In this document: in pieces, positions 1 through 64,000 of the stretch
How positions within the stretch are numbered: the stretch's first letter is position 1
Layout: every line of letters starts with the position of its first letter
DNA from: Enterobacteria phage Kha5h
Direction: 5' to 3' (one strand)
Sequence record: NC_054905.1
Length of the DNA: 64,000 nucleotides
The notes under the pieces: generated by a model
What the model was told of the DNA's origin: nothing
Seen by the model: only the letters and a program-made list of their open reading frames with translations
Databases searched by the model: none
Program-made: the position numbers and the translations under genes

Positions 1-224
1 TTTTCATAAATAATAAGCGATGATACCATTCCATAATAGTTTCTAATTTCAATATACATCATACCGATAAGAATTCCGCTATTAACACTAATAACAGTAA
101 AAGGATATCCGCCAGTTAAACCAAGAAGTTCACAAAACTTATTATGAGCTGTATTAGACAGTACCGAAAAATTCTTAATTTCATCAAATTTTTTCAATTG
201 ATAAACAGCATTATTTTTAATCAT
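1..224 (-). CDS. hypothetical protein, N-terminal part only (ORF runs off window start)
   Basis: ATG at 222-224 (minus); frame open to position 1; N-terminus MIKNNAVYQLKKFDEIKNF. Confidence 0.4.
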   Translation of the reverse strand, partial: MIKNNAVYQLKKFDEIKNFSVLSNTAHNKFCELLGLTGGYPFTVISVNSGILIGMMYIEIRNYYGMVSSLIIYE

Positions 225-234
225 GATTTTCTCT

Positions 235-738
235 TTAATCTAAAGTAATAAAGCCTTTTAATTCGGCATGTGATTTGCGGAACATTACTTGGTGCCCGCC
301 AATGATAACTTGGTCATCAGGTACTTCGTATACAGCGAGATAAAATCCTTTAGAAGCTAATTCTTCACGCTCTTCTCGTGTGAACCATCTCATCATATCA
401 TATTCGCTAGCGAAAGCAAAATGATAAAGAGCTATAAACCATCCTGGAATATAGTGATCTACGCCTACATATTCTTCTTTCTCAAAATTAGTATTAATTG
501 CTATATTAGCATTTTTAACTAATAATTTGTCTTCATGCGGCACAGGAATTCTTTTATTATCATTACTATGATGCATAAAATTGGGTCTGTCATAACCTAC
601 GCGTAATAACCACTCTTCACTCCATGAATCTATTATACTCCTGTACGGAGTTATTTGAACACAAAGATTTCGACGTATTGTTATAGCATCTTCATAATTA
701 AGAATACTAAACGATGATTCAACACGATAAATTTTCAT
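235..738 (-). CDS. hypothetical protein (167 aa from MKIYRV)
   Basis: Track ORF 235..777; SD GAGGA 8 nt upstream of ATG at 738; early promoter at 766-795 lies inside the longer track ORF. Confidence 0.55.
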   Translation of the reverse strand: MKIYRVESSFSILNYEDAITIRRNLCVQITPYRSIIDSWSEEWLLRVGYDRPNFMHHSNDNKRIPVPHEDKLLVKNANIAINTNFEKEEYVGVDHYIPGWFIALYHFAFASEYDMMRWFTREEREELASKGFYLAVYEVPDDQVIIGGHQVMFRKSHAELKGFITLD

Positions 739-765
739 TTTATTATCCTCAGTAGCTATGGTGTT

Positions 766-795
766 ATAATACCACAACTAACCGAGGAAGTAAAC
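766..795 (-). promoter_or_regulatory. early promoter (GTTTAC-N18-TATTAT)
   Basis: Hexamers read on minus strand upstream of 235..738. Confidence 0.55.
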
Positions 796-801
796 AACTT
801 T

Positions 802-1485
802 TTATCGTTTTGTTGGAAGAGACAGAGGATCGCACTCTTCCTCTGACGGAGCATCTTCAAGACCCATAGCATAGCGCAAAGCATACTTCATCATCAGGAT
901 GTCTTTCGCACAGTCATGAATAGAATCATGTGCAACGAATCCATCTAAGGTTCCCTTTGGAAGAGGACAAGTGGTCATATCACGAACAAGGAGAAGTGCT
1001 TCAATTCTAGTACGAATGTCGCGTTGATTCCAGAATTTACACGGTTCTAACTTAAATGTATCAAGCTCATTCTCGGAAACGCCGTTAAGACGTTGAATAT
1101 CGCGAATGAGATCGACTAAAATTGGAAAATCAAACGACATTCCACGGCACCAACCTTGAGATTTCCAAGGATCGATATTATGTGCATTGATGTAATCATT
1201 AAATTTTGCAATACCGTCAATAGTGCTTACATCTTCATCTGATGGTGCAATATTTTTTCTAGCTTCAGGTGATTGATTTTTCCACCATTCGATAGTGCTT
1301 TTAGTAAAAAGACGATGTCCTTTTTGGCTTTTTAAATCAAATTTGATTTTAATGCCACGTGAAACTAATTCATCAAACGTTTCAACGACTTCTGGATTAG
1401 GGTCAAAAGCAATTACAGCCAAATCAATAACAGCTGCTTTTTCACCACTTCCCATTGTTTCAAAATCTATAATAAAATCAAACAT
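802..1485 (-). CDS. dexA: exonuclease A (DexA), 3'-5' exonuclease
   Basis: 227 aa, same length as T4 DexA; N-terminal FDFETMG exonuclease-type motif; sits next to dda. Confidence 0.8.
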   Translation of the reverse strand: MFDFIIDFETMGSGEKAAVIDLAVIAFDPNPEVVETFDELVSRGIKIKFDLKSQKGHRLFTKSTIEWWKNQSPEARKNIAPSDEDVSTIDGIAKFNDYINAHNIDPWKSQGWCRGMSFDFPILVDLIRDIQRLNGVSENELDTFKLEPCKFWNQRDIRTRIEALLLVRDMTTCPLPKGTLDGFVAHDSIHDCAKDILMMKYALRYAMGLEDAPSEEECDPLSLPTKR

Positions 1486-1760
1486 TAAACTTTCCTCGCT
1501 AAATCGCGAATTTGACCTACAGTATAATCTTGGATATAAACTTTATTAATAGGCTCATCAATAAATTTTGCCATAGATTCAATATCTTTTTGTATCTCTT
1601 CAAGACTGTATACTATCTTTAAAGCTTTTTCGCGAATAGTAATATTTTCAGGACTAGAATTTTCCTCAATGACAGCTTTAACATTTGTCATAAGAGATTT
1701 AAACTGATGCAAACTTAATTCAATCATTAATAACCGCCTTATAAAGATGGCTAATTTCAC
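1485..1760 (-). CDS. hypothetical small protein (start may be an internal Met)
   Basis: Track ORF; C-terminus resembles neighbour 1720..1980. Confidence 0.45.
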   Translation of the reverse strand: MKLAIFIRRLLMIELSLHQFKSLMTNVKAVIEENSSPENITIREKALKIVYSLEEIQKDIESMAKFIDEPINKVYIQDYTVGQIRDLARKV

Positions 1761-1980
1761 CTAAAACATAATCACTGATTGTGACAGTTTTCACTTCACC
1801 ACAAAAGAATTCTAACGCAATTAAATCTCGTTCAATTTCTTCTAATTGAAGCATTAACTTACCAGATTCAATTTTTACATTTCTACGATTTTTACTATAA
1901 GCTATTTCATAAATTTCGCTCACTTTATCTTGAAGTAGATAAAACTGGTCTTTAGTTATTTCCACGAATAGCTTCCTCAA
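1720..1980 (-). CDS. hypothetical small protein, paralog of 1485..1760
   Basis: Track ORF, 86 aa; shared C-terminal motif I-x-DY-x-x-G-x-I. Confidence 0.45.
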   Translation of the reverse strand: MRKLFVEITKDQFYLLQDKVSEIYEIAYSKNRRNVKIESGKLMLQLEEIERDLIALEFFCGEVKTVTISDYVLGEISHLYKAVIND

Positions 1981-2212
1981 ATTTAATTAGTAATTTACAG
2001 ACACTTTCATCTAGTGTAATTACCGTATCTGTATTACTGTGATATGATTGTTTTTCAATTCGTTTAATTGCTAATATAGTATCACTTATAAGATAAAGCT
2101 TATGAAGGAGCTCAGCTCCTGTTACCATAACATCGAGATTATCTTGCTTATTAGTATGCTTCCTTATACCATCTATTAGACGATTTAAATATTTTGAATT
2201 GATGTTAATCAT
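1952..2212 (-). CDS. hypothetical small protein
   Basis: Track ORF, 86 aa, same size class as the two downstream ORFs. Confidence 0.45.
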   Translation of the reverse strand: MININSKYLNRLIDGIRKHTNKQDNLDVMVTGAELLHKLYLISDTILAIKRIEKQSYHSNTDTVITLDESVCKLLIKFEEAIRGNN

Positions 2213-2218
2213 ATAGCC

Positions 2219-3538
2219 TCACACATAAAATACATCATAACGACCACGAGTTACACCAACATAAAGAAGTTGTTGAGCTAATTCAGCATCTGCATAATGA
2301 ATACAAGGTGTATAAATGAAAGCACGGTCTACAGACATACCCTGAGCTTTATGGAATGTTGATGCAGGAAGTGCTTTCACTTTACTGAACTGTGATTTAG
2401 CATCCCAAAAATCACTCCACGGAGCTTTTCCGCCTTTGTTCCAATTTTTATAAGTTTCTGCCGTTTTACCTAAAAATAAATTAAACTTATATAGCTCTTC
2501 ATCAGATGAAATTATTTTAATCTTTTCACGATAATATTCATCATCGCCGTAAGTTTCTACTGTTAAATCCCAATGACGAATTAAGTATTCTCCAGGAACA
2601 CCACGAGCTTTAACAAACGTTGATGTATACTCTGCTTCTATAATACGAACTAATTGTCCGTTATTAAAAATAATTTCTGACACAGGCTTTCCATCAATTT
2701 TATATGTTTTAATTAATGGTTCCTGCATTACAATAATTTCACCAACAATAAAATCTTTATCAGTTTCAAAAATCTTTTTACGAATAATGCTATTTAACTT
2801 GTCAACAGATTTATTCGTAAATGCCATTACGCGATTTTCAAACAAATCATCTAAAGATTTGACGATTGAAAAATAATTTACCATAAAATCGCGTAAAGCG
2901 GTATCACCAGTAAATCCACGTACTCCATGCCCGTCAACAACTTTATCATAAATCCACTTACCGTTACGAACATCAGTAGCTACATCAATAATAGGAGCAT
3001 TACTGCGTTTAACTTCAGTAAGTTCACACTGATAAAAATCTTTGTGTGTAAAGAATGGACTGATATAAGCAGTATTTTCTCCTGGATCAACAGGTCTAAT
3101 TTGCTTATTATCACCTATTCCAATTATAGTACACCAAGGTGGAATAGTTGAAAGCAGAATTTTAAATAGCTTTCTATCATACATTGACACTTCGTCGCAG
3201 ATTAATACCCTGCATTTAGCTAAATCTGGTACTTCCTTCTGCTCAAAGAGGACATTTTCTTCATATGTTACCGGGTTAATTTTGAGAATACTGTGAATAG
3301 TACTCGCTTCTTTCCCTGATAGTTTTGAAAGAATCTTTTTAGCCGCATGAGTAGGAGCTGCTAAAATAATACCAGTTTCACCCGTAGATATTAAAGCTTC
3401 AATGATGAACTTAGTAAGAGTAGTCTTACCAGTACCAGCAGGTCCATTAATAGTTACATGATGTTTCTTTTCTTTAATAGCATTCATAACAATGTTAAAG
3501 ACATTTTTCTGGCCTTCGGTCAAATCATCAAATGTCAT
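2219..3538 (-). CDS. dda: Dda DNA helicase (SF1)
   Basis: 439 aa; Walker A GPAGTGKT; near-identical to T4 Dda as I recall it. Confidence 0.95.
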   Translation of the reverse strand: MTFDDLTEGQKNVFNIVMNAIKEKKHHVTINGPAGTGKTTLTKFIIEALISTGETGIILAAPTHAAKKILSKLSGKEASTIHSILKINPVTYEENVLFEQKEVPDLAKCRVLICDEVSMYDRKLFKILLSTIPPWCTIIGIGDNKQIRPVDPGENTAYISPFFTHKDFYQCELTEVKRSNAPIIDVATDVRNGKWIYDKVVDGHGVRGFTGDTALRDFMVNYFSIVKSLDDLFENRVMAFTNKSVDKLNSIIRKKIFETDKDFIVGEIIVMQEPLIKTYKIDGKPVSEIIFNNGQLVRIIEAEYTSTFVKARGVPGEYLIRHWDLTVETYGDDEYYREKIKIISSDEELYKFNLFLGKTAETYKNWNKGGKAPWSDFWDAKSQFSKVKALPASTFHKAQGMSVDRAFIYTPCIHYADAELAQQLLYVGVTRGRYDVFYV

Positions 3539-3846
3539 CGGAAAGTCCCTGCAATTGGAATACTAACAATACGCCCAGTATCTAGAATTCGTTGATATAA
3601 TCTTTGTGTATCTACATCAGGCTTAACATGTTTAACTTCTATTTTATTAAACCAAAATTTACGTGGAGTCTCAACTAATCTTGGAATTCCCTTACCTAAA
3701 GCTAGTTGATACTGCTCTTTAAGAGTGGTAAATACTTTGTCAGCAATATTCCATTCAAAAAATACAGCAGGACGATGTTCATCAAGCGGAACTGGCGCCG
3801 TAAATCCGTCTTTGTCTCGGTAAACTATCGCATATACATAAACCAT
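3535..3846 (-). CDS. hypothetical protein (dda.1 position)
   Basis: Track ORF 103 aa; start overlaps upstream stop. Confidence 0.5.
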   Translation of the reverse strand: MVYVYAIVYRDKDGFTAPVPLDEHRPAVFFEWNIADKVFTTLKEQYQLALGKGIPRLVETPRKFWFNKIEVKHVKPDVDTQRLYQRILDTGRIVSIPIAGTFR

Positions 3847-3847
3847 A

Positions 3848-4594
3848 TTATCCTCGGATAAGTTTAAAAATTGAACAATTTAGCGGGTATCCTCTTTTTA
3901 ATTTGAGTTTATCAATAAATGATAAGTTTTGAAACCGCTCTACACCTTGAATAATTTTATCACACATATCATATTGCATTTCTGCTTCTGACAACTTTTT
4001 CACAGTTTTCCAATCCGAGCCTTTAAGAAGAACGTTCAATTTAACAACTTCAGCGCCTTCTGCTATACGAGAACCATCAATACGAGCTTTAAGTGCTATA
4101 ATTCTTAGCTTAATGTCAGAGGTCTGTTTTGATTTAGAAAGCTGAGAAATGTGTTCAATTCGGTTTTCACGTTTTTTCTGTATAGCTTTAATTTGATTAT
4201 AAGTCTTTTTGATTTTAGCCCATTTCTTTTCATCTAAATTTAGTTTATGAACTTTTTTCGCAGATGAACGACCAATTCGCAAAGCAAATAAATCACGCTT
4301 TTCAATCAACTCTTCTAAAGTATAATCAGAACGAAATGTATTATACTTTTTCTTTACTGCAATAACATTCCCTTTAATGTATCCAACGTTATTATCAAAA
4401 CGTTCTAATGATAATTTCTCTCCTTCAATACGATTATCAAAAGGTTCTCCCGAGTAAGCGCAAACTTTTTGATCTAAAATGTTCTTAATGTAATTGAAGT
4501 CTAAGTTAAAATCTTTAGAACGTCTTTTTGCAGATGCCTGAGTATGCTCTAAACGACGTTTAATTTTACGAATTTGGTTATTAGACAGCTTCAT
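3848..4594 (-). CDS. basic protein at the srd locus (possible Srd)
   Basis: 248 aa K/R-rich; position between dda.1 and modA as in T4; early promoter at 4631-4660. Confidence 0.5.
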   Translation of the reverse strand: MKLSNNQIRKIKRRLEHTQASAKRRSKDFNLDFNYIKNILDQKVCAYSGEPFDNRIEGEKLSLERFDNNVGYIKGNVIAVKKKYNTFRSDYTLEELIEKRDLFALRIGRSSAKKVHKLNLDEKKWAKIKKTYNQIKAIQKKRENRIEHISQLSKSKQTSDIKLRIIALKARIDGSRIAEGAEVVKLNVLLKGSDWKTVKKLSEAEMQYDMCDKIIQGVERFQNLSFIDKLKLKRGYPLNCSIFKLIRG

Positions 4595-4630
4595 ATTTTT
4601 CTCACATCTTACGGACGGTTAACTACTTAT

Positions 4631-4660
4631 ACTATAACATTTTTACTTTAACCTGTAAAC
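4631..4660 (-). promoter_or_regulatory. early promoter (GTTTAC-N18-TATAGT)
   Basis: Upstream of the srd-locus gene. Confidence 0.55.
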
Positions 4661-4717
4661 AACTTTATGTAAAAATGCTTTAAAAATTTCATGGTATAAT
4701 GAATCTAAGTCCTTCCA

Positions 4718-5320
4718 TTATAGATTAAATCCTTCAAAATCAAGAGTATAGATAGTGTATGTTGAATACTTTTTGTACTCATATCTATCTGCAATTCTAA
4801 ATACACTTCCAGCTGGTATCATTACTTCTTGTTCATCTGAAACTAATTCCATATTACGATAACGATGGCTATCCGGAAACTTAAAGTTTGGATTGTATTC
4901 TTTACAGCGTAGAGCTTTTATAGCATACTCCTGGAAATTGAATACCATAGGAGCTTTGAATTCAAAAATAACTTGTGTGTTATACTCTAAACCGGAAGCA
5001 AAATGTAGAGCTATATTTTTATCATATGAAGCTGATACTACTTTATCAAATGTAATAATATCAATTCCTTGATTTAACACTTGCTTAGTCTCGACTGGAA
5101 CACCTCTCCAAAGAGGTTTATCGTTTGGAACCAAACGAGATTTGATTATTTCATTTAACCAAGTATGGTCATCTGGTTTGTTGGTAATACAATGAATTAA
5201 AAGTTCAATTTCAGATAAATTAAACCCTTCAGAAAGTAATTCTTCACGAATAGAAGCACGCACCGATGCATCCATTGATTTTATTTTAAAATCTTTTAGT
5301 TGCATTACTGAGTATTTCAT
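4718..5320 (-). CDS. modA: ADP-ribosyltransferase ModA
   Basis: 200 aa; R (LWRGV), S-x-S (SAS) and EQE motifs; tandem with modB. Confidence 0.7.
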   Translation of the reverse strand: MKYSVMQLKDFKIKSMDASVRASIREELLSEGFNLSEIELLIHCITNKPDDHTWLNEIIKSRLVPNDKPLWRGVPVETKQVLNQGIDIITFDKVVSASYDKNIALHFASGLEYNTQVIFEFKAPMVFNFQEYAIKALRCKEYNPNFKFPDSHRYRNMELVSDEQEVMIPAGSVFRIADRYEYKKYSTYTIYTLDFEGFNL

Positions 5321-5940
5321 TCAATTACCTCAATATCATAAACTTTAAATGTTCCAAATGAATCGTGTAATTTTTCTTTTGAAATAGAAGTTATTTTATA
5401 CTTTCCAATTGGAATCATCCATTCTTGTTCATGTACAATCATCATTAAGTTATCAGTTCTTTCTGAATCTAACCCATCAGTATCTTCATACGTGTACTTA
5501 AACTCAGTGTTAGGAGAAGAAAGTATAATATCGCTGATATGGTCAGAATAATTAAAAGCTTTATCAGTTTTTAAACGAAGTATTGTTTCAGTGAAATATT
5601 CAGCATAAGAAAAAGAACACGCTGTATGCAAACTAGTAGTAAATGAATCTACTCTGTTCGTTGAAAACACTTCTCCAACTTGTAAATCTTTAATAAGTTC
5701 TTTTGTCGATTTTGATATACCACGATATAATTGATAAGGCGATTTAGTTAAATGCTTTTTAATGATTTTATTCAACTGCCTATGAAGAGCTTCATTCTTT
5801 TTGGCTTCCATACATTGCCAAAGAACAGACTGCTCGAAGTCAGTAAATTTTTCACAGACTTTTTTATACATATCATGTTGAAAATCAACGCTTTCAGCTT
5901 TTATAGATAACTGTTCAACATCTGCAGGATTAATAATCAT
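5317..5940 (-). CDS. modB: ADP-ribosyltransferase ModB
   Basis: 207 aa; YRGI, STN and EQEW motifs; paralog of ModA. Confidence 0.7.
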   Translation of the reverse strand: MIINPADVEQLSIKAESVDFQHDMYKKVCEKFTDFEQSVLWQCMEAKKNEALHRQLNKIIKKHLTKSPYQLYRGISKSTKELIKDLQVGEVFSTNRVDSFTTSLHTACSFSYAEYFTETILRLKTDKAFNYSDHISDIILSSPNTEFKYTYEDTDGLDSERTDNLMMIVHEQEWMIPIGKYKITSISKEKLHDSFGTFKVYDIEVIE

Positions 5941-5966
5941 GATAGCCTCCGTATACTTCAGAAGCT

Positions 5967-5996
5967 ATCATATCATCGTTAGAAAGGAAAGTAAAC
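5967..5996 (-). promoter_or_regulatory. early promoter (GTTTAC-N18-TATGAT)
   Basis: Upstream of modB. Confidence 0.45.
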
Positions 5997-6007
5997 AACT
6001 TTTTGAA

Positions 6008-6190
6008 TTATTTTGCCCAGGGAGCCCAAGGCGGAGGGTCAAGATGGTATGAAGCTAGTTCTTCTAGAAGAGCATCTGGGGCTTCAATTCCATAATTCTG
6101 TAATACTATACGGTACTCTTTCTTATAATCACTAGAATCATTCTGGATATTCGTAGAATGATTATCTTCTAACATCTCAAATAAATCCAT
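6008..6190 (-). CDS. hypothetical small acidic protein
   Basis: Track ORF 60 aa. Confidence 0.4.
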   Translation of the reverse strand: MDLFEMLEDNHSTNIQNDSSDYKKEYRIVLQNYGIEAPDALLEELASYHLDPPPWAPWAK

Positions 6191-6198
6191 ATTAATTC

Positions 6199-6669
6199 CT
6201 AGCGATAAAAACCAAAGTGACGATTAGCTTCAACAATCTTTCTTTCTTCTTCAGACATTCTCCAGCGTAGTCCAACATCAAAATGAGCCCAGACCATCCT
6301 AACAAATGCATTTATATCTTTAATATCTTCAATAATGAATGTTTTACTTTTAGAAGGTTGACTCGCTAATTTAACTTTATCGTCTTCAAACATGTCAAAA
6401 AGACCATATTCATGAGCTCTTTTATAGCCTTTAATAGTTAAAGCTTCAGAAGAAGAAAACGGTGAATCAGTATTCTGCAAAATATCTTCAGTATGCTTTA
6501 TAATTAGAATAATATTTTCTGGATATTTTCTTTCTTTTATATCTTTAATTAAAATATCCGGATTTTCTGCTAAAGGAATAATTAACGAGCAATTTTTATC
6601 AAGTGTATTTACCGATTTACCTTCTTTAGACATAAATTCTATTGAATAATGTTTTGCTACTTCAATCAT
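6199..6669 (-). CDS. hypothetical protein
   Basis: Track ORF 156 aa. Confidence 0.5.
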
Positions 6670-6826
6670 GGGATTTCCTTTTGCCTACTAATGGACCATC
6701 GGGAATTTTGTTTTCCTGGATATATTTCTCATTTTCTTCCATCATTTTACTACCAATTTTAAGAAGCAAATCCATTGCTTCATTTGCTTTTGCTTTAGCC
6801 TCTTCCAATGTCATATCTTTGCTCAT
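6662..6826 (-). CDS. small ORF (54 aa) below track cutoff
   Basis: Start ATG overlaps upstream stop (ATGA); fills a 150-bp gap; [21 protein letters not shown]... Confidence 0.35.
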
Positions 6827-7026
6827 GATTTATCACCATAGATGTCTCTCATCAATTTAAGCGCTGAGCGTTCTAATTTCTTTTCTTTCTCAACGCTAAT
6901 CATTGATTTCATCCATTCTTCTGATTCATTCTGCATTTCTTTATTTGCTTGTTCAACCCAACCGTCGTCAATGTACATTGAGTTTGGTCTATTGAACCAT
7001 TCAAACATTTTCTTCAGAACTTTCAT
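6823..7026 (-). CDS. hypothetical small protein
   Basis: Track ORF 67 aa. Confidence 0.4.
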
Positions 7027-7486
7027 TTGTTTTACCTAAAACAACAGTAGGAGCATCATCAAATTCATGAATTTTTAGCAAATTTGGATGTAAACTATTC
7101 CATACAGAAGAAATAAAGTATGATAACGCATCTTCACTCGCAATTATAAATTTGTTTCCTTTGTCTATTTTCCAGTTATATACTGAATCGTACGAATAAA
7201 AAGATAAGGGTTTATCATTATATTGTTCTGCGCTAACATTAATGTATTCGGATTTAGTAAATGCTTCAATTGCTCTAAATGGAATATTTGGTACAGTTTC
7301 AATAATTCCGATCTTTTTAAGTTTTATTTCAGCATCTTCTGGAACTGGCATTGAAACGAAATTTTCTACGAGATACATTGGGTCACAATAACCCTTATCA
7401 ATCATTACGGCTACAGTAATTGGAACATCTTTAGCAAACGACATGCTATTACTGCTAATATACATTTCAAACAAAATCGCTTCCAT
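7001..7486 (-). CDS. hypothetical protein at the mrh locus (161 aa from second Met)
   Basis: Track ORF 7001..7498; position between modB and soc. Confidence 0.45.
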
Positions 7487-7494
7487 AATTTTCC

Positions 7495-7836
7495 TCAATC
7501 ACAAGATGTAGATGAACAACTAGAATCACAAGAACTTCCGCATGAATCGCCCGTCCATACATGAACAGGAACATTAGTATCATATGAATCAGAACTAGAT
7601 CGTGTATTCTGTGTGTTAGATGATGTAGTAGGTGTTGACCAGCGCCAAGGATTTTTATAATATTCTTGGGCTTCTTCATAAGTCATAGTAACTGCTTCTA
7701 CTGTTCCATCTCCCATATAAACATACTCAACTACAGTTAAAGGAAGGTAGTCATTTGAAATAGGAACTACACCTTCCCCAGGAGTCGTAGAGAAAAAATC
7801 CGTAAAGAAACTTTTAAACCAATTAAAGATAAACAT
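7495..7836 (-). CDS. hypothetical protein with Ser/Cys-rich C-terminal tail
   Basis: 113 aa; C-terminus [17 protein letters not shown]. Confidence 0.5.
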
Positions 7837-8042
7837 TACAAAAAGCCTCTCTTAAATTCGACTTGCTTCTCGCCATAATCATATCGAATCTCTGCATTAA
7901 ATTCGACAGAACCATCTGCGTACATCATAAATGAATGTACAACAACTTCTGTAGACCATGGCTGTAGTTCATATTTCTTCATTACATGCCGTGAAATGAT
8001 AATATCTAAATCTTCATTTGGTTTAATCCAGCGATTTAACAT
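7836..8042 (-). CDS. hypothetical small protein
   Basis: Track ORF 68 aa; early promoter 8069-8098 upstream. Confidence 0.45.
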   Translation of the reverse strand: MLNRWIKPNEDLDIIISRHVMKKYELQPWSTEVVVHSFMMYADGSVEFNAEIRYDYGEKQVEFKRGFL

Positions 8043-8068
8043 AGTGCTCTCCTCTATAAGATAATTCT

Positions 8069-8098
8069 ATTATACCATACTCATTTTGGAAAGTAAAC
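8069..8098 (-). promoter_or_regulatory. early promoter (GTTTAC-N18-TATAAT)
   Basis: Consensus hexamers directly after the soc terminator. Confidence 0.65.
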
Positions 8099-8112
8099 CG
8101 TTTAAATGAAAA

Positions 8113-8134
8113 AAGGACTCCCGAAGGAGTCCTT
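8113..8134 (-). terminator. tetraloop hairpin after soc
   Basis: AAGGACTCC-CGAA-GGAGTCCTT (UUCG loop on mRNA). Confidence 0.6.
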
Positions 8135-8140
8135 GAATTA

Positions 8141-8377
8141 TTAACCACCTATTTCTGTAGGCGTAAACATTGCAGCATTCTTAGTTTTCCAGTCAGCTGC
8201 ATCAGAAACTACAGTAGAATATGCCGCCTTTTCAGAAGGAAAGGTCTGATAATAAGAATCTGCAATACGATGCTCGTTAGAATAGATTTCAAATGGAACA
8301 GAAACTTCCATACCTTTAACTTCTTTGCCTTCACCTGCTGGATGAGTAAAGGTCTTGATGTTAACGAAACCACCCAT
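8141..8377 (-). CDS. soc: small outer capsid protein Soc
   Basis: 78 aa; VNIKTF and YQTFPSEKAAYSTV match Soc; late promoter TATAAATA upstream; hairpin downstream. Confidence 0.75.
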   Translation of the reverse strand: MGGFVNIKTFTHPAGEGKEVKGMEVSVPFEIYSNEHRIADSYYQTFPSEKAAYSTVVSDAADWKTKNAAMFTPTEIGG

Positions 8378-8408
8378 AATAAACTCCTTTATTGTTTAAT
8401 TACAAGTG

Positions 8409-8416
8409 TATTTATA
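8409..8416 (-). promoter_or_regulatory. late promoter TATAAATA for soc
   Basis: Exact TATAAATA on minus strand ~30 nt upstream of soc ATG. Confidence 0.6.
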
Positions 8417-9263
8417 AACCATTTTCAAACCTCTTTATCATATTTATATAGTTTTCATCGGGATAACCTAGACTAACTGCTAACTTTCTAAAATTGACAT
8501 ATTTAGGTTTGTTGTTATTAATCCATAATTCTCTAAGCTCTTTTTCATAATTCCATTTAAGTTGATTTCTGCGTGCAGTTTTGCTTAAAGTTTTTCCTTT
8601 AGCTTTTAAAGCTTTTTCGGATGATTGTTTTAATTTTTGAATATTTAAAACTTCTTCTATAGATAAATTATTTTCCTTTGAATACCTTATGCAAAAATCT
8701 TTTACTACGGCTATTAGGCAATTTTTGTGAGTACCTAAAATTTCTGGGTTATTTTCTTCAACTAAAATTCCCCAATATCTTCGGTAGCGAGGCATATCCC
8801 TTGAAATCCAGTCATTATACCAAAAATCAAAGTTGGAATACATGAAAGATTTTCTTTTGCGAAGAGTATCTTGGTTTATCCATTGCTCACGTTTATCAGC
8901 CCATAACTTAATAGTAAAGTCTTTCTCTAAGTCAGAAAGCTTCTTAAATTGCGAGCTATTTACTGAGGTCATTCTCTGGAATGCATTCAGCAATCCAAAT
9001 CTTCCAGTTGAACATAAGAGATAGTGAACATATATGTGTTGATATATTGGGAGATATACTCTATTCCAAGGATATATTTTAAAATCACTATACTCAGGAA
9101 ATGCGCATTTAGGAAGTATATGATGGGCTTCTGTTTTAGATTTAATGTGAGTGTTTAACTTATACTTATCTATAATTTTTAAGTACTCATCTAAAAGTTC
9201 CCATTGCGGGAACTTTTCTTTAAGAGCAGATTTGAAATTAATATCCATTATCTTGACGTTCAA
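8412..9263 (-). CDS. HNH-family homing endonuclease (free-standing)
   Basis: AHHILPK ... WNRV ... QHIYVH (H-N-H); basic C-terminal tail; 5' end overlaps 3' end of gene 56. Confidence 0.6.
   Translation of the reverse strand: MNVKIMDINFKSALKEKFPQWELLDEYLKIIDKYKLNTHIKSKTEAHHILPKCAFPEYSDFKIYPWNRVYLPIYQHIYVHYLLCSTGRFGLLNAFQRMTSVNSSQFKKLSDLEKDFTIKLWADKREQWINQDTLRKRKSFMYSNFDFWYNDWISRDMPRYRRYWGILVEENNPEILGTHKNCLIAVVKDFCIRYSKENNLSIEEVLNIQKLKQSSEKALKAKGKTLSKTARRNQLKWNYEKELRELWINNNKPKYVNFRKLAVSLGYPDENYINMIKRFENGL
8441..8448 (-). promoter_or_regulatory. second late-promoter-like TATAAATA
   Basis: Exact octamer inside the 3' end of the HNH gene. Confidence 0.35.
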
Positions 9264-9756
9264 AATTATGTTTGTTCTTCAGATAATAAAGTTTAAAGAT
9301 TTCTTCAGCCGTAAGACCGAGACCTTGGAACATGTTCAGAACGAAATGAAGAATATCAATCATTTCGAATTTAATTTCCAACTGGTCTTGTGGAGACAAA
9401 TCAGTAATTAAAGTTTCACGACGTTCACCATGTTGAGCTTTCCAAGGCTTCCATACAGCAGATGCATCTTTTTCGCCATTGCTCATACCACCAAGAGAAG
9501 TCAATAGTTCGCGGAATTCATCATCAATATAATCTTTCTGATTACGCAGCCAATCAACAACTTCACCCGCAGTAGCCAAATCATCAGGATGACGGTTATA
9601 TTCAGGTTTATCTTTAGCTAAACGAACCTGAAGAGATTTCTGCATATCAAGCATAACTTGCAGCGGGTCTTTTTCATCACCGAGAATATCCCAGTATTCA
9701 TTTTGAGCTTTATCAGCGCCTTCAATCAGTTGACTACATTCGTTGAAATGTGGCAT
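9238..9756 (-). CDS. 56: dCTPase/dUTPase gp56
   Basis: 172 aa; recognised as T4 gp56; MotA-box middle promoter upstream. Confidence 0.85.
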   Translation of the reverse strand: MPHFNECSQLIEGADKAQNEYWDILGDEKDPLQVMLDMQKSLQVRLAKDKPEYNRHPDDLATAGEVVDWLRNQKDYIDDEFRELLTSLGGMSNGEKDASAVWKPWKAQHGERRETLITDLSPQDQLEIKFEMIDILHFVLNMFQGLGLTAEEIFKLYYLKNKHNFERQDNGY

Positions 9757-9792
9757 GTTATTTTTCCTTTCAATTCATGGGTTAGTAGATTA

Positions 9793-9816
9793 ATTATACA
9801 ATAAATATATAAAGCA
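9793..9816 (-). promoter_or_regulatory. middle promoter (MotA box TGCTTTA + TATAAT) for gene 56
   Basis: MotA-box-like sequence 11 nt from -10 on minus strand. Confidence 0.5.
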
Positions 9817-9829
9817 ATAAGGAGGACAT

Positions 9830-10030
9830 ATGGTACAAAAATTAATGGCACTTGTTAATGCCATAAAAGGTAATAAAAAGCGTATAGCTTTTACTATTTC
9901 TGCTATGGTAGGAATTTTACTCTGGAACTTTATTCTATCACCTGTTGCAATTGCGCATGGTATTAATATTCCAGTAGTTACTCTTGATACATTTGTAGAT
10001 TTAGCATTTGCTTTAGTTGGGTTGATTTAA
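9830..10030 (+). CDS. small hydrophobic protein (66 aa), plus strand
   Basis: Strong SD AAGGAGG 4 nt before ATG; predicted TM segments; stop overlaps gene 61 stop (TTAA). Confidence 0.45.
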   Translation: MVQKLMALVNAIKGNKKRIAFTISAMVGILLWNFILSPVAIAHGINIPVVTLDTFVDLAFALVGLI

Positions 10031-11055
10031 ATCTTAGCATATTTAGATAGCCGCATTTTAGCCATCAACCCCTGGGCAATATTATTTTTCATATATTCCA
10101 TAATTTGTTCAGGGGTTGCACCTTCCTTTCTAATCATATCATTGACATCTTTTGATTTCCAGGGAGATTTATCCCAAAACATAACCCTTTCTCCTGCATC
10201 AACTAATTTAGTCATTCGCTTAATAGTGTCAGGATGACGAGGTTCATTATCTAAAACCCACACACGTCTATCTTTAAATGGAACAACTTCTAGGTCTAAT
10301 TGACCACCCGTAATAGCTATACCATTTTCAATAAAAAGTGAATCTATAGGTCCTTCTAGAACATATACATCACCATCTTTAACTCGTTCGACTCCATAGA
10401 TTTTTGTTGCTTCAGGATAAGCTTTGATGGTGATATATTTTTGAGGAGCATCTTTCTTTAATGCACGTCCTTGAAAAGACTCAGCTTTTCCATTAGCATT
10501 ATAAATTGGAATAACAAGACGAGGCTCAGAAATTTCCTTTTTGTATGTTCCTGGTGCTATGCTATTAACTAATTTAGGCCATTCGGTTGTAAACCAAAGA
10601 TATTTCCATTTATCCTTTGGAATACAACGAGCTTTTACATATTTTATAATTGCATGGTCTTCCGCCAGTTTATCTAATCGAACACATGACGGAAGAGATT
10701 TAATTATTTTCTTCTCAGGTTGTTTAGGAAGTTCTTTAGGTTTTTCTACTGGACGACTTTTACCTTTTTCTTTTCTTATTTCAAAGATATACTCACGATA
10801 TAAATCAGGTTCAAACTCCTTTAAATATATTCCGATTGGTGCATGATAGTTACAGTTATAACAATGAATATTTCCTTCATTATTATCACCATAATACCAT
10901 CCACGAGCTTTATTCTGGTCGGTTTTTGAATCTCCACAAACAGGACATCTAAACCGTAATTTAAAAGTTGAACTATTATTTACTTGTGTGAATTTAGGTA
11001 AATGAGCTAATGCACGGTATGCAAACTCATTATCAATCCAAGGTATTGATGACAT
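10027..11055 (-). CDS. 61: DNA primase gp61
   Basis: 342 aa; zinc ribbon CPVCGDSK...CYNCNYH; recognised as T4 gp61. Confidence 0.9.
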   Translation of the reverse strand: MSSIPWIDNEFAYRALAHLPKFTQVNNSSTFKLRFRCPVCGDSKTDQNKARGWYYGDNNEGNIHCYNCNYHAPIGIYLKEFEPDLYREYIFEIRKEKGKSRPVEKPKELPKQPEKKIIKSLPSCVRLDKLAEDHAIIKYVKARCIPKDKWKYLWFTTEWPKLVNSIAPGTYKKEISEPRLVIPIYNANGKAESFQGRALKKDAPQKYITIKAYPEATKIYGVERVKDGDVYVLEGPIDSLFIENGIAITGGQLDLEVVPFKDRRVWVLDNEPRHPDTIKRMTKLVDAGERVMFWDKSPWKSKDVNDMIRKEGATPEQIMEYMKNNIAQGLMAKMRLSKYAKI

Positions 11056-11057
11056 TT

Positions 11058-11222
11058 TTACTCTTCTTTTTCTTTAGATTCCTCTTTTTTCTTTTTAGGA
11101 ATCTGCTCAGGGCCTTTATTTACTACAGCGCCTGACGTTGTTCCAGTAGAGATATTTTCAGGATTACCACCTGAATCTCCAGCGACCATATCTTCTTTAA
11201 TAAATTCTTTATATGTTTTCAT
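11058..11222 (-). CDS. small ORF (54 aa) with internal-protein-like N-terminus
   Basis: MKTYKEFIKE start resembles capsid targeting sequence; Lys/Glu-rich tail; 2 nt from gene 61 ATG. Confidence 0.4.
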   Translation of the reverse strand: MKTYKEFIKEDMVAGDSGGNPENISTGTTSGAVVNKGPEQIPKKKKEESKEKEE

Positions 11223-11268
11223 ATTAACCTCTATTCATAAAAGCATTAAAAATTTGGTCATCAATAGA
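11216..11268. repeat. direct repeat copy A (3' end of 118-aa gene)
   Basis: CATATTAACCT(C)TATTCATAAAAGCATTAAAAATTTGGTCATCAATAGA. Confidence 0.8.
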
Positions 11269-11580
11269 TGGAATAGCAACCTTTTCGGCATCATTTAGCA
11301 AATCATTAATTTCATCAGATAGCATAACACATGTGCCTTTATTTCCTGTAATTGTTACTGCACAATTACGAACGTTTTCTTTATCAAATTTTAGGTTAAT
11401 ATTTTCGTAGTGAAAATCCTTTAATGCCGAATATATCTTTAAAATGAAATTGTCTTTTACTACAATAAACCCAACTTCACTATTAAAACGTGGTTCATGG
11501 AAACTGTAATAAACCTTTTCATCTATAAAATCGTATGAAATTTTTTCCATTTTTAAATATGAAAATTCAGAACTATACAT
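11224..11580 (-). CDS. hypothetical protein (118 aa)
   Basis: Track ORF; C-terminal 12 residues shared with next gene. Confidence 0.55.
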   Translation of the reverse strand: MYSSEFSYLKMEKISYDFIDEKVYYSFHEPRFNSEVGFIVVKDNFILKIYSALKDFHYENINLKFDKENVRNCAVTITGNKGTCVMLSDEINDLLNDAEKVAIPSIDDQIFNAFMNRG

Positions 11581-11626
11581 ATTAACCTTTATTCATAAAA
11601 GCATTAAAAATTTGGTCATCAATAGA
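11574..11626. repeat. direct repeat copy B (3' end of 208-aa gene)
   Basis: One mismatch to copy A over ~50 bp. Confidence 0.8.
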
Positions 11627-12208
11627 AACATTTACTTTAGACTGTTTTTCAGATGGCAATTCATATCCACATATTACAATTTTATGATCAATATTAAAAT
11701 ACACAGAAGCAATATGATTAATGATATTTTCAGTGAAGTCTAAATCGACATCAATATCTTTTTGACCAAAGCCCAAAGGATAAATAATGCGAGTAATTCG
11801 ATTATCTTTAACAAAGATTCCACCGACATACTCTGTACTGCGTTTAAAGTCTACACGCCGACGAAATGAAAAATATTCAGGCTCTCTATGAGCTCGGCTC
11901 ATAGGACACAACGAGTAACTAGAATAAGAGATGTCAAATCCTACACCTTCGATATGAGCCAAAGTGTTATGATTAAACCAATTATAATCGTACGCCAAAT
12001 CCATTAGATTATAATATGTAAAAGGCACCGGATTAACATCATTAGTCACAAGCATATAATTAGCAACTGCTATAATTTCATTGTTTTTAACGAATACAAA
12101 CCGTGATTGATGCGAATGACCTGGACCCGCGTTTTCACGATTAATGATATAACACTGGGCACCTTTATATTTGTATGTATCTTTGCACTTGTGCATTTGA
12201 TAGAGCAT
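11582..12208 (-). CDS. hypothetical protein (208 aa)
   Basis: Track ORF; C-terminus SIDDQIFNAFMNKG duplicated in neighbour. Confidence 0.55.
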   Translation of the reverse strand: MLYQMHKCKDTYKYKGAQCYIINRENAGPGHSHQSRFVFVKNNEIIAVANYMLVTNDVNPVPFTYYNLMDLAYDYNWFNHNTLAHIEGVGFDISYSSYSLCPMSRAHREPEYFSFRRRVDFKRSTEYVGGIFVKDNRITRIIYPLGFGQKDIDVDLDFTENIINHIASVYFNIDHKIVICGYELPSEKQSKVNVSIDDQIFNAFMNKG

Positions 12209-12501
12209 TATTCACCTACCACTTCAGCGATGATATTTTTGTTATTAAAGTTTTTATCGCAATACAGAACATAATTATACTGCATTACACCACCAGACTT
12301 AAGTTGTTTTTGCACTTCAGCTTTCATTTCAGGACGATCGCGCTCAACGATATTCATAATATCCGCTTCAATTTGAGTTTCAACTTCAGTCTGATCTGCA
12401 GTCATAGACCATTCACACAAATCTTTATCATATCCTGCCATAGCAGGCTGAGCAGCGCAAGAAGCTAAAGCAAAAATTGTGGCAAAGATAAATTTTTTCA
12501 T
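12208..12501 (-). CDS. putative lipoprotein (97 aa)
   Basis: Signal peptide with lipobox LASC; early promoter 12530-12559. Confidence 0.55.
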   Translation of the reverse strand: MKKFIFATIFALASCAAQPAMAGYDKDLCEWSMTADQTEVETQIEADIMNIVERDRPEMKAEVQKQLKSGGVMQYNYVLYCDKNFNNKNIIAEVVGE

Positions 12502-12529
12502 GATAATCTCCTCAGTAGTTTATGTTTAT

Positions 12530-12559
12530 ATAGTATCTCAATTTCCAACAAAAGTAAAC
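12530..12559 (-). promoter_or_regulatory. early promoter (GTTTAC-N18-TACTAT)
   Basis: Upstream of lipoprotein gene 12208..12501. Confidence 0.55.
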
Positions 12560-12561
12560 AG

Positions 12562-12819
12562 CTATTTTAAAACTTCTGCGTAATCACATGTTACAAACTG
12601 TTTCTCTAGCTTAACGATTTTACGAAAATACCTTTTATACTGACGAATCTGCCTCTTCGTAGGACGTACAGCAAACTTAATAAATTCCACTAGACCAAAT
12701 GGAGGACTTTCTTCTGCTGGAATATCTAACACCAATTCCCACGTATCTGCAATAAGTGCTTTGAATTGCGTATTTTTCCTGACGTTATACGGAGTAGGTT
12801 TAAATAAAACAATATGCAT
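12562..12819 (-). CDS. hypothetical protein (85 aa from MHIVLF)
   Basis: SD GAGGA 4 nt before ATG at 12819, 1 nt after dmd stop; track ORF is longer. Confidence 0.45.
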   Translation of the reverse strand: MHIVLFKPTPYNVRKNTQFKALIADTWELVLDIPAEESPPFGLVEFIKFAVRPTKRQIRQYKRYFRKIVKLEKQFVTCDYAEVLK

Positions 12820-12820
12820 A

Positions 12821-13003
12821 TTATCCTCGGCAATCCACTTCGCACACTTTCTTGTCATCAATGAAAGCTTTAACTAATGCTTTATTAACTTCAGCATACT
12901 GAGTAGTAGCCCATTGAACGTCATCTTTCATCATTGTGGTTTCTTTAGTAAACATGCTTTCATTCTTAAACCACCCCATAAAAACTACCTTTACCAATTC
13001 CAT
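12821..13003 (-). CDS. dmd: Dmd, antitoxin against host RnlA/LsoA RNases
   Basis: 60 aa MELVKVVFMGWFKNESMFTKE..., recognised as T4 Dmd. Confidence 0.8.
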   Translation of the reverse strand: MELVKVVFMGWFKNESMFTKETTMMKDDVQWATTQYAEVNKALVKAFIDDKKVCEVDCRG

Positions 13004-13032
13004 AACAATCTCCTCATTTAACCAACAAGACT

Positions 13033-13062
13033 ACTATACCATAGTCTCGTCAGCTTGTAAAC
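13033..13062 (-). promoter_or_regulatory. early promoter (GTTTAC-N18-TATAGT) for dmd
   Basis: -35 overlaps gene 41 stop codon. Confidence 0.55.
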
Positions 13063-14489
13063 TAAAATTTTAATTCATTCGCCAAAGCATCTAACTGAGC
13101 TCGAGTCGATTCGTTTCTTTGATAGCGATTCTGTTCAGCCTGAATCTGTTGTGAACCTGCTACCTCACTCACTTCAGTTGGAGTAGAATCTTGTTCAATT
13201 TCTACCCATTTCTGATTTCCCTTTTGAACACCCATCAAAAACTTATTCCACTTATTCTTATCGCCATATCGTGATTTGATTTGCTTAATGAGTTGTTGTT
13301 CAGCAGCTGCTAGCTCCTCGGTTTCAATGACCGCAAGCATAAAATCAGCTGTTGCTGGAAGACCAGCAGATTCTGCAATATCGCTCATGTTAACATCAGA
13401 AGAGTCCCAAGCTTGTTTACCGACCTGTGCTGCAGTCCAAAGAACAGTTTCGGTTTCAACAGCCAGAGCACGCAATTCCTCTGCAATAGCTTTAACAGTT
13501 GTGTAACTATTTTCTGAATAAACTCTGATGCGGCAAGATTTACAAATACCTAGATAGTCGACAATAATGATTGTTGGAACAAAATTCTTTTTGAGCTTTA
13601 ATTCATTTAAAAGTGATCGAAATGTATTAGCATCTGCTCCACCAGTAGGGTACTGTTTAACGATTAAACGACCAAGAGTAGATTTCTCACGCCATTTTTC
13701 CATTTTTCCTTTATACTCGGCGTAAGAAATATGTCCATCATCAATATCGTCAAGAGAAACATCGAGCATATTAGCATCAATACGTTTAGCGCAGACTTCT
13801 TCTGCCATTTCCATGGAGATATAAAGAACGTTATGACCAAGCTGCAAATAATCTGCTGCTAATGAACAAAGTCCTAATGATTTACCAACGTTAACGCCAG
13901 CCATTAAAACGTTCAGTGTTCCAGTCTCAGCTCCGCCTTTAGTAATTTTGTTTAGAATTCTGAGTTTAAATGGAACCTTACGAGCTTTATTCATATAAGA
14001 TAGCCAACGCGCTTCGTAGTCATCCATCCAATCATGACCAACGTAACTATCAAATGAAATTGATAATGCTTGGCGCATGATGTCAGGAATAGCACCTACA
14101 TCTGGCATTTTCTTATTTCGTTTTTCCGGAGGAAGCTCAGCATTAGTTTGAATTTCGATTATTTTAGACGTAGCATTAAACATCGCCCTTTGCTGAACAT
14201 ATTTTTCTGTTTCTTTTACTAACCAACTGTGGTCTTCCGGAGAATCAGCTAGTTTTGAAATAAGTGTTTTTACACCAGAATATTCTGTTTCAGTAAATGA
14301 ACTATTTTCTAATGCAACATTTAACGCATTAATAGATGGAACGCTATGATACTCATTGACATGAGATTTAATTAATTTGAATGTATTTTTAGCTGGACCA
14401 CTTTCAAAATATTCTGAATCCATATATGGCCAAACTTTTGAAAAATAAGCTTGATCAAATATGAGATGAGAAAGAATAATTTCTACCAC
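13062..14489 (-). CDS. 41: replicative DNA helicase gp41
   Basis: 475 aa; DnaB-family Walker A GVNVGKS. Confidence 0.95.
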   Translation of the reverse strand: MVEIILSHLIFDQAYFSKVWPYMDSEYFESGPAKNTFKLIKSHVNEYHSVPSINALNVALENSSFTETEYSGVKTLISKLADSPEDHSWLVKETEKYVQQRAMFNATSKIIEIQTNAELPPEKRNKKMPDVGAIPDIMRQALSISFDSYVGHDWMDDYEARWLSYMNKARKVPFKLRILNKITKGGAETGTLNVLMAGVNVGKSLGLCSLAADYLQLGHNVLYISMEMAEEVCAKRIDANMLDVSLDDIDDGHISYAEYKGKMEKWREKSTLGRLIVKQYPTGGADANTFRSLLNELKLKKNFVPTIIIVDYLGICKSCRIRVYSENSYTTVKAIAEELRALAVETETVLWTAAQVGKQAWDSSDVNMSDIAESAGLPATADFMLAVIETEELAAAEQQLIKQIKSRYGDKNKWNKFLMGVQKGNQKWVEIEQDSTPTEVSEVAGSQQIQAEQNRYQRNESTRAQLDALANELKF

Positions 14490-14498
14490 ACTTACTCC

Positions 14499-14858
14499 TT
14501 AAAAGAATTTAAATTTTTTCTTTGACCTTTTATTAAATGCATCTTGCAGTTGCATTGTAATACATTTTTCTACATGAGGAGCTAACTCAGCTTTTCTTTC
14601 TTGGTCAAGAACAGCAAAGTCCATTACAACCTTTCCATCAACCCAATCCAGTTTAGTTACATACACTATATGTGTAGAACCATCTTCTAGTTTAATGACA
14701 ATCTCCTGGATAACATTTTCCATGGCAGATTTAATTATCTTAAGAGACTCGTTAAAAAGACGTTCTTTTCTTTCTTCCCCCTCCGAAGAGGGGGATTCAT
14801 CGATAATTTCTAGATCTAAGTCTAAATCATCTTTATTCATTAAATTCTTCCATATCAC
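14499..14858 (-). CDS. 40: gp40 head-assembly protein
   Basis: 119 aa; position between 41 and uvsX. Confidence 0.6.
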   Translation of the reverse strand: MIWKNLMNKDDLDLDLEIIDESPSSEGEERKERLFNESLKIIKSAMENVIQEIVIKLEDGSTHIVYVTKLDWVDGKVVMDFAVLDQERKAELAPHVEKCITMQLQDAFNKRSKKKFKFF

Positions 14859-16014
14859 TTAACTGCTCGAGGTCAGTTTCTAAATCAGCTGCTGATTTAC
14901 TTTTACTTTCTGGAGATTTAAATTTTTCAACCTTTGAGTTAATCAATTCATCAACTTCAGCTTCAACAATTTCATTACTATCAATAGCACCTAACTGATA
15001 AGCACGTTTAATAGCATCTCGGAATGGTTGATGCTTAAATAAAGGACCCCAGAATGTAGTGCAGTTGGTATCTTTTGCACGCCAAGATTTTTCTTCGCGA
15101 ATCATCTCGCCAGTTTCTTCGTCAAGAAATTCACGAGCATACCAACCATTCTTAGGTTTTACAACAAATCCTAATTCTAGAGCCATATCTAACAATCCAG
15201 AATAAGGATCGATACCACCGTCAAATTTAACATCAATAAAGAATTTACTTTTTTCTTTAACGGTACGAGATTTTTCTACATTTAGAACAAATTGATACCC
15301 CTGAAGATCAGAACCATCTTTAATCTGGCGTTTACCGATAATGAATACAGTATCAGCCGAATACATTACGCCTGTACCACCTGTCATCACGGTTTTACTA
15401 AACATTTCAATTGTTTCAATTGTATGGTTAACCGCAACACATGGAATATTTTTAATGCTAAAATAAGGAGTAACAATACGGAATAATGACTTCAGTGATT
15501 TAGCACGAGTCATATCTGCCACAGATTTTTCATTCAAGGCATCTTCCGTTTCTTTCTTAGAAGCCATATTACCGATTGAGTCGATGAATACAATAACCTT
15601 TTCACCACGCTCAATAGCTTCAAGCTGGTTCACCATATCAATTTTCAGCTGTTCAACTGACTGAATTGGCGTATGAATTACTCGTTCCGGGTCAACTCCC
15701 ATGGATCGTAAATAAGCTGGAGTAATACCAAATTCGCTATCATAGAATAGACAAACCGCGTCAGGATATTTGTTCAAATATGCCGCAACCATAGTCAAAG
15801 ACATATTTGATTTAAAGTGTTTAGAAGGCCCTGCGAAAATAGTTAAACCAGACTGCATGCCGCCATCAATCGCACCAGAAATAGCAATATTAAGCATTGG
15901 GATTTTTGTACGGATTACATCCTTTTCATTAAAGAATTTAGATGTAGTCAGTTCAGCAGTCATTTTAGAAGTGGAAGCTTTAATCAAACGGGATTTTAAA
16001 TCTGCAATAGACAT
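14833..16014 (-). CDS. uvsX: UvsX recombinase (RecA-like)
   Basis: 393 aa; Walker A GPSKHFKS; acidic C-terminal tail. Confidence 0.95.
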   Translation of the reverse strand: MSIADLKSRLIKASTSKMTAELTTSKFFNEKDVIRTKIPMLNIAISGAIDGGMQSGLTIFAGPSKHFKSNMSLTMVAAYLNKYPDAVCLFYDSEFGITPAYLRSMGVDPERVIHTPIQSVEQLKIDMVNQLEAIERGEKVIVFIDSIGNMASKKETEDALNEKSVADMTRAKSLKSLFRIVTPYFSIKNIPCVAVNHTIETIEMFSKTVMTGGTGVMYSADTVFIIGKRQIKDGSDLQGYQFVLNVEKSRTVKEKSKFFIDVKFDGGIDPYSGLLDMALELGFVVKPKNGWYAREFLDEETGEMIREEKSWRAKDTNCTTFWGPLFKHQPFRDAIKRAYQLGAIDSNEIVEAEVDELINSKVEKFKSPESKSKSAADLETDLEQLSDMEEFNE

Positions 16015-16091
16015 TCATTTTTTCCATAGGCATCATTATATTTTCCTCACTGGTTAAAGATAGAGTAATTATAACACAATAAATTTAGGCA

Positions 16092-16940
16092 TTAATCAAC
16101 TGCTATTGGATGAATAGCATTAAACTTATGAAATGCTTCTGATTTTTCTTTACGTGAAACACACATGCGAAGAACCTTTAATGGCTCGTCTTCTTCACCC
16201 AACGATTTTCGTTTTTCAATATTAGAAGTTTTCCAACGAGCTTGCTCTGGAAACTCTCTATTGATTTGCTCAAGCGCTCTATTATGTTTAGAATTACTGC
16301 GAATTGAACTACACCCGCCAGGAGCTTGTGCTTTTCCAGATACAACCAGATATTTGAACAAGGCCAAATGCGGATAACCTTGACTAATTAAATTGAGAAA
16401 TGCATACATATCTTCGCATAAATCAATTTTTCCATACCCAATTTGTTCTGTAGTAAGTTTTCCGAGGTCATACCATGTATTCGTGAATCCATATGAATTT
16501 TCACGATAATTACCCCAAGATGAAGTAATTTTAAAAATAGGTAGACGAGCATGGCCATGATAATACCCACAATCCATGGCATCCTCAACATATTGAATCA
16601 ATTCATAGAACTGTTCATGAGTCAATTGATTGACTTTATCCACACAACGACGGTCATCTCTTTTTCGCATTGAACTCATACGAATAGTAGTATCATCGTC
16701 AATCATCCAAATTCGTTGACCTGCATACATATCAGTAATTGCTTTACGAGTACCGGCAATTCCGTTTACATCATCAGGAATAGTTATAATTTTAGCTCTA
16801 GACCCATAAGCATCATAATAAGCTTTTTCTTCGTGTTCACGCACTACAATATGGGGTTCATAATCAGTCGGAAACATATTAAGGGCAGAAACTGCCCCTA
16901 CACGCTGATAACTTGGAATTACGAATTGAATCATTTCCAC
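16092..16940 (-). CDS. GT-A fold glycosyltransferase at the beta-gt locus (putative beta-alpha-glucosyltransferase)
   Basis: 282 aa; VIPSYQR and DDD motifs typical of family-2 glycosyltransferases; not T4-type beta-gt. Confidence 0.6.
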   Translation of the reverse strand: MEMIQFVIPSYQRVGAVSALNMFPTDYEPHIVVREHEEKAYYDAYGSRAKIITIPDDVNGIAGTRKAITDMYAGQRIWMIDDDTTIRMSSMRKRDDRRCVDKVNQLTHEQFYELIQYVEDAMDCGYYHGHARLPIFKITSSWGNYRENSYGFTNTWYDLGKLTTEQIGYGKIDLCEDMYAFLNLISQGYPHLALFKYLVVSGKAQAPGGCSSIRSNSKHNRALEQINREFPEQARWKTSNIEKRKSLGEEDEPLKVLRMCVSRKEKSEAFHKFNAIHPIAVD

Positions 16941-17671
16941 TCACCGTTATAATCTTTTTTCACAATATGAGTTTCGCCAGTATTCCACCAATGATCAACC
17001 AAGTAAAAATGACGAGAATATACATGAAGACTTCCAACATTCCATATAATAGAACCTGCTTTATACTGACGAGTTGAATCGCCTGCATTCAAATCAGATA
17101 CTAATTTATCTAATACGTATTTTTGCCATGCATAATCATTACGGAATCCGAAGACCACGTCATTTGAGCGCATGCTTACTACTGCATTGACTTTCTTATC
17201 ACGAATCAGGTACTGTACTGTATTAGTACACATGAAATCTGACATACCATCTTTATTGTAGTCAAATTGCATGGATGGACGAGTATAAATCATGATACCA
17301 CGCCGAGAATCAGGATTTTGACCAAGTTCAGCTAAACACATATCATACTGGGCATAGTTATCTTCTGACCAAATAGCCCAACCATAATTCGAGTTAATTT
17401 CGCCTTTAGAAGATGCTACCTGCTGCCAAATCTTTGGTGTTTCACCTGGAATATCTTTAACAAACAAGCTCTTAGATTTATACCATTCAAGTTCGCGCTG
17501 AATGTATTCATCATTAAGAGCGCCAAAAATAAACGGTTCATCTGCTACAAATGATGCGCCAATAATTTCAATAGTTTTAACACCAGTTTTATCAACTACG
17601 AAATCTTTTTCCTTTAATGCAAGCCCCAAATGAAGACGGATTTCTTCAACTGTCATAGAGTCACTAATCAT
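16931..17671 (-). CDS. 42: dCMP hydroxymethylase gp42
   Basis: 246 aa; thymidylate-synthase-like; recognised as T4 gp42. Confidence 0.9.
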   Translation of the reverse strand: MISDSMTVEEIRLHLGLALKEKDFVVDKTGVKTIEIIGASFVADEPFIFGALNDEYIQRELEWYKSKSLFVKDIPGETPKIWQQVASSKGEINSNYGWAIWSEDNYAQYDMCLAELGQNPDSRRGIMIYTRPSMQFDYNKDGMSDFMCTNTVQYLIRDKKVNAVVSMRSNDVVFGFRNDYAWQKYVLDKLVSDLNAGDSTRQYKAGSIIWNVGSLHVYSRHFYLVDHWWNTGETHIVKKDYNGEWK

Positions 17672-17697
17672 TTAAACCTCAATTGATGCATTCATAT

Positions 17698-17829
17698 TTA
17701 AATTGTAACAGTAATAAACCCCACCCCTATGATAAGAGTTGGAATCATAGCAGGAACTGTTACGCTATAGTATATACTTATTATAACCATCAAGATTAAA
17801 AGCAACACTGTTATAATTTTGCTTTTCAT
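17698..17829 (-). CDS. small hydrophobic peptide (43 aa) below track cutoff
   Basis: ATG overlaps imm stop (ATGA); MKSKIITVLLLILMVIISIYYSVTVPAMIPTLIIGVGFITVTI. Confidence 0.35.
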   Translation of the reverse strand: MKSKIITVLLLILMVIISIYYSVTVPAMIPTLIIGVGFITVTI

Positions 17830-18077
17830 TCTTTCTCTCTGATGATAATTACCTGATTTGGCTGTGCAGACTTTTTAGTTTCACCAGCAATTGACCAAAT
17901 AAATGTAATAAACCAACCAATAATTGACCAGTTAAACAGTAAAGATGTGAAAAAGATTCCTACTGTCGATTTTGACCCACGCATCAAGGCGATAAACCAT
18001 GGAAGCATGTATATAATAATAGCCAACACACCTGAAACTAAAACCATAAAAATTGAACCTGCTACTAAAGTTTCCAT
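17826..18077 (-). CDS. imm: superinfection immunity protein Imm
   Basis: 83 aa, two TM helices; recognised as T4 Imm. Confidence 0.85.
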   Translation of the reverse strand: METLVAGSIFMVLVSGVLAIIIYMLPWFIALMRGSKSTVGIFFTSLLFNWSIIGWFITFIWSIAGETKKSAQPNQVIIIREKE

Positions 18078-18084
18078 GTTTTCC

Positions 18085-18465
18085 TCACTTAGTCAAATTT
18101 TTTACACATGAATTATAAGAATTCACTACATACTCCATCGGAGCATTTTTACCAGTACGCCATTGGTAATTATTAGCCCAATTAGCCCAAATTTCGGCGC
18201 AGTAGTTTTCAATTTTTTCTTCGCGTGTAATTACATCAGAATTACGATATGCTTGAGCAGATTCATCTGGACGAATAGCTTCGTCAAAATTCGCCTGCAT
18301 TTGTTCGACTGTTTGCTTTGGAGCTTCTTTATAACACTTGACATTAGGATTATAAAATTTGCTTGAACAGTTTACAATTTTTCCTACATCAGACTGATTT
18401 ACTACCGGTCCTTGAGCTACACAACCAGTAAGACCTAATGCAATAACCAAAATAGCGATTTTCAT
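18085..18465 (-). CDS. putative lipoprotein (imm.1 position)
   Basis: Signal peptide with lipobox LTGC; 126 aa. Confidence 0.55.
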   Translation of the reverse strand: MKIAILVIALGLTGCVAQGPVVNQSDVGKIVNCSSKFYNPNVKCYKEAPKQTVEQMQANFDEAIRPDESAQAYRNSDVITREEKIENYCAEIWANWANNYQWRTGKNAPMEYVVNSYNSCVKNLTK

Positions 18466-18475
18466 AATAATTTCC

Positions 18476-18724
18476 TCAAATGCAAGTAGTAATTACTCCA
18501 GTAGTGCTTATGCAGGTATTACCCATTTGCACACCTAAAGATCCATTTGTATTCACATGAAGATTATCATCAATTTTAACTGATATTTTACCATTAGTGT
18601 GAATAACGGTGCTAGATTCAATCACAGGTTGAGTATCATTTTCAACACTAACAAATGGAACTGCTGCTAATGCAACTAAACAAACTGCTAAGCATCCCAT
18701 AACAATTTTCATTTTATTCTCCAA
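18476..18724 (-). CDS. small secreted protein
   Basis: 82 aa with N-terminal signal-like hydrophobic segment; conserved promoter-leader upstream. Confidence 0.5.
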   Translation of the reverse strand: MENKMKIVMGCLAVCLVALAAVPFVSVENDTQPVIESSTVIHTNGKISVKIDDNLHVNTNGSLGVQMGNTCISTTGVITTCI

Positions 18725-18746
18725 ATCCGTATTAGTTGATAGTTGT

Positions 18747-18776
18747 ATAGTACCATGGAAGAACAGTCTTGTAAAC
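18747..18776 (-). promoter_or_regulatory. early promoter with conserved 22-bp -10/leader element
   Basis: GTTTAC-N18-TACTAT; element AGTTGATAGTTGTATAGTACCA at 18734-18755. Confidence 0.6.
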
Positions 18777-18862
18777 AGTTTTGTGAAAATTTTTTAGGGA
18801 ATTCTAAAGGTCCAGAATCATCTGTTTTTCATAAGTATAGATTTATATTACTTGTATGAAAA

Positions 18863-18880
18863 AGGGACCCGGAGGTCCCT
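18863..18880 (-). terminator. hairpin after gene 43
   Basis: AGGGACC-CGGA-GGTCCCT. Confidence 0.55.
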
Positions 18881-18892
18881 AGATTTATTCTA

Positions 18893-21589
18893 TCAGCCAA
18901 ACAGGAAGTCTAACGAAGCTTTTTCTTCATAGTCCATGCCAGCCGATTCACACATACCCGCAAGCGGTTTAACAAACGATTTTTGGAACAAAGTTGAGTA
19001 GTCAATCCAAGACAGTACGTCAGAACGAATTTCTTTTGGAAGTTCTGTACCCGACGGCCAAGCAATGCATTTGTCACCAAATGGATTTCCTTCACGCAAT
19101 GGAAGAACCATTACTTTATTTCCATCCAAAATTGGAGCTACACCTAAACCGCTAACAGCTCGACGATAAGTTAGCACACCACGAATATGGAACGGACATT
19201 TAAATCCTGGCCAACCTTTATCATCATATTTCGCTATATCGTTCGCAGTTTTTACTTCAGCAATAACTTTATAGTCAAGTTGACGATATTCTTTCTCGAA
19301 GTTCTTGTAATATTCTTGGACAGACTCTTCACCTTCCTGAAGAATACGACGAATACTTTCTTCGAGAGCTTCTTGAACCGCTTTAGGCGTTGAACTTTGC
19401 TGAGTTTCCATACCCATGATTTTTAGATGCGGTTCAGCAAATCGCTTATCTTCCATATCATAAACGTTCAGAGCATAACGCTTTTTCGCTTTCCAAAATC
19501 CACCAACACCCTTTGAACCAAGCGGAGGGCAAGAAATAGCTTCACGGTCCATATGCATCAGATGCTCGCGGTTATTCATATAATCACATAACTCACGATA
19601 TGCAACATCAATCATAGGTTCCATCTTTTTCTTACCGAACTGATTCATAAATTCAACCAAATCGTTCTGCTCTTTGAATCGGTCAAGACCTACTTTTTCA
19701 ATAACTTTATCTACGCAAACATATACCGAATCAGTATCACCTGCTGCGATGAAATCTTCGCCATTAGTTCCGCACACTTTATTCAGATACTCATTAATTT
19801 TACGAGCAATCCACTGAATACCAACTTGGCCGAAAATTGTGATAGCAGTAGCATTTCGCAAATCATAGTAACGGAAATGAATATTACCAAGAGCACCGTA
19901 AAGGCTGTTAATAAGAATTTTACGGTTCAGCTGATTTGTATTAGCAAGTGTAGCTGCTTTTTCACATTCCTCAATCAGACTATTGAGAACAGATTCAGTA
20001 TAATTCGATAGTTCATTTAAGAAATCATCATTGAACTTAACATATCGTTCAACTTCTGGTTTAGTTGAACAAGACCCTGCGCCTTTCATAATAATCTTTT
20101 TAATAGCTTCGGCATTCATTTCTTCAGCGAACATTTTCTTTTTCCAATCTTTACGCTGGAAAAATACTTTAGCGATTTCCTTTGGAATGATACCTTCTTG
20201 ATGCTTATCGTACATCCATCCATTCGGAGAACAAGAATATTCATCACTCGGTTTAGGAGCTGTTCCTGCGATATATTCATGAATTGGATGAACTTTAAAC
20301 TGACCACGAATAGTCTCAGGACTAATGTTAACCTGACGAATAATGCTCGGATACAGAGACGTCAAGTCAAAACTCATAATATATCGACGAGCAATTGGTT
20401 TAGGTTCAAATACAAATGCACCCGGAAAACTTTGTTTAACGTGCGAACCTTGTTGAGGAATAACCTTGTGTTCACCTTTCAATGAGTTAAAAATAATAGC
20501 ATCCCAAGTTTTAATAGGACTCATTACACCAGAAAAAGGCATTTTAGCGTAATAAGACATACTTAAAACTAGATCGATAAACCCGCGAATTTTATCAATT
20601 GCTTGAACTGATTCTACGTCAATGATGTTATAACTAATGTATCGTTGATGATTAGTCTCACGAAGTTTATTAATAGGACCGTCGTATGGTAATTTACCTT
20701 TTTTGGTTTCATGTTGAGCAACTGATTCCAAAGAGAATGACGGCAAATTAGTAAAAGCAAATTTCTTGTACAAATCTAAATAATCAAGAATAGATACGCC
20801 ATCAATAGAATAAATTTCTTTGCTGCCGTACATATTTTGAATTAGTTTAGATTTTACTCGACCGATTGGAGAGAAGCGTTTCATACTACGTTCACCGAGA
20901 ACCATTTTAACGCGATTCATGATATACGGAACGTCAAATCCCTCAATATTCCAACCAGTAAAAATAGCAGGTCGTTTCTGTTCCCAGAGATTGATATATT
21001 CCATGAGCATATCACGCTCATTATCGAATGGCATATAAATTACTCGGTCAAGAATTTCTTGAGGAACTTCATCACCACCTTCACAGTCAAGCTTAGCAGC
21101 TAACTTTGCATCCCATTTTGATACTGAACCGTACATTGAATTCAAAAGGTCGAAAACATAAAAACGATCATCAATTGAATCGTAATGAGTGATAGCATCA
21201 ATTTCATATTCAGCTTTCATTGGGTCAGGAAATTTATCACCAGTAACCTCAATGTCACAGTTAGCTACACGAACAAATTTTCGGTCATAAACAATTTCTG
21301 AACCGTATGTATCACTGATATAAGCGAGTTTAAAATCGTTCATACCGAGAGCTTCGAGACCGATGTCTTCCATTCGTTTCATCCAATCTCGAGCATCTTT
21401 CATTGATGGAAATTTTTGAGGAGCGCAGTTTTTACCATAGATGTCTTTGTATTTTGACTCTTCCTTACAATGCCTAAACATAGTTGGAAGATATTCTACT
21501 TCACGAGTACGTTCCTTTCCGTTTTCATCAATATAACGTTCAACAATGTTATTTCCAACTGTTTCGATAGAGATATAAAATTCTTTCAT
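18893..21589 (-). CDS. 43: DNA polymerase gp43 (family B)
   Basis: 898 aa; exonuclease and polymerase motifs (DTDS); recognised as T4 gp43. Confidence 0.97.
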   Translation of the reverse strand: MKEFYISIETVGNNIVERYIDENGKERTREVEYLPTMFRHCKEESKYKDIYGKNCAPQKFPSMKDARDWMKRMEDIGLEALGMNDFKLAYISDTYGSEIVYDRKFVRVANCDIEVTGDKFPDPMKAEYEIDAITHYDSIDDRFYVFDLLNSMYGSVSKWDAKLAAKLDCEGGDEVPQEILDRVIYMPFDNERDMLMEYINLWEQKRPAIFTGWNIEGFDVPYIMNRVKMVLGERSMKRFSPIGRVKSKLIQNMYGSKEIYSIDGVSILDYLDLYKKFAFTNLPSFSLESVAQHETKKGKLPYDGPINKLRETNHQRYISYNIIDVESVQAIDKIRGFIDLVLSMSYYAKMPFSGVMSPIKTWDAIIFNSLKGEHKVIPQQGSHVKQSFPGAFVFEPKPIARRYIMSFDLTSLYPSIIRQVNISPETIRGQFKVHPIHEYIAGTAPKPSDEYSCSPNGWMYDKHQEGIIPKEIAKVFFQRKDWKKKMFAEEMNAEAIKKIIMKGAGSCSTKPEVERYVKFNDDFLNELSNYTESVLNSLIEECEKAATLANTNQLNRKILINSLYGALGNIHFRYYDLRNATAITIFGQVGIQWIARKINEYLNKVCGTNGEDFIAAGDTDSVYVCVDKVIEKVGLDRFKEQNDLVEFMNQFGKKKMEPMIDVAYRELCDYMNNREHLMHMDREAISCPPLGSKGVGGFWKAKKRYALNVYDMEDKRFAEPHLKIMGMETQQSSTPKAVQEALEESIRRILQEGEESVQEYYKNFEKEYRQLDYKVIAEVKTANDIAKYDDKGWPGFKCPFHIRGVLTYRRAVSGLGVAPILDGNKVMVLPLREGNPFGDKCIAWPSGTELPKEIRSDVLSWIDYSTLFQKSFVKPLAGMCESAGMDYEEKASLDFLFG

Positions 21590-21591
21590 AG

Positions 21592-21626
21592 ATATTCCTT
21601 AGTTTATAGCCCGAGTTATTAGGCTC
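21592..21626 (-). promoter_or_regulatory. gene 43 translational operator (hairpin + SD)
   Basis: mRNA GAGCCUAAUAACUCGGGCU hairpin (5-bp stem, 8-nt loop) next to AAGGAA SD, matching the T4 gp43 operator as I recall it. Confidence 0.6.
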
Positions 21627-21647
21627 TTGATATATTATACTCCAAAT

Positions 21648-21665
21648 AAGGGGCCGAAGCCCCTT
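21648..21665 (-). terminator. tetraloop hairpin between 21670..21906 and the gene 43 leader
   Basis: AAGGGGC-CGAA-GCCCCTT. Confidence 0.55.
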
Positions 21666-21669
21666 TGCT

Positions 21670-21906
21670 TTAAATTTCTACTGTACAACGCGATATAACG
21701 GACTTGCCATCTTTATTTGTGGTTTTGATAATCGCATGAAATGCGCGTTGGCGTGGGTAAACTAATCGTTGGAATTCTTTTTGGAATTCTATTTGTTTAT
21801 CTTCCGGGAGGTCAAAAACCAGTTGGGTAGAAGACAGACCATATGTTTGTTTTAGATTTTCGAATATTAGAAAAGCTTCGGTAAACTGAATCTCTGATTG
21901 TGTCAT
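21670..21906 (-). CDS. hypothetical protein (78 aa from MTQSEIQF)
   Basis: SD AAGG upstream of ATG at 21906; track ORF extends into regA. Confidence 0.4.
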   Translation of the reverse strand: MTQSEIQFTEAFLIFENLKQTYGLSSTQLVFDLPEDKQIEFQKEFQRLVYPRQRAFHAIIKTTNKDGKSVISRCTVEI

Positions 21907-21916
21907 ATAATTTACC

Positions 21917-22285
21917 TTAATTACCAATCGTATATTTAGGAACGAGTTTCCATTCATGTTTTTGTTTAAAAGAAATAACTCGGAAGTTATTAGTTAAATC
22001 TTTCATAAAAGTTCTTTGACCAGGAACGATTTCAATCAGTCCCCAATCTTCTAACAACCATGCAATCGAATCACGACGAACTTCATCTTCTTCTGTCATT
22101 TCAACTTGACGGCCATCCATACGAAGCATTTCTTTAAAATGAACGATATAGTATAGTCCTTTTTTCTGAAGAATATGACAGGACTGATACAGAACTTTAT
22201 CTTTATTATTAGCAATTCCCATACGAGTCAAAGTTTCTTTTACTTTCAGAAAATCTTCAGGTTTTTTAAGAGTAATTTCAATCAT
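21917..22285 (-). CDS. regA: translational repressor RegA
   Basis: 122 aa; recognised as T4 RegA. Confidence 0.9.
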   Translation of the reverse strand: MIEITLKKPEDFLKVKETLTRMGIANNKDKVLYQSCHILQKKGLYYIVHFKEMLRMDGRQVEMTEEDEVRRDSIAWLLEDWGLIEIVPGQRTFMKDLTNNFRVISFKQKHEWKLVPKYTIGN

Positions 22286-22286
22286 T

Positions 22287-22850
22287 TTACCATTCCAATG
22301 CTAGTTTTTTGAGTTGTTTCTGTTCTTTTACGTTCTTAGTCACTTCTTTTAAAAAATCATCCGTGACTAATCCTTTAAGTTCTTTTAATACTAAAGGTAG
22401 TTTTCCATTTTTAGTAAGAATTGATTTATAGTTAATTGCATCATTTGTATTAACTTGATACCGCTTAGCAAGTAACTTAATAATCAATACTTCGGTGGAA
22501 TCTTCAACTAGTTTTGCCCATTTACCATATCTTTTACCACGAGGAACTGCAGCCATTAGATAATTAAAATGAGCTTCATCACTTAAGCCTGATCCAATTA
22601 AATTCATAGCATATACAGCTGGCATGCACTCTGGAAATTGTGATAATGCATTTTCAACCATGAATTTTGAATAATCTTTTTGAGCAATAGAGCATTTAGT
22701 TTTATTATTAATAGCTCCAATTATTTCAAAAAATTCATTTTCAGCTTTTTCTTTAAAAGTATCAGCAGCAGATTGGACAGCTGTCCAATCTTTAGAATAC
22801 CAAGCAACTTGATGCTCGTTTAATTGAATATCATCTTCAAATAAGCTCAT
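22287..22850 (-). CDS. 62: clamp-loader subunit gp62
   Basis: 187 aa from MSLFEDD; ATG 1 nt after gp44 stop. Confidence 0.85.
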
Positions 22851-22851
22851 A

Positions 22852-23811
22852 TCACTTCCACTGCATTTCACATGCTAATTGAATGAAAAGATAAACTAAA
22901 TGTAATTCAGTGTTAGCTGCAATTCCATGATACTGATTATTTTCACCAACAATTTCGTACATACGAATAATACTTTGTGGAGTTACACGTGAATAGATTT
23001 CTTCGGCAAGTTTACCCACGAACCACGAATAATCGGCTGCATATTTTGGTGCTAAAGCTCTGAGTTGTTTAACATCTTTATTTTTGAGAGACTCAAGAAC
23101 ATCATCAATAGCACCACGATCGTTAGTAACCAGTGATAAAATACCAGCATCCAAAACACCTTTAGATGAATAACTATCGAGCTCGCCAATAGTTTTACGA
23201 AAATCAGGAAAATTCTTTTTAACCAAAGCTGCTACAACTTTCATATCAGCTATAGCAATACCTTCATGTTTACAGATTTCAGTCAATCGACGAATCATCT
23301 GCTTCATCATTTCAATTTTATCTTCATCGGTCGGTTGACCGAATGTAATAACTCGGCAGCGTGACTGAAGTGGTTTAATAATACCATCAATATTGTTAGC
23401 AGTAATAATAATACTACAGTTTGAACTATAAGCTTCCATAAAGGAACGAAGATGTCGCTGAGATTCTGCTAAACCTGAACGGTCAAATTCATCAATAACA
23501 ATTACCTTTTGACGACCATCAAATGAAGCGGCGCTGGCAAAATTAGTCAAAGGACCACGAACGAAATCAATTTTACAGTCTGATCCATTCACAAACATCA
23601 TATCAGCATTTACATCATGACACAATGCTTTTGCTACAGTTGTTTTACCTGTTCCTGGAGAAGGAGAATGAAGAATAATATGTGGAATCTTACCTTTACT
23701 TGTAATAGATTTAAAGGTTTCTTTATCAAAGGCGGGAAGAATACATTCATCGATAGTAGATGGACGATATTTCTGTTCAAGAATGTGTTCTTTTTCATTT
23801 ACGGTAATCAT
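22852..23811 (-). CDS. 44: clamp-loader ATPase gp44
   Basis: 319 aa from MITVNEK; Walker A GTGKTT; AAA+. Confidence 0.9.
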
Positions 23812-23845
23812 AATTTCCTCATTCAAGTTTTAGTGTAAATTATAA

Positions 23846-23859
23846 AGGGCCGAAGCCCT
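23846..23859 (-). terminator. tetraloop hairpin between genes 44 and 45
   Basis: AGGGC-CGAA-GCCCT. Confidence 0.5.
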
Positions 23860-23862
23860 CTA

Positions 23863-24549
23863 TTAAAAATCGTGGGTAGAATCAGCTTCAAGAGCTACTA
23901 CATAATTCGCGTGTTCACCTTCAAATTTAGCAGCGCCTTGTTTACCTTTTGCCCAGAGCAGAAGTTTATAATTTCCTGGTTGCATTTTCATATTTGCCAT
24001 ATTGATAATGAAATTAAATGTATTTTCACCATCATAATCACCAAGAGTCAAAGAATATTTAACACGGGTCAGAGCAGAATCTTCTACTTTATTAAAACCG
24101 TTAATTACGATTTTACCTTCTTTTACCGTGATAGCAATTGTATCAATTTGCAGACCACGAGATACACGCAACAGTTGTTGAAGGTCTTCAGCTTTAATTT
24201 CAGTAACAACAGATGCTACCGGGAATGGAATTGGTTTATTAGGAGCAACTACTGTACTCGGATCGGCTGCTGGCCAAAAAATTGTTGAACGAGCATCAGC
24301 AATTTTAATATTTCCATCTTCTGACTGGGAAATTTCTGCATCATCATTAACTAGCGACAGAATACCGAGAAAACCGTTCAAATCGTAAATTGCTACATCA
24401 AAATCAATAACGTCAGAAATATTTGCTTCCGCATAAGTTGTACCATTAACTGCGCGAGTCATAATAAATTGACCGGATTTAAGCATAATACCAGAGTTAA
24501 TAGTAGCGAAATTTTTAAGCAGAGCAGTAGTATCTTTAGACAGTTTCAT
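23863..24549 (-). CDS. 45: sliding clamp gp45
   Basis: 228 aa; MotA-box promoter upstream; hairpin downstream. Confidence 0.85.
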   Translation of the reverse strand: MKLSKDTTALLKNFATINSGIMLKSGQFIMTRAVNGTTYAEANISDVIDFDVAIYDLNGFLGILSLVNDDAEISQSEDGNIKIADARSTIFWPAADPSTVVAPNKPIPFPVASVVTEIKAEDLQQLLRVSRGLQIDTIAITVKEGKIVINGFNKVEDSALTRVKYSLTLGDYDGENTFNFIINMANMKMQPGNYKLLLWAKGKQGAAKFEGEHANYVVALEADSTHDF

Positions 24550-24578
24550 GTAATTTCCTTCAATTCAAATGAGATTTA

Positions 24579-24603
24579 ATTTTATAACTAATTTAATAAA
24601 GCA
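24579..24603 (-). promoter_or_regulatory. middle promoter (MotA box + TAAAAT) for gene 45
   Basis: TGCTTTA then 12 nt then TAAAAT on minus strand. Confidence 0.5.
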
Positions 24604-24604
24604 A

Positions 24605-24994
24605 TTAACGATTAAAATCAGCTGCGATTGTTTCGGCAACAATTTGAGCAGCAACAATCAGACGTTCATCTGCATTGCCGCAATATTCATCTTCAAGGCG
24701 TTCACCACATGAAGTCATAATAAATTTAGCACCGGCGTTTAGGGATTCTGCAGTATGTTTGCGCATTAGTTCAATCCATTTATTACTTACTTCACGATCG
24801 ATAGCTTCATAATACGCATGACGAGCAGGTGCAGATTTAATTTTGTTCTGAATAACTTCCATTGCGTTATCAGAAAGAGACAAAACCCATGCTCGACGAA
24901 TTTTATTTTGGTTTTGTGGATTTGATTCAGAACGCACGTGTTTTGGCTGAATATCTTTTACATCAACAGTATAATTCACAGTAATTTTAGTCAT
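24605..24994 (-). CDS. rpbA: RNA polymerase-binding protein RpbA
   Basis: 129 aa; position upstream of 45. Confidence 0.7.
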
Positions 24995-25003
24995 AATACA
25001 CCT

Positions 25004-25192
25004 TTAGTCATAATAATCAGTAACAGTCCAAGCTTCATTTCTATTGGACATTATTTTTGTATATTCTGCTTTAAATGCATTCCTAAGCATAGATTCAGTA
25101 ACTATATGCTCTTCATTAGAAAAATTATTTCTCAGAATATATCGTTTTATTTCAGGAAAAGTTAATAGATGCTGTCCAGTTGAATATTCCAT
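25004..25192 (-). CDS. hypothetical small protein
   Basis: Track ORF 62 aa; SD GGAGG; MotA-box promoter 25210-25233. Confidence 0.45.
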   Translation of the reverse strand: MEYSTGQHLLTFPEIKRYILRNNFSNEEHIVTESMLRNAFKAEYTKIMSNRNEAWTVTDYYD

Positions 25193-25209
25193 GTTTTTCC
25201 TCCATAGAG

Positions 25210-25233
25210 ATTATACTCTAATAAATTAAAGCA
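25210..25233 (-). promoter_or_regulatory. middle promoter (MotA box + TATAAT)
   Basis: TGCTTTA then 12 nt then TATAAT; upstream of 25004..25192 and rpbA. Confidence 0.5.
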
Positions 25234-25247
25234 TAATCTCTTATAAA

Positions 25248-26930
25248 TTAAACCATTACAGTAAATCGACCAACTTTCTTCATTTGAAGATGCTGACCGT
25301 ATGCTTGCGGGTCATGGTCTCTATGTGAAATAACAAAAACATTAGTATTTTTTAAACTATCTAAAATAGTTGAAATAGCTTTTACACCTTCAACGTCGGT
25401 CGCTGAATCAAAAACTTCATCAAGAATTAGTGTGTTTATTTTAACACCTGAAACTTTTTCAGCAATATCACGCCAAGTAAATAAAAGAGCAATATCAATT
25501 CGCGCTTTTTCACCTTGACTGAATGAAGCATAACTAAAATCTTCACGACCACGGGATTTAATTGTCTCATTAAATTCTTCATCTAATGTAAACACATAAT
25601 CCGCTTCCATTATTTTAAGATAATGGTTAATCTGCTTATTAAATAATGGAATGTACTTTTTAATAATAGCACCTTTAATACCAGAATCTTTGAGCATATC
25701 AGTCAAAATTCCTCTGTGGTATTTTTCCATTACTAAATTAGTTTTTGTCTTAACAATTTTATCAAGTTCTTCTTGAAGCAGTGCTATTTCATCAGCATGG
25801 TCAATAAACTCAGAAGATGCTTTTTCTATAGCCGCTTTAACCTTTTTAGCTTTATCTACTGTCGTGATTAGAGATTGCTTTTTATTGCGAATATCATTTG
25901 CCAACGACTGTTGGGTTTTAATATTATCTCGGTATTCATCAACAAGAACTTTTAAATTATCACGATGTGTTGAAAGCTGTTCAAACGAATGCGTACATTC
26001 AGAAACTTTATCTTTAATTTTAGAAACAACTTTATCACCTGAACTTAATTGTGACAAGCAGGTTGGACATAATCCACCTTCGTGATACATATTAATGACT
26101 TTATTATACGAGTCAATTTTTGATTTAATTAAAACTGCTTCTTGACCGATTTTATTAAATGCATCAGTTGGGTCTTCATCCAAAACAATATTAACTAATC
26201 TTTCATTAGCTTCTTCTATTTCCGATTTTAGCGTTCTAGCTTCTTTTGCCAAATCATCATACATATTTTGTAGACGAGTAAGGTTGTCACCAGTTAATTT
26301 TTTCTGGCGTTCAACGTTATCATTATATATTTTAATTTGTTGGATAATACTATCTTTTTTAACATCAAGCACTTGGTTCTGCGAATTTAATTCACGTATT
26401 AGTGCTTTATTAAGCTTATCCATTTCAGCTAATGTTCCTACCTCAAGCAGGTCTTCCACAAGCTTTCTTCGTGCAGGGGTCGACAAACCCATGAAAGGGG
26501 TATACCCTGCTGTACCAAGGACAACAATCTGCTTGAAACTGGCATATGACATTCCGATAAGCTGTTCAAATTCTGCTTGGAAATCTTTACTGCTGGCAGA
26601 TTCATTAAGACGTGTACCGTTAACGGTGATTTCGAAAACGTTTGGTTTTTGTCCTCTTTTGATATAATACTTTTTCTCATCATATTCCATCCACAGTTCA
26701 ACTAAAAGTTCTTTCTTATTTGTGCTGTTTATTAATTGACCTTTCTTTACATCACGAAATGGCTTGCCAAAAAGCCCAAATGTGATGGCTTCTAACATAG
26801 TAGACTTACCACCGCCATTTCGTCCAGTAATAAGAGTTTTTTGAACCTTATCTAGTTGAATGTCAATAGGATTTCCACCTACTGACATTATATTTTGATA
26901 CCTAACTCGGTTTAGTTTAAAATTCTTCAC
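25248..26930 (-). CDS. 46: recombination nuclease subunit gp46 (Rad50/SbcC-like)
   Basis: 560 aa; Walker A GRNGGGKST; coiled coil with CPTC zinc hook. Confidence 0.9.
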   Translation of the reverse strand: MKNFKLNRVRYQNIMSVGGNPIDIQLDKVQKTLITGRNGGGKSTMLEAITFGLFGKPFRDVKKGQLINSTNKKELLVELWMEYDEKKYYIKRGQKPNVFEITVNGTRLNESASSKDFQAEFEQLIGMSYASFKQIVVLGTAGYTPFMGLSTPARRKLVEDLLEVGTLAEMDKLNKALIRELNSQNQVLDVKKDSIIQQIKIYNDNVERQKKLTGDNLTRLQNMYDDLAKEARTLKSEIEEANERLVNIVLDEDPTDAFNKIGQEAVLIKSKIDSYNKVINMYHEGGLCPTCLSQLSSGDKVVSKIKDKVSECTHSFEQLSTHRDNLKVLVDEYRDNIKTQQSLANDIRNKKQSLITTVDKAKKVKAAIEKASSEFIDHADEIALLQEELDKIVKTKTNLVMEKYHRGILTDMLKDSGIKGAIIKKYIPLFNKQINHYLKIMEADYVFTLDEEFNETIKSRGREDFSYASFSQGEKARIDIALLFTWRDIAEKVSGVKINTLILDEVFDSATDVEGVKAISTILDSLKNTNVFVISHRDHDPQAYGQHLQMKKVGRFTVMV

Positions 26931-27190
26931 AAAAGATTCCTTTTAATGTATCTTTTAGACCATTCTATCATATCATCATAATCTAAAAAGTATTCATCAA
27001 ATTCAGCCATGCAAACAACACCTTGTGCTGTTTTTGATGTAATATAAATTATTCCAACATATCTAGAATCTTCTTCGGTATAATCAATGTTTGCTATGAA
27101 TTCATCATTAATGTCAAATGTCGAAAACTTCACAGTATGCATCCTTAATACAAGATACAGCCATATCTCGTAATGATTTAGGTGTGTCAT
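26927..27190 (-). CDS. hypothetical small protein
   Basis: Track ORF; true start probably internal. Confidence 0.4.
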   Translation of the reverse strand: MTHLNHYEIWLYLVLRMHTVKFSTFDINDEFIANIDYTEEDSRYVGIIYITSKTAQGVVCMAEFDEYFLDYDDMIEWSKRYIKRNLL

Positions 27191-27377
27191 TATCTAAAAT
27201 GTTGAAGTTAAAAGATACAGCCCAGTCAGTGCAGACTGTAACCTTTTTAATACAATTATCTTCAACCTCTAGCGGTTCAAACCAATATTCAATAATTTCT
27301 TTATGACCAATATCATCTTTTACTTCGCATTCAAAATGCTGACTCATCATAACATTTTTAAATTCATCAAAAGTCAT
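27114..27377 (-). CDS. hypothetical small protein
   Basis: Track ORF 87 aa. Confidence 0.45.
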   Translation of the reverse strand: MTFDEFKNVMMSQHFECEVKDDIGHKEIIEYWFEPLEVEDNCIKKVTVCTDWAVSFNFNILDNDTPKSLRDMAVSCIKDAYCEVFDI

Positions 27378-28393
27378 TGTGTTGCCTCTACATATAGCTG
27401 ATTTGCATATTGAATAAGTGCTTCACGGTCAGAATCAGTGATGTCTGGAATTGCATTAATGTATTCTTCCATCAACGTCTGAAGAGATTGAACTTCAACT
27501 TCTTCACTATCATCTGACTCGACAGAGTTATCAATCTTTGACACAACTCGTAACGAATGCACAACTTTTTCTAGTTCAGATTCGAACTTCGTTAGATTTT
27601 TGTCTACTTCAGTTACTATAACACGTACTGATAGATTTGTAAAATCTTTATAGTCAATTTTTCCTTTAAATGGATAATGAATTCTACGATGCCAGGTAGT
27701 ATTGTTTGGAATAAATTCCATTCGTTCTGTTTCTGTATCAAACATCCAGAACCCACGAGGGTCATTCTCGTCACCTGCAGTTAGTGTCCATGGTGTCCCA
27801 ATATATCTGACGTTTGCAGCCTCAGAAATAGTATGGAAGTGACCAGACCACACTTCTTTATAAGTCTTAAGGAAATCAGGTTCAAGACCGTGAGATTTCA
27901 TTCCTTTATAAAAATAAAATCCATTCAGTTCCCAGTGACCAACACAAAAAGAAGCAGATGAAGTTTTGATGTGCTCAAGAATTTCACCAGTATTTTCTTC
28001 ACACATCCAAGGAATTAAATCAATTAAACATCCGTCAAAATCTACTGTTGTAGGCTTATCATATACTTTAACATTGGGATATTTAGCCAAAAGCTCAGTA
28101 GAAGCATTTGGATGCATTACATTTTTGTAGTGGAGATCGTGATTTCCTACAATAGTATGTAATGTGATTCCAGCATCATCAAGCATTTGAACTATTTCGC
28201 GAGCGAACTCCATAGTTTTATGCGTGATTGCTTTTCGCACATCAAAAATATCGCCGTATTGAATCCATGTAGTAATTCCATTTTTCTTAGAATATTCTAT
28301 TGCTTGTTTAATTCCATCAATTTGAATACCGCGAATCCACTCATCATCAGCTTTAACGCCTAAATGCCAATCACCTAAATTTAAAATTTTCAT
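27374..28393 (-). CDS. 47: recombination nuclease subunit gp47 (Mre11/SbcD-like)
   Basis: 339 aa; phosphoesterase motifs DWHLG, GNHD. Confidence 0.9.
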   Translation of the reverse strand: MKILNLGDWHLGVKADDEWIRGIQIDGIKQAIEYSKKNGITTWIQYGDIFDVRKAITHKTMEFAREIVQMLDDAGITLHTIVGNHDLHYKNVMHPNASTELLAKYPNVKVYDKPTTVDFDGCLIDLIPWMCEENTGEILEHIKTSSASFCVGHWELNGFYFYKGMKSHGLEPDFLKTYKEVWSGHFHTISEAANVRYIGTPWTLTAGDENDPRGFWMFDTETERMEFIPNNTTWHRRIHYPFKGKIDYKDFTNLSVRVIVTEVDKNLTKFESELEKVVHSLRVVSKIDNSVESDDSEEVEVQSLQTLMEEYINAIPDITDSDREALIQYANQLYVEATQ

Positions 28394-28530
28394 ATATCAA
28401 GAACCGTCATTGAAATGCAAAATAAAATTATTGAAATAAATCCATCTGGAGTGCTAAAGAACCCAATCCAACATGCTCTAGTGAATAGATAAAATGCAAG
28501 AAAAAGTATCACATATCCAAGAAATATCAT
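28390..28530 (-). CDS. small hydrophobic peptide (46 aa) below track cutoff
   Basis: Stop TGA overlaps gp47 ATG; MIFLGYVILFLAFYLFTRACWIGFF... Confidence 0.35.
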   Translation of the reverse strand: MIFLGYVILFLAFYLFTRACWIGFFSTPDGFISIILFCISMTVLDI

Positions 28531-28554
28531 TATATCAAACTCCGTATAAAGCTA

Positions 28555-28570
28555 AAGGGCCGAAGCCCTT
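28555..28570 (-). terminator. tetraloop hairpin after alpha-gt
   Basis: AAGGGC-CGAA-GCCCTT; stop codon inside stem. Confidence 0.55.
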
Positions 28571-29772
28571 TATTTTGTAATAATGTCAAATTGCTCTTTA
28601 AAGCAGAAGCTTGAATCTTGATGCTGATACAAAAATTCATACGCTTTTTCTCGCTCACGGTCATAAAGAGCTCGGTCAGATGACAGTTCTTTAATACGCT
28701 CGAATGTTGATTCCATATCATTTTCATCAAACCAAACGATACCGCTATCATGCGAAATTAGCGGAGTATTATCAACACGGAATTTTAAATTTTCGCCAGT
28801 AGATTTCCAAAATACCGGAATTGTTCCACATGCACCAAGCTCGAGATGAGTATATTCTAAAGAACGCTGTAGATATTTTTTATCCAACTTACTCAACTGA
28901 TAACCAAATCCGGATTTACTCATACGTTCAAGCATTTCGCTATTTACATAACGGTCAAGAATTTGCGTTGGCAAATTAGGAGCAATTTTAATTTGGTCTA
29001 CTTGATGAAGACGATAATACTCGTATGGAATTCCTTTTTCTTTAATAGGAATGAACGCTGGAGAACGTTCCAGACCTTCCATAATAGTACTTAGTCCTGC
29101 AGGTTTAAGATGTTTTTCGTGAAAATCAAACATCTGATAAAAACCTTTCCATGTAGTCGTACGACCAATCCAACGGTTGATATTCATGTTAATTTCAGAA
29201 ACATCTTTCCAGTAAGTTGACCGAACCTTCGCAATATCCATAGGAGGCTGAAAGTTATATACTGTCGGTGCTTCTTCAATATCATCAAACAGAGAAACAG
29301 TTTCTGGATACCATTCTTTCATCAGAACTTTATTAAAATCACCATTATCAGAATGGCTAAAAATAACATCAGCTCGACGAACAGTTTCTTCTAATCCCAA
29401 ATTTCGGCGCAAAGAAAGAGAAGAATGGTCATGTTGATAAACTACAACACGAACAGAAGGTTTAATGTTATCAATAATTTTTTTATAGTTATTAATCGTG
29501 TCTTCTTCAACCGAAGTAGCAGGAACTGAATTGATAATTAGAATATCACAATCATTTACCAGCTTAAGTGTTTTATCATATTCTTTTGCCAATAAAACCG
29601 GAATTGAAAATGATTTATAATCATGCGCGCAATTACGAGTAAATGATTTATCTTTAGCATAAACCAAAGTCACTTCATGACCATTTTTAATAAACCAATC
29701 ACGTTGCTCGAGTGAGAATTTTGTTACACCACAACCTTCAAGACCTCGAGCCATAAAAATACATACTTTCAT
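28570..29772 (-). CDS. a-gt: DNA alpha-glucosyltransferase
   Basis: 400 aa; recognised as T4 alpha-gt; MotA-box promoter upstream. Confidence 0.9.
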   Translation of the reverse strand: MKVCIFMARGLEGCGVTKFSLEQRDWFIKNGHEVTLVYAKDKSFTRNCAHDYKSFSIPVLLAKEYDKTLKLVNDCDILIINSVPATSVEEDTINNYKKIIDNIKPSVRVVVYQHDHSSLSLRRNLGLEETVRRADVIFSHSDNGDFNKVLMKEWYPETVSLFDDIEEAPTVYNFQPPMDIAKVRSTYWKDVSEINMNINRWIGRTTTWKGFYQMFDFHEKHLKPAGLSTIMEGLERSPAFIPIKEKGIPYEYYRLHQVDQIKIAPNLPTQILDRYVNSEMLERMSKSGFGYQLSKLDKKYLQRSLEYTHLELGACGTIPVFWKSTGENLKFRVDNTPLISHDSGIVWFDENDMESTFERIKELSSDRALYDREREKAYEFLYQHQDSSFCFKEQFDIITK

Positions 29773-29796
29773 TTAATATCCTCTTTGTTTTGGTTT

Positions 29797-29820
29797 ATTT
29801 TACCAAAAATTTATAAAGCA
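29797..29820 (-). promoter_or_regulatory. middle promoter (MotA box + TAAAAT) for alpha-gt
   Basis: TGCTTTA then 11 nt then TAAAAT. Confidence 0.5.
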
Positions 29821-29824
29821 ATAT

Positions 29825-29840
29825 AGGAGCCGAAGCTCCT
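29825..29840 (-). terminator. tetraloop hairpin upstream of the alpha-gt promoter
   Basis: AGGAGC-CGAA-GCTCCT. Confidence 0.5.
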
Positions 29841-30015
29841 ATCCGCATAATACGCCACACAGAGGCTCGTTAGAACTTTTAAATTTTATGCGCTTATATG
29901 TTATAGTTCCTTCTGCTTTAGCTTTATCATGAGACTCTTTAAAGCGTCTCATCATTTCCTCTTTAGAGGAACGAATTTTATTATAATCTATTTCAGAAGT
30001 CTGGGTGTTCATCTT

Positions 30016-30222
30016 TCATAACTGCCACCATTTTTTGACTTGATAAGAATCAACCCACACTTTCATATTAGGGTCTGCTCTTACAATAGGAGGATTAACT
30101 TCTTTAATTGAACTATCATGGTATTCTTTTTCAGAAATTTTCACACAAAGATGACCATTCAAAGATTCAGTAAATCCTGCATTAATTTTAAGACGCTTGA
30201 ATTTTACGTGTGTAAGCATCAA
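30016..30222 (-). CDS. hypothetical small protein
   Basis: Track ORF 68 aa. Confidence 0.4.
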   Translation of the reverse strand: MMLTHVKFKRLKINAGFTESLNGHLCVKISEKEYHDSSIKEVNPPIVRADPNMKVWVDSYQVKKWWQL

Positions 30223-30505
30223 TCATATCCTCAATTTGCGATCTAGTAGTCTTCCAAAGAATACTGATGAGTTCATCGTTATATGGCTGTTTTAGAATAT
30301 CCCGACTTTTCTTGATAGCATATTCGTATTGAGCAAAATTATTATTTTCAGCTGCAATCTGAGCGTGCTTATAAAGACGATTCAGTTCACGTTTGTTTTT
30401 AGACAATAACTTATTTGCTTTTCTTTCTGCTTCAAGACGGTTCTTTTCTTCAATAGAAGAAATAAGCTTTTCCACTTCATCATTAATTTCGGGTTTATCA
30501 GTCAT
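30188..30505 (-). CDS. hypothetical protein, coiled-coil
   Basis: Track ORF 105 aa. Confidence 0.45.
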   Translation of the reverse strand: MTDKPEINDEVEKLISSIEEKNRLEAERKANKLLSKNKRELNRLYKHAQIAAENNNFAQYEYAIKKSRDILKQPYNDELISILWKTTRSQIEDMIDAYTRKIQAS

Positions 30506-30506
30506 A

Positions 30507-30725
30507 TTATTTCTCTAATATAAAATAAAAATCATCATCTGTTAAATGATACCGATAGTTTAATTCTACACCATTAGATTTAAAAGCGGTATCATACGGA
30601 TTTTCTGGATCAATATCAATGTCAAGAGCTAAAACTTCCCTGAGATACATTTTAAGTAAATAGGGAATAGCTTCAACTTCAGGTATTTCTTCCAAGAATC
30701 CGGAGAGGTTAATCGTTAGCCTCAT
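30507..30725 (-). CDS. hypothetical small protein
   Basis: Track ORF 72 aa. Confidence 0.45.
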
Positions 30726-31266
30726 ATAAAAAATCCAAACTAGGAGAATCGTCTACAACACTTTTCTTTTCAGCCCCCGGTGTTCTATAGGTTGATTCTT
30801 CGTAATGCGTCATTTTATCGTAGATGTCTTGAATAAAAGTTTCATCTACTAACGCAACCATATCGTCGTCACGACTGTCATAGACATTGTGAACGAAGTA
30901 ACTATATTTCTTTGCAACTTCCTTACGTTCTTTTTTAATACGCTGGACGAATGCATTAAAACAAGCTTGAGTTATATACGCATGTGGGTTTTTATATTTC
31001 GTTTCATCAAAATTATGAAGCCCCTTAATAGAAGCTTCTATACCATCTGCAATCATTTCTTGTTTCCAAGACTGGGTGTATCCTGAAAAGTTGAAACGTT
31101 TAGATAAGCCTTCTGCAATAAGCATAATGGCTAATCCGATAGTATCATTCTGACGAACTACTTTATTTGGGTCTTTATTATTTGCTAATTCTGTTTTCCA
31201 ATCAATAATAGCTTGTAAAAGCTCTTTATTGTTTACGTAATTATATTTAGGCTTAGTTTCTGACAT
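30709..31266 (-). CDS. 55: late sigma factor gp55
   Basis: 185 aa from MSETKPKY; SD AGAGG upstream; track ORF begins at an upstream GTG. Confidence 0.9.
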
Positions 31267-31344
31267 TTTCACCTCTTAGCTCAATTCATAGATCTATTAT
31301 ATCATAATATTTGAAGATCTATCTTAAAGCATAGAGGATATCAG

Positions 31345-31614
31345 TTATCTAAGTAAACAGTATGCTTGGAACACTTTTTCCATCATCTTTTTAAATTCAT
31401 GAATATCTATGTAATGACTAGTTAAATCAGCATGATATAAAAAGTCTAAAAACTTTTCATGTGTACTAACATATTCACTTTCATTTAATTCAGAAACATG
31501 GCTTTCCCAATATCCAACACCAGTCTTATTTGGGAAAAATGAAATTTTCATGTATTGGTCAACATAGAAAATGCCACAATTTTCAATAGTAATAGAAATA
31601 TTAATAAATTTCAT
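31345..31614 (-). CDS. hypothetical protein
   Basis: Track ORF 89 aa. Confidence 0.45.
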   Translation of the reverse strand: MKFINISITIENCGIFYVDQYMKISFFPNKTGVGYWESHVSELNESEYVSTHEKFLDFLYHADLTSHYIDIHEFKKMMEKVFQAYCLLR

Positions 31615-31826
31615 ACATTCATCAACTTAGCCGCTCCAAGAGCTGCATCTAGTGAATCAAATTGGTCAACATATTCAATCAATTCGCCGTAATTGGCATA
31701 TAACCACCATTGGCTAAATTCATACTCAAGGATGAATCCGTTTCCTTCAATTTGAGTTAAACCAATGCCATTTGTATTTACTTCATACCCAGCAAGACGT
31801 AAATCGTTAATAAGAGCTTCGTTCAT
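31611..31826 (-). CDS. hypothetical small protein
   Basis: Track ORF 71 aa. Confidence 0.45.
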   Translation of the reverse strand: MNEALINDLRLAGYEVNTNGIGLTQIEGNGFILEYEFSQWWLYANYGELIEYVDQFDSLDAALGAAKLMNV

Positions 31827-31828
31827 AA

Positions 31829-32155
31829 TTATACCTTAGTAATTTTCAGGTCTGCAAATTTTTTCTTGCGTTGATTTTTCATGCGACGAATAGTTTTATC
31901 GGAAATTTCATGCTTTTGATAAGCTTTAGATTCTACGCCAAAAGCTTTAACATCAAATTCCGACAAGATATATTGAACCAGCAATTCACGGACAGTATTA
32001 CGTCCAATCTTCTGATCATTCTGTTTCATCGTCTGATGAAGCTCTTTTTCCCATTTATCCAAAATTTGAGGAGTTACAATATCGCCTTTTTCTAGCAAAG
32101 AAACTACTTTATCATATGCGTAAGAATTAATGACGTTTTTAATTTGAATAGTCAT
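31829..32155 (-). CDS. hypothetical protein
   Basis: Track ORF 108 aa. Confidence 0.45.
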   Translation of the reverse strand: MTIQIKNVINSYAYDKVVSLLEKGDIVTPQILDKWEKELHQTMKQNDQKIGRNTVRELLVQYILSEFDVKAFGVESKAYQKHEISDKTIRRMKNQRKKKFADLKITKV

Positions 32156-32193
32156 ACATTATCCTCAATTGCATTAAAATTTTATTATCCAAA

Positions 32194-32209
32194 AAGGGCC
32201 GAAGCCCTT
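32194..32209 (-). terminator. tetraloop hairpin
   Basis: AAGGGC-CGAA-GCCCTT. Confidence 0.5.
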
Positions 32210-32408
32210 AGCTAAACCGTTTGGCACCCTTCCAGCCTTCATACATCATTGCGGCTGATATTAATATTGCTCCTGAGCAACTTGAATATTTGTGATTCCA
32301 AAACCAGTTTAGAAAAACTTCGTCATCAATACCTTGGGCTATCATATTTTCAAAGAACTGACGACGAGCTTCGGCAATTCGCTGCGATAATTTAGATTCA
32401 GGATTCAT
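32208..32408 (-). CDS. hypothetical small protein
   Basis: Track ORF 66 aa. Confidence 0.4.
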   Translation of the reverse strand: MNPESKLSQRIAEARRQFFENMIAQGIDDEVFLNWFWNHKYSSCSGAILISAAMMYEGWKGAKRFS

Positions 32409-32624
32409 TTAAATTTTCCAGTTACCATTTTCATCAATAAATTTAATCCAGTCATTTACTGACCACTTAGTTGTATCGCCTTTTGGAGTAACATTTAAAG
32501 TGTATAACCCCTGCTTAAAAAGCATTCGTTTGATATTCATATTTTCCTCAGCTGTAACGATAACACTCGTTTGATTTGCGCTTAGCAACTCGTTGAGATG
32601 TATTATAATCAAAATCATCGTCAA
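32409..32624 (-). CDS. hypothetical small protein
   Basis: Track ORF 71 aa. Confidence 0.4.
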   Translation of the reverse strand: MTMILIIIHLNELLSANQTSVIVTAEENMNIKRMLFKQGLYTLNVTPKGDTTKWSVNDWIKFIDENGNWKI

Positions 32625-32880
32625 TGTAAACTGATTTTTTCAACTTTCTTACTTCACCACGTAATTGGCGATTTAGCTCATCTTTAACTTCTGAATCAAT
32701 ACCTTTCATTCTACGCCATTTATCTGAGCGAAAAATGTTTTCAACCATATCTTTATGACTTACCCCATCAGGAGCTTTACGCTTTCCGAAATAGTCATAA
32801 TCACGCACTTTTAAGTCTTTACGACGATACGTTTTACCCATGGAGTTTAATTTCCTTAGCAACTGAACTAAATGCAGCAC
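32548..32880 (-). CDS. hypothetical basic protein (start probably internal)
   Basis: Track ORF; overlaps both neighbours. Confidence 0.4.
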   Translation of the reverse strand: MLHLVQLLRKLNSMGKTYRRKDLKVRDYDYFGKRKAPDGVSHKDMVENIFRSDKWRRMKGIDSEVKDELNRQLRGEVRKLKKSVYIDDDFDYNTSQRVAKRKSNECYRYS

Positions 32881-33016
32881 GATCGCAAATCATGCGTTTA
32901 TGTAACTTGAGTATAATATAGCAAACTTCAAAACTATTTACATGAGTAACACGAACAGCATTACCATTAATGAGATAATACTGTCCCTTTTTAATTTCTT
33001 TATCAACCATAACCAT
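32834..33016 (-). CDS. hypothetical small protein
   Basis: Track ORF 60 aa; early promoter 33047-33076. Confidence 0.4.
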   Translation of the reverse strand: MVMVDKEIKKGQYYLINGNAVRVTHVNSFEVCYIILKLHKRMICDRAAFSSVAKEIKLHG

Positions 33017-33046
33017 ATCAATTCCTCAAAGGTAATTCATATGTTA

Positions 33047-33076
33047 ATAATACCACGGTTTGAACTTGTTGTAAAC
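33047..33076 (-). promoter_or_regulatory. early promoter (GTTTAC-N18-TATTAT)
   Basis: Upstream of 32834..33016; follows the nrdH hairpin. Confidence 0.55.
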
Positions 33077-33155
33077 AACTTTGTGAAAAATATTTTAGGG
33101 AATGACAAGAAGGGAACGATAGCTTAGAATGGTAATATACAGAATGTAAGAAAGA

Positions 33156-33176
33156 AAGGCCCAGAGGGCCCGCCTT
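33156..33176 (-). terminator. hairpin after nrdH
   Basis: GGCCC-AGA-GGGCC core. Confidence 0.5.
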
Positions 33177-33483
33177 AGTCTTCTATGATATCTCTATCAT
33201 ATCCAAGTGAAATGAGAGTTTCTTTGAAGTGTTTAATGTTCTTTTGTCTAGAATCATTAATGAAAATGACTGGATAACGAATGTTAAGAGATGTGAATCC
33301 AGCGCGTTTAGCAAGAGATACAATCAGCGGACGATCATACTCAATCTTACCATTATTTGTAAGAACTTTATAGAAAGTAAAAGGAGCATTGAGCTCCTTT
33401 AGAAGTTTTGTAACTGATTGACATCCAGGACAACGACCTACTTCATCTGGAATTCCATAGACTTCAATCTTGTTTTGTTTCAC
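33175..33483 (-). CDS. nrdH: glutaredoxin-like NrdH
   Basis: 102 aa; CPGC redox motif. Confidence 0.8.
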   Translation of the reverse strand: MKQNKIEVYGIPDEVGRCPGCQSVTKLLKELNAPFTFYKVLTNNGKIEYDRPLIVSLAKRAGFTSLNIRYPVIFINDSRQKNIKHFKETLISLGYDRDIIED

Positions 33484-33485
33484 AA

Positions 33486-33698
33486 CTATTCCTTACTAAG
33501 AGCAGCATTCAGCTTGTTAGTAATTTTATCTAGACGCTTATTGAACTCGCTAGAAGATAAGCCCTTTTCTGGAGAAATCAAACTAATCACGAAAAATATA
33601 GCAATAAAAGGAATAAGGAAAATAGCTCCAACTGCCATAAACAGAAAGAATGTTACAGTTGTAAGAAAATCAGCTAAACTTTTACGAAATTTATACAT
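33486..33698 (-). CDS. small membrane protein
   Basis: 70 aa with one TM helix. Confidence 0.45.
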   Translation of the reverse strand: MYKFRKSLADFLTTVTFFLFMAVGAIFLIPFIAIFFVISLISPEKGLSSSEFNKRLDKITNKLNAALSKE

Positions 33699-33813
33699 AT
33701 TTTACCCTTAATTGATTAACCAAGCATTGATAAGCACTAAACTATATTGCGAATAAAATTCTGGACCAAAATGAAAAATCATATCATTTATAGTATCCAT
33801 AATGTAATTCAAT

Positions 33814-34284
33814 TTAATCATGTGTCCACACCCCATCGGTATTTGACCAAAGTCGCTGATTATCTGATCCTCGCCACAGCTTTTTGGTCGGAAGATTTTT
33901 CTCATACTTCCCATCAATAATAACATCAACATATTTAAGCATTTCTAGTTGTTTAATATCTTCAAATTTATATCCTGTCCACAACCAAATGCTTTTATTG
34001 GGATAAAGATTTTTTACTGTTTGAACAATGCAATGAATAACATCTCGGTTATCAGGATAGAGAGGGTCACCTCCAGTTATAGTCAATCCTTCTATATAAT
34101 CATTATTCAAACATTCAATTAATTGCTCTAGTGTTTCACCAGTGAATGGAATACCATTTCTAGCATTCCATGTTGATTTATTATAACACCCTTCACATTT
34201 ATGCAAACAACCTGTAACGAAAAGAACGACTCTGCAACCAGGGCCATTCACAAAATCGCAAGGATAAAATCTATCATAATTCAT
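33814..34284 (-). CDS. nrdG: anaerobic ribonucleotide reductase activase NrdG
   Basis: 156 aa; radical-SAM cysteine cluster CLHKCEGC. Confidence 0.9.
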   Translation of the reverse strand: MNYDRFYPCDFVNGPGCRVVLFVTGCLHKCEGCYNKSTWNARNGIPFTGETLEQLIECLNNDYIEGLTITGGDPLYPDNRDVIHCIVQTVKNLYPNKSIWLWTGYKFEDIKQLEMLKYVDVIIDGKYEKNLPTKKLWRGSDNQRLWSNTDGVWTHD

Positions 34285-36098
34285 TGGTGTTTAACCCTAT
34301 GCATGATTTCTTTATTTTTACCGAGATTAAATCCGCGTTCGTTCGGATTTCCCAAATAACCACATGTTCTTCTTATGGTATTCATCTTTTTAGGATCAGT
34401 TTCTCCACAAACTGAACAAACAAATCCGTTTTCAGTAGGAGTCATTTCATGGGTACTTCCACATGTAAAACACTTATCTACTGGCATATTAACACCAAAA
34501 TAATCTAAATGCTGCGCAGCATAATCCCATACAGCCTCAAGTCCTTTTAGGTTGTTTTTCATATCTGGAAGTTCAACATAAGAAATGTGACCACCCGTCG
34601 CAATGAAATGATACGGTGCTTCACGAGAAATCTTTTCAAACGGAGTGATATTTTCTTCTACTGAAACGTGGAAACTATTAGTGTACCAGCCTTTATCGGT
34701 AACATCTTTTACGCTTCCATATTTTTCTGTGTCGAGTTTACAGAAACGATAACACAAGTTTTCAGCAGGAGTAGAATATAAACTAAAAGCAAATCCAGTT
34801 CTTTCGGACCACTGTTTAAGATGAGCATTCATTTTAGTTAAAATTTCTTGTCCAATATCACGACCAACAAGAATATTCAATTCATGAATACCGATGTATC
34901 CTAAAGACACTGAACTTCTGCCGTTTTTAAATAACTCAATTATATCGTCATCAGGTTTAAGACGAACCCCGAATGCACCTTCTTGGTATAGAATAGGAGC
35001 AACAGTCGCTTTAACTCCTTTTAAGGAACTAATTCTACACATCAAAGCTTCAAAACACAAATCCATTCGTTCATTGAACAATTCGATAAATTTCTGTTCA
35101 TTGAACTGCGTTCCAATATAAGAATCTAATGCGATGCGAGGAAGATTCAATGTTACAACACCAAGATTATTACGTCCATCAAGAATTTCATTACCAGTCG
35201 AATCTTTCCATACGCTCAAGAAACTACGGCATCCCATCGGAGAAACAGGAATAGATGAACCAGTGATAGCTTTATTATTCTTAGCTGAAATAATATCAGG
35301 ATACATCCTTTTGCTTGCGCACTCTAGAGCAAGTTGCTTAATGTCGTAATTCGGATCGTCTTTATAAAGATTAACGCCTTCTTCAACGAACATAACAAGC
35401 TTAGGGAAAATAGGAGTTATCCCATCACGACCGAGACCTTTAATACGATTTTTCAGAATTGCTTTCTGAATCATTCGTTCAGTCCAGTCAGTTCCTGTAC
35501 CAAATGTAATTGTTACAAAAGGTGTTTGTCCGTTTGAACTAAAGAGAGTATTTACTTCATATTCATAAGCTTGGAATGCATCGTATACATCTTTTTCTGT
35601 TTTAGACTGGGCATAATTCAACGCATCAGCGATTTGCCATTTTTCTGCATCCTCAATATGTTTTGCATAGGTGCGTTTAACATAAGGAGAAAGTACTTTA
35701 TCTACATTAGCAAAAGTCGTTCCGCCATATTGGTGAGAAGCAACCTGTGCAGTAATTTGTGCCATAATTGCAGTAGCAACGCCAATTGATTTAGGAGTTT
35801 CAATCTGCGCATTACCTAGCTTAAATCCATTTTCAAGCATTCCTTTTAAATCTACTAAACAACAATTAGTAAATGGAAGAGCAGGGGAATAATCAATATC
35901 GTGGAAATGAATAATTCCGCTTTCATGCGCTTTCATAATAAAAGACGGGACCATATTTTTGGCAATGTGTTTAGACACAATACCAGCCATAAGGTCCCGT
36001 TGAGTTGGAAAAACACGAGAATCTTTATTAGCATTCTCGTTTAAAAGGTCTTTATTAGTTTTATGAATCAATCCTTCAATTTCTTTTTCAATTGTCAT
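34281..36098 (-). CDS. nrdD: anaerobic ribonucleoside-triphosphate reductase NrdD
   Basis: 605 aa uninterrupted; C-terminal glycyl-radical and CxxC zinc motifs. Confidence 0.95.
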   Translation of the reverse strand: MTIEKEIEGLIHKTNKDLLNENANKDSRVFPTQRDLMAGIVSKHIAKNMVPSFIMKAHESGIIHFHDIDYSPALPFTNCCLVDLKGMLENGFKLGNAQIETPKSIGVATAIMAQITAQVASHQYGGTTFANVDKVLSPYVKRTYAKHIEDAEKWQIADALNYAQSKTEKDVYDAFQAYEYEVNTLFSSNGQTPFVTITFGTGTDWTERMIQKAILKNRIKGLGRDGITPIFPKLVMFVEEGVNLYKDDPNYDIKQLALECASKRMYPDIISAKNNKAITGSSIPVSPMGCRSFLSVWKDSTGNEILDGRNNLGVVTLNLPRIALDSYIGTQFNEQKFIELFNERMDLCFEALMCRISSLKGVKATVAPILYQEGAFGVRLKPDDDIIELFKNGRSSVSLGYIGIHELNILVGRDIGQEILTKMNAHLKQWSERTGFAFSLYSTPAENLCYRFCKLDTEKYGSVKDVTDKGWYTNSFHVSVEENITPFEKISREAPYHFIATGGHISYVELPDMKNNLKGLEAVWDYAAQHLDYFGVNMPVDKCFTCGSTHEMTPTENGFVCSVCGETDPKKMNTIRRTCGYLGNPNERGFNLGKNKEIMHRVKHQ

Positions 36099-36568
36099 TT
36101 TAAACTCTTTCTAAGCTGCTTCTTAAATGAAGCTATTAATTGTGTTTTAGTGTCAGATTCATTATATTCAAATCCTCTTTGAAGCATCTCAGCCATCATT
36201 TCCTCTTTTCCTAAACGAGAAAATTCCTTTGATTTATCTCCAACGAAGTTAGGGTGAATATTATTTTGGGTGTAATCGGATTTTAAATAAGTAAGTAAAT
36301 TTTCTAGCCATTCAAGATAATCAACGCCTTGTCCCTTTAAGCCAGAACGATTAAATTTATGCTTCATTTGACCTTCCGCAGCATTGCAGAGATTACAGAG
36401 CAATCCACGTACCTTTCCTGCTTTTGGTCCATTTAATTCATGGTCATGGTCAAGGTGATTAGCTTGAACATCAGGATTTAGTTCTCGTTGGCAAATTAAG
36501 CATTTACCGTTTTGTGCATTATAAAATTTTTGTTTTTCTTCTTTATATAATTTGCCAGTCAATAACAT
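36095..36568 (-). CDS. 49: endonuclease VII (gp49)
   Basis: 157 aa; recognised as T4 endo VII; zinc-binding CLIC...CNLC. Confidence 0.9.
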   Translation of the reverse strand: MLLTGKLYKEEKQKFYNAQNGKCLICQRELNPDVQANHLDHDHELNGPKAGKVRGLLCNLCNAAEGQMKHKFNRSGLKGQGVDYLEWLENLLTYLKSDYTQNNIHPNFVGDKSKEFSRLGKEEMMAEMLQRGFEYNESDTKTQLIASFKKQLRKSLK

Positions 36569-36617
36569 AATAAAACCCTTACCTTAAATAGATAAGGGTA
36601 TTTATTATTTTCAAGTA

Positions 36618-37082
36618 TTAAAACGCTCGGTCAGAAAAAGAAATTTGAGTTTCAAGCCATTCAATATATTCTGCCGCGGCTTGCATTAAATTTCCTTCAT
36701 AATCATCAATATCTTTTTTCAACGCCGATTTAGATAATGCATATGAAATTCGTTCACCCTGAAATCCAGCTTTAGGTTTATGAAGAACTTGATCAATTCG
36801 TTCTACAACTTCTTCAATTTCGCCATTTTCTGCGGATTCAGTATTCCACAAGCACCAATACGTAATTGGCTTATCATAGATGTTAATAATCTTTCCATCA
36901 GAAAGTTCAATTTCAATAATTCCAGTATCAGGTTCTATATCATCTTCGCATTCTTTTGCAAGTTCACGAACTTTAAAGACAGTACCTGCACTAAGTTCCG
37001 GCCAGTAATTACACAGCCCTTTATCAGCACGATTAATTCTAAACCACTTATCTACTGCAATCATGTCCCATCTCCATATCAA
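36618..37082 (-). CDS. hypothetical protein
   Basis: Track ORF 154 aa. Confidence 0.5.
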   Translation of the reverse strand: MIWRWDMIAVDKWFRINRADKGLCNYWPELSAGTVFKVRELAKECEDDIEPDTGIIEIELSDGKIINIYDKPITYWCLWNTESAENGEIEEVVERIDQVLHKPKAGFQGERISYALSKSALKKDIDDYEGNLMQAAAEYIEWLETQISFSDRAF

Positions 37083-37187
37083 TTAAGTCATTTATTGTTG
37101 GTTCATTATATACTGTTTCTTCATCAGTGTAAACCGGTTCTTCCGGCTCTGGCTCTACAGTTTCCCATCTAGCCGCCCACCAGGGTT

Positions 37188-37508
37188 TTATAGCGTAATC
37201 CATTCTCGTACTATCTGAGTTACTACACGTTCATGGGGCTCGACTAGTTCAACAGTCGGAACTGCATAATACCAGTCAGAATGATAAGAACCTGACCGAG
37301 ATTCATTTACCGCTACATGTACATTATGTTTTGGACTAAAGTAAACACACTGACGATATTGACATTTACCATCTTGCACCCAGTCTTCTATTTCGACAGG
37401 TTTAAGATAATCGGAAAAATCGAAATCATAGTTTTCCGAAAATGCATCATGGTCTTCAATGATTTCGCTCAGAACTGCATCAACATCTAATTTATTTTCA
37501 ATAGTCAT
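37188..37508 (-). CDS. hypothetical protein
   Basis: Track ORF 106 aa. Confidence 0.45.
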   Translation of the reverse strand: MTIENKLDVDAVLSEIIEDHDAFSENYDFDFSDYLKPVEIEDWVQDGKCQYRQCVYFSPKHNVHVAVNESRSGSYHSDWYYAVPTVELVEPHERVVTQIVREWITL

Positions 37509-37691
37509 TTTTCACCAATTAATTTCGCAATTTATTAAGTTCTTCATCATCAATCCAGGATTCTAGTCCTGATGGCAGGGCACATTCAATTTCCCAAAGA
37601 AGTTCTTCAATTTTCTGAAGACGTTCTAGTTCTTCGGCTGGAATAGTAACCATTGACGGAGCTCGTGATACATTAATATCGTAAATCATAT

Positions 37692-37907
37692 TTACCCCAA
37701 TTTAACCATACAATCGCCGTATTTCCACTTAGAAATAGACTTTTCACCATTAGAATAATAAACTTCGAGTTTAGCACGATTATTTTTAATTTGAATAACC
37801 TTTGCTGTCATCAAAGTTCCATACCCATAATAAACTGCAACTTCATCACCTACATATACCGCGCTTCCGCGGTAATCGTGAATATAGTCAGTTCCTTCGA
37901 GCATCAT
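37692..37907 (-). CDS. hypothetical small protein
   Basis: Track ORF 71 aa. Confidence 0.45.
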   Translation of the reverse strand: MMLEGTDYIHDYRGSAVYVGDEVAVYYGYGTLMTAKVIQIKNNRAKLEVYYSNGEKSISKWKYGDCMVKLG

Positions 37908-38167
37908 TTAAAATATTCTCGCAGTTGGTCAAATCCACCAATATGACTTCCATCAGGAGCAAATACCTGGGGCATTGTCAAGCCGATTTGAGTATCACGA
38001 CCTAGTTTAGTCAGAAGCTCAGCGATTTTCTCATCATCAAAAACACCTTTTTCCGGCATAATGTTGATAAATTCAAACGGCTGTTTCTTCACGGTCAAAA
38101 GACGTTTTGCATTATCGCAATACACACATTTATGAATGTTGCTATCATAACCATATACTTTAAACAT
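37904..38167 (-). CDS. nrdC: thioredoxin/glutaredoxin NrdC
   Basis: 87 aa; active site CVYC; recognised as T4 NrdC. Confidence 0.85.
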   Translation of the reverse strand: MFKVYGYDSNIHKCVYCDNAKRLLTVKKQPFEFINIMPEKGVFDDEKIAELLTKLGRDTQIGLTMPQVFAPDGSHIGGFDQLREYFK

Positions 38168-38168
38168 A

Positions 38169-38411
38169 TTATTCCTTAATTCCTAGTACTTGTTTAAAAG
38201 TCTCGTCGTAATCAAGACTTTGGCCCGTTTGTTCTTTATGTTTGTATATAATATCACTTACTTCTGATAGCATATTTTTATATGAACGAGTTAAAGCAGA
38301 TTTAAGCACGCTGTATCTATCAGGAAATTTACCATGTTCATTATAATAAGCTATTGCTAATTCACGGACTGCCTTTTCAGCAGCTTCCATATATTCTTTA
38401 CGCTTGGTCAT
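38169..38411 (-). CDS. hypothetical small protein
   Basis: Track ORF 80 aa. Confidence 0.45.
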
Positions 38412-38413
38412 TT

Positions 38414-38803
38414 TTAATCCAAAATATTATTAGGCATTGGTTGAACACTCACAAGTTCTTTAAAGAACTCAGTAGAGTCAGGCAATTTAACCATTTCCGG
38501 AGCATGCTTACTGAATTTATGTTTACATTGACGGCATTTATATTCAAGCTCTGGTTTACGCCAGTTAATCAACTGAACTTGTTCAGTACCGCATTCAGGG
38601 CAATTAGGAACGTTTTTAGAAGCTCTTTCACGTCGTTCAACCATAGCCATAATAGCATCCCATGCTGGAGGTTTAAAATCTAAATCGTCGCAGCCGTGAA
38701 TCTTTCCACGCATTTCCATATCATCTTCCTCACCAGCCATAATAATTTTAATTAAACTGGAATTACTTGAAGCTGCAATGTCTTCTAATAAACGCTTTTT
38801 CAT
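38414..38803 (-). CDS. zinc-ribbon protein
   Basis: 129 aa; CPECG...CRQC. Confidence 0.5.
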
Positions 38804-39729
38804 TTCAATACCTCAATAGCATTACGTAAACCATTTGCTTTTGCATTAAGAGCTTTTAACAATTTGGTGTGTTCTGTAATTTGGGCTTCAACTTCAATCA
38901 AACGGGCATTGAGATATTCACGTTCTTCACTCAGATTATCAACCTTTTCTACTTTAGGTTCTTTTACAACTGTCTTATATGTATTAGGGTTCTTCAGTTT
39001 AATTAGAATGCGTGAACTGTATAACATTGAACCATTATCTTCGGTTTCGTCATACATTTCCACTACGTCCATAATTTTTAACATCATGCGGAGTTTATAA
39101 GACAACGAACGAATAGTTTTGTTGTGCTTATTAATTTCTTTAGCTGTCATGGTGCCAAGATTACGTGAGTAATAATAAGGAACCTGGATATTAATTAATA
39201 CTGATGAACCACCTGGCTTGTGTGTTACTTCATCAGCAATAACCCAGTCCTTAACATGAACTGTATTTGTACGGTCATCGCCCGCGGTAAATAGTTTGCG
39301 AGCATGCTTAAAAAGCATATTCACTTGGTCATTGAATTGACAAGCAAATTTATCAGCAAATTTAGTTTCAGGAATGGTAGAAAACCAATCAGCCAAATGA
39401 GTCTTTTTAACATCATTAACAATAGTAAATTCAACCAAATCGGTTATAGATGTCTCAGATTTAATGAAGCTCGGCTTCATAAAGTTTTTAATGTTCTCAT
39501 GAGCTACAGTAGAAGATAACATACGAGAACGTTTAAACCATTCAAGCAAATTGCCTAACGAATGAGAATAAGCGTTTTGAGTATCTTTACAGATATGATT
39601 TTCCTGACCAACATATTGAAGGAAATCACGAAGAATATTATTGATTACTGCTCTGTGCCCGATCTGATAATTACGGTGTTTAGTAATAAGACTGTCAAAA
39701 TAATCAATATAATGTTTACGAGTTTTCAT
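38800..39729 (-). CDS. coiled-coil-tailed protein, paralog family member 1
   Basis: 309 aa; C-terminal heptad-repeat region. Confidence 0.55.
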   Translation of the reverse strand: MKTRKHYIDYFDSLITKHRNYQIGHRAVINNILRDFLQYVGQENHICKDTQNAYSHSLGNLLEWFKRSRMLSSTVAHENIKNFMKPSFIKSETSITDLVEFTIVNDVKKTHLADWFSTIPETKFADKFACQFNDQVNMLFKHARKLFTAGDDRTNTVHVKDWVIADEVTHKPGGSSVLINIQVPYYYSRNLGTMTAKEINKHNKTIRSLSYKLRMMLKIMDVVEMYDETEDNGSMLYSSRILIKLKNPNTYKTVVKEPKVEKVDNLSEEREYLNARLIEVEAQITEHTKLLKALNAKANGLRNAIEVLK

Positions 39730-39781
39730 ATTCTTCTCACTTGGTTAATGGTTTATACTCCGAGCCATCCTTGGCTTTAAA

Positions 39782-40783
39782 TTACTTAATTAACTGTAAA
39801 GCTTGTTCAAGACGATCAAGACGATTAACGGATTCTTCCCAAATCTTTTTAGCCTGCTCATATTCTTTCTGCGCTTTATTAGAAATTTCTAGAACTTCTT
39901 TATAAGCTTTTTCTAATGCAATAACTTCTGGACGAATTTCTACCGGTTCAGGTGAATCATCAAGACATTCCATTAGTTCCTCAAGGGTAGTTTCTTCTTT
40001 AGGAGTATTCACAATTTCATCACATTTTTGTTGGTAAATTTCTTTACTAGTAGGTGAATAAGCACATTTCACTTCACGAAGACTAATTACAATTTTATAT
40101 CCTTCCCATCCGCATATATTCTTAAAAGGATATGTATGAATATTTTCTACTGTTTCCATACAAAGTAATGCAGTCTCTAACTGACGAGTTATAGTGCTAG
40201 CAATTGAGAAAAATTTATTAATATTCTTTTGGTTAGCGTTTGGTGTAAAAAATCCATAATTCACAAAAATAGCTACTTTATTTTCATCAAGCTCATATTC
40301 TTTTACGATAATCATATCAGAAGCCAAAGGATGAATTTGACGATAATCGCCATAACATAATTTAGAAGCTGATTTTAGAATTTGTCCTTTGAAAAGTCTG
40401 AAATTACTAATCCAACGACGAGTAAAAATATTCTCAGGGTCTTCTTTATTATTAAGATGATAAGAATTAACATCACCGAACCAATTATATCCTACTACAT
40501 CTTTAGTTCGTTTAATTTCTTTCCCAAAATTACCAAGAATATCCCGATTAACCAAATATGAAAGAAGACGAGACTCTTTAAAGGTTTTCTTGATAACATC
40601 TTTATCTACACGGCTAGAAATTTTACGAATTTCATGAATAAATTTAGCAGAAGAAACAATACTTGCATCAACACTATTGAGCCATTGGTTGATAATAGAA
40701 AGAACGCTATTTTGGCCAAACATCGGTATAGCTTTATCATCAATAACGCTATTGAATGATTTGATATATTCGTTACGAGTCAT
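39782..40783 (-). CDS. coiled-coil-tailed protein, paralog family member 2 (333 aa from MTRNEY)
   Basis: SD GAGGAG 7 nt before ATG at 40783; early promoter 40812-40841 lies inside the longer track ORF. Confidence 0.55.
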   Translation of the reverse strand: MTRNEYIKSFNSVIDDKAIPMFGQNSVLSIINQWLNSVDASIVSSAKFIHEIRKISSRVDKDVIKKTFKESRLLSYLVNRDILGNFGKEIKRTKDVVGYNWFGDVNSYHLNNKEDPENIFTRRWISNFRLFKGQILKSASKLCYGDYRQIHPLASDMIIVKEYELDENKVAIFVNYGFFTPNANQKNINKFFSIASTITRQLETALLCMETVENIHTYPFKNICGWEGYKIVISLREVKCAYSPTSKEIYQQKCDEIVNTPKEETTLEELMECLDDSPEPVEIRPEVIALEKAYKEVLEISNKAQKEYEQAKKIWEESVNRLDRLEQALQLIK

Positions 40784-40811
40784 AATAATCTCCTCAGTAG
40801 AAAGTAAGAAC

Positions 40812-40841
40812 ATTATACCACATCCTTGTGGCAATGTAAAC
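40812..40841 (-). promoter_or_regulatory. early promoter (GTTTAC-N18-TATAAT)
   Basis: Upstream of coiled-coil paralog 2; -35 overlaps stop of paralog 3. Confidence 0.6.
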
Positions 40842-41845
40842 TAGTTCAGTGCATTTAGTGCATTGTTCAGTTTAGAACGTTGCTTCGTAAGATTTTTGAC
40901 TTTTTCTTGAGCTTTTTCCAGCATCTTTTCAGCTTCTAACACTTCATTAGTTGCTTTAACGAGTTCATCATCTACTGCCTTGATAGACTTCTCAATCGCA
41001 TCCGTGTGCCATTTTTCAACAGGTTTAAGACTCGGATTTTCAACAGGAAGAAAATTCACTTTATTGAATTTCCATGCATCATTATTACCTGAACTATACA
41101 TCCAAAATTTAGGATCGTTTGATGAGTAATTAGTTTGGGGTTCAGGTTTTTTCTCTTGTGTAACTTCGTCCTTTCTCAAAAAATCATATTTAAATGAAAC
41201 GATCATATCAAGTTCATATGTTGTCGTATCTAATTTAAATCGTTCGAAATGCTGCGAAATCTTAGACTGAACAGCAGCAACAACATCCATATACTTAAAT
41301 GCTTCTGTCAACTGTGATTTAAGGCATTCACAAATTGAAAGAGAATTTTTAGTATTAGGCTTAAAGCTAATTCGCGCAGTTCTATTATTTTCCTTTAATG
41401 GTCTTACTTCCATCTGAAGAGTATAACCATCAAATTTAAGATTCTTTAAGTTAATATCAGAGCCTTTTAATCGACTAGCAGTAGACAAAATTTGCTTTAA
41501 TTGTCTACGGAACAGAGCAATAAATCTCCATTCAATACGATAATGATTTGGATTGAAAAATCCAGATGATAAATCGACCTTACTTTGACCAACGCCTTGA
41601 ACAAATAGAGGATTTTTATAATCAATAGTTTTACAGAAATCGGTGAGCTGCTCACGAGCAGTCATTTGTGTAATATATCCAGCTTTATCAAAATGACGTA
41701 ACCATTCACTGCTATTCATATACTTAAAGTGAATATCACGATTAACTTTATCAGGGTCTAAATTATTTTGGCACAAAAATGTCATAACATCACGAGTATA
41801 GCTGGCATTACGAACCATATCTTCAATTTGAGAACGAGTTTTCAT
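40841..41845 (-). CDS. coiled-coil-tailed protein, paralog family member 3
   Basis: 334 aa; C-terminal coiled coil. Confidence 0.55.
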   Translation of the reverse strand: MKTRSQIEDMVRNASYTRDVMTFLCQNNLDPDKVNRDIHFKYMNSSEWLRHFDKAGYITQMTAREQLTDFCKTIDYKNPLFVQGVGQSKVDLSSGFFNPNHYRIEWRFIALFRRQLKQILSTASRLKGSDINLKNLKFDGYTLQMEVRPLKENNRTARISFKPNTKNSLSICECLKSQLTEAFKYMDVVAAVQSKISQHFERFKLDTTTYELDMIVSFKYDFLRKDEVTQEKKPEPQTNYSSNDPKFWMYSSGNNDAWKFNKVNFLPVENPSLKPVEKWHTDAIEKSIKAVDDELVKATNEVLEAEKMLEKAQEKVKNLTKQRSKLNNALNALN

Positions 41846-41853
41846 AGTGTTCC

Positions 41854-42765
41854 TTAAGATTTAAGTAAATCAACAATTTTAATTAATTTTTCACGCTCGG
41901 ATTTAGCTTTACTACTCAGTCCAGATAGTCTGAAAATTTCATCATCATATTGCTGAATAGAAATATTCAGCTCTTCAATCTGCTTATTAAAATAATCAAT
42001 TTGTTCAGAATGTTTTTCGTTACTACGAACTGGTACAGGTTTTGTAGGTAATTTAGATGAACTGGATTCATCCGGGCGATAAATTAAAATACAACTTGAA
42101 CCAATCGGGCATTTAGCACCAGACGAATATTCTAATGTTCCAGCTTCTTTTAAAACTTCAAAAGCTAAACAGAGATGATGCCCCATATTAACATAATCTG
42201 TAGAGCGAGCTCTGATGTAATAATCATCTCCGCGAATACTAAATTTAAAGCATTTAAGGTCTTCTGTATTATTGGTCTTAAAAATCATTTGTTTATCTAG
42301 ACCTTTAGCTAATCGAGCGCCTAATGCTAATAATCGTCGTTGATTTTCCCACAAATCCGCAATCATTTGGTCAAATGATAATTTCGGCATTAGTCGACCA
42401 TAAAGGTCGTATCCTTTATTATAATTACGAAGGATTTCACTCGCATTAATACGAGACAACGCTCCAATTTTATTAAGGGCTTTCATAATACGATTAGATA
42501 AACTCATTCCAGACCCGTTTGTTCGCTGTAAATGTTTTTCTAATCCAAATCCAATATCAACTTTAAATTTATCTAAAATTTCAGCATGAACATCTTTATC
42601 AATAACATTCAAATCCAAAGTTGGGTTAAATCTATGAAAAAATTTATCTGGCTCTCCACGACGAAGTACAGTCCATTCATTCATCATTTTCTTATTAACT
42701 AAAGATTTAATTACTGCATTGACATTATTAATTACTACTGACATATTTTCCTCACTCAATTTCAA
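41854..42765 (-). CDS. coiled-coil-tailed protein, paralog family member 4
   Basis: 303 aa; C-terminal coiled coil. Confidence 0.55.
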   Translation of the reverse strand: MKLSEENMSVVINNVNAVIKSLVNKKMMNEWTVLRRGEPDKFFHRFNPTLDLNVIDKDVHAEILDKFKVDIGFGLEKHLQRTNGSGMSLSNRIMKALNKIGALSRINASEILRNYNKGYDLYGRLMPKLSFDQMIADLWENQRRLLALGARLAKGLDKQMIFKTNNTEDLKCFKFSIRGDDYYIRARSTDYVNMGHHLCLAFEVLKEAGTLEYSSGAKCPIGSSCILIYRPDESSSSKLPTKPVPVRSNEKHSEQIDYFNKQIEELNISIQQYDDEIFRLSGLSSKAKSEREKLIKIVDLLKS

Positions 42766-43159
42766 TTTTACTAAATATACAGAATAAGATGGAACAGACT
42801 ATATAAGCACCACACACAGATTGAACTAATACCATTCCAAAGAACCAAATAATATTATCAAACAATGTCTGTTTTACGTCGAAAGGACGTAAACTTACAG
42901 TAATATTATCACCTTTTTCTATTGAAGAATACATCTCTGGGGAAATATATTCACTAAATCTATAACCGTCTTTGAGTTCATATACAGCAATAAATGATAA
43001 ACTAGACCCCTTTCCTTGAGTTCCTGTAAGAGTATTAACTACAGTAACATCATAATCTTTATAATGCATATAATCATTAATTGCGTAATAACCATATGCA
43101 ATTACTATACATAAACAACATATCAATAAATTCAATCTTTTAATTATCAACTGTTTCAT
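42752..43159 (-). CDS. membrane protein (two TM helices)
   Basis: Track ORF 135 aa. Confidence 0.5.
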   Translation of the reverse strand: MKQLIIKRLNLLICCLCIVIAYGYYAINDYMHYKDYDVTVVNTLTGTQGKGSSLSFIAVYELKDGYRFSEYISPEMYSSIEKGDNITVSLRPFDVKQTLFDNIIWFFGMVLVQSVCGAYIVCSILFCIFSKIEIE

Positions 43160-43214
43160 AATAATCTCAATTAAAAGGGCTTAGAACCATTATACCATCC
43201 TTGGTATAAAGCGG

Positions 43215-43742
43215 TTATGCGAGTACCGTCTTTAACCGTTCTTCAAACTTCCGAAGAGTATTTTGGCGTTCAGCTCTTTGCTTTTTGTAAGTTTCAATAC
43301 GCTCTGAAATGAGAGTGTATCGTTCATTTACTGATTCTTTCATAAAATCAGGAATTTCACGAGAAGCTTTAATCTCGTCAAATTTATCAATAACAGCTTG
43401 CTCTTCAGCAATTAAGTTATCATACATCAAAATATCTTTCTTGATGAACTCAATATCTTCTTGAGTTACACGAGATAATTTAGATGCTTTATCCTTTTTG
43501 TACTGTTCGTTAGTATCACGAGACCAGTGTAATGTACGATTTTTATTCGTATTCTTGTAAATTTCTACAATACCGATCTCGTCAATAATAACGATCCAAT
43601 TCCAACGGGATTTGTAAATTTGTCCTCCATCAACAGTGATTTCACCTCCAATTGAGATGTCATTAAAGAACTTGCTTTGTGCTTCTGATTTAAATTTACC
43701 ATCGTTGTAATTTACCAGGTTGAAAATATCTTTAGCGTTCAT
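43215..43742 (-). CDS. hypothetical protein with C-terminal coiled coil (175 aa from MNAKDIF)
   Basis: SD GGAGG before ATG at 43742; the track ORF's N-terminus translates the conserved promoter leader. Confidence 0.5.
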   Translation of the reverse strand: MNAKDIFNLVNYNDGKFKSEAQSKFFNDISIGGEITVDGGQIYKSRWNWIVIIDEIGIVEIYKNTNKNRTLHWSRDTNEQYKKDKASKLSRVTQEDIEFIKKDILMYDNLIAEEQAVIDKFDEIKASREIPDFMKESVNERYTLISERIETYKKQRAERQNTLRKFEERLKTVLA

Positions 43743-43770
43743 TTTGTGTTCCTCCGTAGTTGATAGTTGT

Positions 43771-43800
43771 ATAGTACCACAGAGGAACGGTCTTGTAAAC
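43771..43800 (-). promoter_or_regulatory. early promoter with conserved 22-bp element
   Basis: GTTTAC-N18-TACTAT; element at 43758-43779. Confidence 0.6.
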
Positions 43801-43802
43801 AA

Positions 43803-44117
43803 CTAAAAGAAACTTCTTTCACAATTTTTTCCACTGAACCACGCACTCACTGCTTTCTTAGTCTCAGGAGCAGTGTTATCCATAAACCATTCAAAGGCAG
43901 CCTTTTTATGATTCTGGAGGGCTTCTCGGGCTTTAATCTGCTCACGGTCTATTAACACTAACATATGAGCCTTTCTTGTCACCATGGGCTTCTTATGATT
44001 TTTTGAATACTCCCAATCATTTGTCCATCGCATCGTTGTTGCGAACTGAAATACTGCTTCTTTAATTTTAGTTTCGTAAATTTCACGAGCCTTTGAGTAT
44101 AACATCACTACCTCCAT
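43803..44117 (-). CDS. hypothetical protein
   Basis: Track ORF 104 aa. Confidence 0.45.
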   Translation of the reverse strand: MEVVMLYSKAREIYETKIKEAVFQFATTMRWTNDWEYSKNHKKPMVTRKAHMLVLIDREQIKAREALQNHKKAAFEWFMDNTAPETKKAVSAWFSGKNCERSFF

Positions 44118-44206
44118 TCACCAGTTTAATTCTAGTCATCTTTTTGATGGCAGTCCATATAATCTATTTCTGAACTGCCTTTTTGTCATAGAAGTCCTCT
44201 TATGAA

Positions 44207-45187
44207 TTATTTCAGAAGAGTAACCTCAGCAATTTCTTCCCAACCGTTTTTGTCGGTCATAATAAAGTCAGCAAGATAAAGTGCAGTACGCAGTGAAACA
44301 TTGCGTAAACGATTAACATTGACTTTCATCCATGATAATGCTTTATAAGTTTCTTCATCAGAAAGACCGCGCTTTTGCATCATGTCAGTTGAAAGAATAA
44401 CATCTTCAACCCTGACCATAATTTCTTCATTAGTGTGAACACCCAAATCTAAATAAACTGAGCGGGAAACTAATGCTTGTAAATGTGGAGCAAGTTTAGT
44501 ACCACGGTCTAATTCGCGGTCAATGTCAACGTTTGTGATAAAAACAATCGTTCCTTTAAATTCAAACTCACGCTCAATGCCTTTTTCTTCTAAGTAAGAA
44601 GATGCAGTGCTCCAGCAGACTTTACGGGTCTCTCCAGTGTCCAGAGCAGCTTTCAAAAGATTAAGAATGTCCATATCAGAGAAAACATCCACATCATCAA
44701 TCAAAAGGACAGAATTCTCTTCACGATTATTCCAGAGCTGTTCATAAAGACCGATACCAGAGATTTTACCGTTAATGCTTTTATATTCAATGTATCCAAT
44801 ATCATTTGCTTTATTTAAAGCTTTATCTAAAGAATACGTTTTACCAATGCCTGCCGCACCAGAGATAATTAATGAACGAATGTTTCCGTTAATAATACCA
44901 TTCGTCATCATTCCCATAACATTAAATCTTTTATTAATGCGGGTTTTCATATCTTCATATGATTCTTTAACTTCTTCAACTTTTACACCATCATATGAAA
45001 TGTCTGATTTGTAAACCCAAACACCGCGACGCTTACCGTCAATTTCAACAAAAACTTTACCATCTCCTTGTGCATCCACCGGAGCATTATCTGGGAACCA
45101 TTCACCTAAGAGCTCAAAAGTTCCAGAGATTTCTTTACCGAAGTAGATACCCTTATTGATAGTTACAGTTTTCATTTTATTCTCCAA
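44207..45187 (-). CDS. AAA+/P-loop ATPase
   Basis: 326 aa; Walker A GAAGIGKT, Walker B LLIDDVD, sensor-like FITN. Confidence 0.6.
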   Translation of the reverse strand: MENKMKTVTINKGIYFGKEISGTFELLGEWFPDNAPVDAQGDGKVFVEIDGKRRGVWVYKSDISYDGVKVEEVKESYEDMKTRINKRFNVMGMMTNGIINGNIRSLIISGAAGIGKTYSLDKALNKANDIGYIEYKSINGKISGIGLYEQLWNNREENSVLLIDDVDVFSDMDILNLLKAALDTGETRKVCWSTASSYLEEKGIEREFEFKGTIVFITNVDIDRELDRGTKLAPHLQALVSRSVYLDLGVHTNEEIMVRVEDVILSTDMMQKRGLSDEETYKALSWMKVNVNRLRNVSLRTALYLADFIMTDKNGWEEIAEVTLLK

Positions 45188-45209
45188 ATCCGTATCAGTT
45201 GATAGTTGT

Positions 45210-45239
45210 ATAGTACCATAAAGCTTTATGCCTGTAAAC
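45210..45239 (-). promoter_or_regulatory. early promoter with conserved 22-bp element (AAA+ ATPase gene)
   Basis: GTTTAC-N18-TACTAT; element at 45198-45219. Confidence 0.6.
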
Positions 45240-45272
45240 CGTTTTGTGAAAAATTTTTGAAATAAAAAAAAA

Positions 45273-45290
45273 GGGAGCCCGAAGGCTCCC
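45273..45290 (-). terminator. tetraloop hairpin after the nucleotidyltransferase gene
   Basis: GGGAGCC-CGAA-GGCTCCC, preceded by A-tract. Confidence 0.6.
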
Positions 45291-45292
45291 TA

Positions 45293-46306
45293 TCATTTAT
45301 AATAACTTCGGTGGTTTTCAAGATAGACCTTCTCAAGGAAGTCATCCCAGAAACTCATGTCTACTGTTTTAGGCATACCGTTCTTAGAAGCTTCAGTAGA
45401 TGCTGCTTCTACTTGATCGACCACATCTTCCAAAAACTCTTGAACTGTTTTAAATGGATGTTTACCCAACTTCACGTCGAGAATAAATGGAGCATCTTGA
45501 AGTGGATAGACTAAGTCACCAGTTTTGTAAATTTCCAATAGTTGGAGTCCACCACGACAAGCATGACTCAAAGCTTTCCAGTCAATACCTTCATTGGCTT
45601 CGGCCTTACGAGCACGTTCACCATATTCAGCATCTAATTTGTTCAGTGACTGCTTAAGCTCAATAAGAGAAAGCGTTGTCTGATATTTACGACCCAACAC
45701 AGTGTAGAACGTTTGTGGGCCTGTTTTCTCATGATTATGGAACACCCATTCACAGAATTCGTTTTCTGGAAGACGATGCTTAATATCTTCAACTTTAGTG
45801 CGACGCTGCTTAATAGAACCATCTTCTTGGTAATCAATCCACTGCTCAGGGATTTGATTAACTACTTTCAATACATCACGTAATGCAGCCAAACGAGAAC
45901 CTTTGACACCGTATTTAGAAGCTTGCTTGCGGACATATCCTAAATATGATTTCATGTTAGTCGTATAAAAACGAGAACGGTTGTCTTGAATAAACTTCCA
46001 CACATCAGGCAAATCAGATTTAACCACTAGTTCAGGTGGAGTGTGAAGCATATCTAATGCTACGGTTTCACCATCTGCTGCTAATTTAAAGAAATATTTA
46101 AGACTGTATAGTTCATGGTCAATATCATCTTTAGTGTTTTTAGATGATGTGTTGTTAGTGTTTTTACTCATATGCTCTTTAACATTTCCGATAAGAATAT
46201 CGCGAGCAGGAGGAACAAAGATTTCTTTAAAATCTACATCAGATTCTGGAGTAGAAGTTCCATAAAGATGACTACCAAAATAGCTTTTCATTACTGTTTT
46301 CATCAT
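45293..46306 (-). CDS. nucleotidyltransferase-fold protein (Pol-beta superfamily)
   Basis: 337 aa; FGSHLYG-x8-SDVDF matches GS...DxD motif; hairpin terminator downstream. Confidence 0.6.
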   Translation of the reverse strand: MMKTVMKSYFGSHLYGTSTPESDVDFKEIFVPPARDILIGNVKEHMSKNTNNTSSKNTKDDIDHELYSLKYFFKLAADGETVALDMLHTPPELVVKSDLPDVWKFIQDNRSRFYTTNMKSYLGYVRKQASKYGVKGSRLAALRDVLKVVNQIPEQWIDYQEDGSIKQRRTKVEDIKHRLPENEFCEWVFHNHEKTGPQTFYTVLGRKYQTTLSLIELKQSLNKLDAEYGERARKAEANEGIDWKALSHACRGGLQLLEIYKTGDLVYPLQDAPFILDVKLGKHPFKTVQEFLEDVVDQVEAASTEASKNGMPKTVDMSFWDDFLEKVYLENHRSYYK

Positions 46307-46764
46307 TCAGCCTTATATTCAATAACAGGACATACTTTAGCTTTACGCGCTTTTAAAAATTCGACGATAACCGATTTCTTGGGTTGAATAGGAGGTAAAC
46401 CTTTATACGCCCTATCAATATTTTCTACGTGTAAAGCATAATCCTTTTTCCATTTATAATCTTTATATTTTTCACGCAAATGTGCAGGAATAACAAATGA
46501 ACCGATAATAAGTAAAACAACCAAAAGCGCAAGTATAAATGCCGATGGAAGAAGAGTCCATAAACTACCGAAAATAAGCCAACGTTGTAGGCTTTCTGCA
46601 CAAATAATTGTTAGCCCTACGAGTATAGCACATCCAAAAATAGAAACGAAAAATGTAGGAATGGCAATAGACCAAAAATATGCGCATAGTGTCTTAGGTC
46701 GTTGCCATTCATCGTTAAACAATTTGAATAATTTATAATGCCAAGAGTTTTCATTAATAATCAT
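46303..46764 (-). CDS. membrane protein
   Basis: 153 aa, two TM helices. Confidence 0.5.
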   Translation of the reverse strand: MIINENSWHYKLFKLFNDEWQRPKTLCAYFWSIAIPTFFVSIFGCAILVGLTIICAESLQRWLIFGSLWTLLPSAFILALLVVLLIIGSFVIPAHLREKYKDYKWKKDYALHVENIDRAYKGLPPIQPKKSVIVEFLKARKAKVCPVIEYKAE

Positions 46765-46766
46765 AA

Positions 46767-47288
46767 TTATCCTTTCATTGAAGGTGTAACAGTTGTTAAA
46801 TACTTAATCATAGCCTCAGCTTCTGATTTTGATAGTGAAATTTCTTCACCGTTTTGGCGAATAGAAACAAAATCTGGATGACGATCACCACCAGCTTTTA
46901 AAACACACATATAAGTATCAGCTTCGCCTTCAATATTTGAAATGATTGAAGCAGTTCCACACGAATGTGGTTTTTGATAAATCAATACAGCTTTTCTTCC
47001 ACCATTTGACTGTTCATAGGCTTTTAATACATCAAACAAATCAGTTCTTTTATCAATAGCTAAAATGTTATTTTCATCTTCAATGTTAAATCCTTCGGAT
47101 ACTTCATAAAGCGTTACCCATAAATCGCCAATATCAATAACAGCATTTACTTTTCCACGGCTTTCAAGAGTATGACAAATTTTCTTGATTTCGTCATAAC
47201 TCATTTTAATAATATCATCTCCTTGACTAAGAAAGATGTCATTTTTAAATTCAACACGAATTAAACCACTTCCACTTGAAATAAACAT
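46767..47288 (-). CDS. hypothetical protein, paralog of 47295..47849
   Basis: 173 aa; shared C-terminal motif. Confidence 0.5.
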   Translation of the reverse strand: MFISSGSGLIRVEFKNDIFLSQGDDIIKMSYDEIKKICHTLESRGKVNAVIDIGDLWVTLYEVSEGFNIEDENNILAIDKRTDLFDVLKAYEQSNGGRKAVLIYQKPHSCGTASIISNIEGEADTYMCVLKAGGDRHPDFVSIRQNGEEISLSKSEAEAMIKYLTTVTPSMKG

Positions 47289-47294
47289 ATTTCC

Positions 47295-47849
47295 TCACTT
47301 TGAAATCATAGTTGGAATGACAGAATCAAGATAAGTCTTTAGTGCAATAGCTTCGTCTTTGGTAAATGTGACAATATGTGCTCGAGAATCATCATTTTGG
47401 CGAACAAGTACGACATCGCCATCTTCATAAGAAGTCTTGACATCCAAAGTCGTAGTATAGTTTGCAGCTACTGGATTAATAATGTTAGCACCGCGATCTT
47501 TAGCCCATTGAAGTTTAGCCTTTTCGGGTGTTTCGGCTGTTTCAGATTCTAAGAATTCTTTCACCTTGGCAACGAATGTTGCCCAATTGTTGATAGAAAG
47601 ACACATAAATTCAGTTTCAATATTACCGCCGTAAAGGCCACGATAAAAACGAACTTGGAGGTCACCTGTAATATTAGTTACACCGGTAACTCCTGAGGGA
47701 GCATAAGATAAAATCGCAGCCAGTTCCATAGGAAGAATAGTAATACTATCGTCTTCCTGCGTCAGAACGTATACATTACCGCGTTTTTCGATAACTAGGT
47801 CACCGAACAAATCAGTTGTTTCAATTACAGCTTTCATATTATTTACCAA
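47295..47849 (-). CDS. hypothetical protein
   Basis: Track ORF 184 aa. Confidence 0.5.
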   Translation of the reverse strand: MVNNMKAVIETTDLFGDLVIEKRGNVYVLTQEDDSITILPMELAAILSYAPSGVTGVTNITGDLQVRFYRGLYGGNIETEFMCLSINNWATFVAKVKEFLESETAETPEKAKLQWAKDRGANIINPVAANYTTTLDVKTSYEDGDVVLVRQNDDSRAHIVTFTKDEAIALKTYLDSVIPTMISK

Positions 47850-48024
47850 TTAAAGTTTCAATATAAGAATCAAGATTTACTTTAGCTTCTTCCATAAGAG
47901 TTTTGTATTTAATCTTGTTAGCATGTCCGGAGAAAGCTGATTCATCAATAATTGTTGATGTATGAACAGCTTTACTATACGTCTCAATTAATTCTCTTAA
48001 TTTAAAAGCCTGCTCACTTGTCAT
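47839..48024 (-). CDS. hypothetical small protein
   Basis: Track ORF 61 aa; early promoter 48157-48186. Confidence 0.4.
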   Translation of the reverse strand: MTSEQAFKLRELIETYSKAVHTSTIIDESAFSGHANKIKYKTLMEEAKVNLDSYIETLIGK

Positions 48025-48156
48025 TACATACTCCTCTGAATCATATCAATAATGTTGTTTACCAAATTATAAGTAAACATTGGGTAATTATATTGAATCA
48101 TCACATACACAACAAACAAAACTTTCATTCTCTTCTCCTTGGCAGTTGACAAGATT

Positions 48157-48186
48157 ACTATACCATAACCTTGCCAACTTGTAAAC
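48157..48186 (-). promoter_or_regulatory. early promoter (GTTTAC-N18-TATAGT)
   Basis: Upstream of 47839..48024. Confidence 0.55.
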
Positions 48187-48351
48187 CATTAAATGACGTT
48201 TTCGATAAAATTCTGAAGCTTTGTATGAGCATCAACCATGATTTTCAATTCTTCTTTAGCGAAAGCCGTACCTCTTTCCCGAGCAGAATACTCATAGTCA
48301 GAAACTGCATTAGCATATTCTTCAATTAGTTTCATTAAAAACATCTGCTTT

Positions 48352-48546
48352 TCAGTTTTCATTATTCCACCTAATCATTTCAAGATATTGAACTAATTTA
48401 GCTTTAGATTTGTCCAAATCCTTTTTAGCTGCTTCTATACCGTCGTATGAATATCCTTCACAATGCTCAACTGCTAATTGGTATGAATCTATTTCAATAT
48501 CATGCGCTAATTTAATGATTTTTTCAAACTGTTCGCGTGTTAGCAT
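48352..48546 (-). CDS. hypothetical small protein
   Basis: Track ORF 64 aa. Confidence 0.4.
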   Translation of the reverse strand: MLTREQFEKIIKLAHDIEIDSYQLAVEHCEGYSYDGIEAAKKDLDKSKAKLVQYLEMIRWNNEN

Positions 48547-48548
48547 AA

Positions 48549-48788
48549 TTAAACTCTCGTATTATGATCGATAATTTCATCAAGAAACATATCTAACGCT
48601 TCTAAAGCATTATCAACTTTAGCTTCAAGTTCATCAATGCCTTTATTTGCAATGCCTGATGAAAACCAAGCAAAGTCACTAAGTTCCTCATCTGCTTTAC
48701 GAATTAAAGCTACCAATTCCTTAATTTTATCCGCTTGTTCGATACTAATCATTATTCCACCACATATGAAAGAGAGAATATTGCACAT
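48549..48788 (-). CDS. hypothetical small protein
   Basis: Track ORF 79 aa. Confidence 0.4.
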
Positions 48789-48985
48789 GCCATGTGAGTT
48801 GCAACTTCATCACACATATTATAACGTTTCTTAAGAAATTCTACAAGTTCTTCACTAGTAACTTCATCCATGTCGACGAAAAAATCACCATTAATGATGA
48901 CGTAGATATTTCCTTCTTGATTGAGTGCTTCAATTTTCATGATGTTCTCCTCTTTATCCGATAGTTGTATAGTATCACAGCTCAA
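48752..48985 (-). CDS. hypothetical small protein
   Basis: Track ORF 77 aa; early promoter 48969-48998. Confidence 0.4.
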
Positions 48986-48998
48986 ACGGAAAGTAAAC
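48969..48998 (-). promoter_or_regulatory. early promoter with partial conserved element
   Basis: GTTTAC-N18-TACTAT; follows hairpin 49014-49031. Confidence 0.55.
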
Positions 48999-49013
48999 CG
49001 GTAAAATGAAAAA

Positions 49014-49031
49014 AGTCTCCCGAAGGAGACT
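49014..49031 (-). terminator. tetraloop hairpin after rI.-1
   Basis: AGTCTCC-CGAA-GGAGACT. Confidence 0.6.
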
Positions 49032-49035
49032 AATG

Positions 49036-49422
49036 TTATTCGAGGGAAAGAAGATACTTACTCTGGTAAAACATTCCAGTAATATCATCTATCGTGCTTT
49101 GAATGGCTGGAGGCATTTCTTTATAAATGCTGTTAGATTGGTCTAGTATGCGATCAATCATTTTAATTGTGTCGGTAGGAAGTTTACTGGCATCTGGAAT
49201 TGAAGGCGTGTATTTTCTACCAGAATACCCCAAATATTGCTCACCAAATTTATCAATCAAATCTGGCAACTCGGAGAAAATAAAATCGTATGCTTTGTGT
49301 CTAGCATAACTTTTAGTTTCAAAATGTGCAGAATGAAAATAAGCTTGTGCAGCCATTAATAAACCTAAGTATTCATCTGCCTTTGAAGGTTTTCCACTTT
49401 GTGAAAAGTCGCTGAATTTCAT
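49036..49422 (-). CDS. hypothetical protein (rI.-1 position)
   Basis: Track ORF 128 aa. Confidence 0.5.
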
Positions 49423-49712
49423 TCAGTCTCCAATTTAATGTTCATAATTCTAGCGTATGATTGTGCCATCTCCGCGCCTCGTTCTATACATTCAAAATCA
49501 GAAGAGCACGGGTCATTTTTATAGGTCGTTCTCATAAAACTATAGAATTGTTCAGACGATTCTACGCTTTTATTTTCAAAAAGTGTATAAACGTGCCTAA
49601 TACCAGATTCCATAAATTTATCAAAATGAGGATCGACATTCGCTTCAATCGATGGAGATAAAACAAATGACAATCCTAGCATGGCAAAAAGTGCCGTTGC
49701 TTTTAAGGCCAT
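49419..49712 (-). CDS. rI: lysis inhibition regulator RI
   Basis: 97 aa; signal-anchor MALKATALFAMLGLSFVLSPSIEA; recognised as T4 RI. Confidence 0.85.
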   Translation of the reverse strand: MALKATALFAMLGLSFVLSPSIEANVDPHFDKFMESGIRHVYTLFENKSVESSEQFYSFMRTTYKNDPCSSDFECIERGAEMAQSYARIMNIKLETE

Positions 49713-49724
49713 AAAGGCCTCCTA

Positions 49725-49937
49725 TCATTTTTGTCCTGTATTTACTTTATGCCGATGCACGGCCTTAACTTTATCAAGGTATTTTTCAAAATTTCGCAAT
49801 CTAGTATAGTCTGCCGGAGATTGGTTGAGTGATACTTCTCGACGCAAAGCTGAAATGATATTTCCAACTTCCCTACGAATTTCATCTAATTGAAGCACAG
49901 TAAGATTGCGAAGTTGCTTTTCAGTTAATTGTAGCAT
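49725..49937 (-). CDS. hypothetical small protein
   Basis: Track ORF 70 aa. Confidence 0.45.
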
Positions 49938-49979
49938 ATATACCCCTTTAGTTAGATAAACCTATTTATAACTTTTGCA

Positions 49980-50561
49980 CTAACCAAGCTTTTTAGTTAA
50001 TTCATTCCAATGTTTTCTGCACAAAGAAACATAAATTTCATCACCAATACAGATTTGATTACCTTCTTTAACTGGTGTTCCATCTTCCATTAATCGAGCT
50101 GTCATAATCGCTTTTTTGCCGCAATGACAAACTGCCTTTAGTTCAATAAGTTTATCTGCAATCGCTAAAAGTTCTTTAGAACCTTCAAACAATTTTCCAG
50201 CGAAATCAGTCCTTAATCCATAAGCCATAACAGGAACATTATATGTATCAACAATTCGGCTTAATTGGTGCACCTGTTCAGTTTTTAAAAACTGAGCTTC
50301 ATCTACAAATACGCAATGAATATCTTTTTGTGCTTCAGCCCATTTATAGAACTCGAAAATATCCATATCATCTGTAATAATATTCGCTTCCTGTTTAATT
50401 CCAATGCGAGAAACAACTTCACAGACAGAATCGCGAGTATCAATAGCAGGCTTAAGAACTAATACACTCATTCCACGTTCTTTATAATTATGTGCAGCAG
50501 TCAAAAGAGAAGCAGATTTTCCAGCATTCATTGCTGCATAAGTAAAAATTAAACTCGCCAT
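49980..50561 (-). CDS. tk: thymidine kinase
   Basis: 193 aa; P-loop AAMNAGKS; C-terminal zinc-binding cysteines. Confidence 0.9.
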   Translation of the reverse strand: MASLIFTYAAMNAGKSASLLTAAHNYKERGMSVLVLKPAIDTRDSVCEVVSRIGIKQEANIITDDMDIFEFYKWAEAQKDIHCVFVDEAQFLKTEQVHQLSRIVDTYNVPVMAYGLRTDFAGKLFEGSKELLAIADKLIELKAVCHCGKKAIMTARLMEDGTPVKEGNQICIGDEIYVSLCRKHWNELTKKLG

Positions 50562-50570
50562 ATCACCTTC

Positions 50571-50756
50571 TTAAAGCGTATTCACATAAGCTATTAATTC
50601 ATTTTCTTTCTTATCAAACCGATCAGCAAATTCTTCCTGCTGTTCGGGAGATAGCGGGCCGTATTCATCATAAAAGGTGTTTGCTTCTGCATGCTCATCT
50701 AGAAGTTCATGGATAAGCTCAAACAATTTATCTTTTTGTTCTTTGCTTAGGCTCAC
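50571..50756 (-). CDS. hypothetical small acidic protein (GTG start)
   Basis: Track ORF 61 aa. Confidence 0.4.
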   Translation of the reverse strand: MSLSKEQKDKLFELIHELLDEHAEANTFYDEYGPLSPEQQEEFADRFDKKENELIAYVNTL

Positions 50757-50929
50757 AGTATGTCAATCCCCAAAAGTTTTAAAATGACTCGTTTCTGATT
50801 CATAACCGCTACGATTGAATGACCGTTGGGGTCTTTTTGACCCGATCCAATTATAAATCCTTTTTGTGCAGAAAGTTCAATCAAAACATCAAGTTCACGT
50901 AATAATTGATATTTTAAATCATCATTCAT
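50753..50929 (-). CDS. small ORF (58 aa) below track cutoff
   Basis: ATG overlaps upstream stop, TGA overlaps downstream GTG start; fills a 170-bp gap. Confidence 0.3.
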   Translation of the reverse strand: MNDDLKYQLLRELDVLIELSAQKGFIIGSGQKDPNGHSIVAVMNQKRVILKLLGIDIL

Positions 50930-51153
50930 TTTGGTTTACCTTCTTTAACGAAATCAGGATAAGGATAAAATCCCGAATAAAATCCTTCACCTTTATGATT
51001 GATGCATCCTTTATTAGAACAATAGCACCAATAATCGAAATCACAAGCCATTTCATCATTACATAAAGCAAAAACAACAGGCCACTTACACTTTTCACAG
51101 TGGGCATTTTTAAGAATACTAGTTTGGCTCATAACCATGTAACCTTTAAGCAA
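50926..51153 (-). CDS. cysteine-rich small protein
   Basis: 75 aa with 8 Cys (CEKC...C...CYC...C). Confidence 0.45.
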   Translation of the reverse strand: MLKGYMVMSQTSILKNAHCEKCKWPVVFALCNDEMACDFDYWCYCSNKGCINHKGEGFYSGFYPYPDFVKEGKPK

Positions 51154-51341
51154 TATTCTTCTACATGTTGTTTACGACCTTTCTTATCAATAAAGGTATA
51201 TTCAACGAATGTTCCAATGTAGTCTTTATCTACATCATGTGGACTATTAATTGGACATTTAGTACGGCAAATGCGTTCCCATTGACGAATAATTTCCACT
51301 TTGTTTTTAGGATCAAACGGATGTGGGTAATGTACTTTCAT
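51129..51341 (-). CDS. hypothetical small protein
   Basis: Track ORF 70 aa. Confidence 0.4.
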   Translation of the reverse strand: MKVHYPHPFDPKNKVEIIRQWERICRTKCPINSPHDVDKDYIGTFVEYTFIDKKGRKQHVEEYCLKVTWL

Positions 51342-51792
51342 AATCCACCACTATTAAATCAATATCAGGAGTAAACATGTCGATTAATTTAGAAACCTTA
51401 TCCCAATCGCCGCCAGCAATACCACAACCTATGCGTGGAATGTAAATTACTGGTTTAAACAAAAGGGTTTCTGCCTGTAGATTTAATTCTATCATGCAGT
51501 TTACTAAAGCACCATAATCAAGATTAGGACCTGGTTCGTATTGCGTATACAGGTTATAGCATATACCAAAACCATTAGGTTTATGTTTAAAAACAATAGA
51601 CATATCGCCTAATTTATCACGAGAACCGTACTCAGTAGTGGTTTTATCTATTTCTAAAATTTTGGGATAGGCTCTTGCTAATTGACCAGCTACACCACTG
51701 CCCATTGTATGAAAACAGTTACACCCATGCGCAATAATATTACCTTCAAGAAAGAGGGCGACAATATCGCCCTTGATATATTTTACAATCAT
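51313..51792 (-). CDS. macro-domain protein (ADP-ribose binding/processing)
   Basis: 159 aa; GSGVAGQLA and IGCGIAGG loops resemble the two Gly-rich macro-domain loops. Confidence 0.6.
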   Translation of the reverse strand: MIVKYIKGDIVALFLEGNIIAHGCNCFHTMGSGVAGQLARAYPKILEIDKTTTEYGSRDKLGDMSIVFKHKPNGFGICYNLYTQYEPGPNLDYGALVNCMIELNLQAETLLFKPVIYIPRIGCGIAGGDWDKVSKLIDMFTPDIDLIVVDYESTLPTSV

Positions 51793-52130
51793 CTAGTACT
51801 CAATCCTCGATTATAAGAATCTACCAAACGGTCAACCATTGAATGACAAGCGGCTTTATCTTTTTCCTCCGCAACTGAACATTCTAAGGTATTCCACTTT
51901 TTAGCATATCGTTTTAACAATGTATCGTTTTTGTATCTGCTTGATTTATCTCTTTCTCCGTCTTTATATGCATATATTAATTTCTGCGCAAATTCAGCTT
52001 GGCATGCTTTATTTTTCCCGCAATAATCCGCTGCAGTACGGTTTACATACTCTCTAATTTCAGTATATGATGTATCTGCTAACGCAGAAAATGAAATTAA
52101 TCCTATACATAAAACCAAAATTTTAGTCAT
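51789..52130 (-). CDS. secreted small protein
   Basis: 113 aa; signal peptide MTKILVLCIGLISFSALA; 4 Cys. Confidence 0.5.
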   Translation of the reverse strand: MTKILVLCIGLISFSALADTSYTEIREYVNRTAADYCGKNKACQAEFAQKLIYAYKDGERDKSSRYKNDTLLKRYAKKWNTLECSVAEEKDKAACHSMVDRLVDSYNRGLSTR

Positions 52131-52668
52131 TTACTATTTCCAAAAGTTTATTATTTTTAAGGTAATTAGCCTTTTCTAGGACTTCAGAAGCATATTTAGA
52201 ACCTGCTTTAACATTCCATCCCGAATTATAAGAGGATATTGCTTTTCTTATATCGCCCTTATGTATATTTAACCAATAAGAAAGTTCAATGTACGCCCAG
52301 GAAGCTGAATTGGACCGTTTATTCAACATTCTTTTTATTTCAGCATCGGTCATATTATAACCAAGTTCCTTAACTCTTGCTCGCATTGTCGGCAAATAAT
52401 TTTGGAACATTCCGTAGGCATGATGCTTTGGTTTAGATTTTAAATTAACTCCGGCAGAGCTTTCTTGCCATAAAATAGCAGCCATTATATGACCTAATCC
52501 GCTCTTGTGGATATTTTTGTGTGTTTTATATTTTCCATCCTTAGAAAATTGTTCCCCGAATTGATACGCGTAACGCATGTTATCGAGTTGGACATTACTG
52601 AAAGTATGCTCGGAGCTATGTGCCATCATTGAAATGGCCAATAGACCAGCGAGTAGTGCTTTTCTCAT
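52123..52668 (-). CDS. secreted lytic transglycosylase-like protein (SLT domain)
   Basis: 181 aa; signal peptide; LWQESS, GMFQ and YNSGW motifs. Confidence 0.6.
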   Translation of the reverse strand: MRKALLAGLLAISMMAHSSEHTFSNVQLDNMRYAYQFGEQFSKDGKYKTHKNIHKSGLGHIMAAILWQESSAGVNLKSKPKHHAYGMFQNYLPTMRARVKELGYNMTDAEIKRMLNKRSNSASWAYIELSYWLNIHKGDIRKAISSYNSGWNVKAGSKYASEVLEKANYLKNNKLLEIVND

Positions 52669-52675
52669 GTTTACC

Positions 52676-53137
52676 TCATTGAGTTTTAATTACTGCTTTA
52701 GAAGCCTTTCCTGGTAAACGACGACTGTTGATAATTGCCATCCTGCATTGAAGTGACGGGTTTTTGAACTTCTCATTAGGCTTACAAACTGTAAATCCAA
52801 GCCAAAGATTTCCATCTGTGATTTCTAAACGTCCAGGACGATATTCAATCCCATCAATAAAATCCTCGTCAATGTCAGGACGCGGAGGCATACTCAGGAA
52901 TTCATTAACTTCTAAAACATGGTCTTTTATTTTATGGAATAATTCAAAAACGTATGTCTCATCAATCTCCCGTTGAATTGCGCGATCAAGAAGATGCTGA
53001 GAATATTTTAGATGAAACGATGAGACTCCTGCTGCTTTTGATGCCTCACGAATCTCATTGTTAATTTGACGAAACTCCGACTCAAAGTGACGACGAAGCT
53101 TATTTCGACGGATAAAAACTTCTGTGTTGATAGTCAT
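52676..53137 (-). CDS. regB: endoribonuclease RegB
   Basis: 153 aa; recognised as T4 RegB; early promoter 53165-53194. Confidence 0.9.
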   Translation of the reverse strand: MTINTEVFIRRNKLRRHFESEFRQINNEIREASKAAGVSSFHLKYSQHLLDRAIQREIDETYVFELFHKIKDHVLEVNEFLSMPPRPDIDEDFIDGIEYRPGRLEITDGNLWLGFTVCKPNEKFKNPSLQCRMAIINSRRLPGKASKAVIKTQ

Positions 53138-53164
53138 GTTATTCTCCTCTTAACTGATAGAAAA

Positions 53165-53194
53165 ATTATACCACAGTCAAGAGGAAAAGTAAAC
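53165..53194 (-). promoter_or_regulatory. early promoter (GTTTAC-N18-TATAAT) for regB
   Basis: Consensus hexamers upstream of regB. Confidence 0.6.
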
Positions 53195-53196
53195 AA

Positions 53197-53517
53197 TTAT
53201 TCTTTAAATCTAATCAATTTATTCATAGACTTTGAAACTTCTGCACGAACCTCATGTAGGTTTTTAAGCTGTTCAAGACGCTGCTCATAGTAAGCAATTT
53301 CATCTTCTTCGAGACAGTCCTGCGAATCTTCTTTAAGATAACGTGCATAGTCCTGGAAAGCTTTACGGACTACTTCCTGGAAGTCATCAAGACTTTGAAT
53401 TTTCTTAGGAGCAACAGATACACGACGAGGGGCAGTATAATACTCATAACCAAACCCTGCGCTTAATTGAGCCATTAATATTTTTCCTCTGGTTGGAACA
53501 CAGCACGACAAGCCCAC
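53197..53517 (-). CDS. hypothetical protein
   Basis: Track ORF 106 aa. Confidence 0.45.
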
Positions 53518-53777
53518 ATACTGGCTTCTTTGAGTTTCGTTTTAGCAATAGTTAACTGATCGAGGCTTTCAGCATAATTCTTCGCGAATTCACAGTCTTC
53601 ACAATTATCTAGTGCTTCCCAGAATTCATCATATAAAGCGTCAAAGATAAGTCCTAAACGAACTTCAGCGTCTTTGATAGCATTCACTTTACCGATTTTC
53701 TCTTCAGTATGTGGCTTATAACCCTTAATATCTTCAATCATATTTGACTTCCTCACCAGTACATAAATCATATTCAA
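53475..53777 (-). CDS. hypothetical protein
   Basis: Track ORF 100 aa. Confidence 0.45.
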
Positions 53778-53955
53778 CTAAACGAATAGGTTCATGAATG
53801 CCATATCCTTGAACAGAAATTTCTGTCGTAGGATAAATTCCATCAATATCACCCATATTCCATGCTTCATTAAATTGTTGTTCGCCTGAATTACTAAACC
53901 ATTCGGCGAAAGCATTTAGCACATCTTTAGAACCTTCAATAATTATCTTTGCCAT
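53734..53955 (-). CDS. hypothetical small protein
   Basis: Track ORF 73 aa. Confidence 0.4.
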   Translation of the reverse strand: MAKIIIEGSKDVLNAFAEWFSNSGEQQFNEAWNMGDIDGIYPTTEISVQGYGIHEPIRLVEYDLCTGEEVKYD

Positions 53956-54317
53956 TACAAACTCTCAGTAAAGGTACGAGCGATAACGTCGCGCTGCTGT
54001 TCCGGAGTCAGAGAGTTAAAGCGAACTGCATAACCGGATACACGGATGGTCAGCTGCGGATATTTTTCCGGATGCTTAACTGCATCTTCCAGAGTTTCGC
54101 GACGCAGAACGTTAACGTTCAGGTGTTGACCACCTTCAATTTTAACTGTAGGCTGTGGTTCAATTTCAATTTCACGGGCATGCAAACCGTAGAAAATTTC
54201 TGGGTCTACAAAAGAGTCCTCTTTAAAGGTTTTAGAGACAATAATTCGTGCTTGAATACCATCTTCAAAATAAATAGTACCTTTATGTGTGCCTTCAAGA
54301 ATTTGATATGCTTTCAT
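53955..54317 (-). CDS. autonomous glycyl radical cofactor (GrcA/YfiD-like)
   Basis: 120 aa; C-terminal ~60 aa including [25 protein letters not shown] near-identical to E. coli GrcA as I recall it. Confidence 0.75.
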
Positions 54318-54323
54318 ATAACC

Positions 54324-54704
54324 TCAATTAGAAAATAAATTTATCCAAGATTGTTCTTTAATTAAAAATGGCTCAGAATCATATGCCATTAAACTTTGGG
54401 TAATTAGTCCTTTAAAAGGCCCATCAATAAATTCCATGGTAAAATATGGAATTTTATTCATTAATCTTGCATTAGGAGCAGTACACAAAACTCTGCATCC
54501 TTTGAATACGCCTTTTTGTAATTTGTATTGCTTAGGATAAAATTCGCTCAAGACGTTGTTATTTGCCAAAATTTCAAAATGATTCACCAATTTATTTTTA
54601 ATAGTTTTTGGCGAAAAATAAAGATATTCGAAAAGTTGCGTGTCTGTCATCATTGCATTCCGATTATGAAAAACTGTGGACGAGTAATACCACCAATGCA
54701 ACAC
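54324..54704 (-). CDS. hypothetical protein (start probably internal)
   Basis: Track ORF 126 aa. Confidence 0.45.
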   Translation of the reverse strand: MLHWWYYSSTVFHNRNAMMTDTQLFEYLYFSPKTIKNKLVNHFEILANNNVLSEFYPKQYKLQKGVFKGCRVLCTAPNARLMNKIPYFTMEFIDGPFKGLITQSLMAYDSEPFLIKEQSWINLFSN

Positions 54705-55237
54705 TTGCTATTACAACAGTAATGTACAGTTTCAATATGAATATTGTAAATTTTATCCATATCAGGAGATTTAACAGGCTCATCAATTATATACAAAATC
54801 CGCGAAAGCGATAAACCTCTGAACTTGCTTCCTTTATTACCGATAAAACTACGGACAGAATCGGTAAATAAGCGGAATCGAATATCATCGCTAGAATAAC
54901 GAGAAAATTCTTTTTTAATGTGGCCCGCAGAAATTTTAGCGTAAGCTGAAGTATTAGAAAGAACAATAACTGTTCCACCATCATACAGCCAATTAGCAGC
55001 AAAGTTAGTCACAGCAGTTGATTTACCGGATTGTCTGCCACCATCTAATCGAAGTGTGCAATACTGCTTGAGTAAGTCTTCAAATGGTGGGATATAATCG
55101 TTTTTACAAATTTCTTCTACTCTAGCATCAGAATGGTGTGTAAAAGCATTCATCAGGGATAGATAAGGACCAGTTAAAAATGTTCTCATTTTATTCTCTC
55201 TAAATTTGGGCCATTCCATGGCGCATGAATTGTCCAT
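54650..55237 (-). CDS. small P-loop NTPase
   Basis: Walker A GGRQSGKST, Walker B-like ILYIIDEP; C-terminal CCNSKCC. Confidence 0.5.
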   Translation of the reverse strand: MDNSCAMEWPKFRENKMRTFLTGPYLSLMNAFTHHSDARVEEICKNDYIPPFEDLLKQYCTLRLDGGRQSGKSTAVTNFAANWLYDGGTVIVLSNTSAYAKISAGHIKKEFSRYSSDDIRFRLFTDSVRSFIGNKGSKFRGLSLSRILYIIDEPVKSPDMDKIYNIHIETVHYCCNSKCCIGGITRPQFFIIGMQ

Positions 55238-55342
55238 TTCTGTATTTACCCATTACCGCACTTGGGCTCGACCTTATTACAGGTTGGCGGGAATCCCTCA
55301 TAGAATCATGAGGTCCAGCTTGTTCCCATATTTCTTATTTGC

Positions 55343-55816
55343 TTATTTGAATGATTTGACGTACTGAATAGAACCTTTACTATTCACGAAAGCGATTTTA
55401 CCATTTTTATTATACATGGTAGCAGTACGCTGATAGCCATAAGTTTGTTTACCAGATTGATAACCAACTAATGCGAAATTATCTTCACCCATTTTATTCT
55501 GTTTAGCGCGAATACGTTCATGACCGTGTGCCATAAGAACCTTAGCATCACCAGTTGAAATTGATCTACGAGTTTTTTCATCTTCAACTGTATTAACAAA
55601 GTCGTCAAATGAATCAAATTTAGCATGGGATTTATTATACAGTTTTCCATCTACTGCATAATTATATCCCTGTACATCCATCTCAACTTCTGTACCATCA
55701 TCCAATACAGCAGTGATTTTTTGACCTTTTTTAAATTTCAAAAGATCAGTAAAAGATTCAGCAATAATTTGAGAATTAATAGCTGCTTCAGTGATAAATT
55801 CTTGATATGTTTTCAT
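55343..55816 (-). CDS. internal-protein-like packaged protein
   Basis: 157 aa; N-terminus MKTYQEFITEA matches capsid targeting sequence of T4 internal proteins. Confidence 0.55.
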   Translation of the reverse strand: MKTYQEFITEAAINSQIIAESFTDLLKFKKGQKITAVLDDGTEVEMDVQGYNYAVDGKLYNKSHAKFDSFDDFVNTVEDEKTRRSISTGDAKVLMAHGHERIRAKQNKMGEDNFALVGYQSGKQTYGYQRTATMYNKNGKIAFVNSKGSIQYVKSFK

Positions 55817-55825
55817 ATGTTTCCT

Positions 55826-56242
55826 TTAAATGTAAATATTTTTGCCGTAATACTTGTACCAGTGTGGCTTCATTAAAATTTTTTCATCGAGTCGTTGTTG
55901 ACTCAATTTAATAGCTGATTTGCATGGATTATAATCATTTTTCCATTCTGCTGGAATATCGCTGATGTCAGGAACTTCAGTATCTTTTATACTAAACCCA
56001 CGTTTTAAGCATTCCGTTATAATGTCTGATTGACGCTTTCGCAAAAATTCTAACTTATCGTAAAAGAACGTAACATGACCAGAGCCTAAAATAAACTCGG
56101 AAGATATTTTAAAATCTTTAACCCGCTTACCATTTGCCACATGTTTACGAACTATACCAAAAACACGCGGCAATTCACGATACTCAGCCATAAGATGTTG
56201 GTCGGTCAGTTCAGAAACAAGTGTTAAATTGATACGAGTCAT
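55826..56242 (-). CDS. denV: endonuclease V (pyrimidine-dimer glycosylase) DenV
   Basis: 138 aa from [12 protein letters not shown]; SD GGAGG 5 nt upstream. Confidence 0.9.
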
Positions 56243-56269
56243 AATTTCCTCCAAGTAGTTGATGAATGT

Positions 56270-56299
56270 ATAGTATCAAAGTCCTTGGAGGAAGTAAAC
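56270..56299 (-). promoter_or_regulatory. early promoter with variant conserved element, for denV
   Basis: GTTTAC-N18-TACTAT; element variant at 56257-56278. Confidence 0.55.
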
Positions 56300-56300
56300 A

Positions 56301-57541
<1,241 letters not shown>

Positions 57542-57560
<19 letters not shown>

Positions 57561-58030
57561 TCGGTGATAAAATTATTTAAATTTTGAGTATATTTCTTTT
57601 CATCAAAAATCTTTTGCTGCCTACGTAAACGCCATGGCATTTCAATGAACGTGTACCATATCCCAGATAATATTGCTGCTGTAAAAATATTAACAAGTAT
57701 GGTTAAAATAATCCAATCTCCCGTTCTGTCTACTGGACTTTCTCCAAAGAAGCAAAATACAAATGATGTCACAGGAAAACTAATAATATACCACAGAATC
57801 ATAATCTTATCTGTGAACCAATCAGTGTTCGTTAATTTAGCGCGACCATTATGAATACACACGAATTTATCATCTGTTGCAGTAGATGGCTTAACTGGTT
57901 GATATCCCATTCTAAACTCCCTAATCAGCAAATTTTTCATATCTTCGGAACAGCCATTCCAGTCAACTCTATCAACTGAAATGCCATCATCCCCATCATC
58001 TAAATCATACCAGCGAGTTTTTAAAATCAT
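57542..58030 (-). CDS. membrane protein (e.2 position)
   Basis: 162 aa; TM helices; C-terminus FITECRKLK. Confidence 0.5.
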
Positions 58031-58401
58031 TTGATTTTCCTACAATCATTCACGAATTCTTTCATTGATTCATTTTCAATATAAGACATGTAGTTATTAT
58101 ATTCTTTTAATTGTATTTTGTAATCCTTTTTTCTTTGCCAATTTATTTTAAAATTATCATAATGAAAATATAAAATAATACCAAAGAATGAAAATAATGA
58201 AATCGCTATAGTATAATGAAGTTCACTCCAAACTTCTATTATATCTACTATACCGCTGACATTACTGCGGATGTTTAAAATAATACAGTCAATCATTAAT
58301 CCAATAAGACTACCAGCAAGAGCTGCAGCCAACGCCACAGCAAAAATTAAAAATGACTCAGAAAAAGAATATTTGACTTTATTTAGTTTTGGCTTTTGCA
58401 T
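58027..58401 (-). CDS. membrane protein (e.3 position)
   Basis: 124 aa; TM helices; C-terminus FVNDCRKIK. Confidence 0.5.
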   Translation of the reverse strand: MQKPKLNKVKYSFSESFLIFAVALAAALAGSLIGLMIDCIILNIRSNVSGIVDIIEVWSELHYTIAISLFSFFGIILYFHYDNFKINWQRKKDYKIQLKEYNNYMSYIENESMKEFVNDCRKIK

Positions 58402-58796
58402 CGTGATTCCTTAACAAATTTCATAATTTCGTTAAATTCATGCATATCTAATTTAAGCTGGTGTTCCTTTTTAATCTTTTTACACTGAGCTTTCCATTCA
58501 CGTACACGTTTACGATAATGCCTTCCTTGATACCAATATCCTACCCAATTTACAGGTACCAATAAAAATGGAACTACTAATGGAAGAATTAATACTAACA
58601 AAAATATTACGCCAGATTCAATATCAGTCATAAAGTCTATAACCATTCCAACAACCAATAGAATTACAAATGATATAGCTGTCACAGGACCTATTAATAC
58701 ATCAGTAGGAATTAGCTGACGCTTTAGTTCATACTTCACAGGTTTACTTGGAAGGTATAGTGATGGCTTTGACATATTCTCTACATTCCTTAACAA
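58383..58796 (-). CDS. membrane protein (e.4 position)
   Basis: 137 aa; TM helices; C-terminus FVKESRCKSQN. Confidence 0.5.
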   Translation of the reverse strand: MLRNVENMSKPSLYLPSKPVKYELKRQLIPTDVLIGPVTAISFVILLVVGMVIDFMTDIESGVIFLLVLILPLVVPFLLVPVNWVGYWYQGRHYRKRVREWKAQCKKIKKEHQLKLDMHEFNEIMKFVKESRCKSQN

Positions 58797-59349
58797 ATTT
58801 TTCTAATAATAAATCGCTTTCAAAATTAGGATTTTCCACGAATTTATCAAAAAGATCATCAACGATAGTTAAGATATTCTTTTTATTAAGAATACGCTTA
58901 TTTTCATATTTTGTTTCAGAGTCAACTATAAGAGTAAAGAAATATTTCTTTCCCTGAAATTTTACCGTAGTATCAATATAGAACAAATTTGACTTTTGTA
59001 AATTACGTTTAAACCATGCGTCACTTAAACTGTAAACGCCAAGATAATCATAATCGTCATTTAAATAACAAACTGTCCATTCAGGAGAAATGAAATCAGT
59101 AAATTCAACATCAAAATCACACGTCAATGAATGAATTGATTCAATACTTTTAATGAGTATTCCAGGACGTATTAAAGACTTTTTACCTTTATAAAATCCA
59201 GAAAGACTTTCATCAGTTTCGTATGAAGACCCCCAATAGTAATTACGTCCTTCTGCCATACGTTTAAGAGCATTTAGTAATTGATCTGGAACATCAACCT
59301 GTCTTTGGAACTCTTCAAACATTGAATTGAAATCACTTTGCATTTTCAT
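58744..59349 (-). CDS. hypothetical protein (e.5 position)
   Basis: 201 aa; contains FVKECRE near C-terminus. Confidence 0.5.
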   Translation of the reverse strand: MKMQSDFNSMFEEFQRQVDVPDQLLNALKRMAEGRNYYWGSSYETDESLSGFYKGKKSLIRPGILIKSIESIHSLTCDFDVEFTDFISPEWTVCYLNDDYDYLGVYSLSDAWFKRNLQKSNLFYIDTTVKFQGKKYFFTLIVDSETKYENKRILNKKNILTIVDDLFDKFVENPNFESDLLLEKFVKECREYVKAITIPSK

Positions 59350-59369
59350 TCCTATTTACTCCAAGTAAT

Positions 59370-59385
59370 AGGGGCCGAAGCCCCT
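59370..59385 (-). terminator. tetraloop hairpin between e.6 and e.5
   Basis: AGGGGC-CGAA-GCCCCT. Confidence 0.55.
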
Positions 59386-59390
59386 TATCA

Positions 59391-59984
59391 TTATTTCAGA
59401 GAATTAATGTATTCCTGAACATCGGCAGAGGTAGTTTCAACCCCAGAAATATTACCGTTAAAGGTTTCAACTCGGGCAAGAGTATCTTCAATATCAACCT
59501 TAGTCAGTGCTGCAATTTCAACTACATCATCAGCAGTACTAATTCCGAGGGCATTCGCTGCGCGAGTTTCACGGATATATTCCAATTTAACCGCAAGTTC
59601 TTGACGAGCATCATCCAATTCAACTACTTTCTTGGCGATTTCAATTCGCATTTCAGCATACCCATCAGCTTTAGTAGTCAGCTGTTCAGCTGTTCGACGA
59701 TATAGCAAGCCGAGTTTAGCATGCATTGTTACATCTTGACCTTCAGAAAGAAGCTTGCGAATTTCACGCTCTTTTGATTCAGCCTGTTTATTCTTTTCAA
59801 TAACAAGTTCACGAATACGTTTTTCTTCATTAATAGATTTAACAGAAGCAGTTTTTAGATCTTTAATTTTATCAAGTAGTTTTGCTGCTGCAGCAGTATA
59901 CTGTTCTTCAACAGATAGATTTTTAGCCATAGCAGAACCAAGTTTAGTGCGAATAAACTCAACAATTTTCTTCAAAGTGTTCAT
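59391..59984 (-). CDS. coiled-coil protein (e.6 position)
   Basis: 197 aa, mostly helical heptad repeats; hairpin terminator downstream. Confidence 0.5.
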
Positions 59985-60027
59985 AGTATTTCCTTAGGTT
60001 GATTAAGATTTAAAATCCGTGAGAGTA

Positions 60028-60204
60028 TTATACTCCGGATAGTTTGTAAACTATTTCAACATCGCCTTTTGCTGCTTTATAACCTTCAGCCCAAGATATA
60101 ACCGAGTTTTTATCTGAAGATTCAAATTCTGGCATTGGGCTTTCGCCAATGTTCACACAATATGTTTCTTCATTTTCGTCGAACCAAATAATTAAAGTAG
60201 TCAT
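60028..60204 (-). CDS. small ORF (58 aa) below track cutoff
   Basis: SD GGAG 6 nt before ATG at 60204; MTTLIIWFDENEETYCVNIG... Confidence 0.35.
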   Translation of the reverse strand: MTTLIIWFDENEETYCVNIGESPMPEFESSDKNSVISWAEGYKAAKGDVEIVYKLSGV

Positions 60205-60272
60205 TTATTTCTCCGTTTCTATATTTGTTTTGATAAGTCTATAATAACACCGTCCTTGGTGTTTGTACACAA

Positions 60273-60536
60273 TTATTTCATATTATTGAAATATTCTTCT
60301 GCGATTTCGTCGTTATCATGGTAAACTTTAGAAGACAGTTTAACATAACCTTCAGCAGTGAACATGTTAATCACAACCTTTACAGTATACCACTGACCGT
60401 CTTCATTACCCATTACTGCATAAGTTTCAAACATCGGATGATCAGGACCGATAACTTTAATATCATTCACCGTACGACCAAAATCTTCTGAAACGCATTT
60501 CATAAAGAAGTTGAACAGTTCGCCGTAATTATCCAT
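60273..60536 (-). CDS. hypothetical protein (87 aa from MDNYGELF)
   Basis: SD GGAG upstream; the track ORF's N-terminus translates the conserved promoter leader. Confidence 0.45.
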   Translation of the reverse strand: MDNYGELFNFFMKCVSEDFGRTVNDIKVIGPDHPMFETYAVMGNEDGQWYTVKVVINMFTAEGYVKLSSKVYHDNDEIAEEYFNNMK

Positions 60537-60579
60537 TTCGTTCTCCAAGTTGTTTTCTGTATCAGTAGTTGATAGTTGT

Positions 60580-60609
60580 ATAGTACCATGGAAGGACAAG
60601 GATGTAAAC
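60580..60609 (-). promoter_or_regulatory. early promoter with conserved 22-bp element
   Basis: GTTTAC-N18-TACTAT; element at 60567-60588. Confidence 0.6.
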
Positions 60610-60744
60610 CGTTTTGTGAAAAAATTTTTTAAAAAGTTTTAGGGAATTCTAGGGCAGGGAGGGGCAATTAAAAGATAGGATAATATATTATAAAGGGTAG
60701 AAACTAAATGATGCCTAGAGAGGCCTGGAAAGGCCTAGATACCA

Positions 60745-60774
60745 AAAAGCCCCAACCTTTCGGCTAGGGCTAAG
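60745..60774 (-). terminator. hairpin element downstream of internal-protein-like gene
   Basis: AAAAGCCCCAACCTTTCGGCTAGGGCTAAG; GAAA loop on mRNA. Confidence 0.5.
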
Positions 60775-60778
60775 AATG

Positions 60779-61252
60779 TTATTTGATTTGTTTAGCAGAC
60801 CAAATGCGGTCTTTAATAATTTTTTGAATGTCTTCAACATACTCAAGAGAGTGAGCATGTGGGTTATCTTTGAAACTATAAGCACGAGCCAGTTTTTGGC
60901 CTTCAGTTTTGATTACTAAAAGCTCTTTAAGGATAGCTTCATATCTGGAGATAATTCCTTTAACAATATTTTTCTCTTGTGCGACTTTAGGATCTGCTTT
61001 AGGAGCAGGTTTACCCGAAGCCTTTGCAAAAGCAGCGCCAGTAGCAACTAAACTTTTCCAAGCCATACTAACTGCATTCCCTGTAAATCCTTCGGCTTTC
61101 ATATCACGAGCAAATTGGAATCGTGATTCATCGGAAGCATCTTTATAGGAATATTTACCCGCGGCAATGGCTGCTTTTGCGACAGCTTGAATTTCGGTGC
61201 TAGATGCTTCATTTAACACCGCTTCATTTAAAAATTGAGCATATGATTTCAT
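60779..61252 (-). CDS. internal-protein-like packaged protein
   Basis: 157 aa; N-terminus MKSYAQFLNEA; late promoter upstream; hairpins on both sides. Confidence 0.55.
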   Translation of the reverse strand: MKSYAQFLNEAVLNEASSTEIQAVAKAAIAAGKYSYKDASDESRFQFARDMKAEGFTGNAVSMAWKSLVATGAAFAKASGKPAPKADPKVAQEKNIVKGIISRYEAILKELLVIKTEGQKLARAYSFKDNPHAHSLEYVEDIQKIIKDRIWSAKQIK

Positions 61253-61288
61253 CTTATTTCCTGTTTTAATTCGTGGTTTTAATATACT

Positions 61289-61296
61289 TATTTATA
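61289..61296 (-). promoter_or_regulatory. late promoter TATAAATA for internal-protein-like gene
   Basis: Exact octamer 37 nt upstream of ATG at 61252. Confidence 0.55.
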
Positions 61297-61298
61297 CT

Positions 61299-61330
61299 AA
61301 AAAGCCCCAACCTTTCGGTCGGGGCTAAGC
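61299..61330 (-). terminator. hairpin element upstream of internal-protein-like gene (near-copy of 60745-60774)
   Basis: AAAAAGCCCCAACCTTTCGGTCGGGGCTAAGC. Confidence 0.5.
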
Positions 61331-61640
61331 CTTGCGGCAACCTTGTCGGGGTTCCACCTGCTAAGGCAAGTGTTTGTACGAAACGCCGGGATTCGAACCC
61401 GGTTATTAAGCAGTTGACGCTACTCAATATTTTTAAAAGGCCATATCTCGACCATATCCGAACGTTCCGTCAAAAACGCTACTCGGCTTACGGCAAAGAT
61501 ATTTCCTCGAATCGATAATTCGGTGCGCCGTTTTTGCTGTGATATAAGGGGGCATTAACAAAACATAAAGATTTGTTAATGCCAGTCCTTAAACAGGGAA
61601 CATCAGTCCGACGACTTACCGGTAGCGACCCGGTTTCTTA
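61330..61640 (-). ncRNA. candidate stable small RNA region (possible T4 species 1/2 RNA equivalents)
   Basis: GC-rich, ORF-poor block next to tRNA cluster; isolated tRNA-like T-arm CCGGGATTCGAACCCGG at 61386-61402. Confidence 0.3.
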
Positions 61641-61988
61641 ATATTCTTTTAAAGCATCAATTTGTTCACGGCGTTTACGCCATAAATCAATTGCTTCATA
61701 CGCAGATTCAGCATTTCGAATTAGCCGGCATTTATGTAAAGACTTATGATTTTGATATTGTGTAGATAACGGAATTTTATCTAAAAGGTCTTTACGTTCA
61801 AAGTATTCGTAACCATCTAAGCCAAATGAACGATTTTTAAGAAATTGCCAATGACCAAATTCGTTTTCGACATAAACATAATCTGCATGCTGATAAAGTA
61901 AATTAATTACACGTTCAGAAATAACAGTATCATTATGATTAAAATAGAATGTTAAATCATGAACTACTAAGTAAACATTGCCTTTCAT
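61638..61988 (-). CDS. hypothetical protein (116 aa from MKGNVY)
   Basis: SD GAGGAAA before ATG at 61988; longer track ORF would overlap tRNA-Arg. Confidence 0.5.
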   Translation of the reverse strand: MKGNVYLVVHDLTFYFNHNDTVISERVINLLYQHADYVYVENEFGHWQFLKNRSFGLDGYEYFERKDLLDKIPLSTQYQNHKSLHKCRLIRNAESAYEAIDLWRKRREQIDALKEY

Positions 61989-62006
61989 ATTTTCCTCACT
62001 TATAAT

Positions 62007-62083
<77 letters not shown>

Positions 62084-62087
62084 TATT

Positions 62088-62162
62088 TGGCGGACATGCA
62101 TGGATTCGAACCATGGACCAATTGATTAACAGTCAACTGCTCTACCACTGAGCTACACATCC
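62088..62162 (-). tRNA. tRNA-Asn (anticodon GUU)
   Basis: Hand-folded cloverleaf; anticodon loop CUGUUAA; CCA encoded. Confidence 0.75.
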
Positions 62163-62166
62163 AAAT

Positions 62167-62253
62167 TGGTGGGGAGTGATGGAGTCGAACCACCCGAGTC
62201 GCAATGACAATGGATTTACAGTCCACACCGCTACCTCTACGGGATAACTCCCC
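62167..62253 (-). tRNA. tRNA-Tyr (anticodon GUA), long variable arm
   Basis: Acceptor GGGGAGU/ACUCCCC; anticodon loop CUGUAAA; CCA encoded. Confidence 0.75.
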
Positions 62254-62265
62254 TAATTCATAATT

Positions 62266-62340
62266 TGGTGGCCCTGGGTGGAATTGAACCACCATCTGGC
62301 GATTATGAGTCGCTTGCTTGAACCTTCCAGCTACAGGGCC
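62266..62340 (-). tRNA. tRNA with CAU anticodon (Ile or Met)
   Basis: Acceptor GGCCCUG/CAGGGCC; anticodon loop CUCAUAA; sits where T4 has tRNA-Ile. Confidence 0.75.
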
Positions 62341-62341
62341 T

Positions 62342-62417
62342 TGGTGCTGATTGACGGAATCGAACCGCCGACCTTCTCATTACAAGTGAGTTGCTCTACC
62401 TACTGAGCTAAATCAGC
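62342..62417 (-). tRNA. tRNA-Thr (anticodon UGU)
   Basis: Acceptor GCUGAUU/AAUCAGC; anticodon loop CUUGUAA. Confidence 0.8.
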
Positions 62418-62422
62418 AAAAC

Positions 62423-62512
62423 TGGCGGAGGCGATAGGATTTGAACCTATGAGTCGCCGGAGCGACTGCCGGTTTTCAAGACCGGTGCATTAAACCACTC
62501 TGCCACGCCTCC
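62423..62512 (-). tRNA. tRNA-Ser (anticodon UGA), long variable arm
   Basis: Acceptor GGAGGCG/CGCCUCC; anticodon loop CUUGAAA. Confidence 0.8.
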
Positions 62513-62514
62513 AG

Positions 62515-62588
62515 TCTCCATACAAGGATTTGAACCTTGGACCTCCTGATCCCAAATCAGGCGCTCTACCAAACTGAGCTACACGGAG
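62515..62588 (-). tRNA. tRNA-Pro (anticodon UGG), CCA not encoded
   Basis: Acceptor CUCCGUG/UAUGGAG; 2 nt from tRNA-Ser 5' end (dimeric precursor as in T4). Confidence 0.75.
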
Positions 62589-62597
62589 TAATTAAAT

Positions 62598-62671
<74 letters not shown>

Positions 62672-62676
62672 AAATT

Positions 62677-62763
62677 TGGTGCGAGAAGTGGGACTCGAAC
62701 CCACAAGGAAATCATTCCGCAGCATTTTAAGTGCTGTGCCTTTACCAATTTGACCATTCTCGC
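62677..62763 (-). tRNA. tRNA-Leu (anticodon UAA), long variable arm
   Basis: Acceptor GCGAGAA/UUCUCGC; anticodon loop UUAAAAU. Confidence 0.8.
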
Positions 62764-62764
62764 G

Positions 62765-62837
62765 CTGGGAATAAAGGACTCGAACCTTTGCATCTAGCAG
62801 TCAAAGTGCTATGCCTTACCAACTTGGCTAATTCCCA
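62765..62837 (-). tRNA. tRNA-Gln (anticodon UUG), CCA not encoded
   Basis: Acceptor UGGGAAU/AUUCCCA; 1 nt from tRNA-Leu 5' end (dimeric precursor as in T4). Confidence 0.75.
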
Positions 62838-62916
62838 ATTATTAACAAAGGCTCTCAAACAAGAACCCTTGATGATAGAGGGTATTAATCAGTGCGGTAT
62901 GAGTTAATAATAACAA

Positions 62917-62941
62917 ATAATTCTTAAAGCAAATTAAACAT
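62917..62941 (-). promoter_or_regulatory. middle promoter (MotA box + TATTAT) reading into the tRNA cluster
   Basis: TGCTTTA then 12 nt then TATTAT, about 80 nt upstream of tRNA-Gln. Confidence 0.45.
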
Positions 62942-63439
62942 TTTAACAGTCGGCAAAACAATTTCTTTTTCTATATAAGAGTATTTAACACTCTCAACTA
63001 CACGCAGAAAATCATAATCATAATATTCAGAAGCACTGCCTAAAATATTAATAAGTCCTTCAAACACTTTATTACCATTCACAAAGAATAAGTCAAATAC
63101 ACGTTCTTCATCTTCTTCAGATTTATTACCAAGGTCAACTTCTATATCAAAGACCTTTTTAATGAATTCTGGATAAAGCTGGTCTGAGAACAGTCCTTCA
63201 ACCAAGTATTCATAAATAAAAAGCGATTGCTCGCTGAACAAGCCATTACCACAATAACGTTCAACTTTTGTGCTAGAATGTCTGCTTTTAAACTTCTTTA
63301 AAAGATATTGGAATTGTAAGATTTCATGCTCTTCTACACCAAACAGTGTTTTAGTTTTATAGTTGTCACCATCATTTTCCCAGGTAGTGACATCAATTAC
63401 GTAACCCTGCGGAATTGTAGTACCTAAACAAATATTCAT
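62924..63439 (-). CDS. hypothetical protein
   Basis: Track ORF 171 aa. Confidence 0.5.
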   Translation of the reverse strand: MNICLGTTIPQGYVIDVTTWENDGDNYKTKTLFGVEEHEILQFQYLLKKFKSRHSSTKVERYCGNGLFSEQSLFIYEYLVEGLFSDQLYPEFIKKVFDIEVDLGNKSEEDEERVFDLFFVNGNKVFEGLINILGSASEYYDYDFLRVVESVKYSYIEKEIVLPTVKMFNLL

Positions 63440-63729
63440 TTACTCACCATATTAATGTAAGTATATTCAATACATTCAAGACCCAAAGGATTCTTGAAAA
63501 TATCATATTCAAGAGGACCTTTTTCTGTTTCAATAAAGAAATCAAAATTTACTGTATTAAATTTACGGTCTTCCTTCAATAATTTAACTTGAGAAGATGA
63601 ACGGTCAACATAAACCTTTTCAACTTCAAAACATGTTAAAACGCCATAATCATCAATCAAGGCTTTAGCCGCGTCTTGATCATATTTATATCCATTTTCA
63701 ATGGACGATACTTTAGCATAAAGAATCAT
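63436..63729 (-). CDS. hypothetical protein
   Basis: Track ORF 97 aa. Confidence 0.5.
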   Translation of the reverse strand: MILYAKVSSIENGYKYDQDAAKALIDDYGVLTCFEVEKVYVDRSSSQVKLLKEDRKFNTVNFDFFIETEKGPLEYDIFKNPLGLECIEYTYINMVSK

Positions 63730-63732
63730 TAT

Positions 63733-64000
63733 TTACCCTTCATCAACAATAGTATGAGTGTGGGCATTTACAATTTGCCACCAATCAAAGCGATTAGAAC
63801 CATACATTGGTTTATTTTCATTTTCTTTAATAATATCACGAAGTTCATCTTCGGTAGCGGCTTTCGCGATTAAATCAGCATATCCACCACGAGGATAATA
63901 ATTATCACCTGCAAAAAGTAAAAAGTTTGGTTTAATATTATTGAACTCTTCAAGAGTAATAACTTTTCCTGATGGTAGTTGAACAATCTCTACATATTTA
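63733..64000 (-). CDS. hypothetical protein, C-terminal part only (ORF enters from beyond window end)
   Basis: Open frame from 64000 to TAA at 63733-63735; C-terminus ...DWWQIVNAHTHTIVDEG. Confidence 0.5.
   Translation of the reverse strand, partial: KYVEIVQLPSGKVITLEEFNNIKPNFLLFAGDNYYPRGGYADLIAKAATEDELRDIIKENENKPMYGSNRFDWWQIVNAHTHTIVDEG

Follow-up and report, generated by a model that had tools for sequence, protein, structure and literature searches.

Which glycosyltransferase is encoded between uvsX and gene 42 in Enterobacteria phage Kha5h, at the position occupied by b-gt in T4, and how would it modify the hydroxymethylcytosine (hmC) of phage DNA? A preliminary description of the locus, based on the sequence alone, had proposed a 282-residue family-2 glycosyltransferase responsible for T2/T6-style modification, in which the alpha-linked glucose carried by hmC is extended to a disaccharide. 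We analyzed the 64,000-nucleotide stretch of DNA that contains the gene (NC_054905.1), hereafter designated the window. We assign a probability of about 0.95 to the reading that the gene is an intact orthologue of that encoding the beta-glucosyl-HMC-alpha-glucosyltransferase of T2 and T6 (ba-gt, also designated ggt or TAGT). The enzyme activity catalyzing the second glucosylation in T2 and T6 has been known since the 1960s.

The program-made list of open reading frames contained an uninterrupted frame on the minus strand at 16092..16940, encoding 282 residues if translation starts at a GTG codon. The translation opens with MEMIQFVIPSYQRVG and contains WMIDDDTTI further in. The third codon of this frame is an ATG (16934..16932), which overlaps the TGA stop codon of gene 42 (16933..16931) as ATGA. 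In T2, the annotated orthologue begins at the equivalent ATG (843 nt, 280 residues), and the N-termini of all homologues follow the pattern M(xx)IQFVIPSY. Since the overlap, the T2 annotation, and the homologous N-termini agree, the ATG at 16934 is almost certainly the true start, as read from the sequence, and the GTG start at 16940 was dropped. The two surplus codons of the mechanical call, GTG GAA (16935..16940), are situated within the 3' end of gene 42 and probably do not contribute to the translated ba-gt protein. Together, the frame, the matches to PHROG 842 and PF20691, and the identity to T2 delineate a coding sequence extending over 16092..16934 on the minus strand (280 codons followed by a TAA stop codon at 16092..16094). 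The frame and its location between uvsX and gene 42 were thus as previously proposed, with a length amended from 282 to 280 residues. Three short plus-strand frames (16165..16377, 16551..16673, and 16716..16952) are antisense within the conserved ba-gt gene and were given no weight.

The gene order uvsX, ba-gt, 42, imm is common to the window, T2, T6, and EH2. The uvsX gene (14833..16014) encodes a UvsX-like recombinase of 393 residues (PHROG 97, E = 7e-110). Gene 42 (16931..17671, minus strand), the product of which is designated gp42 in the T2 annotation, encodes a 246-residue dCMP hydroxymethylase providing the hmC precursor (thymidylate-synthase family PF00303, E = 1e-15; PHROG 160, E = 5e-67). 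The alpha-glucosyltransferase gene taken as present in the preliminary description, a-gt, was located at 28570..29772 on the minus strand. Its 400-residue product matches the full PF11440 AGT profile (positions 1-355 of 355, E = 2e-236) and PHROG 2888 (E = 4e-222). Both acceptor-making enzymes, encoded by gene 42 and a-gt, are full length in the window. A probable gene 56, encoding a dCTPase/dUTPase, was detected at 9238..9756 on the minus strand (PHROG 173, nucleoside triphosphate pyrophosphohydrolase, E = 8e-47). The location of this gene beside the primase gene corresponds to the T4 gene order, and its likely product is a dCTPase keeping unmodified cytosine out of phage DNA.

Comparison with T4 (NC_000866) by blastn revealed that homology stops at position 16002 of the window and restarts at 16949. 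The intervening segment without DNA similarity to T4 (16003..16948) holds ba-gt and the 77-bp spacer preceding uvsX, whereas the corresponding interval in the T4 annotation, of about 1.94 kb, contains b-gt and the homing endonuclease gene segA. A tblastn search of the whole 64-kb window with T4 b-gt returned no match at E ≤ 10. Likewise, BLASTP detected no similarity between the T4 enzyme (351 residues) and the ba-gt protein (best E = 0.28 over 10 residues), in agreement with the preliminary description, which had found the protein to be unlike the T4 beta-glucosyltransferase. The two enzymes have in common their genomic slot, the use of UDP-glucose, the beta linkage, and the hmC-DNA substrate (see also PMC13216743). 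The T4 enzyme (PF09198) differs by its fold, which is GT-B rather than the GT-A fold predicted for the ba-gt protein (PMC13216743), and by its acceptor, the hydroxymethyl group of hmC, which is replaced by the glucose of alpha-glucosyl-hmC for the ba-gt enzyme, as deduced by orthology.

Two family models identified the ba-gt protein. PHROG 842, 'beta-glucosyl-HMC-alpha-glucosyltransferase', matched residues 2-277 (E = 6e-89), and Pfam PF20691 (TET-associated glycosyltransferase, TAGT) matched with 40.3 bits for a gathering cut-off of 27.5 (E = 4e-10). Membership of the PHROG 842/PF20691 family of the T2/T6 enzyme was indicated both by these above-threshold matches and by full-length similarity. 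Alignment with the T2/T6 enzyme, the verification suggested at the outset, showed 98% amino acid identity to T2 over 280 residues, with all family-invariant residues kept and five differences (R11H, N19D, H106R, S184N, and P251S, the window residue being given first). Residues N19, Y40, D55, and S184 differ from T6, and three residues differ from the enzyme of phage EH2 (98.9% identity). The residues specific to the window, N19 and S184, are both found in other homologues, at variable columns of the alignment. The ba-gt gene and the T2/T6 gene thus encode products of the same length (280 residues), are flanked by uvsX and gene 42, overlap the latter as ATGA, have alpha-gt as a partner, and share the invariant residues; they are distinguished by point substitutions only, nothing structural being different.

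At the DNA level, the 3-kb stretch around ba-gt is 98.1-98.6% identical to numerous Tequatrovirus genomes (T2, RB3, RB14, GiZh, and Sf22), in which the gene located between uvsX and gene 42 is annotated as beta-glucosyl-HMC-alpha-glucosyl-transferase. Homologues were detected by tblastn in 687 phage records, with at least 95% identity for 470 of them and 60-80% identity for about 200 others, which belong to T4-like phages of Klebsiella, Enterobacter, Salmonella, and Citrobacter. Over 24 kb, the window shares about 98% identity with teqsoen, KRT47, and comparable phages. By its sequence, the window reads as an ordinary T2/T6-like Tequatrovirus. Orthology, synteny, and partner genes support the main interpretation of the preliminary description, according to which the alpha-linked glucose would be extended to a disaccharide as in T2 and T6.

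Earlier publications already cover the enzyme and its GT-A fold, the genomic position of the gene, its association with alpha-gt, and its consequences for defence systems. The PF20691/TAGT family has already been identified as the T2/T6 beta-glucosyl-HMC-alpha-glucosyltransferase, and T6 TAGT was modelled as a GT-A enzyme and placed as the sister of GT2, TarP being its closest representative (PMC13216743, 2026). In the same study, alpha-GT and TAGT were reported to be a common pairing and the alpha and beta pair of T4 to be rare (6 of 753 genomes). The present results agree with that study on every point and provide nothing new on the window gene. The ba-gt gene is annotated at the same position in hundreds of sequenced Tequatrovirus genomes. 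The value of the result lies in the annotation.

To examine the fold, 51 TAGT-family proteins were collected by two homologue searches, and a 49-sequence alignment with identities down to about 13-25% was obtained. The AlphaFold model generated from the single sequence was unusable (pLDDT of 39.6) and was replaced by an AF2 model based on the 49-sequence alignment (pLDDT of 92.3, pTM of 0.90). The best Foldseek matches of the latter model in the PDB were WrtF, TarS, K4CP, TarP, and RmlT (E of about 1e-6, TM of about 0.5). The model comprises one alpha/beta/alpha domain of the Rossmann-like type that matches solved structures of GT-A enzymes, which supports a GT-A fold for the ba-gt protein. 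The protein aligns with the T2/T6 enzyme in sequence and with GT-A enzymes in structure; alignment with glycosyltransferases was one of the points on which the original proposal had been made to depend.

Both motifs noticed in the preliminary description, VIPSYQR and DDD, were read in the sequence. The IPSYQR motif (residues 6-11; 16902..16919, minus strand) covers the first strand and the following loop of what is modelled as the nucleotide-sugar-binding core of the GT-A fold. The DDD motif (residues 79-81; 16692..16700, minus strand) corresponds to the DXD motif for binding of the metal and the nucleotide-sugar; it occupies the canonical position since it directly follows the core strand E74-78 in the model. 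Residues R11, R63, D79, D80, and D81 are invariant (49/49) and all kept in the window protein. Conservation is also high for I6 (48/49), P7 (46/49), R32, Y39, T62, and R212 (at least 92% each), and D175 (88%). The invariance of R11 and D79-D81 in 49 homologues, with identities down to about 13-25%, indicates that the two motifs are not chance features.

The assignment to a GT-A glycosyltransferase was therefore retained, whereas the attribution to family 2 proved too specific. The GT2 family model (PF00535, Glycos_transf_2) did not match, the Pfam scan at E ≤ 1 yielding PF20691 alone. Searching PDB sequences with phmmer gave no meaningful match, the chains returned being unrelated, PNPOx-like, and at E > 1, and a profile search of the PDB gave a single, non-significant match to a GT2 chain (9jma, E = 0.23), in which IPSYQR aligns with IPTYNR. 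Sequence alone cannot place the protein in GT2 on such matches. Structures of the GT13, GT12, and GT27 families scored as well as those of GT2 as structural neighbours, and the GT2 alignments span about 180-210 of the 280 residues. Family 2 membership is not established since the family model did not match, the profile match is non-significant, and several GT families tie structurally. The inverting GT-A enzymes of the GT2 family (TarS/TarP of S. aureus, the PglI-like AvpGT 9jma, and SpsA) are only 8-16% identical to the ba-gt protein. Their acceptor is a lipid, a teichoic acid, or a glycan, in contrast to the sugar on duplex DNA expected for ba-gt, and the C-terminal third of the ba-gt protein (residues 200-280, approximately) has no GT2 counterpart in the structural alignments.

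The partner genes and the orthology suggest a three-step pathway. The gp42 protein would make hm-dCMP, leading to incorporation of hmC during replication, and the alpha-glucosyltransferase (28570..29772) would then add an alpha-linked glucose to hmC in duplex DNA. The ba-gt enzyme would finally transfer a second glucose from UDP-glucose to the first one, in beta-1,6 linkage, to form gentiobiosyl-hmC. Addition of a beta-1,6 glucose to alpha-glucosyl-hmC is the reaction catalyzed by the T2/T6 enzymes, gentiobiosyl-hmC accounting for 5% in T2 and 72% in T6 (PMC6024577), and T6 from which ba-gt is deleted contains alpha-glucosyl-hmC only and becomes more sensitive to the Brig1 glycosylase (PMC11078745). 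The present analysis shows the orthology, the synteny, the intact motifs, a GT-A fold, and the partner genes; the activity of the T2/T6 enzymes, the linkage, and the gentiobiosyl-hmC measured in close relatives are taken from the literature. The ba-gt enzyme would be a metal-dependent GT-A enzyme, in which the divalent metal and the pyrophosphate of UDP may be bound by the DDD motif (79-81). The nucleotide-sugar site may be lined by the IPSYQR segment, Arg63, and Arg212, with Asp175 as a candidate catalytic base. The reaction would be inverting since the donor is alpha-linked and the product beta-linked. We infer these residue roles and the inverting mechanism of the window copy from GT-A enzymology; the extent of diglucosylation is likewise a prediction.

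The position of the gene raises the possibility that the GT-A transferase uses another donor or acceptor, transferring a different sugar or modifying hmC directly as a functional replacement of the T4 beta-glucosyltransferase. TAGT homologues also occur alone or with a beta-GT (PMC13216743). However, a change in specificity is very unlikely because the protein is 97-99% identical to the T2/T6 enzymes, the function of which was assigned by genetics and biochemistry. In addition, Tequatrovirus phages combining alpha-GT and TAGT, the latter at the site syntenic to b-gt, contain gentiobiosyl-hmC and no beta-glucosyl-hmC according to HPLC/MS (PMC13390438). A pseudogene or inactive remnant is an even less probable reading of the ORF. 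Lesions of the gene are present in two public T6 records, indicating that loss of ba-gt is tolerable in laboratory stocks, but the window copy is full length, free of stop codon and frameshift, and retains all invariant residues, and its start is translationally coupled to gene 42.

The main reading, a functional ba-gt orthologue, leaves the extent of the second glucosylation to be considered. The enzyme could work as weakly as in T2, in which case the DNA would be mainly mono-alpha-glucosylated, with a few per cent of gentiobiosyl-hmC. The Kha5h protein is 98% identical to that of T2, which carries the gene and nevertheless contains about 5% gentiobiosyl-hmC (PMC6024577, PMC11078745), and intermediate ratios have been reported for some Tequatrovirus phages (PMC13390438). 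We nonetheless regard a T2-like profile, the main rival reading, as unlikely. Arg11 is present in the window as in T6, EH2, and 49/49 family members, His11 being seen in T2 and SV76 records only. Furthermore, EH2, the enzyme of which is three residues away, was found by HPLC/MS to contain about 2/3 gentiobiosyl-hmC and 1/3 hmC, as did six other Tequatrovirus phages with alpha-GT and TAGT (PMC13390438). Since Arg11 is kept as in T6 and EH2, a similar profile is predicted from the sequence for Kha5h DNA, consisting mostly of gentiobiosyl-hmC with some bare hmC and no beta-glucosyl-hmC. This T6-like prediction is only probable because the extent of second glucosylation varies between phages with nearly identical enzymes (5% in T2, 72% in T6, and about 40% in Geo, EL, and BGP; PMC13390438, PMC11078745).

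Within the IPSYxR motif, codon 11 specifies His in the T2 gene (LC348380, 1593-2435). Arg is found instead in the window (16902..16904), in T6 and EH2, and in each of the 49 TAGT proteins of the alignment. The exact N-terminal 44-mer of T2 containing His11 was found in 8 of 680 records, all from T2 or SV76, a count that would miss His11 joined with any other change in those 44 residues. We tentatively raise the possibility, which we consider rather doubtful, that R11H weakens the T2 enzyme and that this single hypomorphic substitution explains the classical difference between 5% gentiobiosyl-hmC in T2 and 72% in T6. We found no statement in the cited literature that R11H is the cause of this difference. 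If R11H were indeed hypomorphic, a T6-like modification state could be deduced from the sequence of the phage.

Both public T6 records harbor a lesion in ba-gt. In MH550421 (3138-3980), codon 10 is changed from CAG to the amber codon TAG, and the annotated product is cut to 261 residues. In AP018814 (3135-3974), a 3-nt deletion shortens the invariant DDD motif to DD. Judging from the sequence, either lesion would be expected to impair the enzyme, a surprising observation in the reference phage for high gentiobiosylation. These lesions could be due to stocks that diverged or were propagated on suppressor hosts, or to errors in the sequences.

The glucose of gentiobiosyl-hmC is not removable by BapA (bioRxiv 10.64898/2026.02.25.707755). 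For Kha5h, the expected gentiobiosyl-hmC and lack of beta-glucosyl-hmC predict relative resistance to Brig1, a glycosylase of alpha-glucosyl-hmC, and to BapA, a deglucosylase, with sensitivity to GmrSD-type enzymes being maintained (PMC11078745; bioRxiv 10.64898/2026.02.25.707755; PMC13216743; PMC13390438).

Additional elements were observed in and around the locus. The 77-bp spacer between ba-gt and uvsX (16015..16091, minus-strand sequence TAATGCCTAAATTTATTGTGTTATAAT) contains, by eye, a TGCCTAA element that precedes TATAAT by 11 nt. Judging by its resemblance to MotA-dependent middle promoters of T4, the spacer is a candidate only for such a promoter of uvsX; the element was not among the sites listed by the sigma-70 scan. 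Scanning 15800..17900 for promoters and terminators gave as many sites as expected by chance (10 versus 9.5 expected and 1 versus 0.9 expected, respectively). A hairpin with a 9-bp stem (16880..16900, minus strand, TAGGGGCAGTTTCTGCCCTTA) was flagged as terminator-like within codons 12-18 of ba-gt; its sequence is conserved in T2 and T6, and the number of such sites was 1 for 0.9 expected from shuffled sequences. The segA copy that adjoins b-gt in T4 is missing from the ba-gt locus. A homing-endonuclease-like ORF is present elsewhere in the window (8412..9263, minus strand; PHROG 655, E = 9e-34), with weak tblastn similarity to T4 SegA (E = 3e-6). This ORF partly coincides with the dCTPase-like gene (9238..9756), at the 3' end of the latter. 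Finally, a 43-residue hydrophobic ORF is located between gene 42 and imm (17698..17829, minus strand), and a small 'phage protein' is annotated at the matching place in EH2.

Follow-up and report, generated by a model that had tools for sequence, protein, structure and literature searches.

The repeated 22-bp element of Enterobacteria phage Kha5h as the core of a T4-like early promoter

Why should one 22-bp sequence recur, letter for letter, in front of non-orthologous genes of a phage? A preliminary description of 64,000 nt of Enterobacteria phage Kha5h (NC_054905.1; the whole stretch is here called the window) placed such an element at six early promoters, likened these to promoter-stem-loop cassettes (PeSLs), and held that its conservation goes beyond what a promoter needs. 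The window is from a Tequatrovirus, with 92-99.5% identity to Tequatrovirus genomes, T4 relatives included, and is colinear with T4 in gene order. Its genes all lie on the minus strand, with which long open reading frames and GC skew agree. Relative to T4, Kha5h carries one more ORF after the imm.1 promoter, and its internal-protein/denV region is arranged differently. We conclude that the 22-mer is very probably the core of a T4-like phage sigma-70 early promoter, with recombining paralogous cassettes and module swaps as a second, partly shown cause of identity. The element is real but ordinary, and already known from T4 early promoters and the PeSLs of PST/T4.

Anatomy of the element

The sequence AGTTGATAGTTGTATAGTACCA occurs exactly four times in the window, and two variants have four mismatches each (Table 1). 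These are the sites first reported, with two of the starts corrected (45197 for 45198, 48956 for 48958). All precede minus-strand genes, no further site in the window lies within three mismatches, and 100 dinucleotide shuffles gave zero matches, with none expected by chance. Read on the minus strand, the element is TGG-TACTAT-ACAACT-A(+1)TCAACT, comprising an extended -10 motif (TGG, -15 to -13), the -10 box TACTAT (two positions different from TATAAT), a discriminator (ACAACT) and the predicted first transcribed bases. It spans -15 to +7, so that seven of its 22 bases are transcribed. GTTTAC precedes it by 15 nt; the 18 nt originally given is the distance to the -10 hexamer, and TTTACA stands at the canonical 17-bp spacing from that box. 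All six sites have G-TTTAC(A/T), TGn and, at the 17-bp spacing, a -10 box of the form TAnnnT, and each is directed towards a minus-strand gene whose short leader contains GGAG. As first noted, a Shine-Dalgarno sequence (SD; GGAG or GAGG) and then ATG follow in every case, 20-37 nt past the predicted start.

The surroundings of the 22-mer are less uniform. An UP element is found at three to four of the six sites, with no clear one at three, and in half of the copies it is almost a consensus A5T6-CAC-A4. The sequence said to precede several copies, TTTTGTGAAAAATTTTT, is exact at the 45238 promoter only; the 18775 and 60608 promoters, and the non-focal 33075, have length variants of it (A5-6/T4-6-CACAAAAC). 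With a 1-bp offset, AAAAATTTTTTCACAAAAC matches in full what is reportedly the UP consensus of Estrem et al. 1998, AAAWWTWTTTTNNNAAA. ATTCCCTAAAA is exact at all three positions claimed (18792, 33093 and 60637), the second of which belongs to a promoter without the 22-mer. Tetraloop hairpins, described as pairing with several copies, are close to two of the six, as UUCG terminators 16 nt (mobD.5) and 33 nt (nrdC.10) upstream; two more sites have a terminator at 87 and 139 nt.

Scanning the window with TT[TG]ACN-N16-18-TAnnnT returned 16 minus-strand sites, all intergenic and gene-facing, with G at -36 in every one and TGn in 15. The six focal sites are a subset of these same-design promoters, and the original list, correct in itself, held six of the 16. 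Ten of the 16 carry sequences other than ACAACTATCAACT at the corresponding positions. The combination of UP, GTTTACA, TGG and TACTAT would provide a promoter for unmodified host RNA polymerase immediately after infection. In the short leaders the ribosome site, GGAG(A)AYARAA, would also be the type of target cut by the RegB/S1 nuclease, which would later inactivate early mRNAs. The RegB/S1 consensus GGAGRAYARAA is matched at 11 of 11 positions at 18775 and 45238 and at 10 of 11 at 60608, while further leaders match at nine and eight of 11; cleavage of early leaders by RegB is probable from these matches.

Table 1. Early promoters of the window and associated features
Feature	Position	Strand	Details
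Exact 22-mer	18734..18755	-	TGG 18753-18755; TACTAT 18747-18752; ACAACT 18741-18746; predicted +1 A 18740; TCAACT 18734-18739
Early-promoter cassette	18710..18802	-	upstream of 78-aa ORF absent from T4, then imm.1; ATTCCCTAAAA 18792-18802; UP block; G+TTTACA 18770-18776; RegB-type SD GGAGAATAAAA from 18722; ATG 18710-18712
Intrinsic terminator after gene 43	18863..18880	-	AGGGACCTCCGGGTCCCT then T run; 87 nt upstream of -35
Exact 22-mer	43758..43779	-	predicted +1 43764; forms loop of promoter-spanning hairpin
Early-promoter cassette, nrdC.8 homologue	43740..43830	-	-35 TTTACA 43794-43799; ATG 43740-43742
nrdC.8 hairpin, 5' arm	43776-43788		spacer, untranscribed from own promoter
nrdC.8 hairpin, 3' arm	43748-43760		ACTACGGAGGAAC, includes SD
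Exact 22-mer	45197..45218	-	predicted +1 45203
Terminator and early-promoter cassette, nrdC.10 homologue	45173..45291	-	UUCG-tetraloop terminator 45272-45291; UP block AAAAATTTTTCACAAAAC; -35 45233-45238; palindromic spacer CATAAAGCTTTATG; RegB-type SD GGAGAATAAAA from 45185; ATG 45173-45175
22-mer variant, 4 mismatches	48956..48977	-	TGATACTATACAACTATCGGAT; predicted +1 48962
Terminator and early-promoter cassette, mobD.5 homologue	48938..49031	-	UUCG terminator 49014-49031; -35 48992-48997; ATG 48938-48940
22-mer variant, 4 mismatches	56257..56278	-	TGATACTATACATTCATCAACT; predicted +1 56263
Early-promoter cassette, denV	56240..56299	-	-35 TTTACT 56293-56298; ATG 56240-56242
denV hairpin, 5' arm	56284-56293		TTCCTCCAAG
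denV hairpin, 3' arm	56246-56255		CTTGGAGGAA, the SD
Exact 22-mer	60567..60588	-	predicted +1 60573
Early-promoter cassette, e.8 homologue	60534..60651	-	TAGAATTCCCTAAAA 60637-60651; UP block; -35 60603-60608; SD GGAGAACGAAA from 60546; ATG 60534-60536
GAAA-tetraloop terminator	60748..60771	-	139 nt upstream of 60608 promoter
Early promoter, regB	53135..53194	-	no 22-mer; -10 TATAAT
regB hairpin, 13-16 bp			spacer TTCCTCTTGACTG pairs with CAGTTAAGAGGAG (SD)
Early promoter	48126..48186	-	hairpin AGTTGGCAAGGTTA / TAATCTTGTCAACT, -10 box in loop
Early promoter, nrdC.5 homologue	40781..40841	-	-10 TATAAT
Early promoter, 55.6 homologue	33014..33171	-	ATTCCCTAAAA 33093-33103; UP block; -35 33070-33075
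Terminator of 55.6-homologue cassette	33157-33171	-
Early promoter, dmd	13001..13062	-	promoter-spanning hairpin, z -4
Early promoter, 61.4 homologue	12499..12559	-	-10 TACTAT, no TGn
UUCG terminator and early promoter, mrh.2 homologue	8040..8134	-	terminator 8113-8134
Early promoter, modA.2 homologue	5938..5996	-	hairpin: -10/discriminator pairs with SD and ATG, z -4
Early-promoter-like site upstream of srd homologue	4592..4660	-	weakest of the 16
Early promoter, dexA	736..795	-	orthologue of experimentally studied T4 P8.1

The corresponding sites in T4

The six sites are orthologous to those of T4 imm.1 (TTTACA at T4 27079, 22-mer from T4 27059), nrdC.8, nrdC.10, mobD.5, denV and e.8, in keeping with the reading of all six as early promoters. 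T4 itself has the exact 22-mer at six sites, upstream of imm.1, nrdC.8, nrdC.10, e.8, ndd.6 and motA, and near copies at motB, mobD.5, denV, trna.4, frd.3 and ndd.4. Among 34 promoter-like matches to the scan pattern in T4 (a few inside genes), TACTAT is present in 14, and a consensus made of the commonest base at each of the positions -15 to +7 is the 22-mer itself. Transcription starts were predicted by counting 35 nt from the first T of TTTAC, a rule that reproduces Pe133295, as named in the GenBank record of T4, and that puts another start at T4 8182, which fits P8.1, an experimentally analysed T4 early promoter. Across 45 orthologous comparisons GTTTAC is invariant, and the stretch from -21 to +8 differs at ~1% of positions compared with ~7% in the flanks, making it the best-conserved part of these intergenic regions.

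This design is that of the T4 class. GTTTAC is placed at -36 to -31 in T4 early promoters (PMC1524935), and reviews describe UP, -35, TGn and -10 elements with "additional regions of consensus" (PMC2988021). P8.1, motA and regB Pe likewise combine GTTTAC(A/T) at -36 to -30, a 17-bp spacer, TGn and TAnnnT with an A/T-rich UP and further consensus around the start; Kha5h has such promoters at the same genomic positions, with no difference of substance. The UP-element and extended -10 promoters of E. coli (rrnB P1, TGn class) also have TGn at -15 to -13, whereas the Kha5h promoter combines all four elements and has TTTACA in place of TTGACA. Since the 22-mer falls inside the stretch contacted by RNA polymerase and equals the T4 consensus, it is not more than a promoter needs, and polymerase contacts are the probable reason for its conservation. 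The proposed excess of conservation fails for the 22-mer and holds for shared spacers and leaders only.

Exchange between cassettes and other sources of identity

Alternatively, the element could be primarily a recombination cassette, its copies kept identical through gene conversion and the exchange of modules (PeSL-type shuffling, mini-circle formation) and not through selection on promoter function. We give this a little under an even chance, and it is a partner of the promoter explanation, not its true rival. Promoter cassettes make up all the top direct-repeat families of the window, and 18702-18756 and 45165-45219 are 96% identical, SD and ATGAAAA included. The parts flanking the core have discordant closest relatives on the two sides: the 18775 promoter shares 93% identity with T4 ndd.4 in its spacer and 96% with 45238 in its leader, the 45238 spacer is 93% identical to T4 frd.3, and T4 motB matches the 60608 leader at 93% identity, the spacers of the two being unrelated. 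PinkRuby and CM8 have different modules, each followed by a second promoter, inserted immediately behind ...ACAACTATCAA in the 45238 promoter (...ATCAA, ~45199), where the 22-mer has its 3' edge, as the PeSL shuffling model predicts. Shfl2 has an extra promoter and ORF module at 12569-12596, just upstream of the 61.4-homologue promoter. At denV, where the upstream ORF ends with a TAG 2 nt ahead of G-36, homology to T4, PinkRuby and Shfl2 breaks at 56278/56300.

Against recombination as the primary cause, in three genome comparisons the edges of indels fell at 5 of 16 promoter junctions and at 31 of 119 other gene junctions (odds ratio 1.3, p=0.76), and many indels relative to T4 coincide instead with homing endonuclease genes. 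The deletion expected between the exact copies 1,439 bp apart is absent from a spread sample of 795 records. Whatever its sequence, the -21 to +8 stretch of a given promoter is kept among orthologues, which points to function. In the absence of enrichment at promoter junctions, a shuffling role is shown for individual loci only; likewise, the suggested match between element boundaries and breakpoints of gene gain and loss is seen at 45238 in PinkRuby and CM8 and not overall.

The likeness to PeSLs is nonetheless close. The PeSLs of PST/T4 consist of TTTACW-N17-TAYWAT with an upstream stem-loop and SD and ATG at the 3' end (PMC4122927), and all six focal sites fit this consensus. Those of RB49/phi1, whose crossovers map to the interval from the -10 box to SD/ATG (Arbiol et al. 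2010, PMC2839356), and of PST/T4 and nt-1/KVP40 (Comeau et al. 2014, PMC4122927) share with Kha5h an AT-rich region, an early promoter, an associated stem-loop, a 3' SD and ATG, variable small ORFs alongside and the same crossover interval. They differ in that in this window no statistical difference separates promoters from ordinary gene junctions in their association with indel edges, and that the stem-loop just upstream, typical of PST/T4, occurs at only six of the 16 promoters. On the promoter reading, paralogous cassettes may have swapped parts by recombination inside the shared core, which would serve as a junction for gene-module swaps under the PeSL model; as a second cause of exact identity between non-orthologous copies, recombination is partly shown.

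That selection acts on the transcribed part (+1 to ~+13, AUCAACUAC...) as a signal at the 5' end of the leader RNA, affecting stability, translation or recognition by RegB/S1, and not as promoter DNA, is improbable. Short stereotyped leaders (ATCAACTAC-TGATAC-GG..GGAGAATAAAATG) do recur in non-orthologous genes, two with the full RegB/S1 consensus, but most of the 22-mer is upstream of the start, the stretch from +8 to the SD differs among exact copies, and the published RegB determinant is GGAG with a 3' A-rich flank and not the 5' end. The idea that a phage or host protein, such as a factor shutting off early promoters 2-3 min after infection, uses the ACAACT-ATCAACTAC block as its operator can be almost wholly discounted: reviews leave that shut-off unexplained by AsiA or ModA (PMC2988021; PMC3014915), and the block is nearly invariant between orthologues and so placed that a bound repressor would interfere with open-complex formation or with escape, yet it has no dyad symmetry, about one-third of early promoters carry it, the rest being unrelated there, although shut-off is described as general, and in promoters spanned by hairpins its positions covary with the leader, suggesting a constraint at the RNA and not the protein-binding level.

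Hairpins spanning the promoters

Most promoters without an upstream stem-loop are spanned by a predicted hairpin that extends as far as the SD; where there is no upstream terminator, a covarying hairpin has promoter DNA as one arm and the ribosome site of the same gene as the other. The predicted hairpins are strong at dexA (-23.7 kcal/mol, z -6 to -7), nrdC.8 (-19.4 kcal/mol, z -5 to -6) and denV (-17.8 kcal/mol, z about -6). At nrdC.8, relatives keep a hairpin with different arms, and G.U pairs at 48126..48186 are A-U in the T4 counterpart. A control scan of hairpins picked out those of gene 49 and gene e in the window. Long read-through transcripts of T4 e, soc, 49 and I-TevI have the SD and/or AUG masked in a hairpin, and a promoter inside that hairpin yields a shorter transcript lacking the 5' arm (PMC3014915). 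There the internal promoter and the gene are late, unlike the early internal promoters in the predicted Kha5h hairpins (denV, nrdC.8, regB, dexA and others), and a promoter-spanning SD hairpin may be less familiar than the promoter class itself.

The 22-mer as an early-promoter consensus

The 22-mer finding comes down to T4-type early promoters together with the published promoter/stem-loop cassette reading, both of which are already known. Exact copies (AGTTGATAGTTGTATAGTACCA) occur at four positions in the whole window and variants at two more (see table), with no further site in the window showing three or fewer mismatches. The four exact and two variant copies of the preliminary description are real, although two of its coordinates were wrong by one or two bases. 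None of 100 dinucleotide shuffles matched, which rules out chance or low complexity as the source of the element. An IMG/VR scan returned 20 stretches on seven contigs, with three to six copies on each of two full-length (~168-170 kb) contigs; since these matches were too few for a survey of context, genomes from phage collections were compared instead. Known RNA families at the elements were ruled out, Rfam at gathering thresholds giving only ten tRNAs (62010-62837), and inspection excluded a middle or late promoter, the 22-mer having neither a MotA box (TGCTT at -30) nor TATAAATA.

A pattern scan of the window identified 16 intergenic, gene-facing minus-strand sites of one design, of which the sites bearing the 22-mer (the focal sites) are a subset. 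These six are orthologous to T4 imm.1 (18775 in the coordinate naming used here), nrdC.8 (43799), nrdC.10 (45238), mobD.5 (48997), denV (56298) and e.8 (60608), with the same sequence there. On the coding strand the element is composed of TGG, TACTAT, ACAACT, A and TCAACT. With TTTACA numbered -35 to -30, TGG (-15 to -13) is the extended -10 motif and TACTAT the -10 box; the start is predicted at the A behind ACAACT, given which the last six bases are transcribed. GTTTAC(A/T) occupies -36 to -30 at all six focal and all 16 window sites. The spacer from the end of GTTTACA to TACTAT is 17 bp in 6/6 focal sites, TGn is TGG in four of them and TGA in two, and the -10 box is TACTAT. These features, present at every focal site, and the T4 orthology bear out the proposed early-promoter identity. 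The distance of 18 nt previously given from GTTTAC to the 22-mer is in fact that to the -10 hexamer, the 22-mer itself lying 15 nt away.

Upstream, a UP block, AAAAA(A)TTTT(TT)CACAAAAC on the coding strand, is clear at three focal promoters (18775, 45238 and 60608) and at the non-focal 55.6 promoter (33075). Only an A-tract occupies this position at 43799 and 56298, and at 48997 it is filled by the T-run of a terminator. We take the CACAAAAC block to fit the full UP-element consensus of Estrem et al. 1998 with a 1-bp offset. The TTTTGTGAAAAATTTTT said to precede several copies is exact at one site but is represented at three others only by length variants. The ATTCCCTAAAA motif is real, with three exact copies in the window, each just 5′ of an early-promoter UP block; it could be what is left of a decayed terminator arm, or a piece of a paralogous repeat (TAGAATTCCCTAAAA) common to the 18775 and 60608 cassettes. 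Early promoters have been described as an 'uber' UP/-35/TGn/-10 type with extra consensus regions (PMC2988021), GTTTAC being assigned to -36 to -31 and positions -40 to -44 to an A-rich UP-like region (PMC1524935). Our start-site rule yields Pe133295, the name given to the cd.2/cd.3 promoter in the T4 GenBank record, and T4 8182, consistent with the experimentally analysed early promoter P8.1, whose window orthologue is the dexA promoter at 794. In the T4 records NC_000866 and AF158101 promoters are not annotated as features; a single note names Pe133295.

T4 has six exact copies of the 22-mer, four at the orthologous sites and one each upstream of motA and ndd.6, and near copies at six more promoter sites. 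Of 34 T4 hits of the promoter pattern, a few of them intragenic, 14 have TACTAT, the most frequent -10 box, and the modal bases from -15 to +7 spell the 22-mer, so that the exact copies are copies of the T4 early-promoter consensus. Contrary to what had been claimed, the 22-mer is therefore not conserved beyond what a promoter needs; the excess lies in shared spacers and leaders, arising from paralogy and recombination, and in promoter-spanning hairpins. Across 45 orthologous comparisons with T4, PinkRuby and Shfl2, GTTTAC is invariant (45/45) and positions -21 to +8 differ at ~1% of sites, as against ~7% in the flanks, independently of the sequence of the individual promoter. This most constrained stretch presumably falls within the region contacted by RNA polymerase in the open complex. 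Annotation gains 16 early promoters with predicted starts, as well as six terminators and probable RegB sites.

Coordinates of promoter elements, hairpins, repeats and differences from T4 in the window
Feature	Position	Promoter	Remarks
22-mer, exact	18734	18775 (imm.1)	
22-mer, exact	43758	43799 (nrdC.8)	
22-mer, exact	45197	45238 (nrdC.10)	
22-mer, variant	48956-48977	48997 (mobD.5)	4 mismatches
22-mer, variant	56257-56278	56298 (denV)	4 mismatches
22-mer, exact	60567	60608 (e.8)	
Terminator	18863-18880	18775	
Terminator	45272-45291	45238	UUCG loop; 33 nt from -35 box
Terminator	49014-49031	48997	UUCG loop; 16 nt from -35 box
Terminator	60748-60771	60608	
Strong promoter-spanning hairpin	736-795	794 (dexA)	minus strand
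Strong promoter-spanning hairpin	5938-5996	5995 (modA.2)	minus strand
Strong promoter-spanning hairpin	13001-13062		minus strand
Strong promoter-spanning hairpin	43740-43800	43799	minus strand; arms GTTCCTCTGTGGT / ACTACGGAGGAAC
Strong promoter-spanning hairpin	48126-48186		minus strand
Strong promoter-spanning hairpin	53135-53194	53193 (regB)	minus strand
Strong promoter-spanning hairpin	56240-56299	56298	minus strand; arms TTCCTCCAAG / CTTGGAGGAA
ATTCCCTAAAA	18792-18802		
ATTCCCTAAAA	33093-33103		
ATTCCCTAAAA	60637-60647		
36-nt terminator-like hairpin copy	60739-60774		
36-nt terminator-like hairpin copy	61294-61329		
49-nt direct repeat	11220-11268		over gene start
49-nt direct repeat	11578-11626		over gene start
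Difference from T4	8416-9238		
Difference from T4	9798-9819		
Difference from T4	16002-16949		
Difference from T4	29763-29788		
Difference from T4	34264-34284		
Difference from T4	35560-35563		
Difference from T4	46307-48013		
Difference from T4	61638-62321		

Stem-loop cassettes, leaders and module exchange

An automated scan placed intrinsic terminators no more than 175 nt upstream of 6/16 promoters, four of them focal. The likeness to promoter-early stem-loop (PeSL) cassettes that had been noted is apt, each focal promoter having an associated stem-loop: terminator hairpins at 18775, 45238, 48997 and 60608, and promoter-spanning hairpins at 43799 and 56298. At its 3′ end the repeat comprises an SD and start codon, as in the pair 18702-18756 and 45165-45219 (96% identity), which spans GGAGAATAAAATGAAAA. 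The terminator-promoter arrangement of the window is that called PeSL when first reported in RB49/phi1 (PMC2839356) and next in PST/T4, with the consensus TTTACW-N17-TAYWAT (PMC4122927). The SD and start codon expected behind the element are likewise present, the focal leaders being 20-37 nt long and ending in GGAG or GAGG followed by ATG. To judge from their sequences these leaders carry likely RegB sites, the fit to the RegB/S1 consensus GG*AGRAYARAA being 11/11 at 18775 and 45238 (leaders GGAGAATAAAA), 10/11 at 60608, 9/11 at 48997 and 8/11 at 43799 and 56298.

The largest direct-repeat families in the window are all promoter cassettes, with the similarity of the 18775 and 45238 cassettes continuing through the SD and ATGAAAA, and the closest relatives of the parts flanking the core differ by side. 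The 18775 spacer is nearest that of T4 ndd.4 (93%) and its leader that of 45238 (96%); conversely, the 45238 leader is nearest that of 18775 (96%) and its spacer that of T4 frd.3 (93%). The spacer of 60608 is nearest that of 18775 (71%) and its leader that of T4 motB (93%), whose spacer is unrelated. At the 45238 promoter, PinkRuby and CM8 each have a different gene module directly after ...ACAACTATCAA and then a second early promoter before nrdC.10. This nrdC.10/nrdC.11 slot, with three alternative states, offers a concrete and testable case in which modules have been exchanged at the promoter core. Shfl2 has a promoter and ORF module inserted just upstream of the 61.4 promoter (12558), a 233-bp ORF behind the 18775 cassette is absent from T4, with its junctions in repeated ATGAAAAT, and homology to T4, PinkRuby and Shfl2 is interrupted at the denV promoter (56278/56300). 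Arbiol et al. likewise located PeSL crossovers between the -10 box and the SD/ATG (PMC2839356). The ORF behind the 18775 cassette, situated between promoter and imm.1 (18476-18712), encodes 78 aa and begins with a hydrophobic, signal-like stretch. Like T4, T6 and RB6 lack it, but it is found in ~318/727 matching records.

Element boundaries coincide with breakpoints of gene gain or loss at individual loci such as 45238, but not as a general enrichment. Indel edges relative to T4, PinkRuby and Shfl2 fall within 3/6 focal and 5/16 of all promoter cassettes, compared with 31/119 other gene junctions (odds ratio 1.3, p=0.76), which is no enrichment, and caution is needed in that the window promoters are not more breakpoint-prone than ordinary gene junctions. 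Homing-endonuclease genes account for many of the differences from T4, which also counts against a special shuffling role of promoters. No deletion between the exact copies at 43758 and 45197, 1,439 bp apart, was seen among the 45 records listed of a 795-record spread sample.

The window has a GC content of 31-38% and a negative GC skew throughout, with essentially all long ORFs on the minus strand. The whole of it is colinear with T4 from ~7.4 to 73 kb at 94% identity (blast chain), allowing T4 gene names to be transferred, and Tequatrovirus genomes, among them AdolfPortmann, Sf22 and KarlGJung, match stretches of 3.5 kb and 0.6 kb at 98-100% identity. Most of the large differences from T4 fall at the T4 homing-endonuclease/intron genes segF, segA, mobB, mobC, I-TevII, mobD and segB and at dam, genes that are missing or replaced here. 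Rfam gives ten consecutive tRNA genes at 62010-62837, where eight are annotated in T4, and the homing-endonuclease gene segB of the T4 tRNA region is absent. Two copies of a terminator-like hairpin (GCCCnnnCCGAAAGGTTGGGGC, 89% identical) flank a 520-bp segment missing in T4, which suggests an indel with repeated stem-loops, not promoters, at its edges. Direct repeats over a gene start (98% identical) flank a 309-bp segment (ORF 11224-11580) also missing in T4, suggesting tandem gain or loss via the repeated start region. The internal-protein (IP) locus is unlike that of T4, with different IP genes on both sides of denV (55343-55816 and 56301-56597). The IP gene starts share a capsid-targeting-type N-terminus (ATGAAAACATAT...), with repeats at 55782-55818, 56548-56584 and 11188-11224, and a small ORF at 11058-11222 begins similarly.

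Hairpins spanning the early promoters

We folded the portion of the read-through transcript from -34 to the ATG and compared z-scores between promoter and other gene junctions. Values of z≤-4 were obtained at 7/16 promoter junctions compared with 2/119 other gene junctions (Fisher p=3e-6). Window promoters behind terminators have z near 0, whereas most of the others fall below -4 (p=0.02); the comparison of terminator-preceded with other promoters gives p=0.004 once ten independent T4 loci are included. Few controls reach z≤-3, and the presence among them of the gene 49 and gene e hairpins, already known, validates the fold test.

The 5′ arm of the hairpins is formed by sequence preceding the predicted start (the spacer behind the -35 box in some, the -10 box and discriminator in others), and the 3′ arm is mostly the SD region. 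At the focal promoters 43799 and 56298 (z about -5 to -6) the 22-mer lies in the loop. Enclosure of the SD/AUG in a hairpin, with an internal start between the arms, is predicted at these two promoters and at the non-focal 53193, 5995 and 794. The upstream ORF often has a stop TAG overlapping G-36. Among denV relatives pairing is kept with other sequences, the arms being TCTCCTGTAG / CTACAGGAGA in T4 and TCTCCGTTTG / CAAACGGAGA in other T4-like contigs. A second denV architecture ('type B') pairs the -10/discriminator with the stretch from SD to ATG. Its 10-bp helix has 97.3% of cells paired, compared with 83.8% in shuffles (0/500 reach 97.3%), and double-sided changes in 6/10 pairs, with slid controls at 37-63%; this formal covariation count applies to the type B denV set, the type A arms being read from single-sequence folds. 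RNAalifold gave no consensus for the type A denV promoters because MAFFT misplaced the register of the arms. Pairing is kept with differing sequences in three clades each for regB and nrdC.8, and G.U pairs occur in the sense orientation only, which points to structure at the RNA level.

We tentatively raise the possibility, which we consider rather doubtful as it stands, that T4-like early cassettes follow two insulated designs, one with a terminator and a free core and the other with an ORF-abutting SD hairpin. Terminator-preceded promoters would keep a free consensus core, consisting of the 22-mer and a stereotyped leader, whereas at ORF-abutting promoters the promoter DNA (spacer, or -10 box and discriminator) would supply the 5′ arm and the gene's own SD region the 3′ arm. 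Transcripts from a gene's own promoter, not containing the 5′ arm, would have a free SD, open also to RegB. In read-through transcripts the SD would be hidden or dependent on translational coupling, in which a ribosome terminating at the stop overlapping G-36 would melt the arm and free the SD.

Among described systems the nearest are T4 e, soc, 49 and I-TevI, late genes with a late internal promoter. The denV/nrdC.8-type hairpins differ from these in that the internal promoter is of early (sigma-70) design, and the likeness is thus at most one of working, not of membership. No description of hairpin-insulated early promoters was found in the smaller part of the large T4 literature that was searched, and neither PeSL paper (PMC2839356, PMC4122927) discusses translation. 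If true, the hairpin reading would make the e/soc/49 logic a general rule for early promoters and would account for some of the 'extra' consensus, namely TTCC/TCTCC behind the -35 box. If confirmed, the observation would bear on how T4-like phages restrict early-gene expression to own-promoter transcripts.

In the control scan, which recovered the known gene e (57067) and gene 49 (36568) hairpins, two non-promoter gene starts with unusually stable structure in the 60 nt before the ATG also stood out, at the 45.2 homologue (~25192, z -6.4) and gene 61 (~11055, z -3.2).

Follow-up and report, generated by a model that had tools for sequence, protein, structure and literature searches.

Our analysis confirmed that four consecutive genes of a T4-like phage, nrdC.3, nrdC.4, nrdC.5 and nrdC.6, are very divergent tandem paralogues of one ancestral gene, every clade being linked to the others either directly or by a chain. 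On balance we favour the proposal that this duplicated early family would consist of counter-defence proteins, NrdC.5 acting against Dsr1 and its paralogues against other targets. The anti-Dsr1 phenotype of nrdC.5 and the grouping of nrdC.3 with nrdC.4 were already known, while the single superfamily uniting nrdC.3 to nrdC.6 is proposed here from profile comparisons and predicted structures.

The window, that is, the whole stretch of 64,000 nt that was analysed, is Tequatrovirus (T4-like) DNA, showing 97.5% nucleotide identity with Tequatrovirus genomes, in which the nrdC.x annotation is found. The four genes are consecutive open reading frames, all on the minus strand, and lie where an earlier note on this DNA had placed them (Table 1); the lengths of 303–334 aa given there do not fit nrdC.6, which is likely to be 296 aa long. 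Its start is most likely the ATG at 42744, since both the homologues and the T4 annotation begin at that position, the TTG at 42765 being probably too far upstream. A textbook early promoter is found upstream of nrdC.4 and is followed by a GAGGA ribosome-binding site ahead of the gene; the promoter argues for the ATG at 40783 as the start of nrdC.4, and not for an upstream TTG or ATG.

Table 1 Features of the nrdC.3–nrdC.6 array and its surroundings in the window.
Feature	Position	Strand	Description
nrdC.3 (paralogue A)	38800..39729	-	309 aa; ORF; annotated nrdC.3 in KMB22; phrog_1435
nrdC.4 (paralogue B)	39782..40783	-	333 aa from ATG 40783; ORF; phrog_1435; homologues with PF26897
early-type promoter of nrdC.4	40812..40840	-	TTTACA-17-(TG)TATAAT, 11/12 consensus, extended -10
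nrdC.5 (paralogue C)	40841..41845	-	334 aa; PF23882 DUF7235; T4 NrdC.5 orthologue
nrdC.6 (paralogue D)	41854..42744	-	296 aa from the most likely ATG 42744; phrog_2257; homologues with PF26899
basic block of nrdC.5	41492..41557	-	approximately residues 97-118, WRFIALFRRQLKQILSTASRLK; motif 2 of 3 collinear motifs
basic block of nrdC.4	40358-40420	-	approximately residues 122-142; counterpart of nrdC.5 block
C-terminal long helix of nrdC.4	39788..39931	-	residues 285-332; AlphaFold secondary structure
C-terminal tail of nrdC.3	38803-38952	-	equivalent to nrdC.4 helix
C-terminal tail of nrdC.5	40844-41023	-	equivalent to nrdC.4 helix
C-terminal tail of nrdC.6	41860-42009	-	equivalent to nrdC.4 helix
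nrdC.8, 'fifth gene' of the earlier note	43215..43742	-	175 aa; PF26901 Phage_T4_Y05D; context only

Homology of the four proteins

Pairwise BLASTP gave a significant match for a single pair, nrdC.3 and nrdC.4 (25% identity over 226 aa, E=1.6e-5). When the profiles of the four clades were compared using hhalign, A matched B with P=9.4e-16 (98.6%), B matched C with P=2e-7 (93.7%, 179 columns), and C matched D with P=2.5e-3; the direct B-D (P=0.05) and A-D links were not significant in these comparisons. The scores held without the last 60 residues (A-B 9.7e-16, B-C 3.6e-7, C-D 1.1e-3), and thus the similarity is not due to the helical tails. The pairwise and profile alignments suggested in the earlier note therefore upheld its four divergent tandem paralogues, with homology across the globular domains and with nrdC.6 joined through structure. 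Three collinear motifs, common to all four proteins in the hhalign and MAFFT alignments, make up the globular-domain parts best conserved between paralogues. The second of them is the central basic block that had been pointed out before: its columns match one-to-one in both alignments, and in the nrdC.4 model it is located on the helix pair 119-130 / 132-142. The superfamily profile also finds the single-copy homologues of other genera, which occupy the corresponding place in the genome. NrdC.5 is placed in the family by profile comparison. At the DNA level, no repeats between the paralogues were detected beyond the ATG-AAA-ACT-CGT start common to nrdC.3 and nrdC.5; the duplications are therefore old.

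Two apparent links were discarded. A match of the nrdC.5-family HMM to nrdC.3 (E=4e-8) proved to be an artefact, caused by a naturally occurring nrdC.5-nrdC.3 chimera (P0057) that the alignment contained, and was gone once that sequence had been left out. A protein joining an unrelated N-terminus to an exact NrdC.5 tail (P0238) comes from an 803-bp metagenome contig, the first 479 nt of which match no phage record, and may be an assembly chimera.

The predicted structures bear on the position of nrdC.6. The AlphaFold model of nrdC.4 (pLDDT 83.4) consists of a globular domain (residues 1-235), a low-confidence linker and the helix 285-332, and that of nrdC.6 (pLDDT 77) ends in two helices, 246-272 and 278-295; the order of secondary-structure elements in the two models is identical. 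A Foldseek search of BFVD with the nrdC.4 model found JS10 NrdC.6 at E=7.8e-5, and eight matches, all of them uncharacterised proteins of 300-370 aa from T4-like phages, were common to the nrdC.4 and nrdC.6 models at E of about 1e-3 or better. The kinship of nrdC.4 with nrdC.6, weak by sequence, is thus supported by the modelled structures.

In the databases, nrdC.5 matches PF23882 (DUF7235) over residues 1-334 with 388 bits (E=3.4e-116, gathering threshold 30 bits), a model to which nrdC.3, nrdC.4 and nrdC.6 gave no match. Both nrdC.3 (E=6.5e-116) and nrdC.4 (E=6.9e-169) belong to phrog_1435, and nrdC.6 to phrog_2257 (E=5.4e-152); precomputed assignments carry PF26897 (Phage_T4_Y04OP) on all nrdC.4 homologues and PF26899 (Phage_T4_Y05B) on all nrdC.6 homologues. 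The window proteins are full-length members of PF26897 (NrdC.3/NrdC.4), PF26899 (NrdC.6), and PHROGs 1435, 2351 and 2257. Pfam and PHROGs thus already hold nrdC.3 and nrdC.4 as one group, but divide the four proteins among three separate families without an assigned function, whereas the profile-profile and structure comparisons unite them in one superfamily. Searches of the region against Pfam, NCBIfam, PDB sequences and Rfam revealed no functional domain and no RNA, and no close solved structure was found for the family. Literature searches returned no report tying NrdC.5 to nrdC.3, nrdC.4 or nrdC.6, and those on the mechanism or renaming of NrdC.5 or on the Pfam accessions led to the 2022 eLife paper only.

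Four unrelated orphan genes, alike only in their helical, low-complexity C-termini, would also give BLASTP scores that are non-significant for all pairs but A-B, a division into three database families, and tail-only HMMs that fail to cross-detect the paralogues. Such genes would not, however, retain globular-domain profile similarity without the tails, have three collinear motifs in common, yield nrdC.4 and nrdC.6 models with the same element order and common structural neighbours, or produce a superfamily profile that retrieves single-copy homologues from the same genomic position in other genera. This reading, named in the earlier note as the one opposed to its own, is ruled out by the tail-free profile similarity together with the Foldseek links, and we consider it hardly credible.

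C-terminal tails and nrdC.8

In each protein, a basic alpha/beta globular domain of approximately 230 residues is predicted to be joined by a poorly ordered linker to a long amphipathic C-terminal helix, which probably drives self-association. The coiled coils reported earlier at the ends of the four proteins are to be regarded as candidates. By a crude shuffle test, the occupancy of the heptad a/d positions was significant in nrdC.3 (0.9, p=0.04) and nrdC.5 (1.0, p=0.003), and the nrdC.4 and nrdC.6 models contain long helices, but the heptad pattern was not significant in nrdC.4 (p=0.31) or nrdC.6. Within orthologues the conservation of the tail is 0.95-0.99, and leave-one-clade-out HMMs built on the last 32 residues never retrieved the tail of the omitted clade. 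The tail is therefore an architecture in common, its sequence being kept only inside each orthologue group, and the idea of a constant C-terminal module had to be given up.

A fifth gene ending in a coiled coil, nrdC.8, had also been listed with the array. Its heptad pattern was not significant in the same test, and hhalign found no significant match between it and any of the four clades (P 0.03 or worse). It is moreover slow-evolving, since it is 84% identical to its counterpart in Mosigvirus JS09, and it was not accepted as a member of the family.

Distribution and divergence of the array

The family occurs only in T4-like phages: of 1.84 billion representative proteins, 29 matched at E≤1e-3, one of them (P0248, a repeat protein of 597 aa) being a false positive; scans of viral contigs returned only close T4-like relatives. 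The comparison across related phages proposed in the earlier note revealed one to four copies among genera: PM2, KP1, CIP9 and fHe-Yen9-01, from four genera, have a single copy each, Mosigvirus JS09 and four further coliphage loci (one labelled Dhakavirus) have three, and Tequatrovirus has four. The genes nrdC.3 to nrdC.6 are thus four copies, duplicated long ago, of a gene of which several other T4-like genera have just one. They are also dispensable accessory genes in the laboratory: the T4 fragment nrdC.1-6 can be removed (PMC9825161), and among natural genomes we found a frameshifted nrdC.5, a deletion of nrdC.4, and an nrdC.5-nrdC.3 fusion.

The genes of the array diverge much more rapidly than those around it. 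Compared with JS09, the three members that have a counterpart are 24-75% identical, and nrdC.8, nrdC.10 and nrdC.11 are 78-84% identical. nrdC.3 is 60% identical to T4 NrdC.3 and 75% to that of JS09, being a mosaic allele with T4-like ends and a Mosigvirus-like centre. nrdC.5 is 90.9% identical to T4 NrdC.5 over 331 aa and lies, like its T4 counterpart, between nrdC.4 and nrdC.6; the differences from the T4 allele (approximately 9% of residues) fall mostly in residues 1-60 and 181-280. Whole-gene dN/dS values were 0.03-0.36 for the array (0.15-0.36 for nrdC.3, nrdC.4 and nrdC.5) and 0-0.09 for the conserved flanking genes. By region, the means did not exceed 0.39 and the highest pairwise value was 0.56; over residues 61-180, dN/dS was 0.05-0.06 in nrdC.5 and nrdC.6. 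The diversifying selection suggested before is therefore not borne out, as the ratio is raised but nowhere above 1, and the selection statistics offer no proof of an arms race; the values reflect relaxed or fast evolution and allele exchange, not demonstrated positive selection.

Counter-defence function

The window nrdC.5 is, by sequence and by its identical genomic position, the orthologue of T4 nrdC.5 (PF23882), for which the anti-Dsr1 phenotype has been shown with the T4 allele only: expressed from a plasmid, that gene allows a T4 deletion clone to plate again on cells with the E. coli ECOR17 Dsr1 (Srikant, Guegler & Laub, eLife 2022, PMC9391042). The phenotype was published as a genetic one, without a mechanism or structure. 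Dsr1 is a SIR2/TPR defence protein, and it is the major capsid protein that sets off its TPR sensor (PMC12803255). The earlier guess of an anti-defence role is therefore right for nrdC.5 and plausible for nrdC.3, nrdC.4 and nrdC.6, which become counter-defence candidates because their paralogue NrdC.5 disarms Dsr1. Nearby are pin, an annotated inhibitor of the host Lon protease, and the neighbouring gene encoding gp49.2, which inhibits OLD (PMC13096335); genes for interaction with the host are therefore plentiful around the array.

From these results, the following mechanism may be put forward. The proteins of the family would be made early, before the late structural proteins, and NrdC.5 would neutralise Dsr1, with its SIR2 NADase effector and capsid-triggered TPR sensor, most likely by binding it directly, although an indirect action is possible; nrdC.3, nrdC.4 and nrdC.6 may do likewise for other immune proteins or for Dsr1 variants. 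A similar logic is seen in DSAD1, a phage protein that, according to two reports (PMC10973363, PMC11087589), blocks a virion-triggered, NAD-depleting defence of the SIR2 type by binding the sensor region of DSR2, a SIR2 NADase defence protein with tail-tube sensing. The target of NrdC.5, in contrast, is Dsr1 with its capsid-triggered TPR sensor, and the likeness is proposed as an analogy only, no kinship of sequence or fold being claimed. The early, dispensable, clustered host-range genes in the T4 hyperplastic regions, gp49.2 (anti-OLD), TifA, Dmd, AdfA and IPIII, likewise vary between related phages; these are single genes of unrelated sequence, whereas in the nrdC array what is probably one fold has become three to four tandem members.

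More specifically, and much more tentatively, the coliphages may have expanded a single-copy gene into three or four oligomeric sensor blockers, each tuned to a different protein of the large immune family with a TPR sensor of the Dsr1/Avs7 type, or to another defence sensor. nrdC.3, nrdC.4 and nrdC.6 would then be anti-defence genes that have so far escaped notice, and the central cassette of the mosaic nrdC.3 would determine specificity and be exchanged between phage genera. Alternatively, though we think it unlikely, the family might comprise nucleic-acid-binding early proteins that dimerise via the C-terminal helix and serve in host takeover or in the regulation of phage or host transcripts, the anti-Dsr1 effect being indirect, e.g., through a shift in when the trigger is made and in what quantity, or through a similar shift in NAD metabolism. 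The basic globular domains (pI approximately 9.3 in nrdC.3, nrdC.5 and nrdC.6, and 8.4 in nrdC.4), the Arg/Lys-rich helix pair of conserved motif 2 and the early expression of the genes would suit such a role, as would a very weak similarity of nrdC.3 residues 30-86 to the N-terminal region of XerD (E=0.003-0.013, far below the cut-off). It is still more improbable that the globular domain is a structural decoy, a mimic of a virion protein that fills immune sensors before the late proteins appear.

T4 is the best-studied phage, and nrdC.3, nrdC.4 and nrdC.6 are still orphan genes in it. Their homology to nrdC.5, the counter-defence phenotype of which is proven, turns them into specific, testable counter-defence candidates. 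The family appears to define a phage-restricted protein fold without a solved relative, and offers a clean example of how an anti-immune repertoire may be built: one accessory gene is duplicated in tandem, the copies diverge rapidly, alleles pass between genera, and members are often lost. An inhibitor family aimed at Dsr1-type sensors, if true, would be of general interest, because thousands of defence proteins, differing in their effectors, have this sensor domain in common (PMC12803255).

Genes and surroundings of the array

The window belongs to a Tequatrovirus (T4-like) genome, in which 5.5 kb round the array shares 97.5% identity with Shigella phage Sf23 and with many other Tequatrovirus records, and the gene names (nrdC.3 to nrdC.8 and others) were taken from an annotated relative. 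The array genes all lie on the minus strand, bounded by nrdC, which encodes thioredoxin, and nrdC.10/nrdC.11. For nrdC.6 the more probable start is ATG 42744, used by its homologues and in the T4 annotation, and not the TTG at 42765 of the earlier note. A canonical early promoter (gTTTACA-17 nt-TGgTATAAT), followed by a GAGGA ribosome-binding site, stands ahead of the nrdC.4 ATG, and its spacer holds a terminator-like hairpin lying directly past the nrdC.5 stop codon. An Rfam search of the array region found no family, and no DNA-level repeats between the paralogues were detected save the ATG-AAA-ACT-CGT (M-K-T-R) start common to nrdC.3 and nrdC.5.

Features of the array, its neighbours and the compared loci
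Feature	Sequence	Position	Strand	Product or content
nrdD	window	34281-36098	-	605 aa, single uninterrupted ORF
ORF, gene 49.1-49.3 region	window	37188-37508	-	106 aa
nrdC.2	window	38414-38803	-	zinc-ribbon protein
nrdC.3	window	38800-39729	-	309 aa
nrdC.4	window	39782-40783	-	333 aa
Early promoter and ribosome-binding site	window	40840-40812	-	ahead of nrdC.4
Terminator-like hairpin	window	40816-40833	-	
nrdC.5	window	40841-41845	-	334 aa
nrdC.6	window	41854-42744	-	296 aa
nrdC.8	window	43215-43742	-	
nrdC.10 and nrdC.11	window	44207-46306	-	P-loop ATPase, then RlaP-type nucleotidyltransferase
Homing endonuclease gene	phage KMB22 (L001)	8789-9508		between nrdC.9 and nrdC.10
P0057 locus	L029	3570-4900		nrdC.5-nrdC.3 chimera
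P0057 locus	L030	1931-3261		nrdC.5-nrdC.3 chimera
P0238 locus	L028, metagenome contig	1-803		173-aa ORF

The counterpart of the 106-aa ORF in a related genome is of the same length and carries PF26835 (Phage_T4_Y04K), and the matching T4 sequence is divided over two shorter ORFs. The nrdD gene in the T4 record is split, with a homing endonuclease between the pieces. The homing endonuclease gene of KMB22, a close relative, is missing from the window. Homologues of nrdC.10, which is far better conserved than the adjoining array, were found in 1,310 records, including Vibrio, Acinetobacter, Xanthomonas and Agrobacterium phages and jumbo phages. The zinc-ribbon gene nrdC.2 has divergent alleles (identities of 100%, 78% and 61%) among otherwise near-identical phages, with boundaries independent of those of nrdC.3. 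The slowly evolving nrdC.8 (84% identity to Mosigvirus) was seen, among the loci examined, only in phages with three or four array copies, and was not found in single-copy genera within about 9 kb either side of nrdC.10.

Homology and predicted architecture of the four proteins

By pairwise comparison, the only detectable pair was nrdC.3 and nrdC.4 (25% identity over 226 aa, E=1.6e-5), both assigned to phrog_1435, and the four genes might have been taken for unrelated orphans. Profile and structure comparison refuted this. Using hhalign with clade alignments built from database homologues and sequences from related loci, we linked nrdC.3 with nrdC.4 (P=9.4e-16, 98.6% probability) and nrdC.4 with nrdC.5 (P=2e-7, 93.7%, 179 columns within the globular domain); weaker links joined nrdC.5 with nrdC.6 (2.5e-3) and nrdC.3 with nrdC.5 (1.5e-3). 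After removal of the last 60 residues the values were nearly unchanged (9.7e-16 for nrdC.3-nrdC.4, 3.6e-7 for nrdC.4-nrdC.5 and 1.1e-3 for nrdC.5-nrdC.6), and the similarity therefore has its source outside the helical tails; the lack of significant similarity beyond low-complexity helices, which would have refuted the earlier note, was not seen. Three collinear motifs align across all four proteins: F-x-K-x-x-x-L-S...L-x-x-F-x-K, then the central basic block that the earlier note had described as common to them, and a helix of the type L-x-x-A-L-x-x-M-x-x-V. One HMM match, from nrdC.5 to nrdC.3, was discounted as an artefact: the nrdC.5 alignment had included P0057, a natural chimera, which was then removed. 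The fifth gene, nrdC.8, was ruled out as a relative by hhalign (P≥0.03).

The AlphaFold model of nrdC.4 (mean pLDDT 83.4) comprises a globular part that extends to around residue 235, a linker of low confidence and a single helix at 285-332. Its elements follow the order helical N-terminal part, beta-beta-beta, helix pair, beta-beta, long helix, beta-beta, the helix pair being the basic block. In the nrdC.6 model (pLDDT 77) the elements follow one another in this order too, with helices 246-272 and 278-295 at the end. A search of BFVD with the nrdC.4 model returned 18 proteins at E≤1e-3. Two are short nrdC.4 fragments; the other named matches, which include JS10 NrdC.6 (E=7.8e-5), are uncharacterised T4-like phage proteins, nearly all of 280-370 aa, and the hosts represented are Escherichia, Yersinia, Klebsiella, Enterobacter, Pectobacterium, Erwinia, Serratia and Acinetobacter. 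Eight matches are common to both models, which links nrdC.4 with nrdC.6, a pair weakly related by sequence alone (P=0.05). Among PDB sequences, a profile search gave no relevant match.

As to the C-terminal coiled coil claimed for all four proteins, long terminal helices are predicted in nrdC.4 and nrdC.6. In a simple a/d heptad scan with shuffling, nrdC.3 (0.9, p=0.04) and nrdC.5 (1.0, p=0.003) were significant, while nrdC.4 (0.8, p=0.31) and nrdC.6 were not; nor was nrdC.8, which had also been thought to end in a coiled coil. Many family members have a similar C-terminal pattern, e.g. QR-x-K-L-x-x-A-[IL]-x-x-L-K. Within orthologue groups the tail is highly conserved (block conservation 0.95-0.99, dN/dS 0.01-0.17); however, tail HMMs built without one clade never retrieved the omitted clade, and in tail-only hhalign the sole notable pair was nrdC.3-nrdC.5 (8e-5). 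The tail is thus a conserved architecture and not, as had been proposed, a module of constant sequence shared by the paralogues.

Taken together, the profile links with and without tails, the common motifs and the nrdC.4 and nrdC.6 models establish the four consecutive genes as true divergent paralogues. They form a single superfamily, confined to phages, which grew out of an ancestor present in one copy. The locus belongs to a model phage and one of its members was already functionally characterised; what is new here is the union of four orphan-like genes, held as three separate database families, in one superfamily.

Distribution, divergence and rearrangement

The superfamily profile matched 29 of 1.84 billion representative proteins at E≤1e-3, including one false positive and several fragments; the informative matches are all of about 280-365 aa with the same terminal helix. 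In related loci the family gene has the position seen in the window, between nrdC.10 and nrdC, and in PM2 it directly adjoins the nrdC.2 homologue. Acinetobacter phage relatives were found by structure and weakly by sequence. The genome of L018, one of four coliphage loci with three copies, matches vB_EcoM_VR20, a phage that bears the UniRef label Dhakavirus.

Copy number of the family genes in related phages
Phage or locus	Genus	Copies	Types
Pectobacterium PM2	Mosugukvirus	1	
Klebsiella KP1	Jiaodavirus	1	
Enterobacter CIP9	Kanagawavirus	1	
Yersinia fHe-Yen9-01	Tegunavirus	1	
JS09	Mosigvirus	3	nrdC.6, nrdC.5, nrdC.3
L010, L017, L018, L024 (170-172 kb coliphage genomes)		3	nrdC.6, nrdC.5, nrdC.4
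T4 and window	Tequatrovirus	4	

Within Tequatrovirus the flanking genes are 98-100% identical, whereas nrdC.5 (86-91%), nrdC.4 (91-97%) and nrdC.6 (94-98%) are less so, and nrdC.3 occurs as two alleles with a mutual identity of just 60%. Between the window and JS09, identity is 24-75% for the array genes, 78-84% for nrdC.8, nrdC.10 and nrdC.11, and 99% for nrdD. The nrdC.3 of the window is a mosaic: its ends are T4-like (90-100% identity to T4 over residues 1-60), while its centre, from about residue 80 to 260, shares 30-65% identity with T4 and 80-90% with Mosigvirus JS09, a pattern suggesting that a central cassette was exchanged between genera. The dN/dS ratios were 0.15-0.36 for nrdC.3, nrdC.4 and nrdC.5, 0.03-0.14 for nrdC.6, and 0-0.09 for the conserved flanking genes. 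Core residues 61-180 are tightly constrained in nrdC.5 and nrdC.6 (0.05-0.06); constraint is weaker in the first 60 residues and in residues 181-280, with values of up to 0.39. As the ratio exceeded 1 in no region, the diversifying selection envisaged earlier is not demonstrated.

The array is also rearranged and lost. In the natural Tequatrovirus genomes carrying P0057, found on at least four contigs, a frameshift leaves a 115-aa N-terminal fragment of nrdC.5, the middle of this gene is joined in frame to nrdC.3 residues 127-309 at a short FN-x-VN likeness between the two, and nrdC.4 is deleted. In a T4 genome-reduction study, the nrdC.1-6 fragment was among the removable large fragments (PMC9825161). 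Separately, the protein P0238 combines an unrelated 118-aa N-terminus with the exact NrdC.5 C-terminal tail; no phage record matches the first 479 nt of its contig, and the ORF reflects either a swap of modules or a chimeric assembly.

Counter-defence function of T4 nrdC.5 and a proposed mechanism for the family

The decisive external evidence on function comes from T4: a clone with compensatory deletions no longer plates on E. coli ECOR17, regains plating when the host dsr1 is deleted, and is resisted by MG1655 carrying dsr1 on a plasmid, and plasmid-borne T4 nrdC.5 lets a deletion clone plate again on cells with Dsr1 (Srikant, Guegler and Laub, eLife 2022, PMC9391042). According to a 2026 preprint (PMC12803255), Dsr1 combines a SIR2 NADase effector with a TPR sensor; this sensor, triggered by a phage major capsid protein, also occurs in Avs7 and some 9,000 further defence proteins. 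The neighbouring gp49.2, which comes from the gene 49.1-49.3 region, is an OLD inhibitor in T6 (PMC13096335). A literature search turned up no work on how NrdC.5 acts, and none on nrdC.3, nrdC.4 or nrdC.6 or the three Pfam families.

In the mechanism considered most likely, early expression from promoters like that ahead of nrdC.4 would yield family proteins that assemble via the C-terminal helix and use the basic globular domain to capture an immune protein of the host, ahead of the build-up of late structural proteins. NrdC.5 would then block either the sensing of the capsid protein by Dsr1 or its NADase activation, and nrdC.3, nrdC.4 and nrdC.6 may be retargeted copies. The basic pI also fits early regulators that bind nucleic acids and affect Dsr1 indirectly; however, no nucleic-acid-binding domain was detected, and we consider this explanation unlikely.

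The observation of the earlier note is confirmed, its coordinates and scope being slightly corrected, and its interpretation is partly supported: an anti-defence role holds for the nrdC.5 of T4 by its phenotype. Since the superfamily joins them with nrdC.5, three further genes of T4, nrdC.3, nrdC.4 and nrdC.6, become counter-defence candidates by homology.

Follow-up and report, generated by a model that had tools for sequence, protein, structure and literature searches.

In phage T4, tk.4 was the single significant hit when a transposon library was grown on a DarTG2-expressing host by HIDEN-SEQ, and a clean tk.4 knockout was sensitized to DarTG2, the gene being renamed adfM, for anti-DarT factor Macrodomain (2025 preprint, 10.1101/2025.11.20.689424). 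The preprint deduced the enzymatic step, removal of ADP-ribose from DNA, from homology to the DarG protein of M. tuberculosis. A macro/A1pp match of tk.4 orthologues has been noted since 2006 (PMC1524935). A further stand-alone phage macrodomain countering DarTG2 is gp104 of PhiKZ, also named AdfM, which removes DarT2-placed ADP-ribose from DNA in vitro and the N23A variant of which has reduced activity (Morgan et al., Cell Rep 2026, PMC13309987). The same role of counter-defense against DarT toxins is filled by AdfN, AdfA (RB69 gp61.2) and AdfB (ICP1 Gp145), although their folds and mechanisms are unrelated to those of AdfM. AdfN, encoded by T4 gene 30.3, counters DarTG1 and is a NADAR hydrolase with guanine-ADPr as its substrate (PMC11825919), whereas AdfA and AdfB are small, direct DarT binders, the latter a protein of 77 aa that acts purely by binding and with single-residue specificity (PMC11481870).

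Among cellular macrodomains, SCO6735 of Streptomyces coelicolor removes ADP-ribose from DNA thymidine and rescues E. coli from DarT; its Q85A variant is inactive and its N27S variant almost inactive, and the mechanism proposed is water-mediated, with the Gln positioning the distal ribose (PMC9411070). The SCO6735 subclass is defined by a mobile loop that is five residues longer than in DarG and TARG1 and that carries the DNA-contacting residues Lys89 and Lys94. Human TARG1 (OARD1) cleaves T-ADPr DNA according to literature cited in PMC13036486.

The DNA analyzed here, referred to as the window, is a stretch of 64,000 nucleotides from Enterobacteria phage Kha5h (NC_054905.1), a T4-like phage of the genus Tequatrovirus. 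An earlier note on this DNA had placed a macro-domain protein of 159 aa in the tk-regB interval and had recorded modA and modB in the same window, all of which was confirmed. The open reading frame list and the DNA gave a real ATG-to-stop frame of 159 aa at 51313..51792 on the minus strand, lying between tk (49980-50561) and regB (52676-53137), with modA at 4721-5320 and modB at 5320-5940 (98.5% and 96.6% aa identity to T4 ModA and ModB, respectively). The gene order in T4 (NC_000866) is tk, tk.1, tk.2, tk.3, tk.4, vs, vs.1, regB, and the window frame fills the tk.4 slot exactly, with tk.3, tk.4, vs, vs.1 and regB following one another as in T4. Directly upstream lies vs, the valyl-tRNA synthetase modifier gene (51789..52130, minus strand; an open reading frame with 97.4% aa identity to T4 Vs and a match to PHROG 1256), whose stop overlaps the tk.4 start in an ATGA that can be read from the sequence. 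Downstream, the last 29 nt of tk.4 also fall within tk.3 (51129..51341, minus strand; an open reading frame whose product has 92.9% aa identity to Tk.3 of T4), an overlap produced by the loss of 13 nt compared with T4, as the DNA alignment shows. T4 tk.4 encodes 155 aa and is annotated as 'phosphatase; contains A1pp phosphatase motif'; the window protein is 58% identical to it over 155 aa without a gap (E = 4e-70) and is 4 aa longer. From its reading frame, its Pfam Macro match, its AlphaFold2 model and its homology and position relative to T4 Tk.4, the gene at 51313..51792 is a tk.4/adfM-type gene for a stand-alone macrodomain protein, and by position it is orthologous to T4 tk.4 (adfM). Around the gene, a 1.8-kb stretch matches Shigella phage ESH35 at 99.6% and Sf22 at 99.5% identity, and the translated homologue of vB_EcoM_IME340 is 100% identical to the window protein. 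A promoter and terminator scan of 49800-54000 returned 12 promoter-like sites where chance alone would give 16.2, which makes it useless as evidence on transcription. A hairpin in codons 7-13 of tk.4, together with a possible pairing to the Shine-Dalgarno region, had z = -1.74, with 9 of 200 shuffles folding equally well, and is too weak to claim.

The anti-DarT role suggested in the earlier note is supported by this orthology, as T4 tk.4 is needed against DarTG2 (10.1101/2025.11.20.689424). With the T4 knockout result published, the idea is correct for the orthologue, and the anti-DarTG2 function is to that extent already known. For the window allele, the DarTG2 phenotype is an extrapolation from the T4 allele, because the two proteins are 58% identical and the tk.4 alleles appear to fall into discrete classes.

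The assignment of the protein as a macrodomain was borne out by both profile searches and structure prediction. Pfam Macro (PF01661) was matched at E = 6.2e-8, with 33.1 bits against a gathering cutoff of 22, residues 22-136 aligning with profile positions 2-117 of 118 (116/118 covered). PHROG 335, which also contains T4 Tk.4, was matched at E = 1.6e-71. The lack of a predicted macro fold had been named as grounds against the assignment; instead, the AlphaFold2 model, built from an alignment of 65 homologues that had no row for T4 Tk.4, showed six strands and five helices in the three-layer alpha/beta/alpha arrangement of the macro fold, built around a central mixed beta-sheet, with a mean pLDDT of 94.2, a pTM of 0.89 and disorder limited to the last three residues. 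Foldseek with this model reached E <= 0.001 for 179 PDB matches, all 50 of those listed being macrodomains or designs on a macrodomain scaffold. The best structural match was TARG1 (E = 2.5e-10, target-normalized TM 0.82), and the other top matches were yeast Poa1p, BT1257 of Bacteroides, the DarG macrodomains of T. aquaticus and M. tuberculosis, and SCO6735, all with a probability of 1.00. When a profile of the family was searched against PDB sequences, BT1257 ranked best (1.9e-19), with TARG1 at 5e-17, SCO6735 at 3.5e-15, Poa1p at 5e-15 and DarG at 2.8e-12. All of these proteins fall into the ALC1/TARG1-like class, and the window protein is a free-standing macrodomain of that class.

Both of the glycine-rich loops recorded in the earlier note are present in the translation of the DNA. 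Loop 1, the phosphate-binding loop GSGVAGQLA (aa 31-39; 51676..51702, minus strand), aligns with 'MGAGIA' and 'MGKGIA' of TARG1 and DarG, and among 118 aligned homologues, which reach down to about 39% identity, its G33 and A35 are invariant and G31 is found in 108. Loop 2 contains IGCGIAGG (residues 121-128) and forms part of the stretch P119-R-I-G-C-G-I-A-G-G-D-W130 (51403..51438, minus strand), which resembles 'PRIGCGLAGGTW' of SCO6735 and 'PRIGCGLAGGKW' of BT1257 almost identically; here P119 and W130 are invariant, and G122 and G124 are conserved in 117/118, the sole exception being a gapped sequence. The motif H22-G-C-N25-C26 (51715..51729, minus strand) has H22, G23, N25 and C26 invariant in 118/118, its N25 corresponding to Asn27 of SCO6735, Asn22 of DarG and Asn23 of PhiKZ AdfM in alignments to SCO6735 'HVCND' and DarG 'NTVNC', and D49 is likewise invariant. 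In N80-L-Y-T-Q84 (51541..51555, minus strand), where N80, Y82 and Q84 are invariant in 118/118, a Gln occupies the position of the catalytic Lys: the profile alignment sets Q84 on K84 of TARG1, and hhalign sets 'NLYT/Q' on 'NFPT/K' of DarG (K80). The same 14 invariant residues, N25 and Q84 included, are found in T4 Tk.4. The mobile loop between Q84 and Y92 has seven residues in 90 of the 118 members.

The earlier note had named absence of the binding and catalytic residues on alignment as a point against its reading. For the binding loops the residues are in place, but where DarG and TARG1 have their classical catalytic Lys the family has an invariant Gln, as does SCO6735, in which that Gln is essential. 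This division was seen throughout a joint alignment of the window protein, T4 Tk.4, BT1257, SCO6735, the ALC1 macrodomain, TARG1, two DarG macrodomains and PhiKZ gp104, in which the column of the catalytic Lys holds Gln in the first five and Lys in TARG1, DarG and PhiKZ gp104. In addition to Gln84 in place of Lys84, the window protein has Ala126 at the position of Asp125 (profile alignment), so that neither residue of the TARG1 Lys84/Asp125 dyad is kept, although the short mobile loop of TARG1 (4J5R) is shared by the Tk.4 family. SCO6735 (5E3B) and BT1257 (2FG1/2AFC) are, at about 27-29% identity, like the window protein in having the Gln at the TARG1-K84/DarG-K80 position, the Asn in H-x-C-N, no equivalent of Asp125 and a near-identical PRIGCG[IL]AGGxW loop, and like it they are orphan, stand-alone proteins with no toxin partner. 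Paired by motif, the window protein and SCO6735 read HGCNC and HVCND, NLYTQ and NMIGQ, and PRIGCGIAGGDW and PRIGCGLAGGTW, respectively, with Gly23 of the window protein at the position of Val25 in SCO6735. The mobile loop of the window protein, however, has 7 residues against 13-14 in SCO6735 and BT1257, making it 6-7 shorter (a 6-column gap in the alignment), and the long loop of the SCO6735 subclass is absent from the Tk.4 family in both the joint alignment and the 118 homologues. Strict membership of that subclass was therefore rejected on account of the missing long loop, even though the Gln and Asn are as the subclass has them. On the residues of the active site, the T4-type AdfM family is best described as a candidate Gln-type, short-loop thymidine-ADP-ribose hydrolase, and its chemistry is probably of the SCO6735 type and not of the DarG type.

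The relationship to DarG itself is one of homology. The DarG macrodomains of T. aquaticus (5M31/5M3E) and M. tuberculosis (5M3I) have a homologous fold and ADP-ribose pocket (Foldseek E of about 7e-9 to 3e-8, TM of about 0.74-0.78), hhalign of the family against DarG-type macrodomains gave a probability of 98.5% and E = 2.4e-15, and the predicted substrate, T-ADPr on ssDNA, is the same. DarG differs from the window protein in its Lys80, which is Gln in the latter, and in a C-terminal DarT-binding domain, which has no counterpart in the bare macrodomain of the window. Membership in the DarG family was rejected: the NCBIfam model NF048014 scored 27.8 bits against a cutoff of 250, over profile positions 2-142 of 338, and the PADLOC DarG model scored 27.7 bits over positions 3-144 of 329, only the macrodomain part being matched, which is evidence of homology nonetheless. 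No darT lies next to tk.4 in the window, its neighbors being vs and tk.3. As regards an origin from a DarTG operon, the single cellular homologue examined (Pelagimonas) was also stand-alone with no darT nearby, but one locus says little.

Equivalence with the AdfM of PhiKZ was likewise rejected, since gp104 is of the DarG type with its Lys and barely matches the window protein. Against M. tuberculosis DarG, gp104 gave E = 9e-25 and keeps the Lys motif 'FPTK', whereas BLASTP against the window protein returned only a 23-residue match (E = 0.001). This closeness to DarG, combined with a near lack of similarity to the window protein, makes the T4-type and PhiKZ-type AdfM separate recruitments of different macrodomain branches, so that, judged from the sequences, the name AdfM covers two independently recruited macrodomain lineages. 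AdfB of ICP1 was also rejected as a relative, being a DarT binder of 77 aa with no macro fold.

It is likely that the window gene is an allele of T4 adfM, encoding a macrodomain that protects the phage from DarTG2, most plausibly by hydrolysis of the SCO6735 type. Under this model, DarT2 would ADP-ribosylate thymidines in single-stranded phage DNA after infection and so block replication; the phage macrodomain would grip the ADP-ribose through both glycine-rich loops and cleave the bond between thymine and ribose, rendering the DNA replicable again. Asn25 would hold Gln84 in a place from which the latter orients the distal ribose and the transition state towards an attacking water, with no Lys-based catalysis of the TARG1/DarG kind. 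What this analysis shows directly for the window protein is its macro fold with both binding loops, an active site of the Gln/Asn pattern and orthology to T4 tk.4 by position; we infer an enzymatic action of T4-type AdfM and, one step further, the same activity and target for the 58%-identical window allele. Several observations weigh against the model. The T4 allele for which the phenotype was obtained differs from the window allele at 42% of positions, including loop 2 (IGAGIGKG in T4 and IGCGIAGG in the window), the long mobile loop of the SCO6735 subclass with its DNA-contacting lysines is missing, as is the catalytic Lys of DarG, and full-length DarG models score far under their threshold.

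The explanation that survives best beside hydrolysis is that DarT2 is neutralized mainly by stoichiometric binding or occlusion, with hydrolysis secondary or absent and with alleles that would track DarT2 variants. Although catalytically dead, the Q85A variant of SCO6735 continues to inhibit DarT, more strongly than DarG K80A or TARG1 K84A do (PMC9411070), which makes a binding mode plausible as an addition or an alternative to catalysis; AdfB of ICP1 provides a precedent for anti-DarT action purely by binding (PMC11481870), and a sharply diverged tk.4 body within near-identical flanks is what would be expected of an arms race between proteins. The residues of the active site and those binding ADP-ribose are, however, invariant across the 118 homologues, which argues that hydrolysis has been retained, and the 159-aa bare macrodomain has nothing corresponding to the C-terminal DarT-binding domain of DarG. 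Binding as the main mode of action is considered improbable.

Another explanation would make the protein a housekeeping enzyme of ADP-ribose metabolites, either a Poa1p-like ADP-ribose-1''-phosphate phosphatase or an O-acetyl-ADP-ribose deacetylase, and not a nucleic-acid de-ADP-ribosylase. It agrees with the existing names, the protein being called 'phosphatase' in RefSeq, as is PHROG 335, and T4 Tk.4 having been credited with an 'A1pp phosphatase motif' (PMC1524935), and a survey of viral macrodomains lists soluble ADPr derivatives as possible substrates of viral NADAR proteins and macrodomains (PMC9503650). Poa1p is also among the best matches in both sequence and fold (Foldseek E of about 8e-10), and as H-x-C-N-C is common to Poa1p and the window protein, the sequence leaves room for a small-molecule substrate. 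The sequence match to Poa1p lies, however, mainly in the N-terminal half (residues 3-79, 1.8e-9), the C-terminal match being weak, and a metabolite role would not account for the DarTG2-specific phenotype seen with the T4 orthologue. To our knowledge, T4 RNA repair (Pnkp/Rnl1) makes no 2'-phosphate junction and no pathway producing Appr1p is known in the phage, leaving no known source of that metabolite. Overall, a metabolite enzyme appears very unlikely.

The substrate could also be uracil-linked ADP-ribosylated RNA, or another nucleic-acid adduct, instead of or besides T-ADPr DNA, a prospect to which we attach a similarly slim chance. Uracil-linked ADP-ribose on ssRNA is removed by TARG1, DarG and SCO6735 alike, most efficiently by SCO6735 and TARG1 (PMC13036486). 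On the other hand, neither 5'-phosphate-linked nor 2'-OH RNA ADP-ribosylation was reversed by SCO6735 in the results of a further study, the discussion of which nevertheless claims activity on RNA phosphate ends (PMC11833690). The literature search turned up no bacterial defense that ADP-ribosylates RNA uracil, and the one phenotype on record concerns DarTG2, a system acting on DNA thymidine.

It is scarcely credible that the protein reverses or edits the ADP-ribosylation or RNAylation that Alt, ModA and ModB of the phage itself set on host proteins, and the link to ModA and ModB drawn in the earlier note found no support in this analysis: modA and modB do share the window, but lie 45 kb away, the family extends over 2,772 phage records and beyond T4-like phages, and Alt, ModA and ModB modify arginine, from which ADP-ribose is cleaved by ARH-type enzymes and, as far as we know, not by macrodomains of the ALC1/TARG1-like class.

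Returning to the likely reading of the gene as an adfM allele, the divergence of tk.4 from T4 stands out against its surroundings. Amino acid identity to T4 is 99.5% for Tk, 92.9% for Tk.3, 97.4% for Vs, 99.4% for Vs.1 and 98.7% for RegB, but 58% for Tk.4. In a sliding window along the pairwise DNA alignment, the divergent allelic block spans 51300..51750 (minus strand), with 37-80% nucleotide identity to T4 between flanks of at least 97%, the first approximately 50 nt of tk.4 still being identical to T4. Across such distances (58% aa and 37-80% nucleotide identity), the synonymous sites of the window and T4 alleles are saturated. The homologues in Enterobacter phage CC31 (61%) and Salmonella phage CGG4-1 (60%) are at least as close to the window allele as that of T4 (58%). 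Within the phage collection, 2,772 of 50,697 records contain a member of the Tk.4 family, and these are not confined to T4-like phages but include Felixounavirus-sized, Vequintavirus-sized, Ackermannviridae-sized and Pseudomonas phages. Of the records, 317 are at least 90% identical to the window allele, a single one is 80-90% identical and 122 are 60-80% identical; the corresponding numbers for the T4 allele are 224 (at least 90%) and 159 (80-90%). These separate identity bands and the sharp divergence within conserved flanks point to the exchange of discrete, old alleles rather than gradual drift, as would be expected of a counter-defense gene.

Whether such alleles also differ in function is a more speculative matter. 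They may each be tuned to one DarT2 variant through toxin binding, or to a different substrate, although we consider this rather unlikely. The toxin-binding version is modeled on catalytically dead SCO6735, and the substrates envisaged in the other are T-ADPr DNA, U-ADPr RNA or protein. Candidates for such classes are the alleles of the window and of T4, one type with about 84% identity to T4, and others that share about 75-80% identity with the window allele. If the alleles did differ in this way, phages in an arms race could swap tk.4 as a specificity cassette, and its Gln active site, paired with the short form of the mobile loop, would represent a third catalytic design among T-ADPr hydrolases.

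On the likely reading, a gene long labeled 'phosphatase' or 'hypothetical' in hundreds of T4-like genomes would be an anti-defense gene. Hosts with DarTG2 should then fail to restrict phages that carry tk.4, which would make the gene relevant to the prediction of phage host range and to phage therapy. As T4-type AdfM is Gln-type and no copy of DarG, inhibitors or models built on Lys80 of DarG would not be expected to transfer to it, and the distinct alleles within conserved flanks offer a testable sign of ongoing host conflict. Relative to what was already known, the present analysis adds that the active site is Gln-type with a short loop, that PhiKZ AdfM belongs to another lineage and that the alleles form discrete classes, none of these points being very surprising. 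Two further features of the window were recorded: a homologue of 61.2 is encoded at 11585-12208, and a second block replaced relative to T4 covers the tk.1/tk.2 interval at 50560-51140.

Comparison of the literature with the sequences showed that the name AdfM (anti-DarT factor Macrodomain) has been given independently to two distinct macrodomain lineages, represented by PhiKZ gp104 and by T4 Tk.4, the counterpart of the 159-aa window protein (51313-51792, minus strand). PhiKZ gp104 belongs to the lineage of the antitoxin DarG and carries the lysine found at the DarG catalytic position (Lys80), whereas T4 Tk.4 belongs to a lineage with glutamine at that position and has motifs like those of the Streptomyces macrodomain SCO6735; the two proteins have the fold alone in common. 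A cellular homologue that shares approximately 40% identity with the window protein is encoded by a stand-alone gene on the Pelagimonas phthalicica chromosome (locus L003, 5001-5459), and at this one locus no darT or other toxin gene was found within 5 kb. In standing alone, this homologue resembles the orphan SCO6735.

The earlier note had placed the ADP-ribosyltransferase genes modA and modB in the same window as the macrodomain gene, and both were indeed located on the minus strand at 4721-5940 (modA, 4721-5320, 98.5% to T4; modB, 5320-5940, 96.6% to T4). The distance between these genes and tk.4 is 45 kb, and no evidence for a functional link was found in this analysis. A homologue of T4 gene 61.2 (95.7% amino acid identity) is present at 11585-12208 (minus strand). 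The RB69 counterpart of T4 gene 61.2 is known as AdfA, and the window may therefore carry two anti-DarT genes, tk.4 and the 61.2 homologue. AdfA is put forward as a direct DarT inhibitor, as a hypothesis (PMC11481870). The window also contains dmd, the antitoxin against RnlA/LsoA, at 12824-13003.

At the 3' end of tk.4 (51313-51345), 13 nt are deleted relative to T4, which displaces the stop codon; the overlap with tk.3 is 29 nt, compared with 4 nt in T4, and the protein ends in the resulting tail YESTLPTSV. This tail was poorly predicted, with pLDDT averaging 62 over the last block (residues 151-159) and falling below 50 at residues 157-159. At the other end of the gene, codons 7-13 contain a GC-rich hairpin of 8 bp, AGGGCGATATTGTCGCCCT (51755-51773, minus strand), which is nucleotide-identical in T4. 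In the minimum-energy fold of 51735-51815, the Shine-Dalgarno region is also paired with downstream sequence (weakly supported, with z = -1.74 and equally good folds in 9 of 200 shuffles), a pairing that might conceivably couple translation of tk.4 to that of vs. The vs gene itself (51789-52130) carries an in-frame 6-nt deletion relative to T4 at about 52080-52110, within the hydrophobic, signal-like stretch at the N-terminus of the protein, and Vs is accordingly 113 aa long compared with 115 in T4.

The tk.1/tk.2 interval of T4 is replaced in the window at 50560-51140 (minus strand) by DNA that could not be aligned with T4, while the flanking tk and tk.3 are 97-100% identical. Three small minus-strand ORFs were found there: one of 61 aa (50571-50756; PHROG 653) with 52% identity to T4 Tk.2, one of 58 aa (50753-50929; PHROG 3452) and a cysteine-rich, zinc-finger-like one of 68 aa (50926-51132; PHROG 2306).
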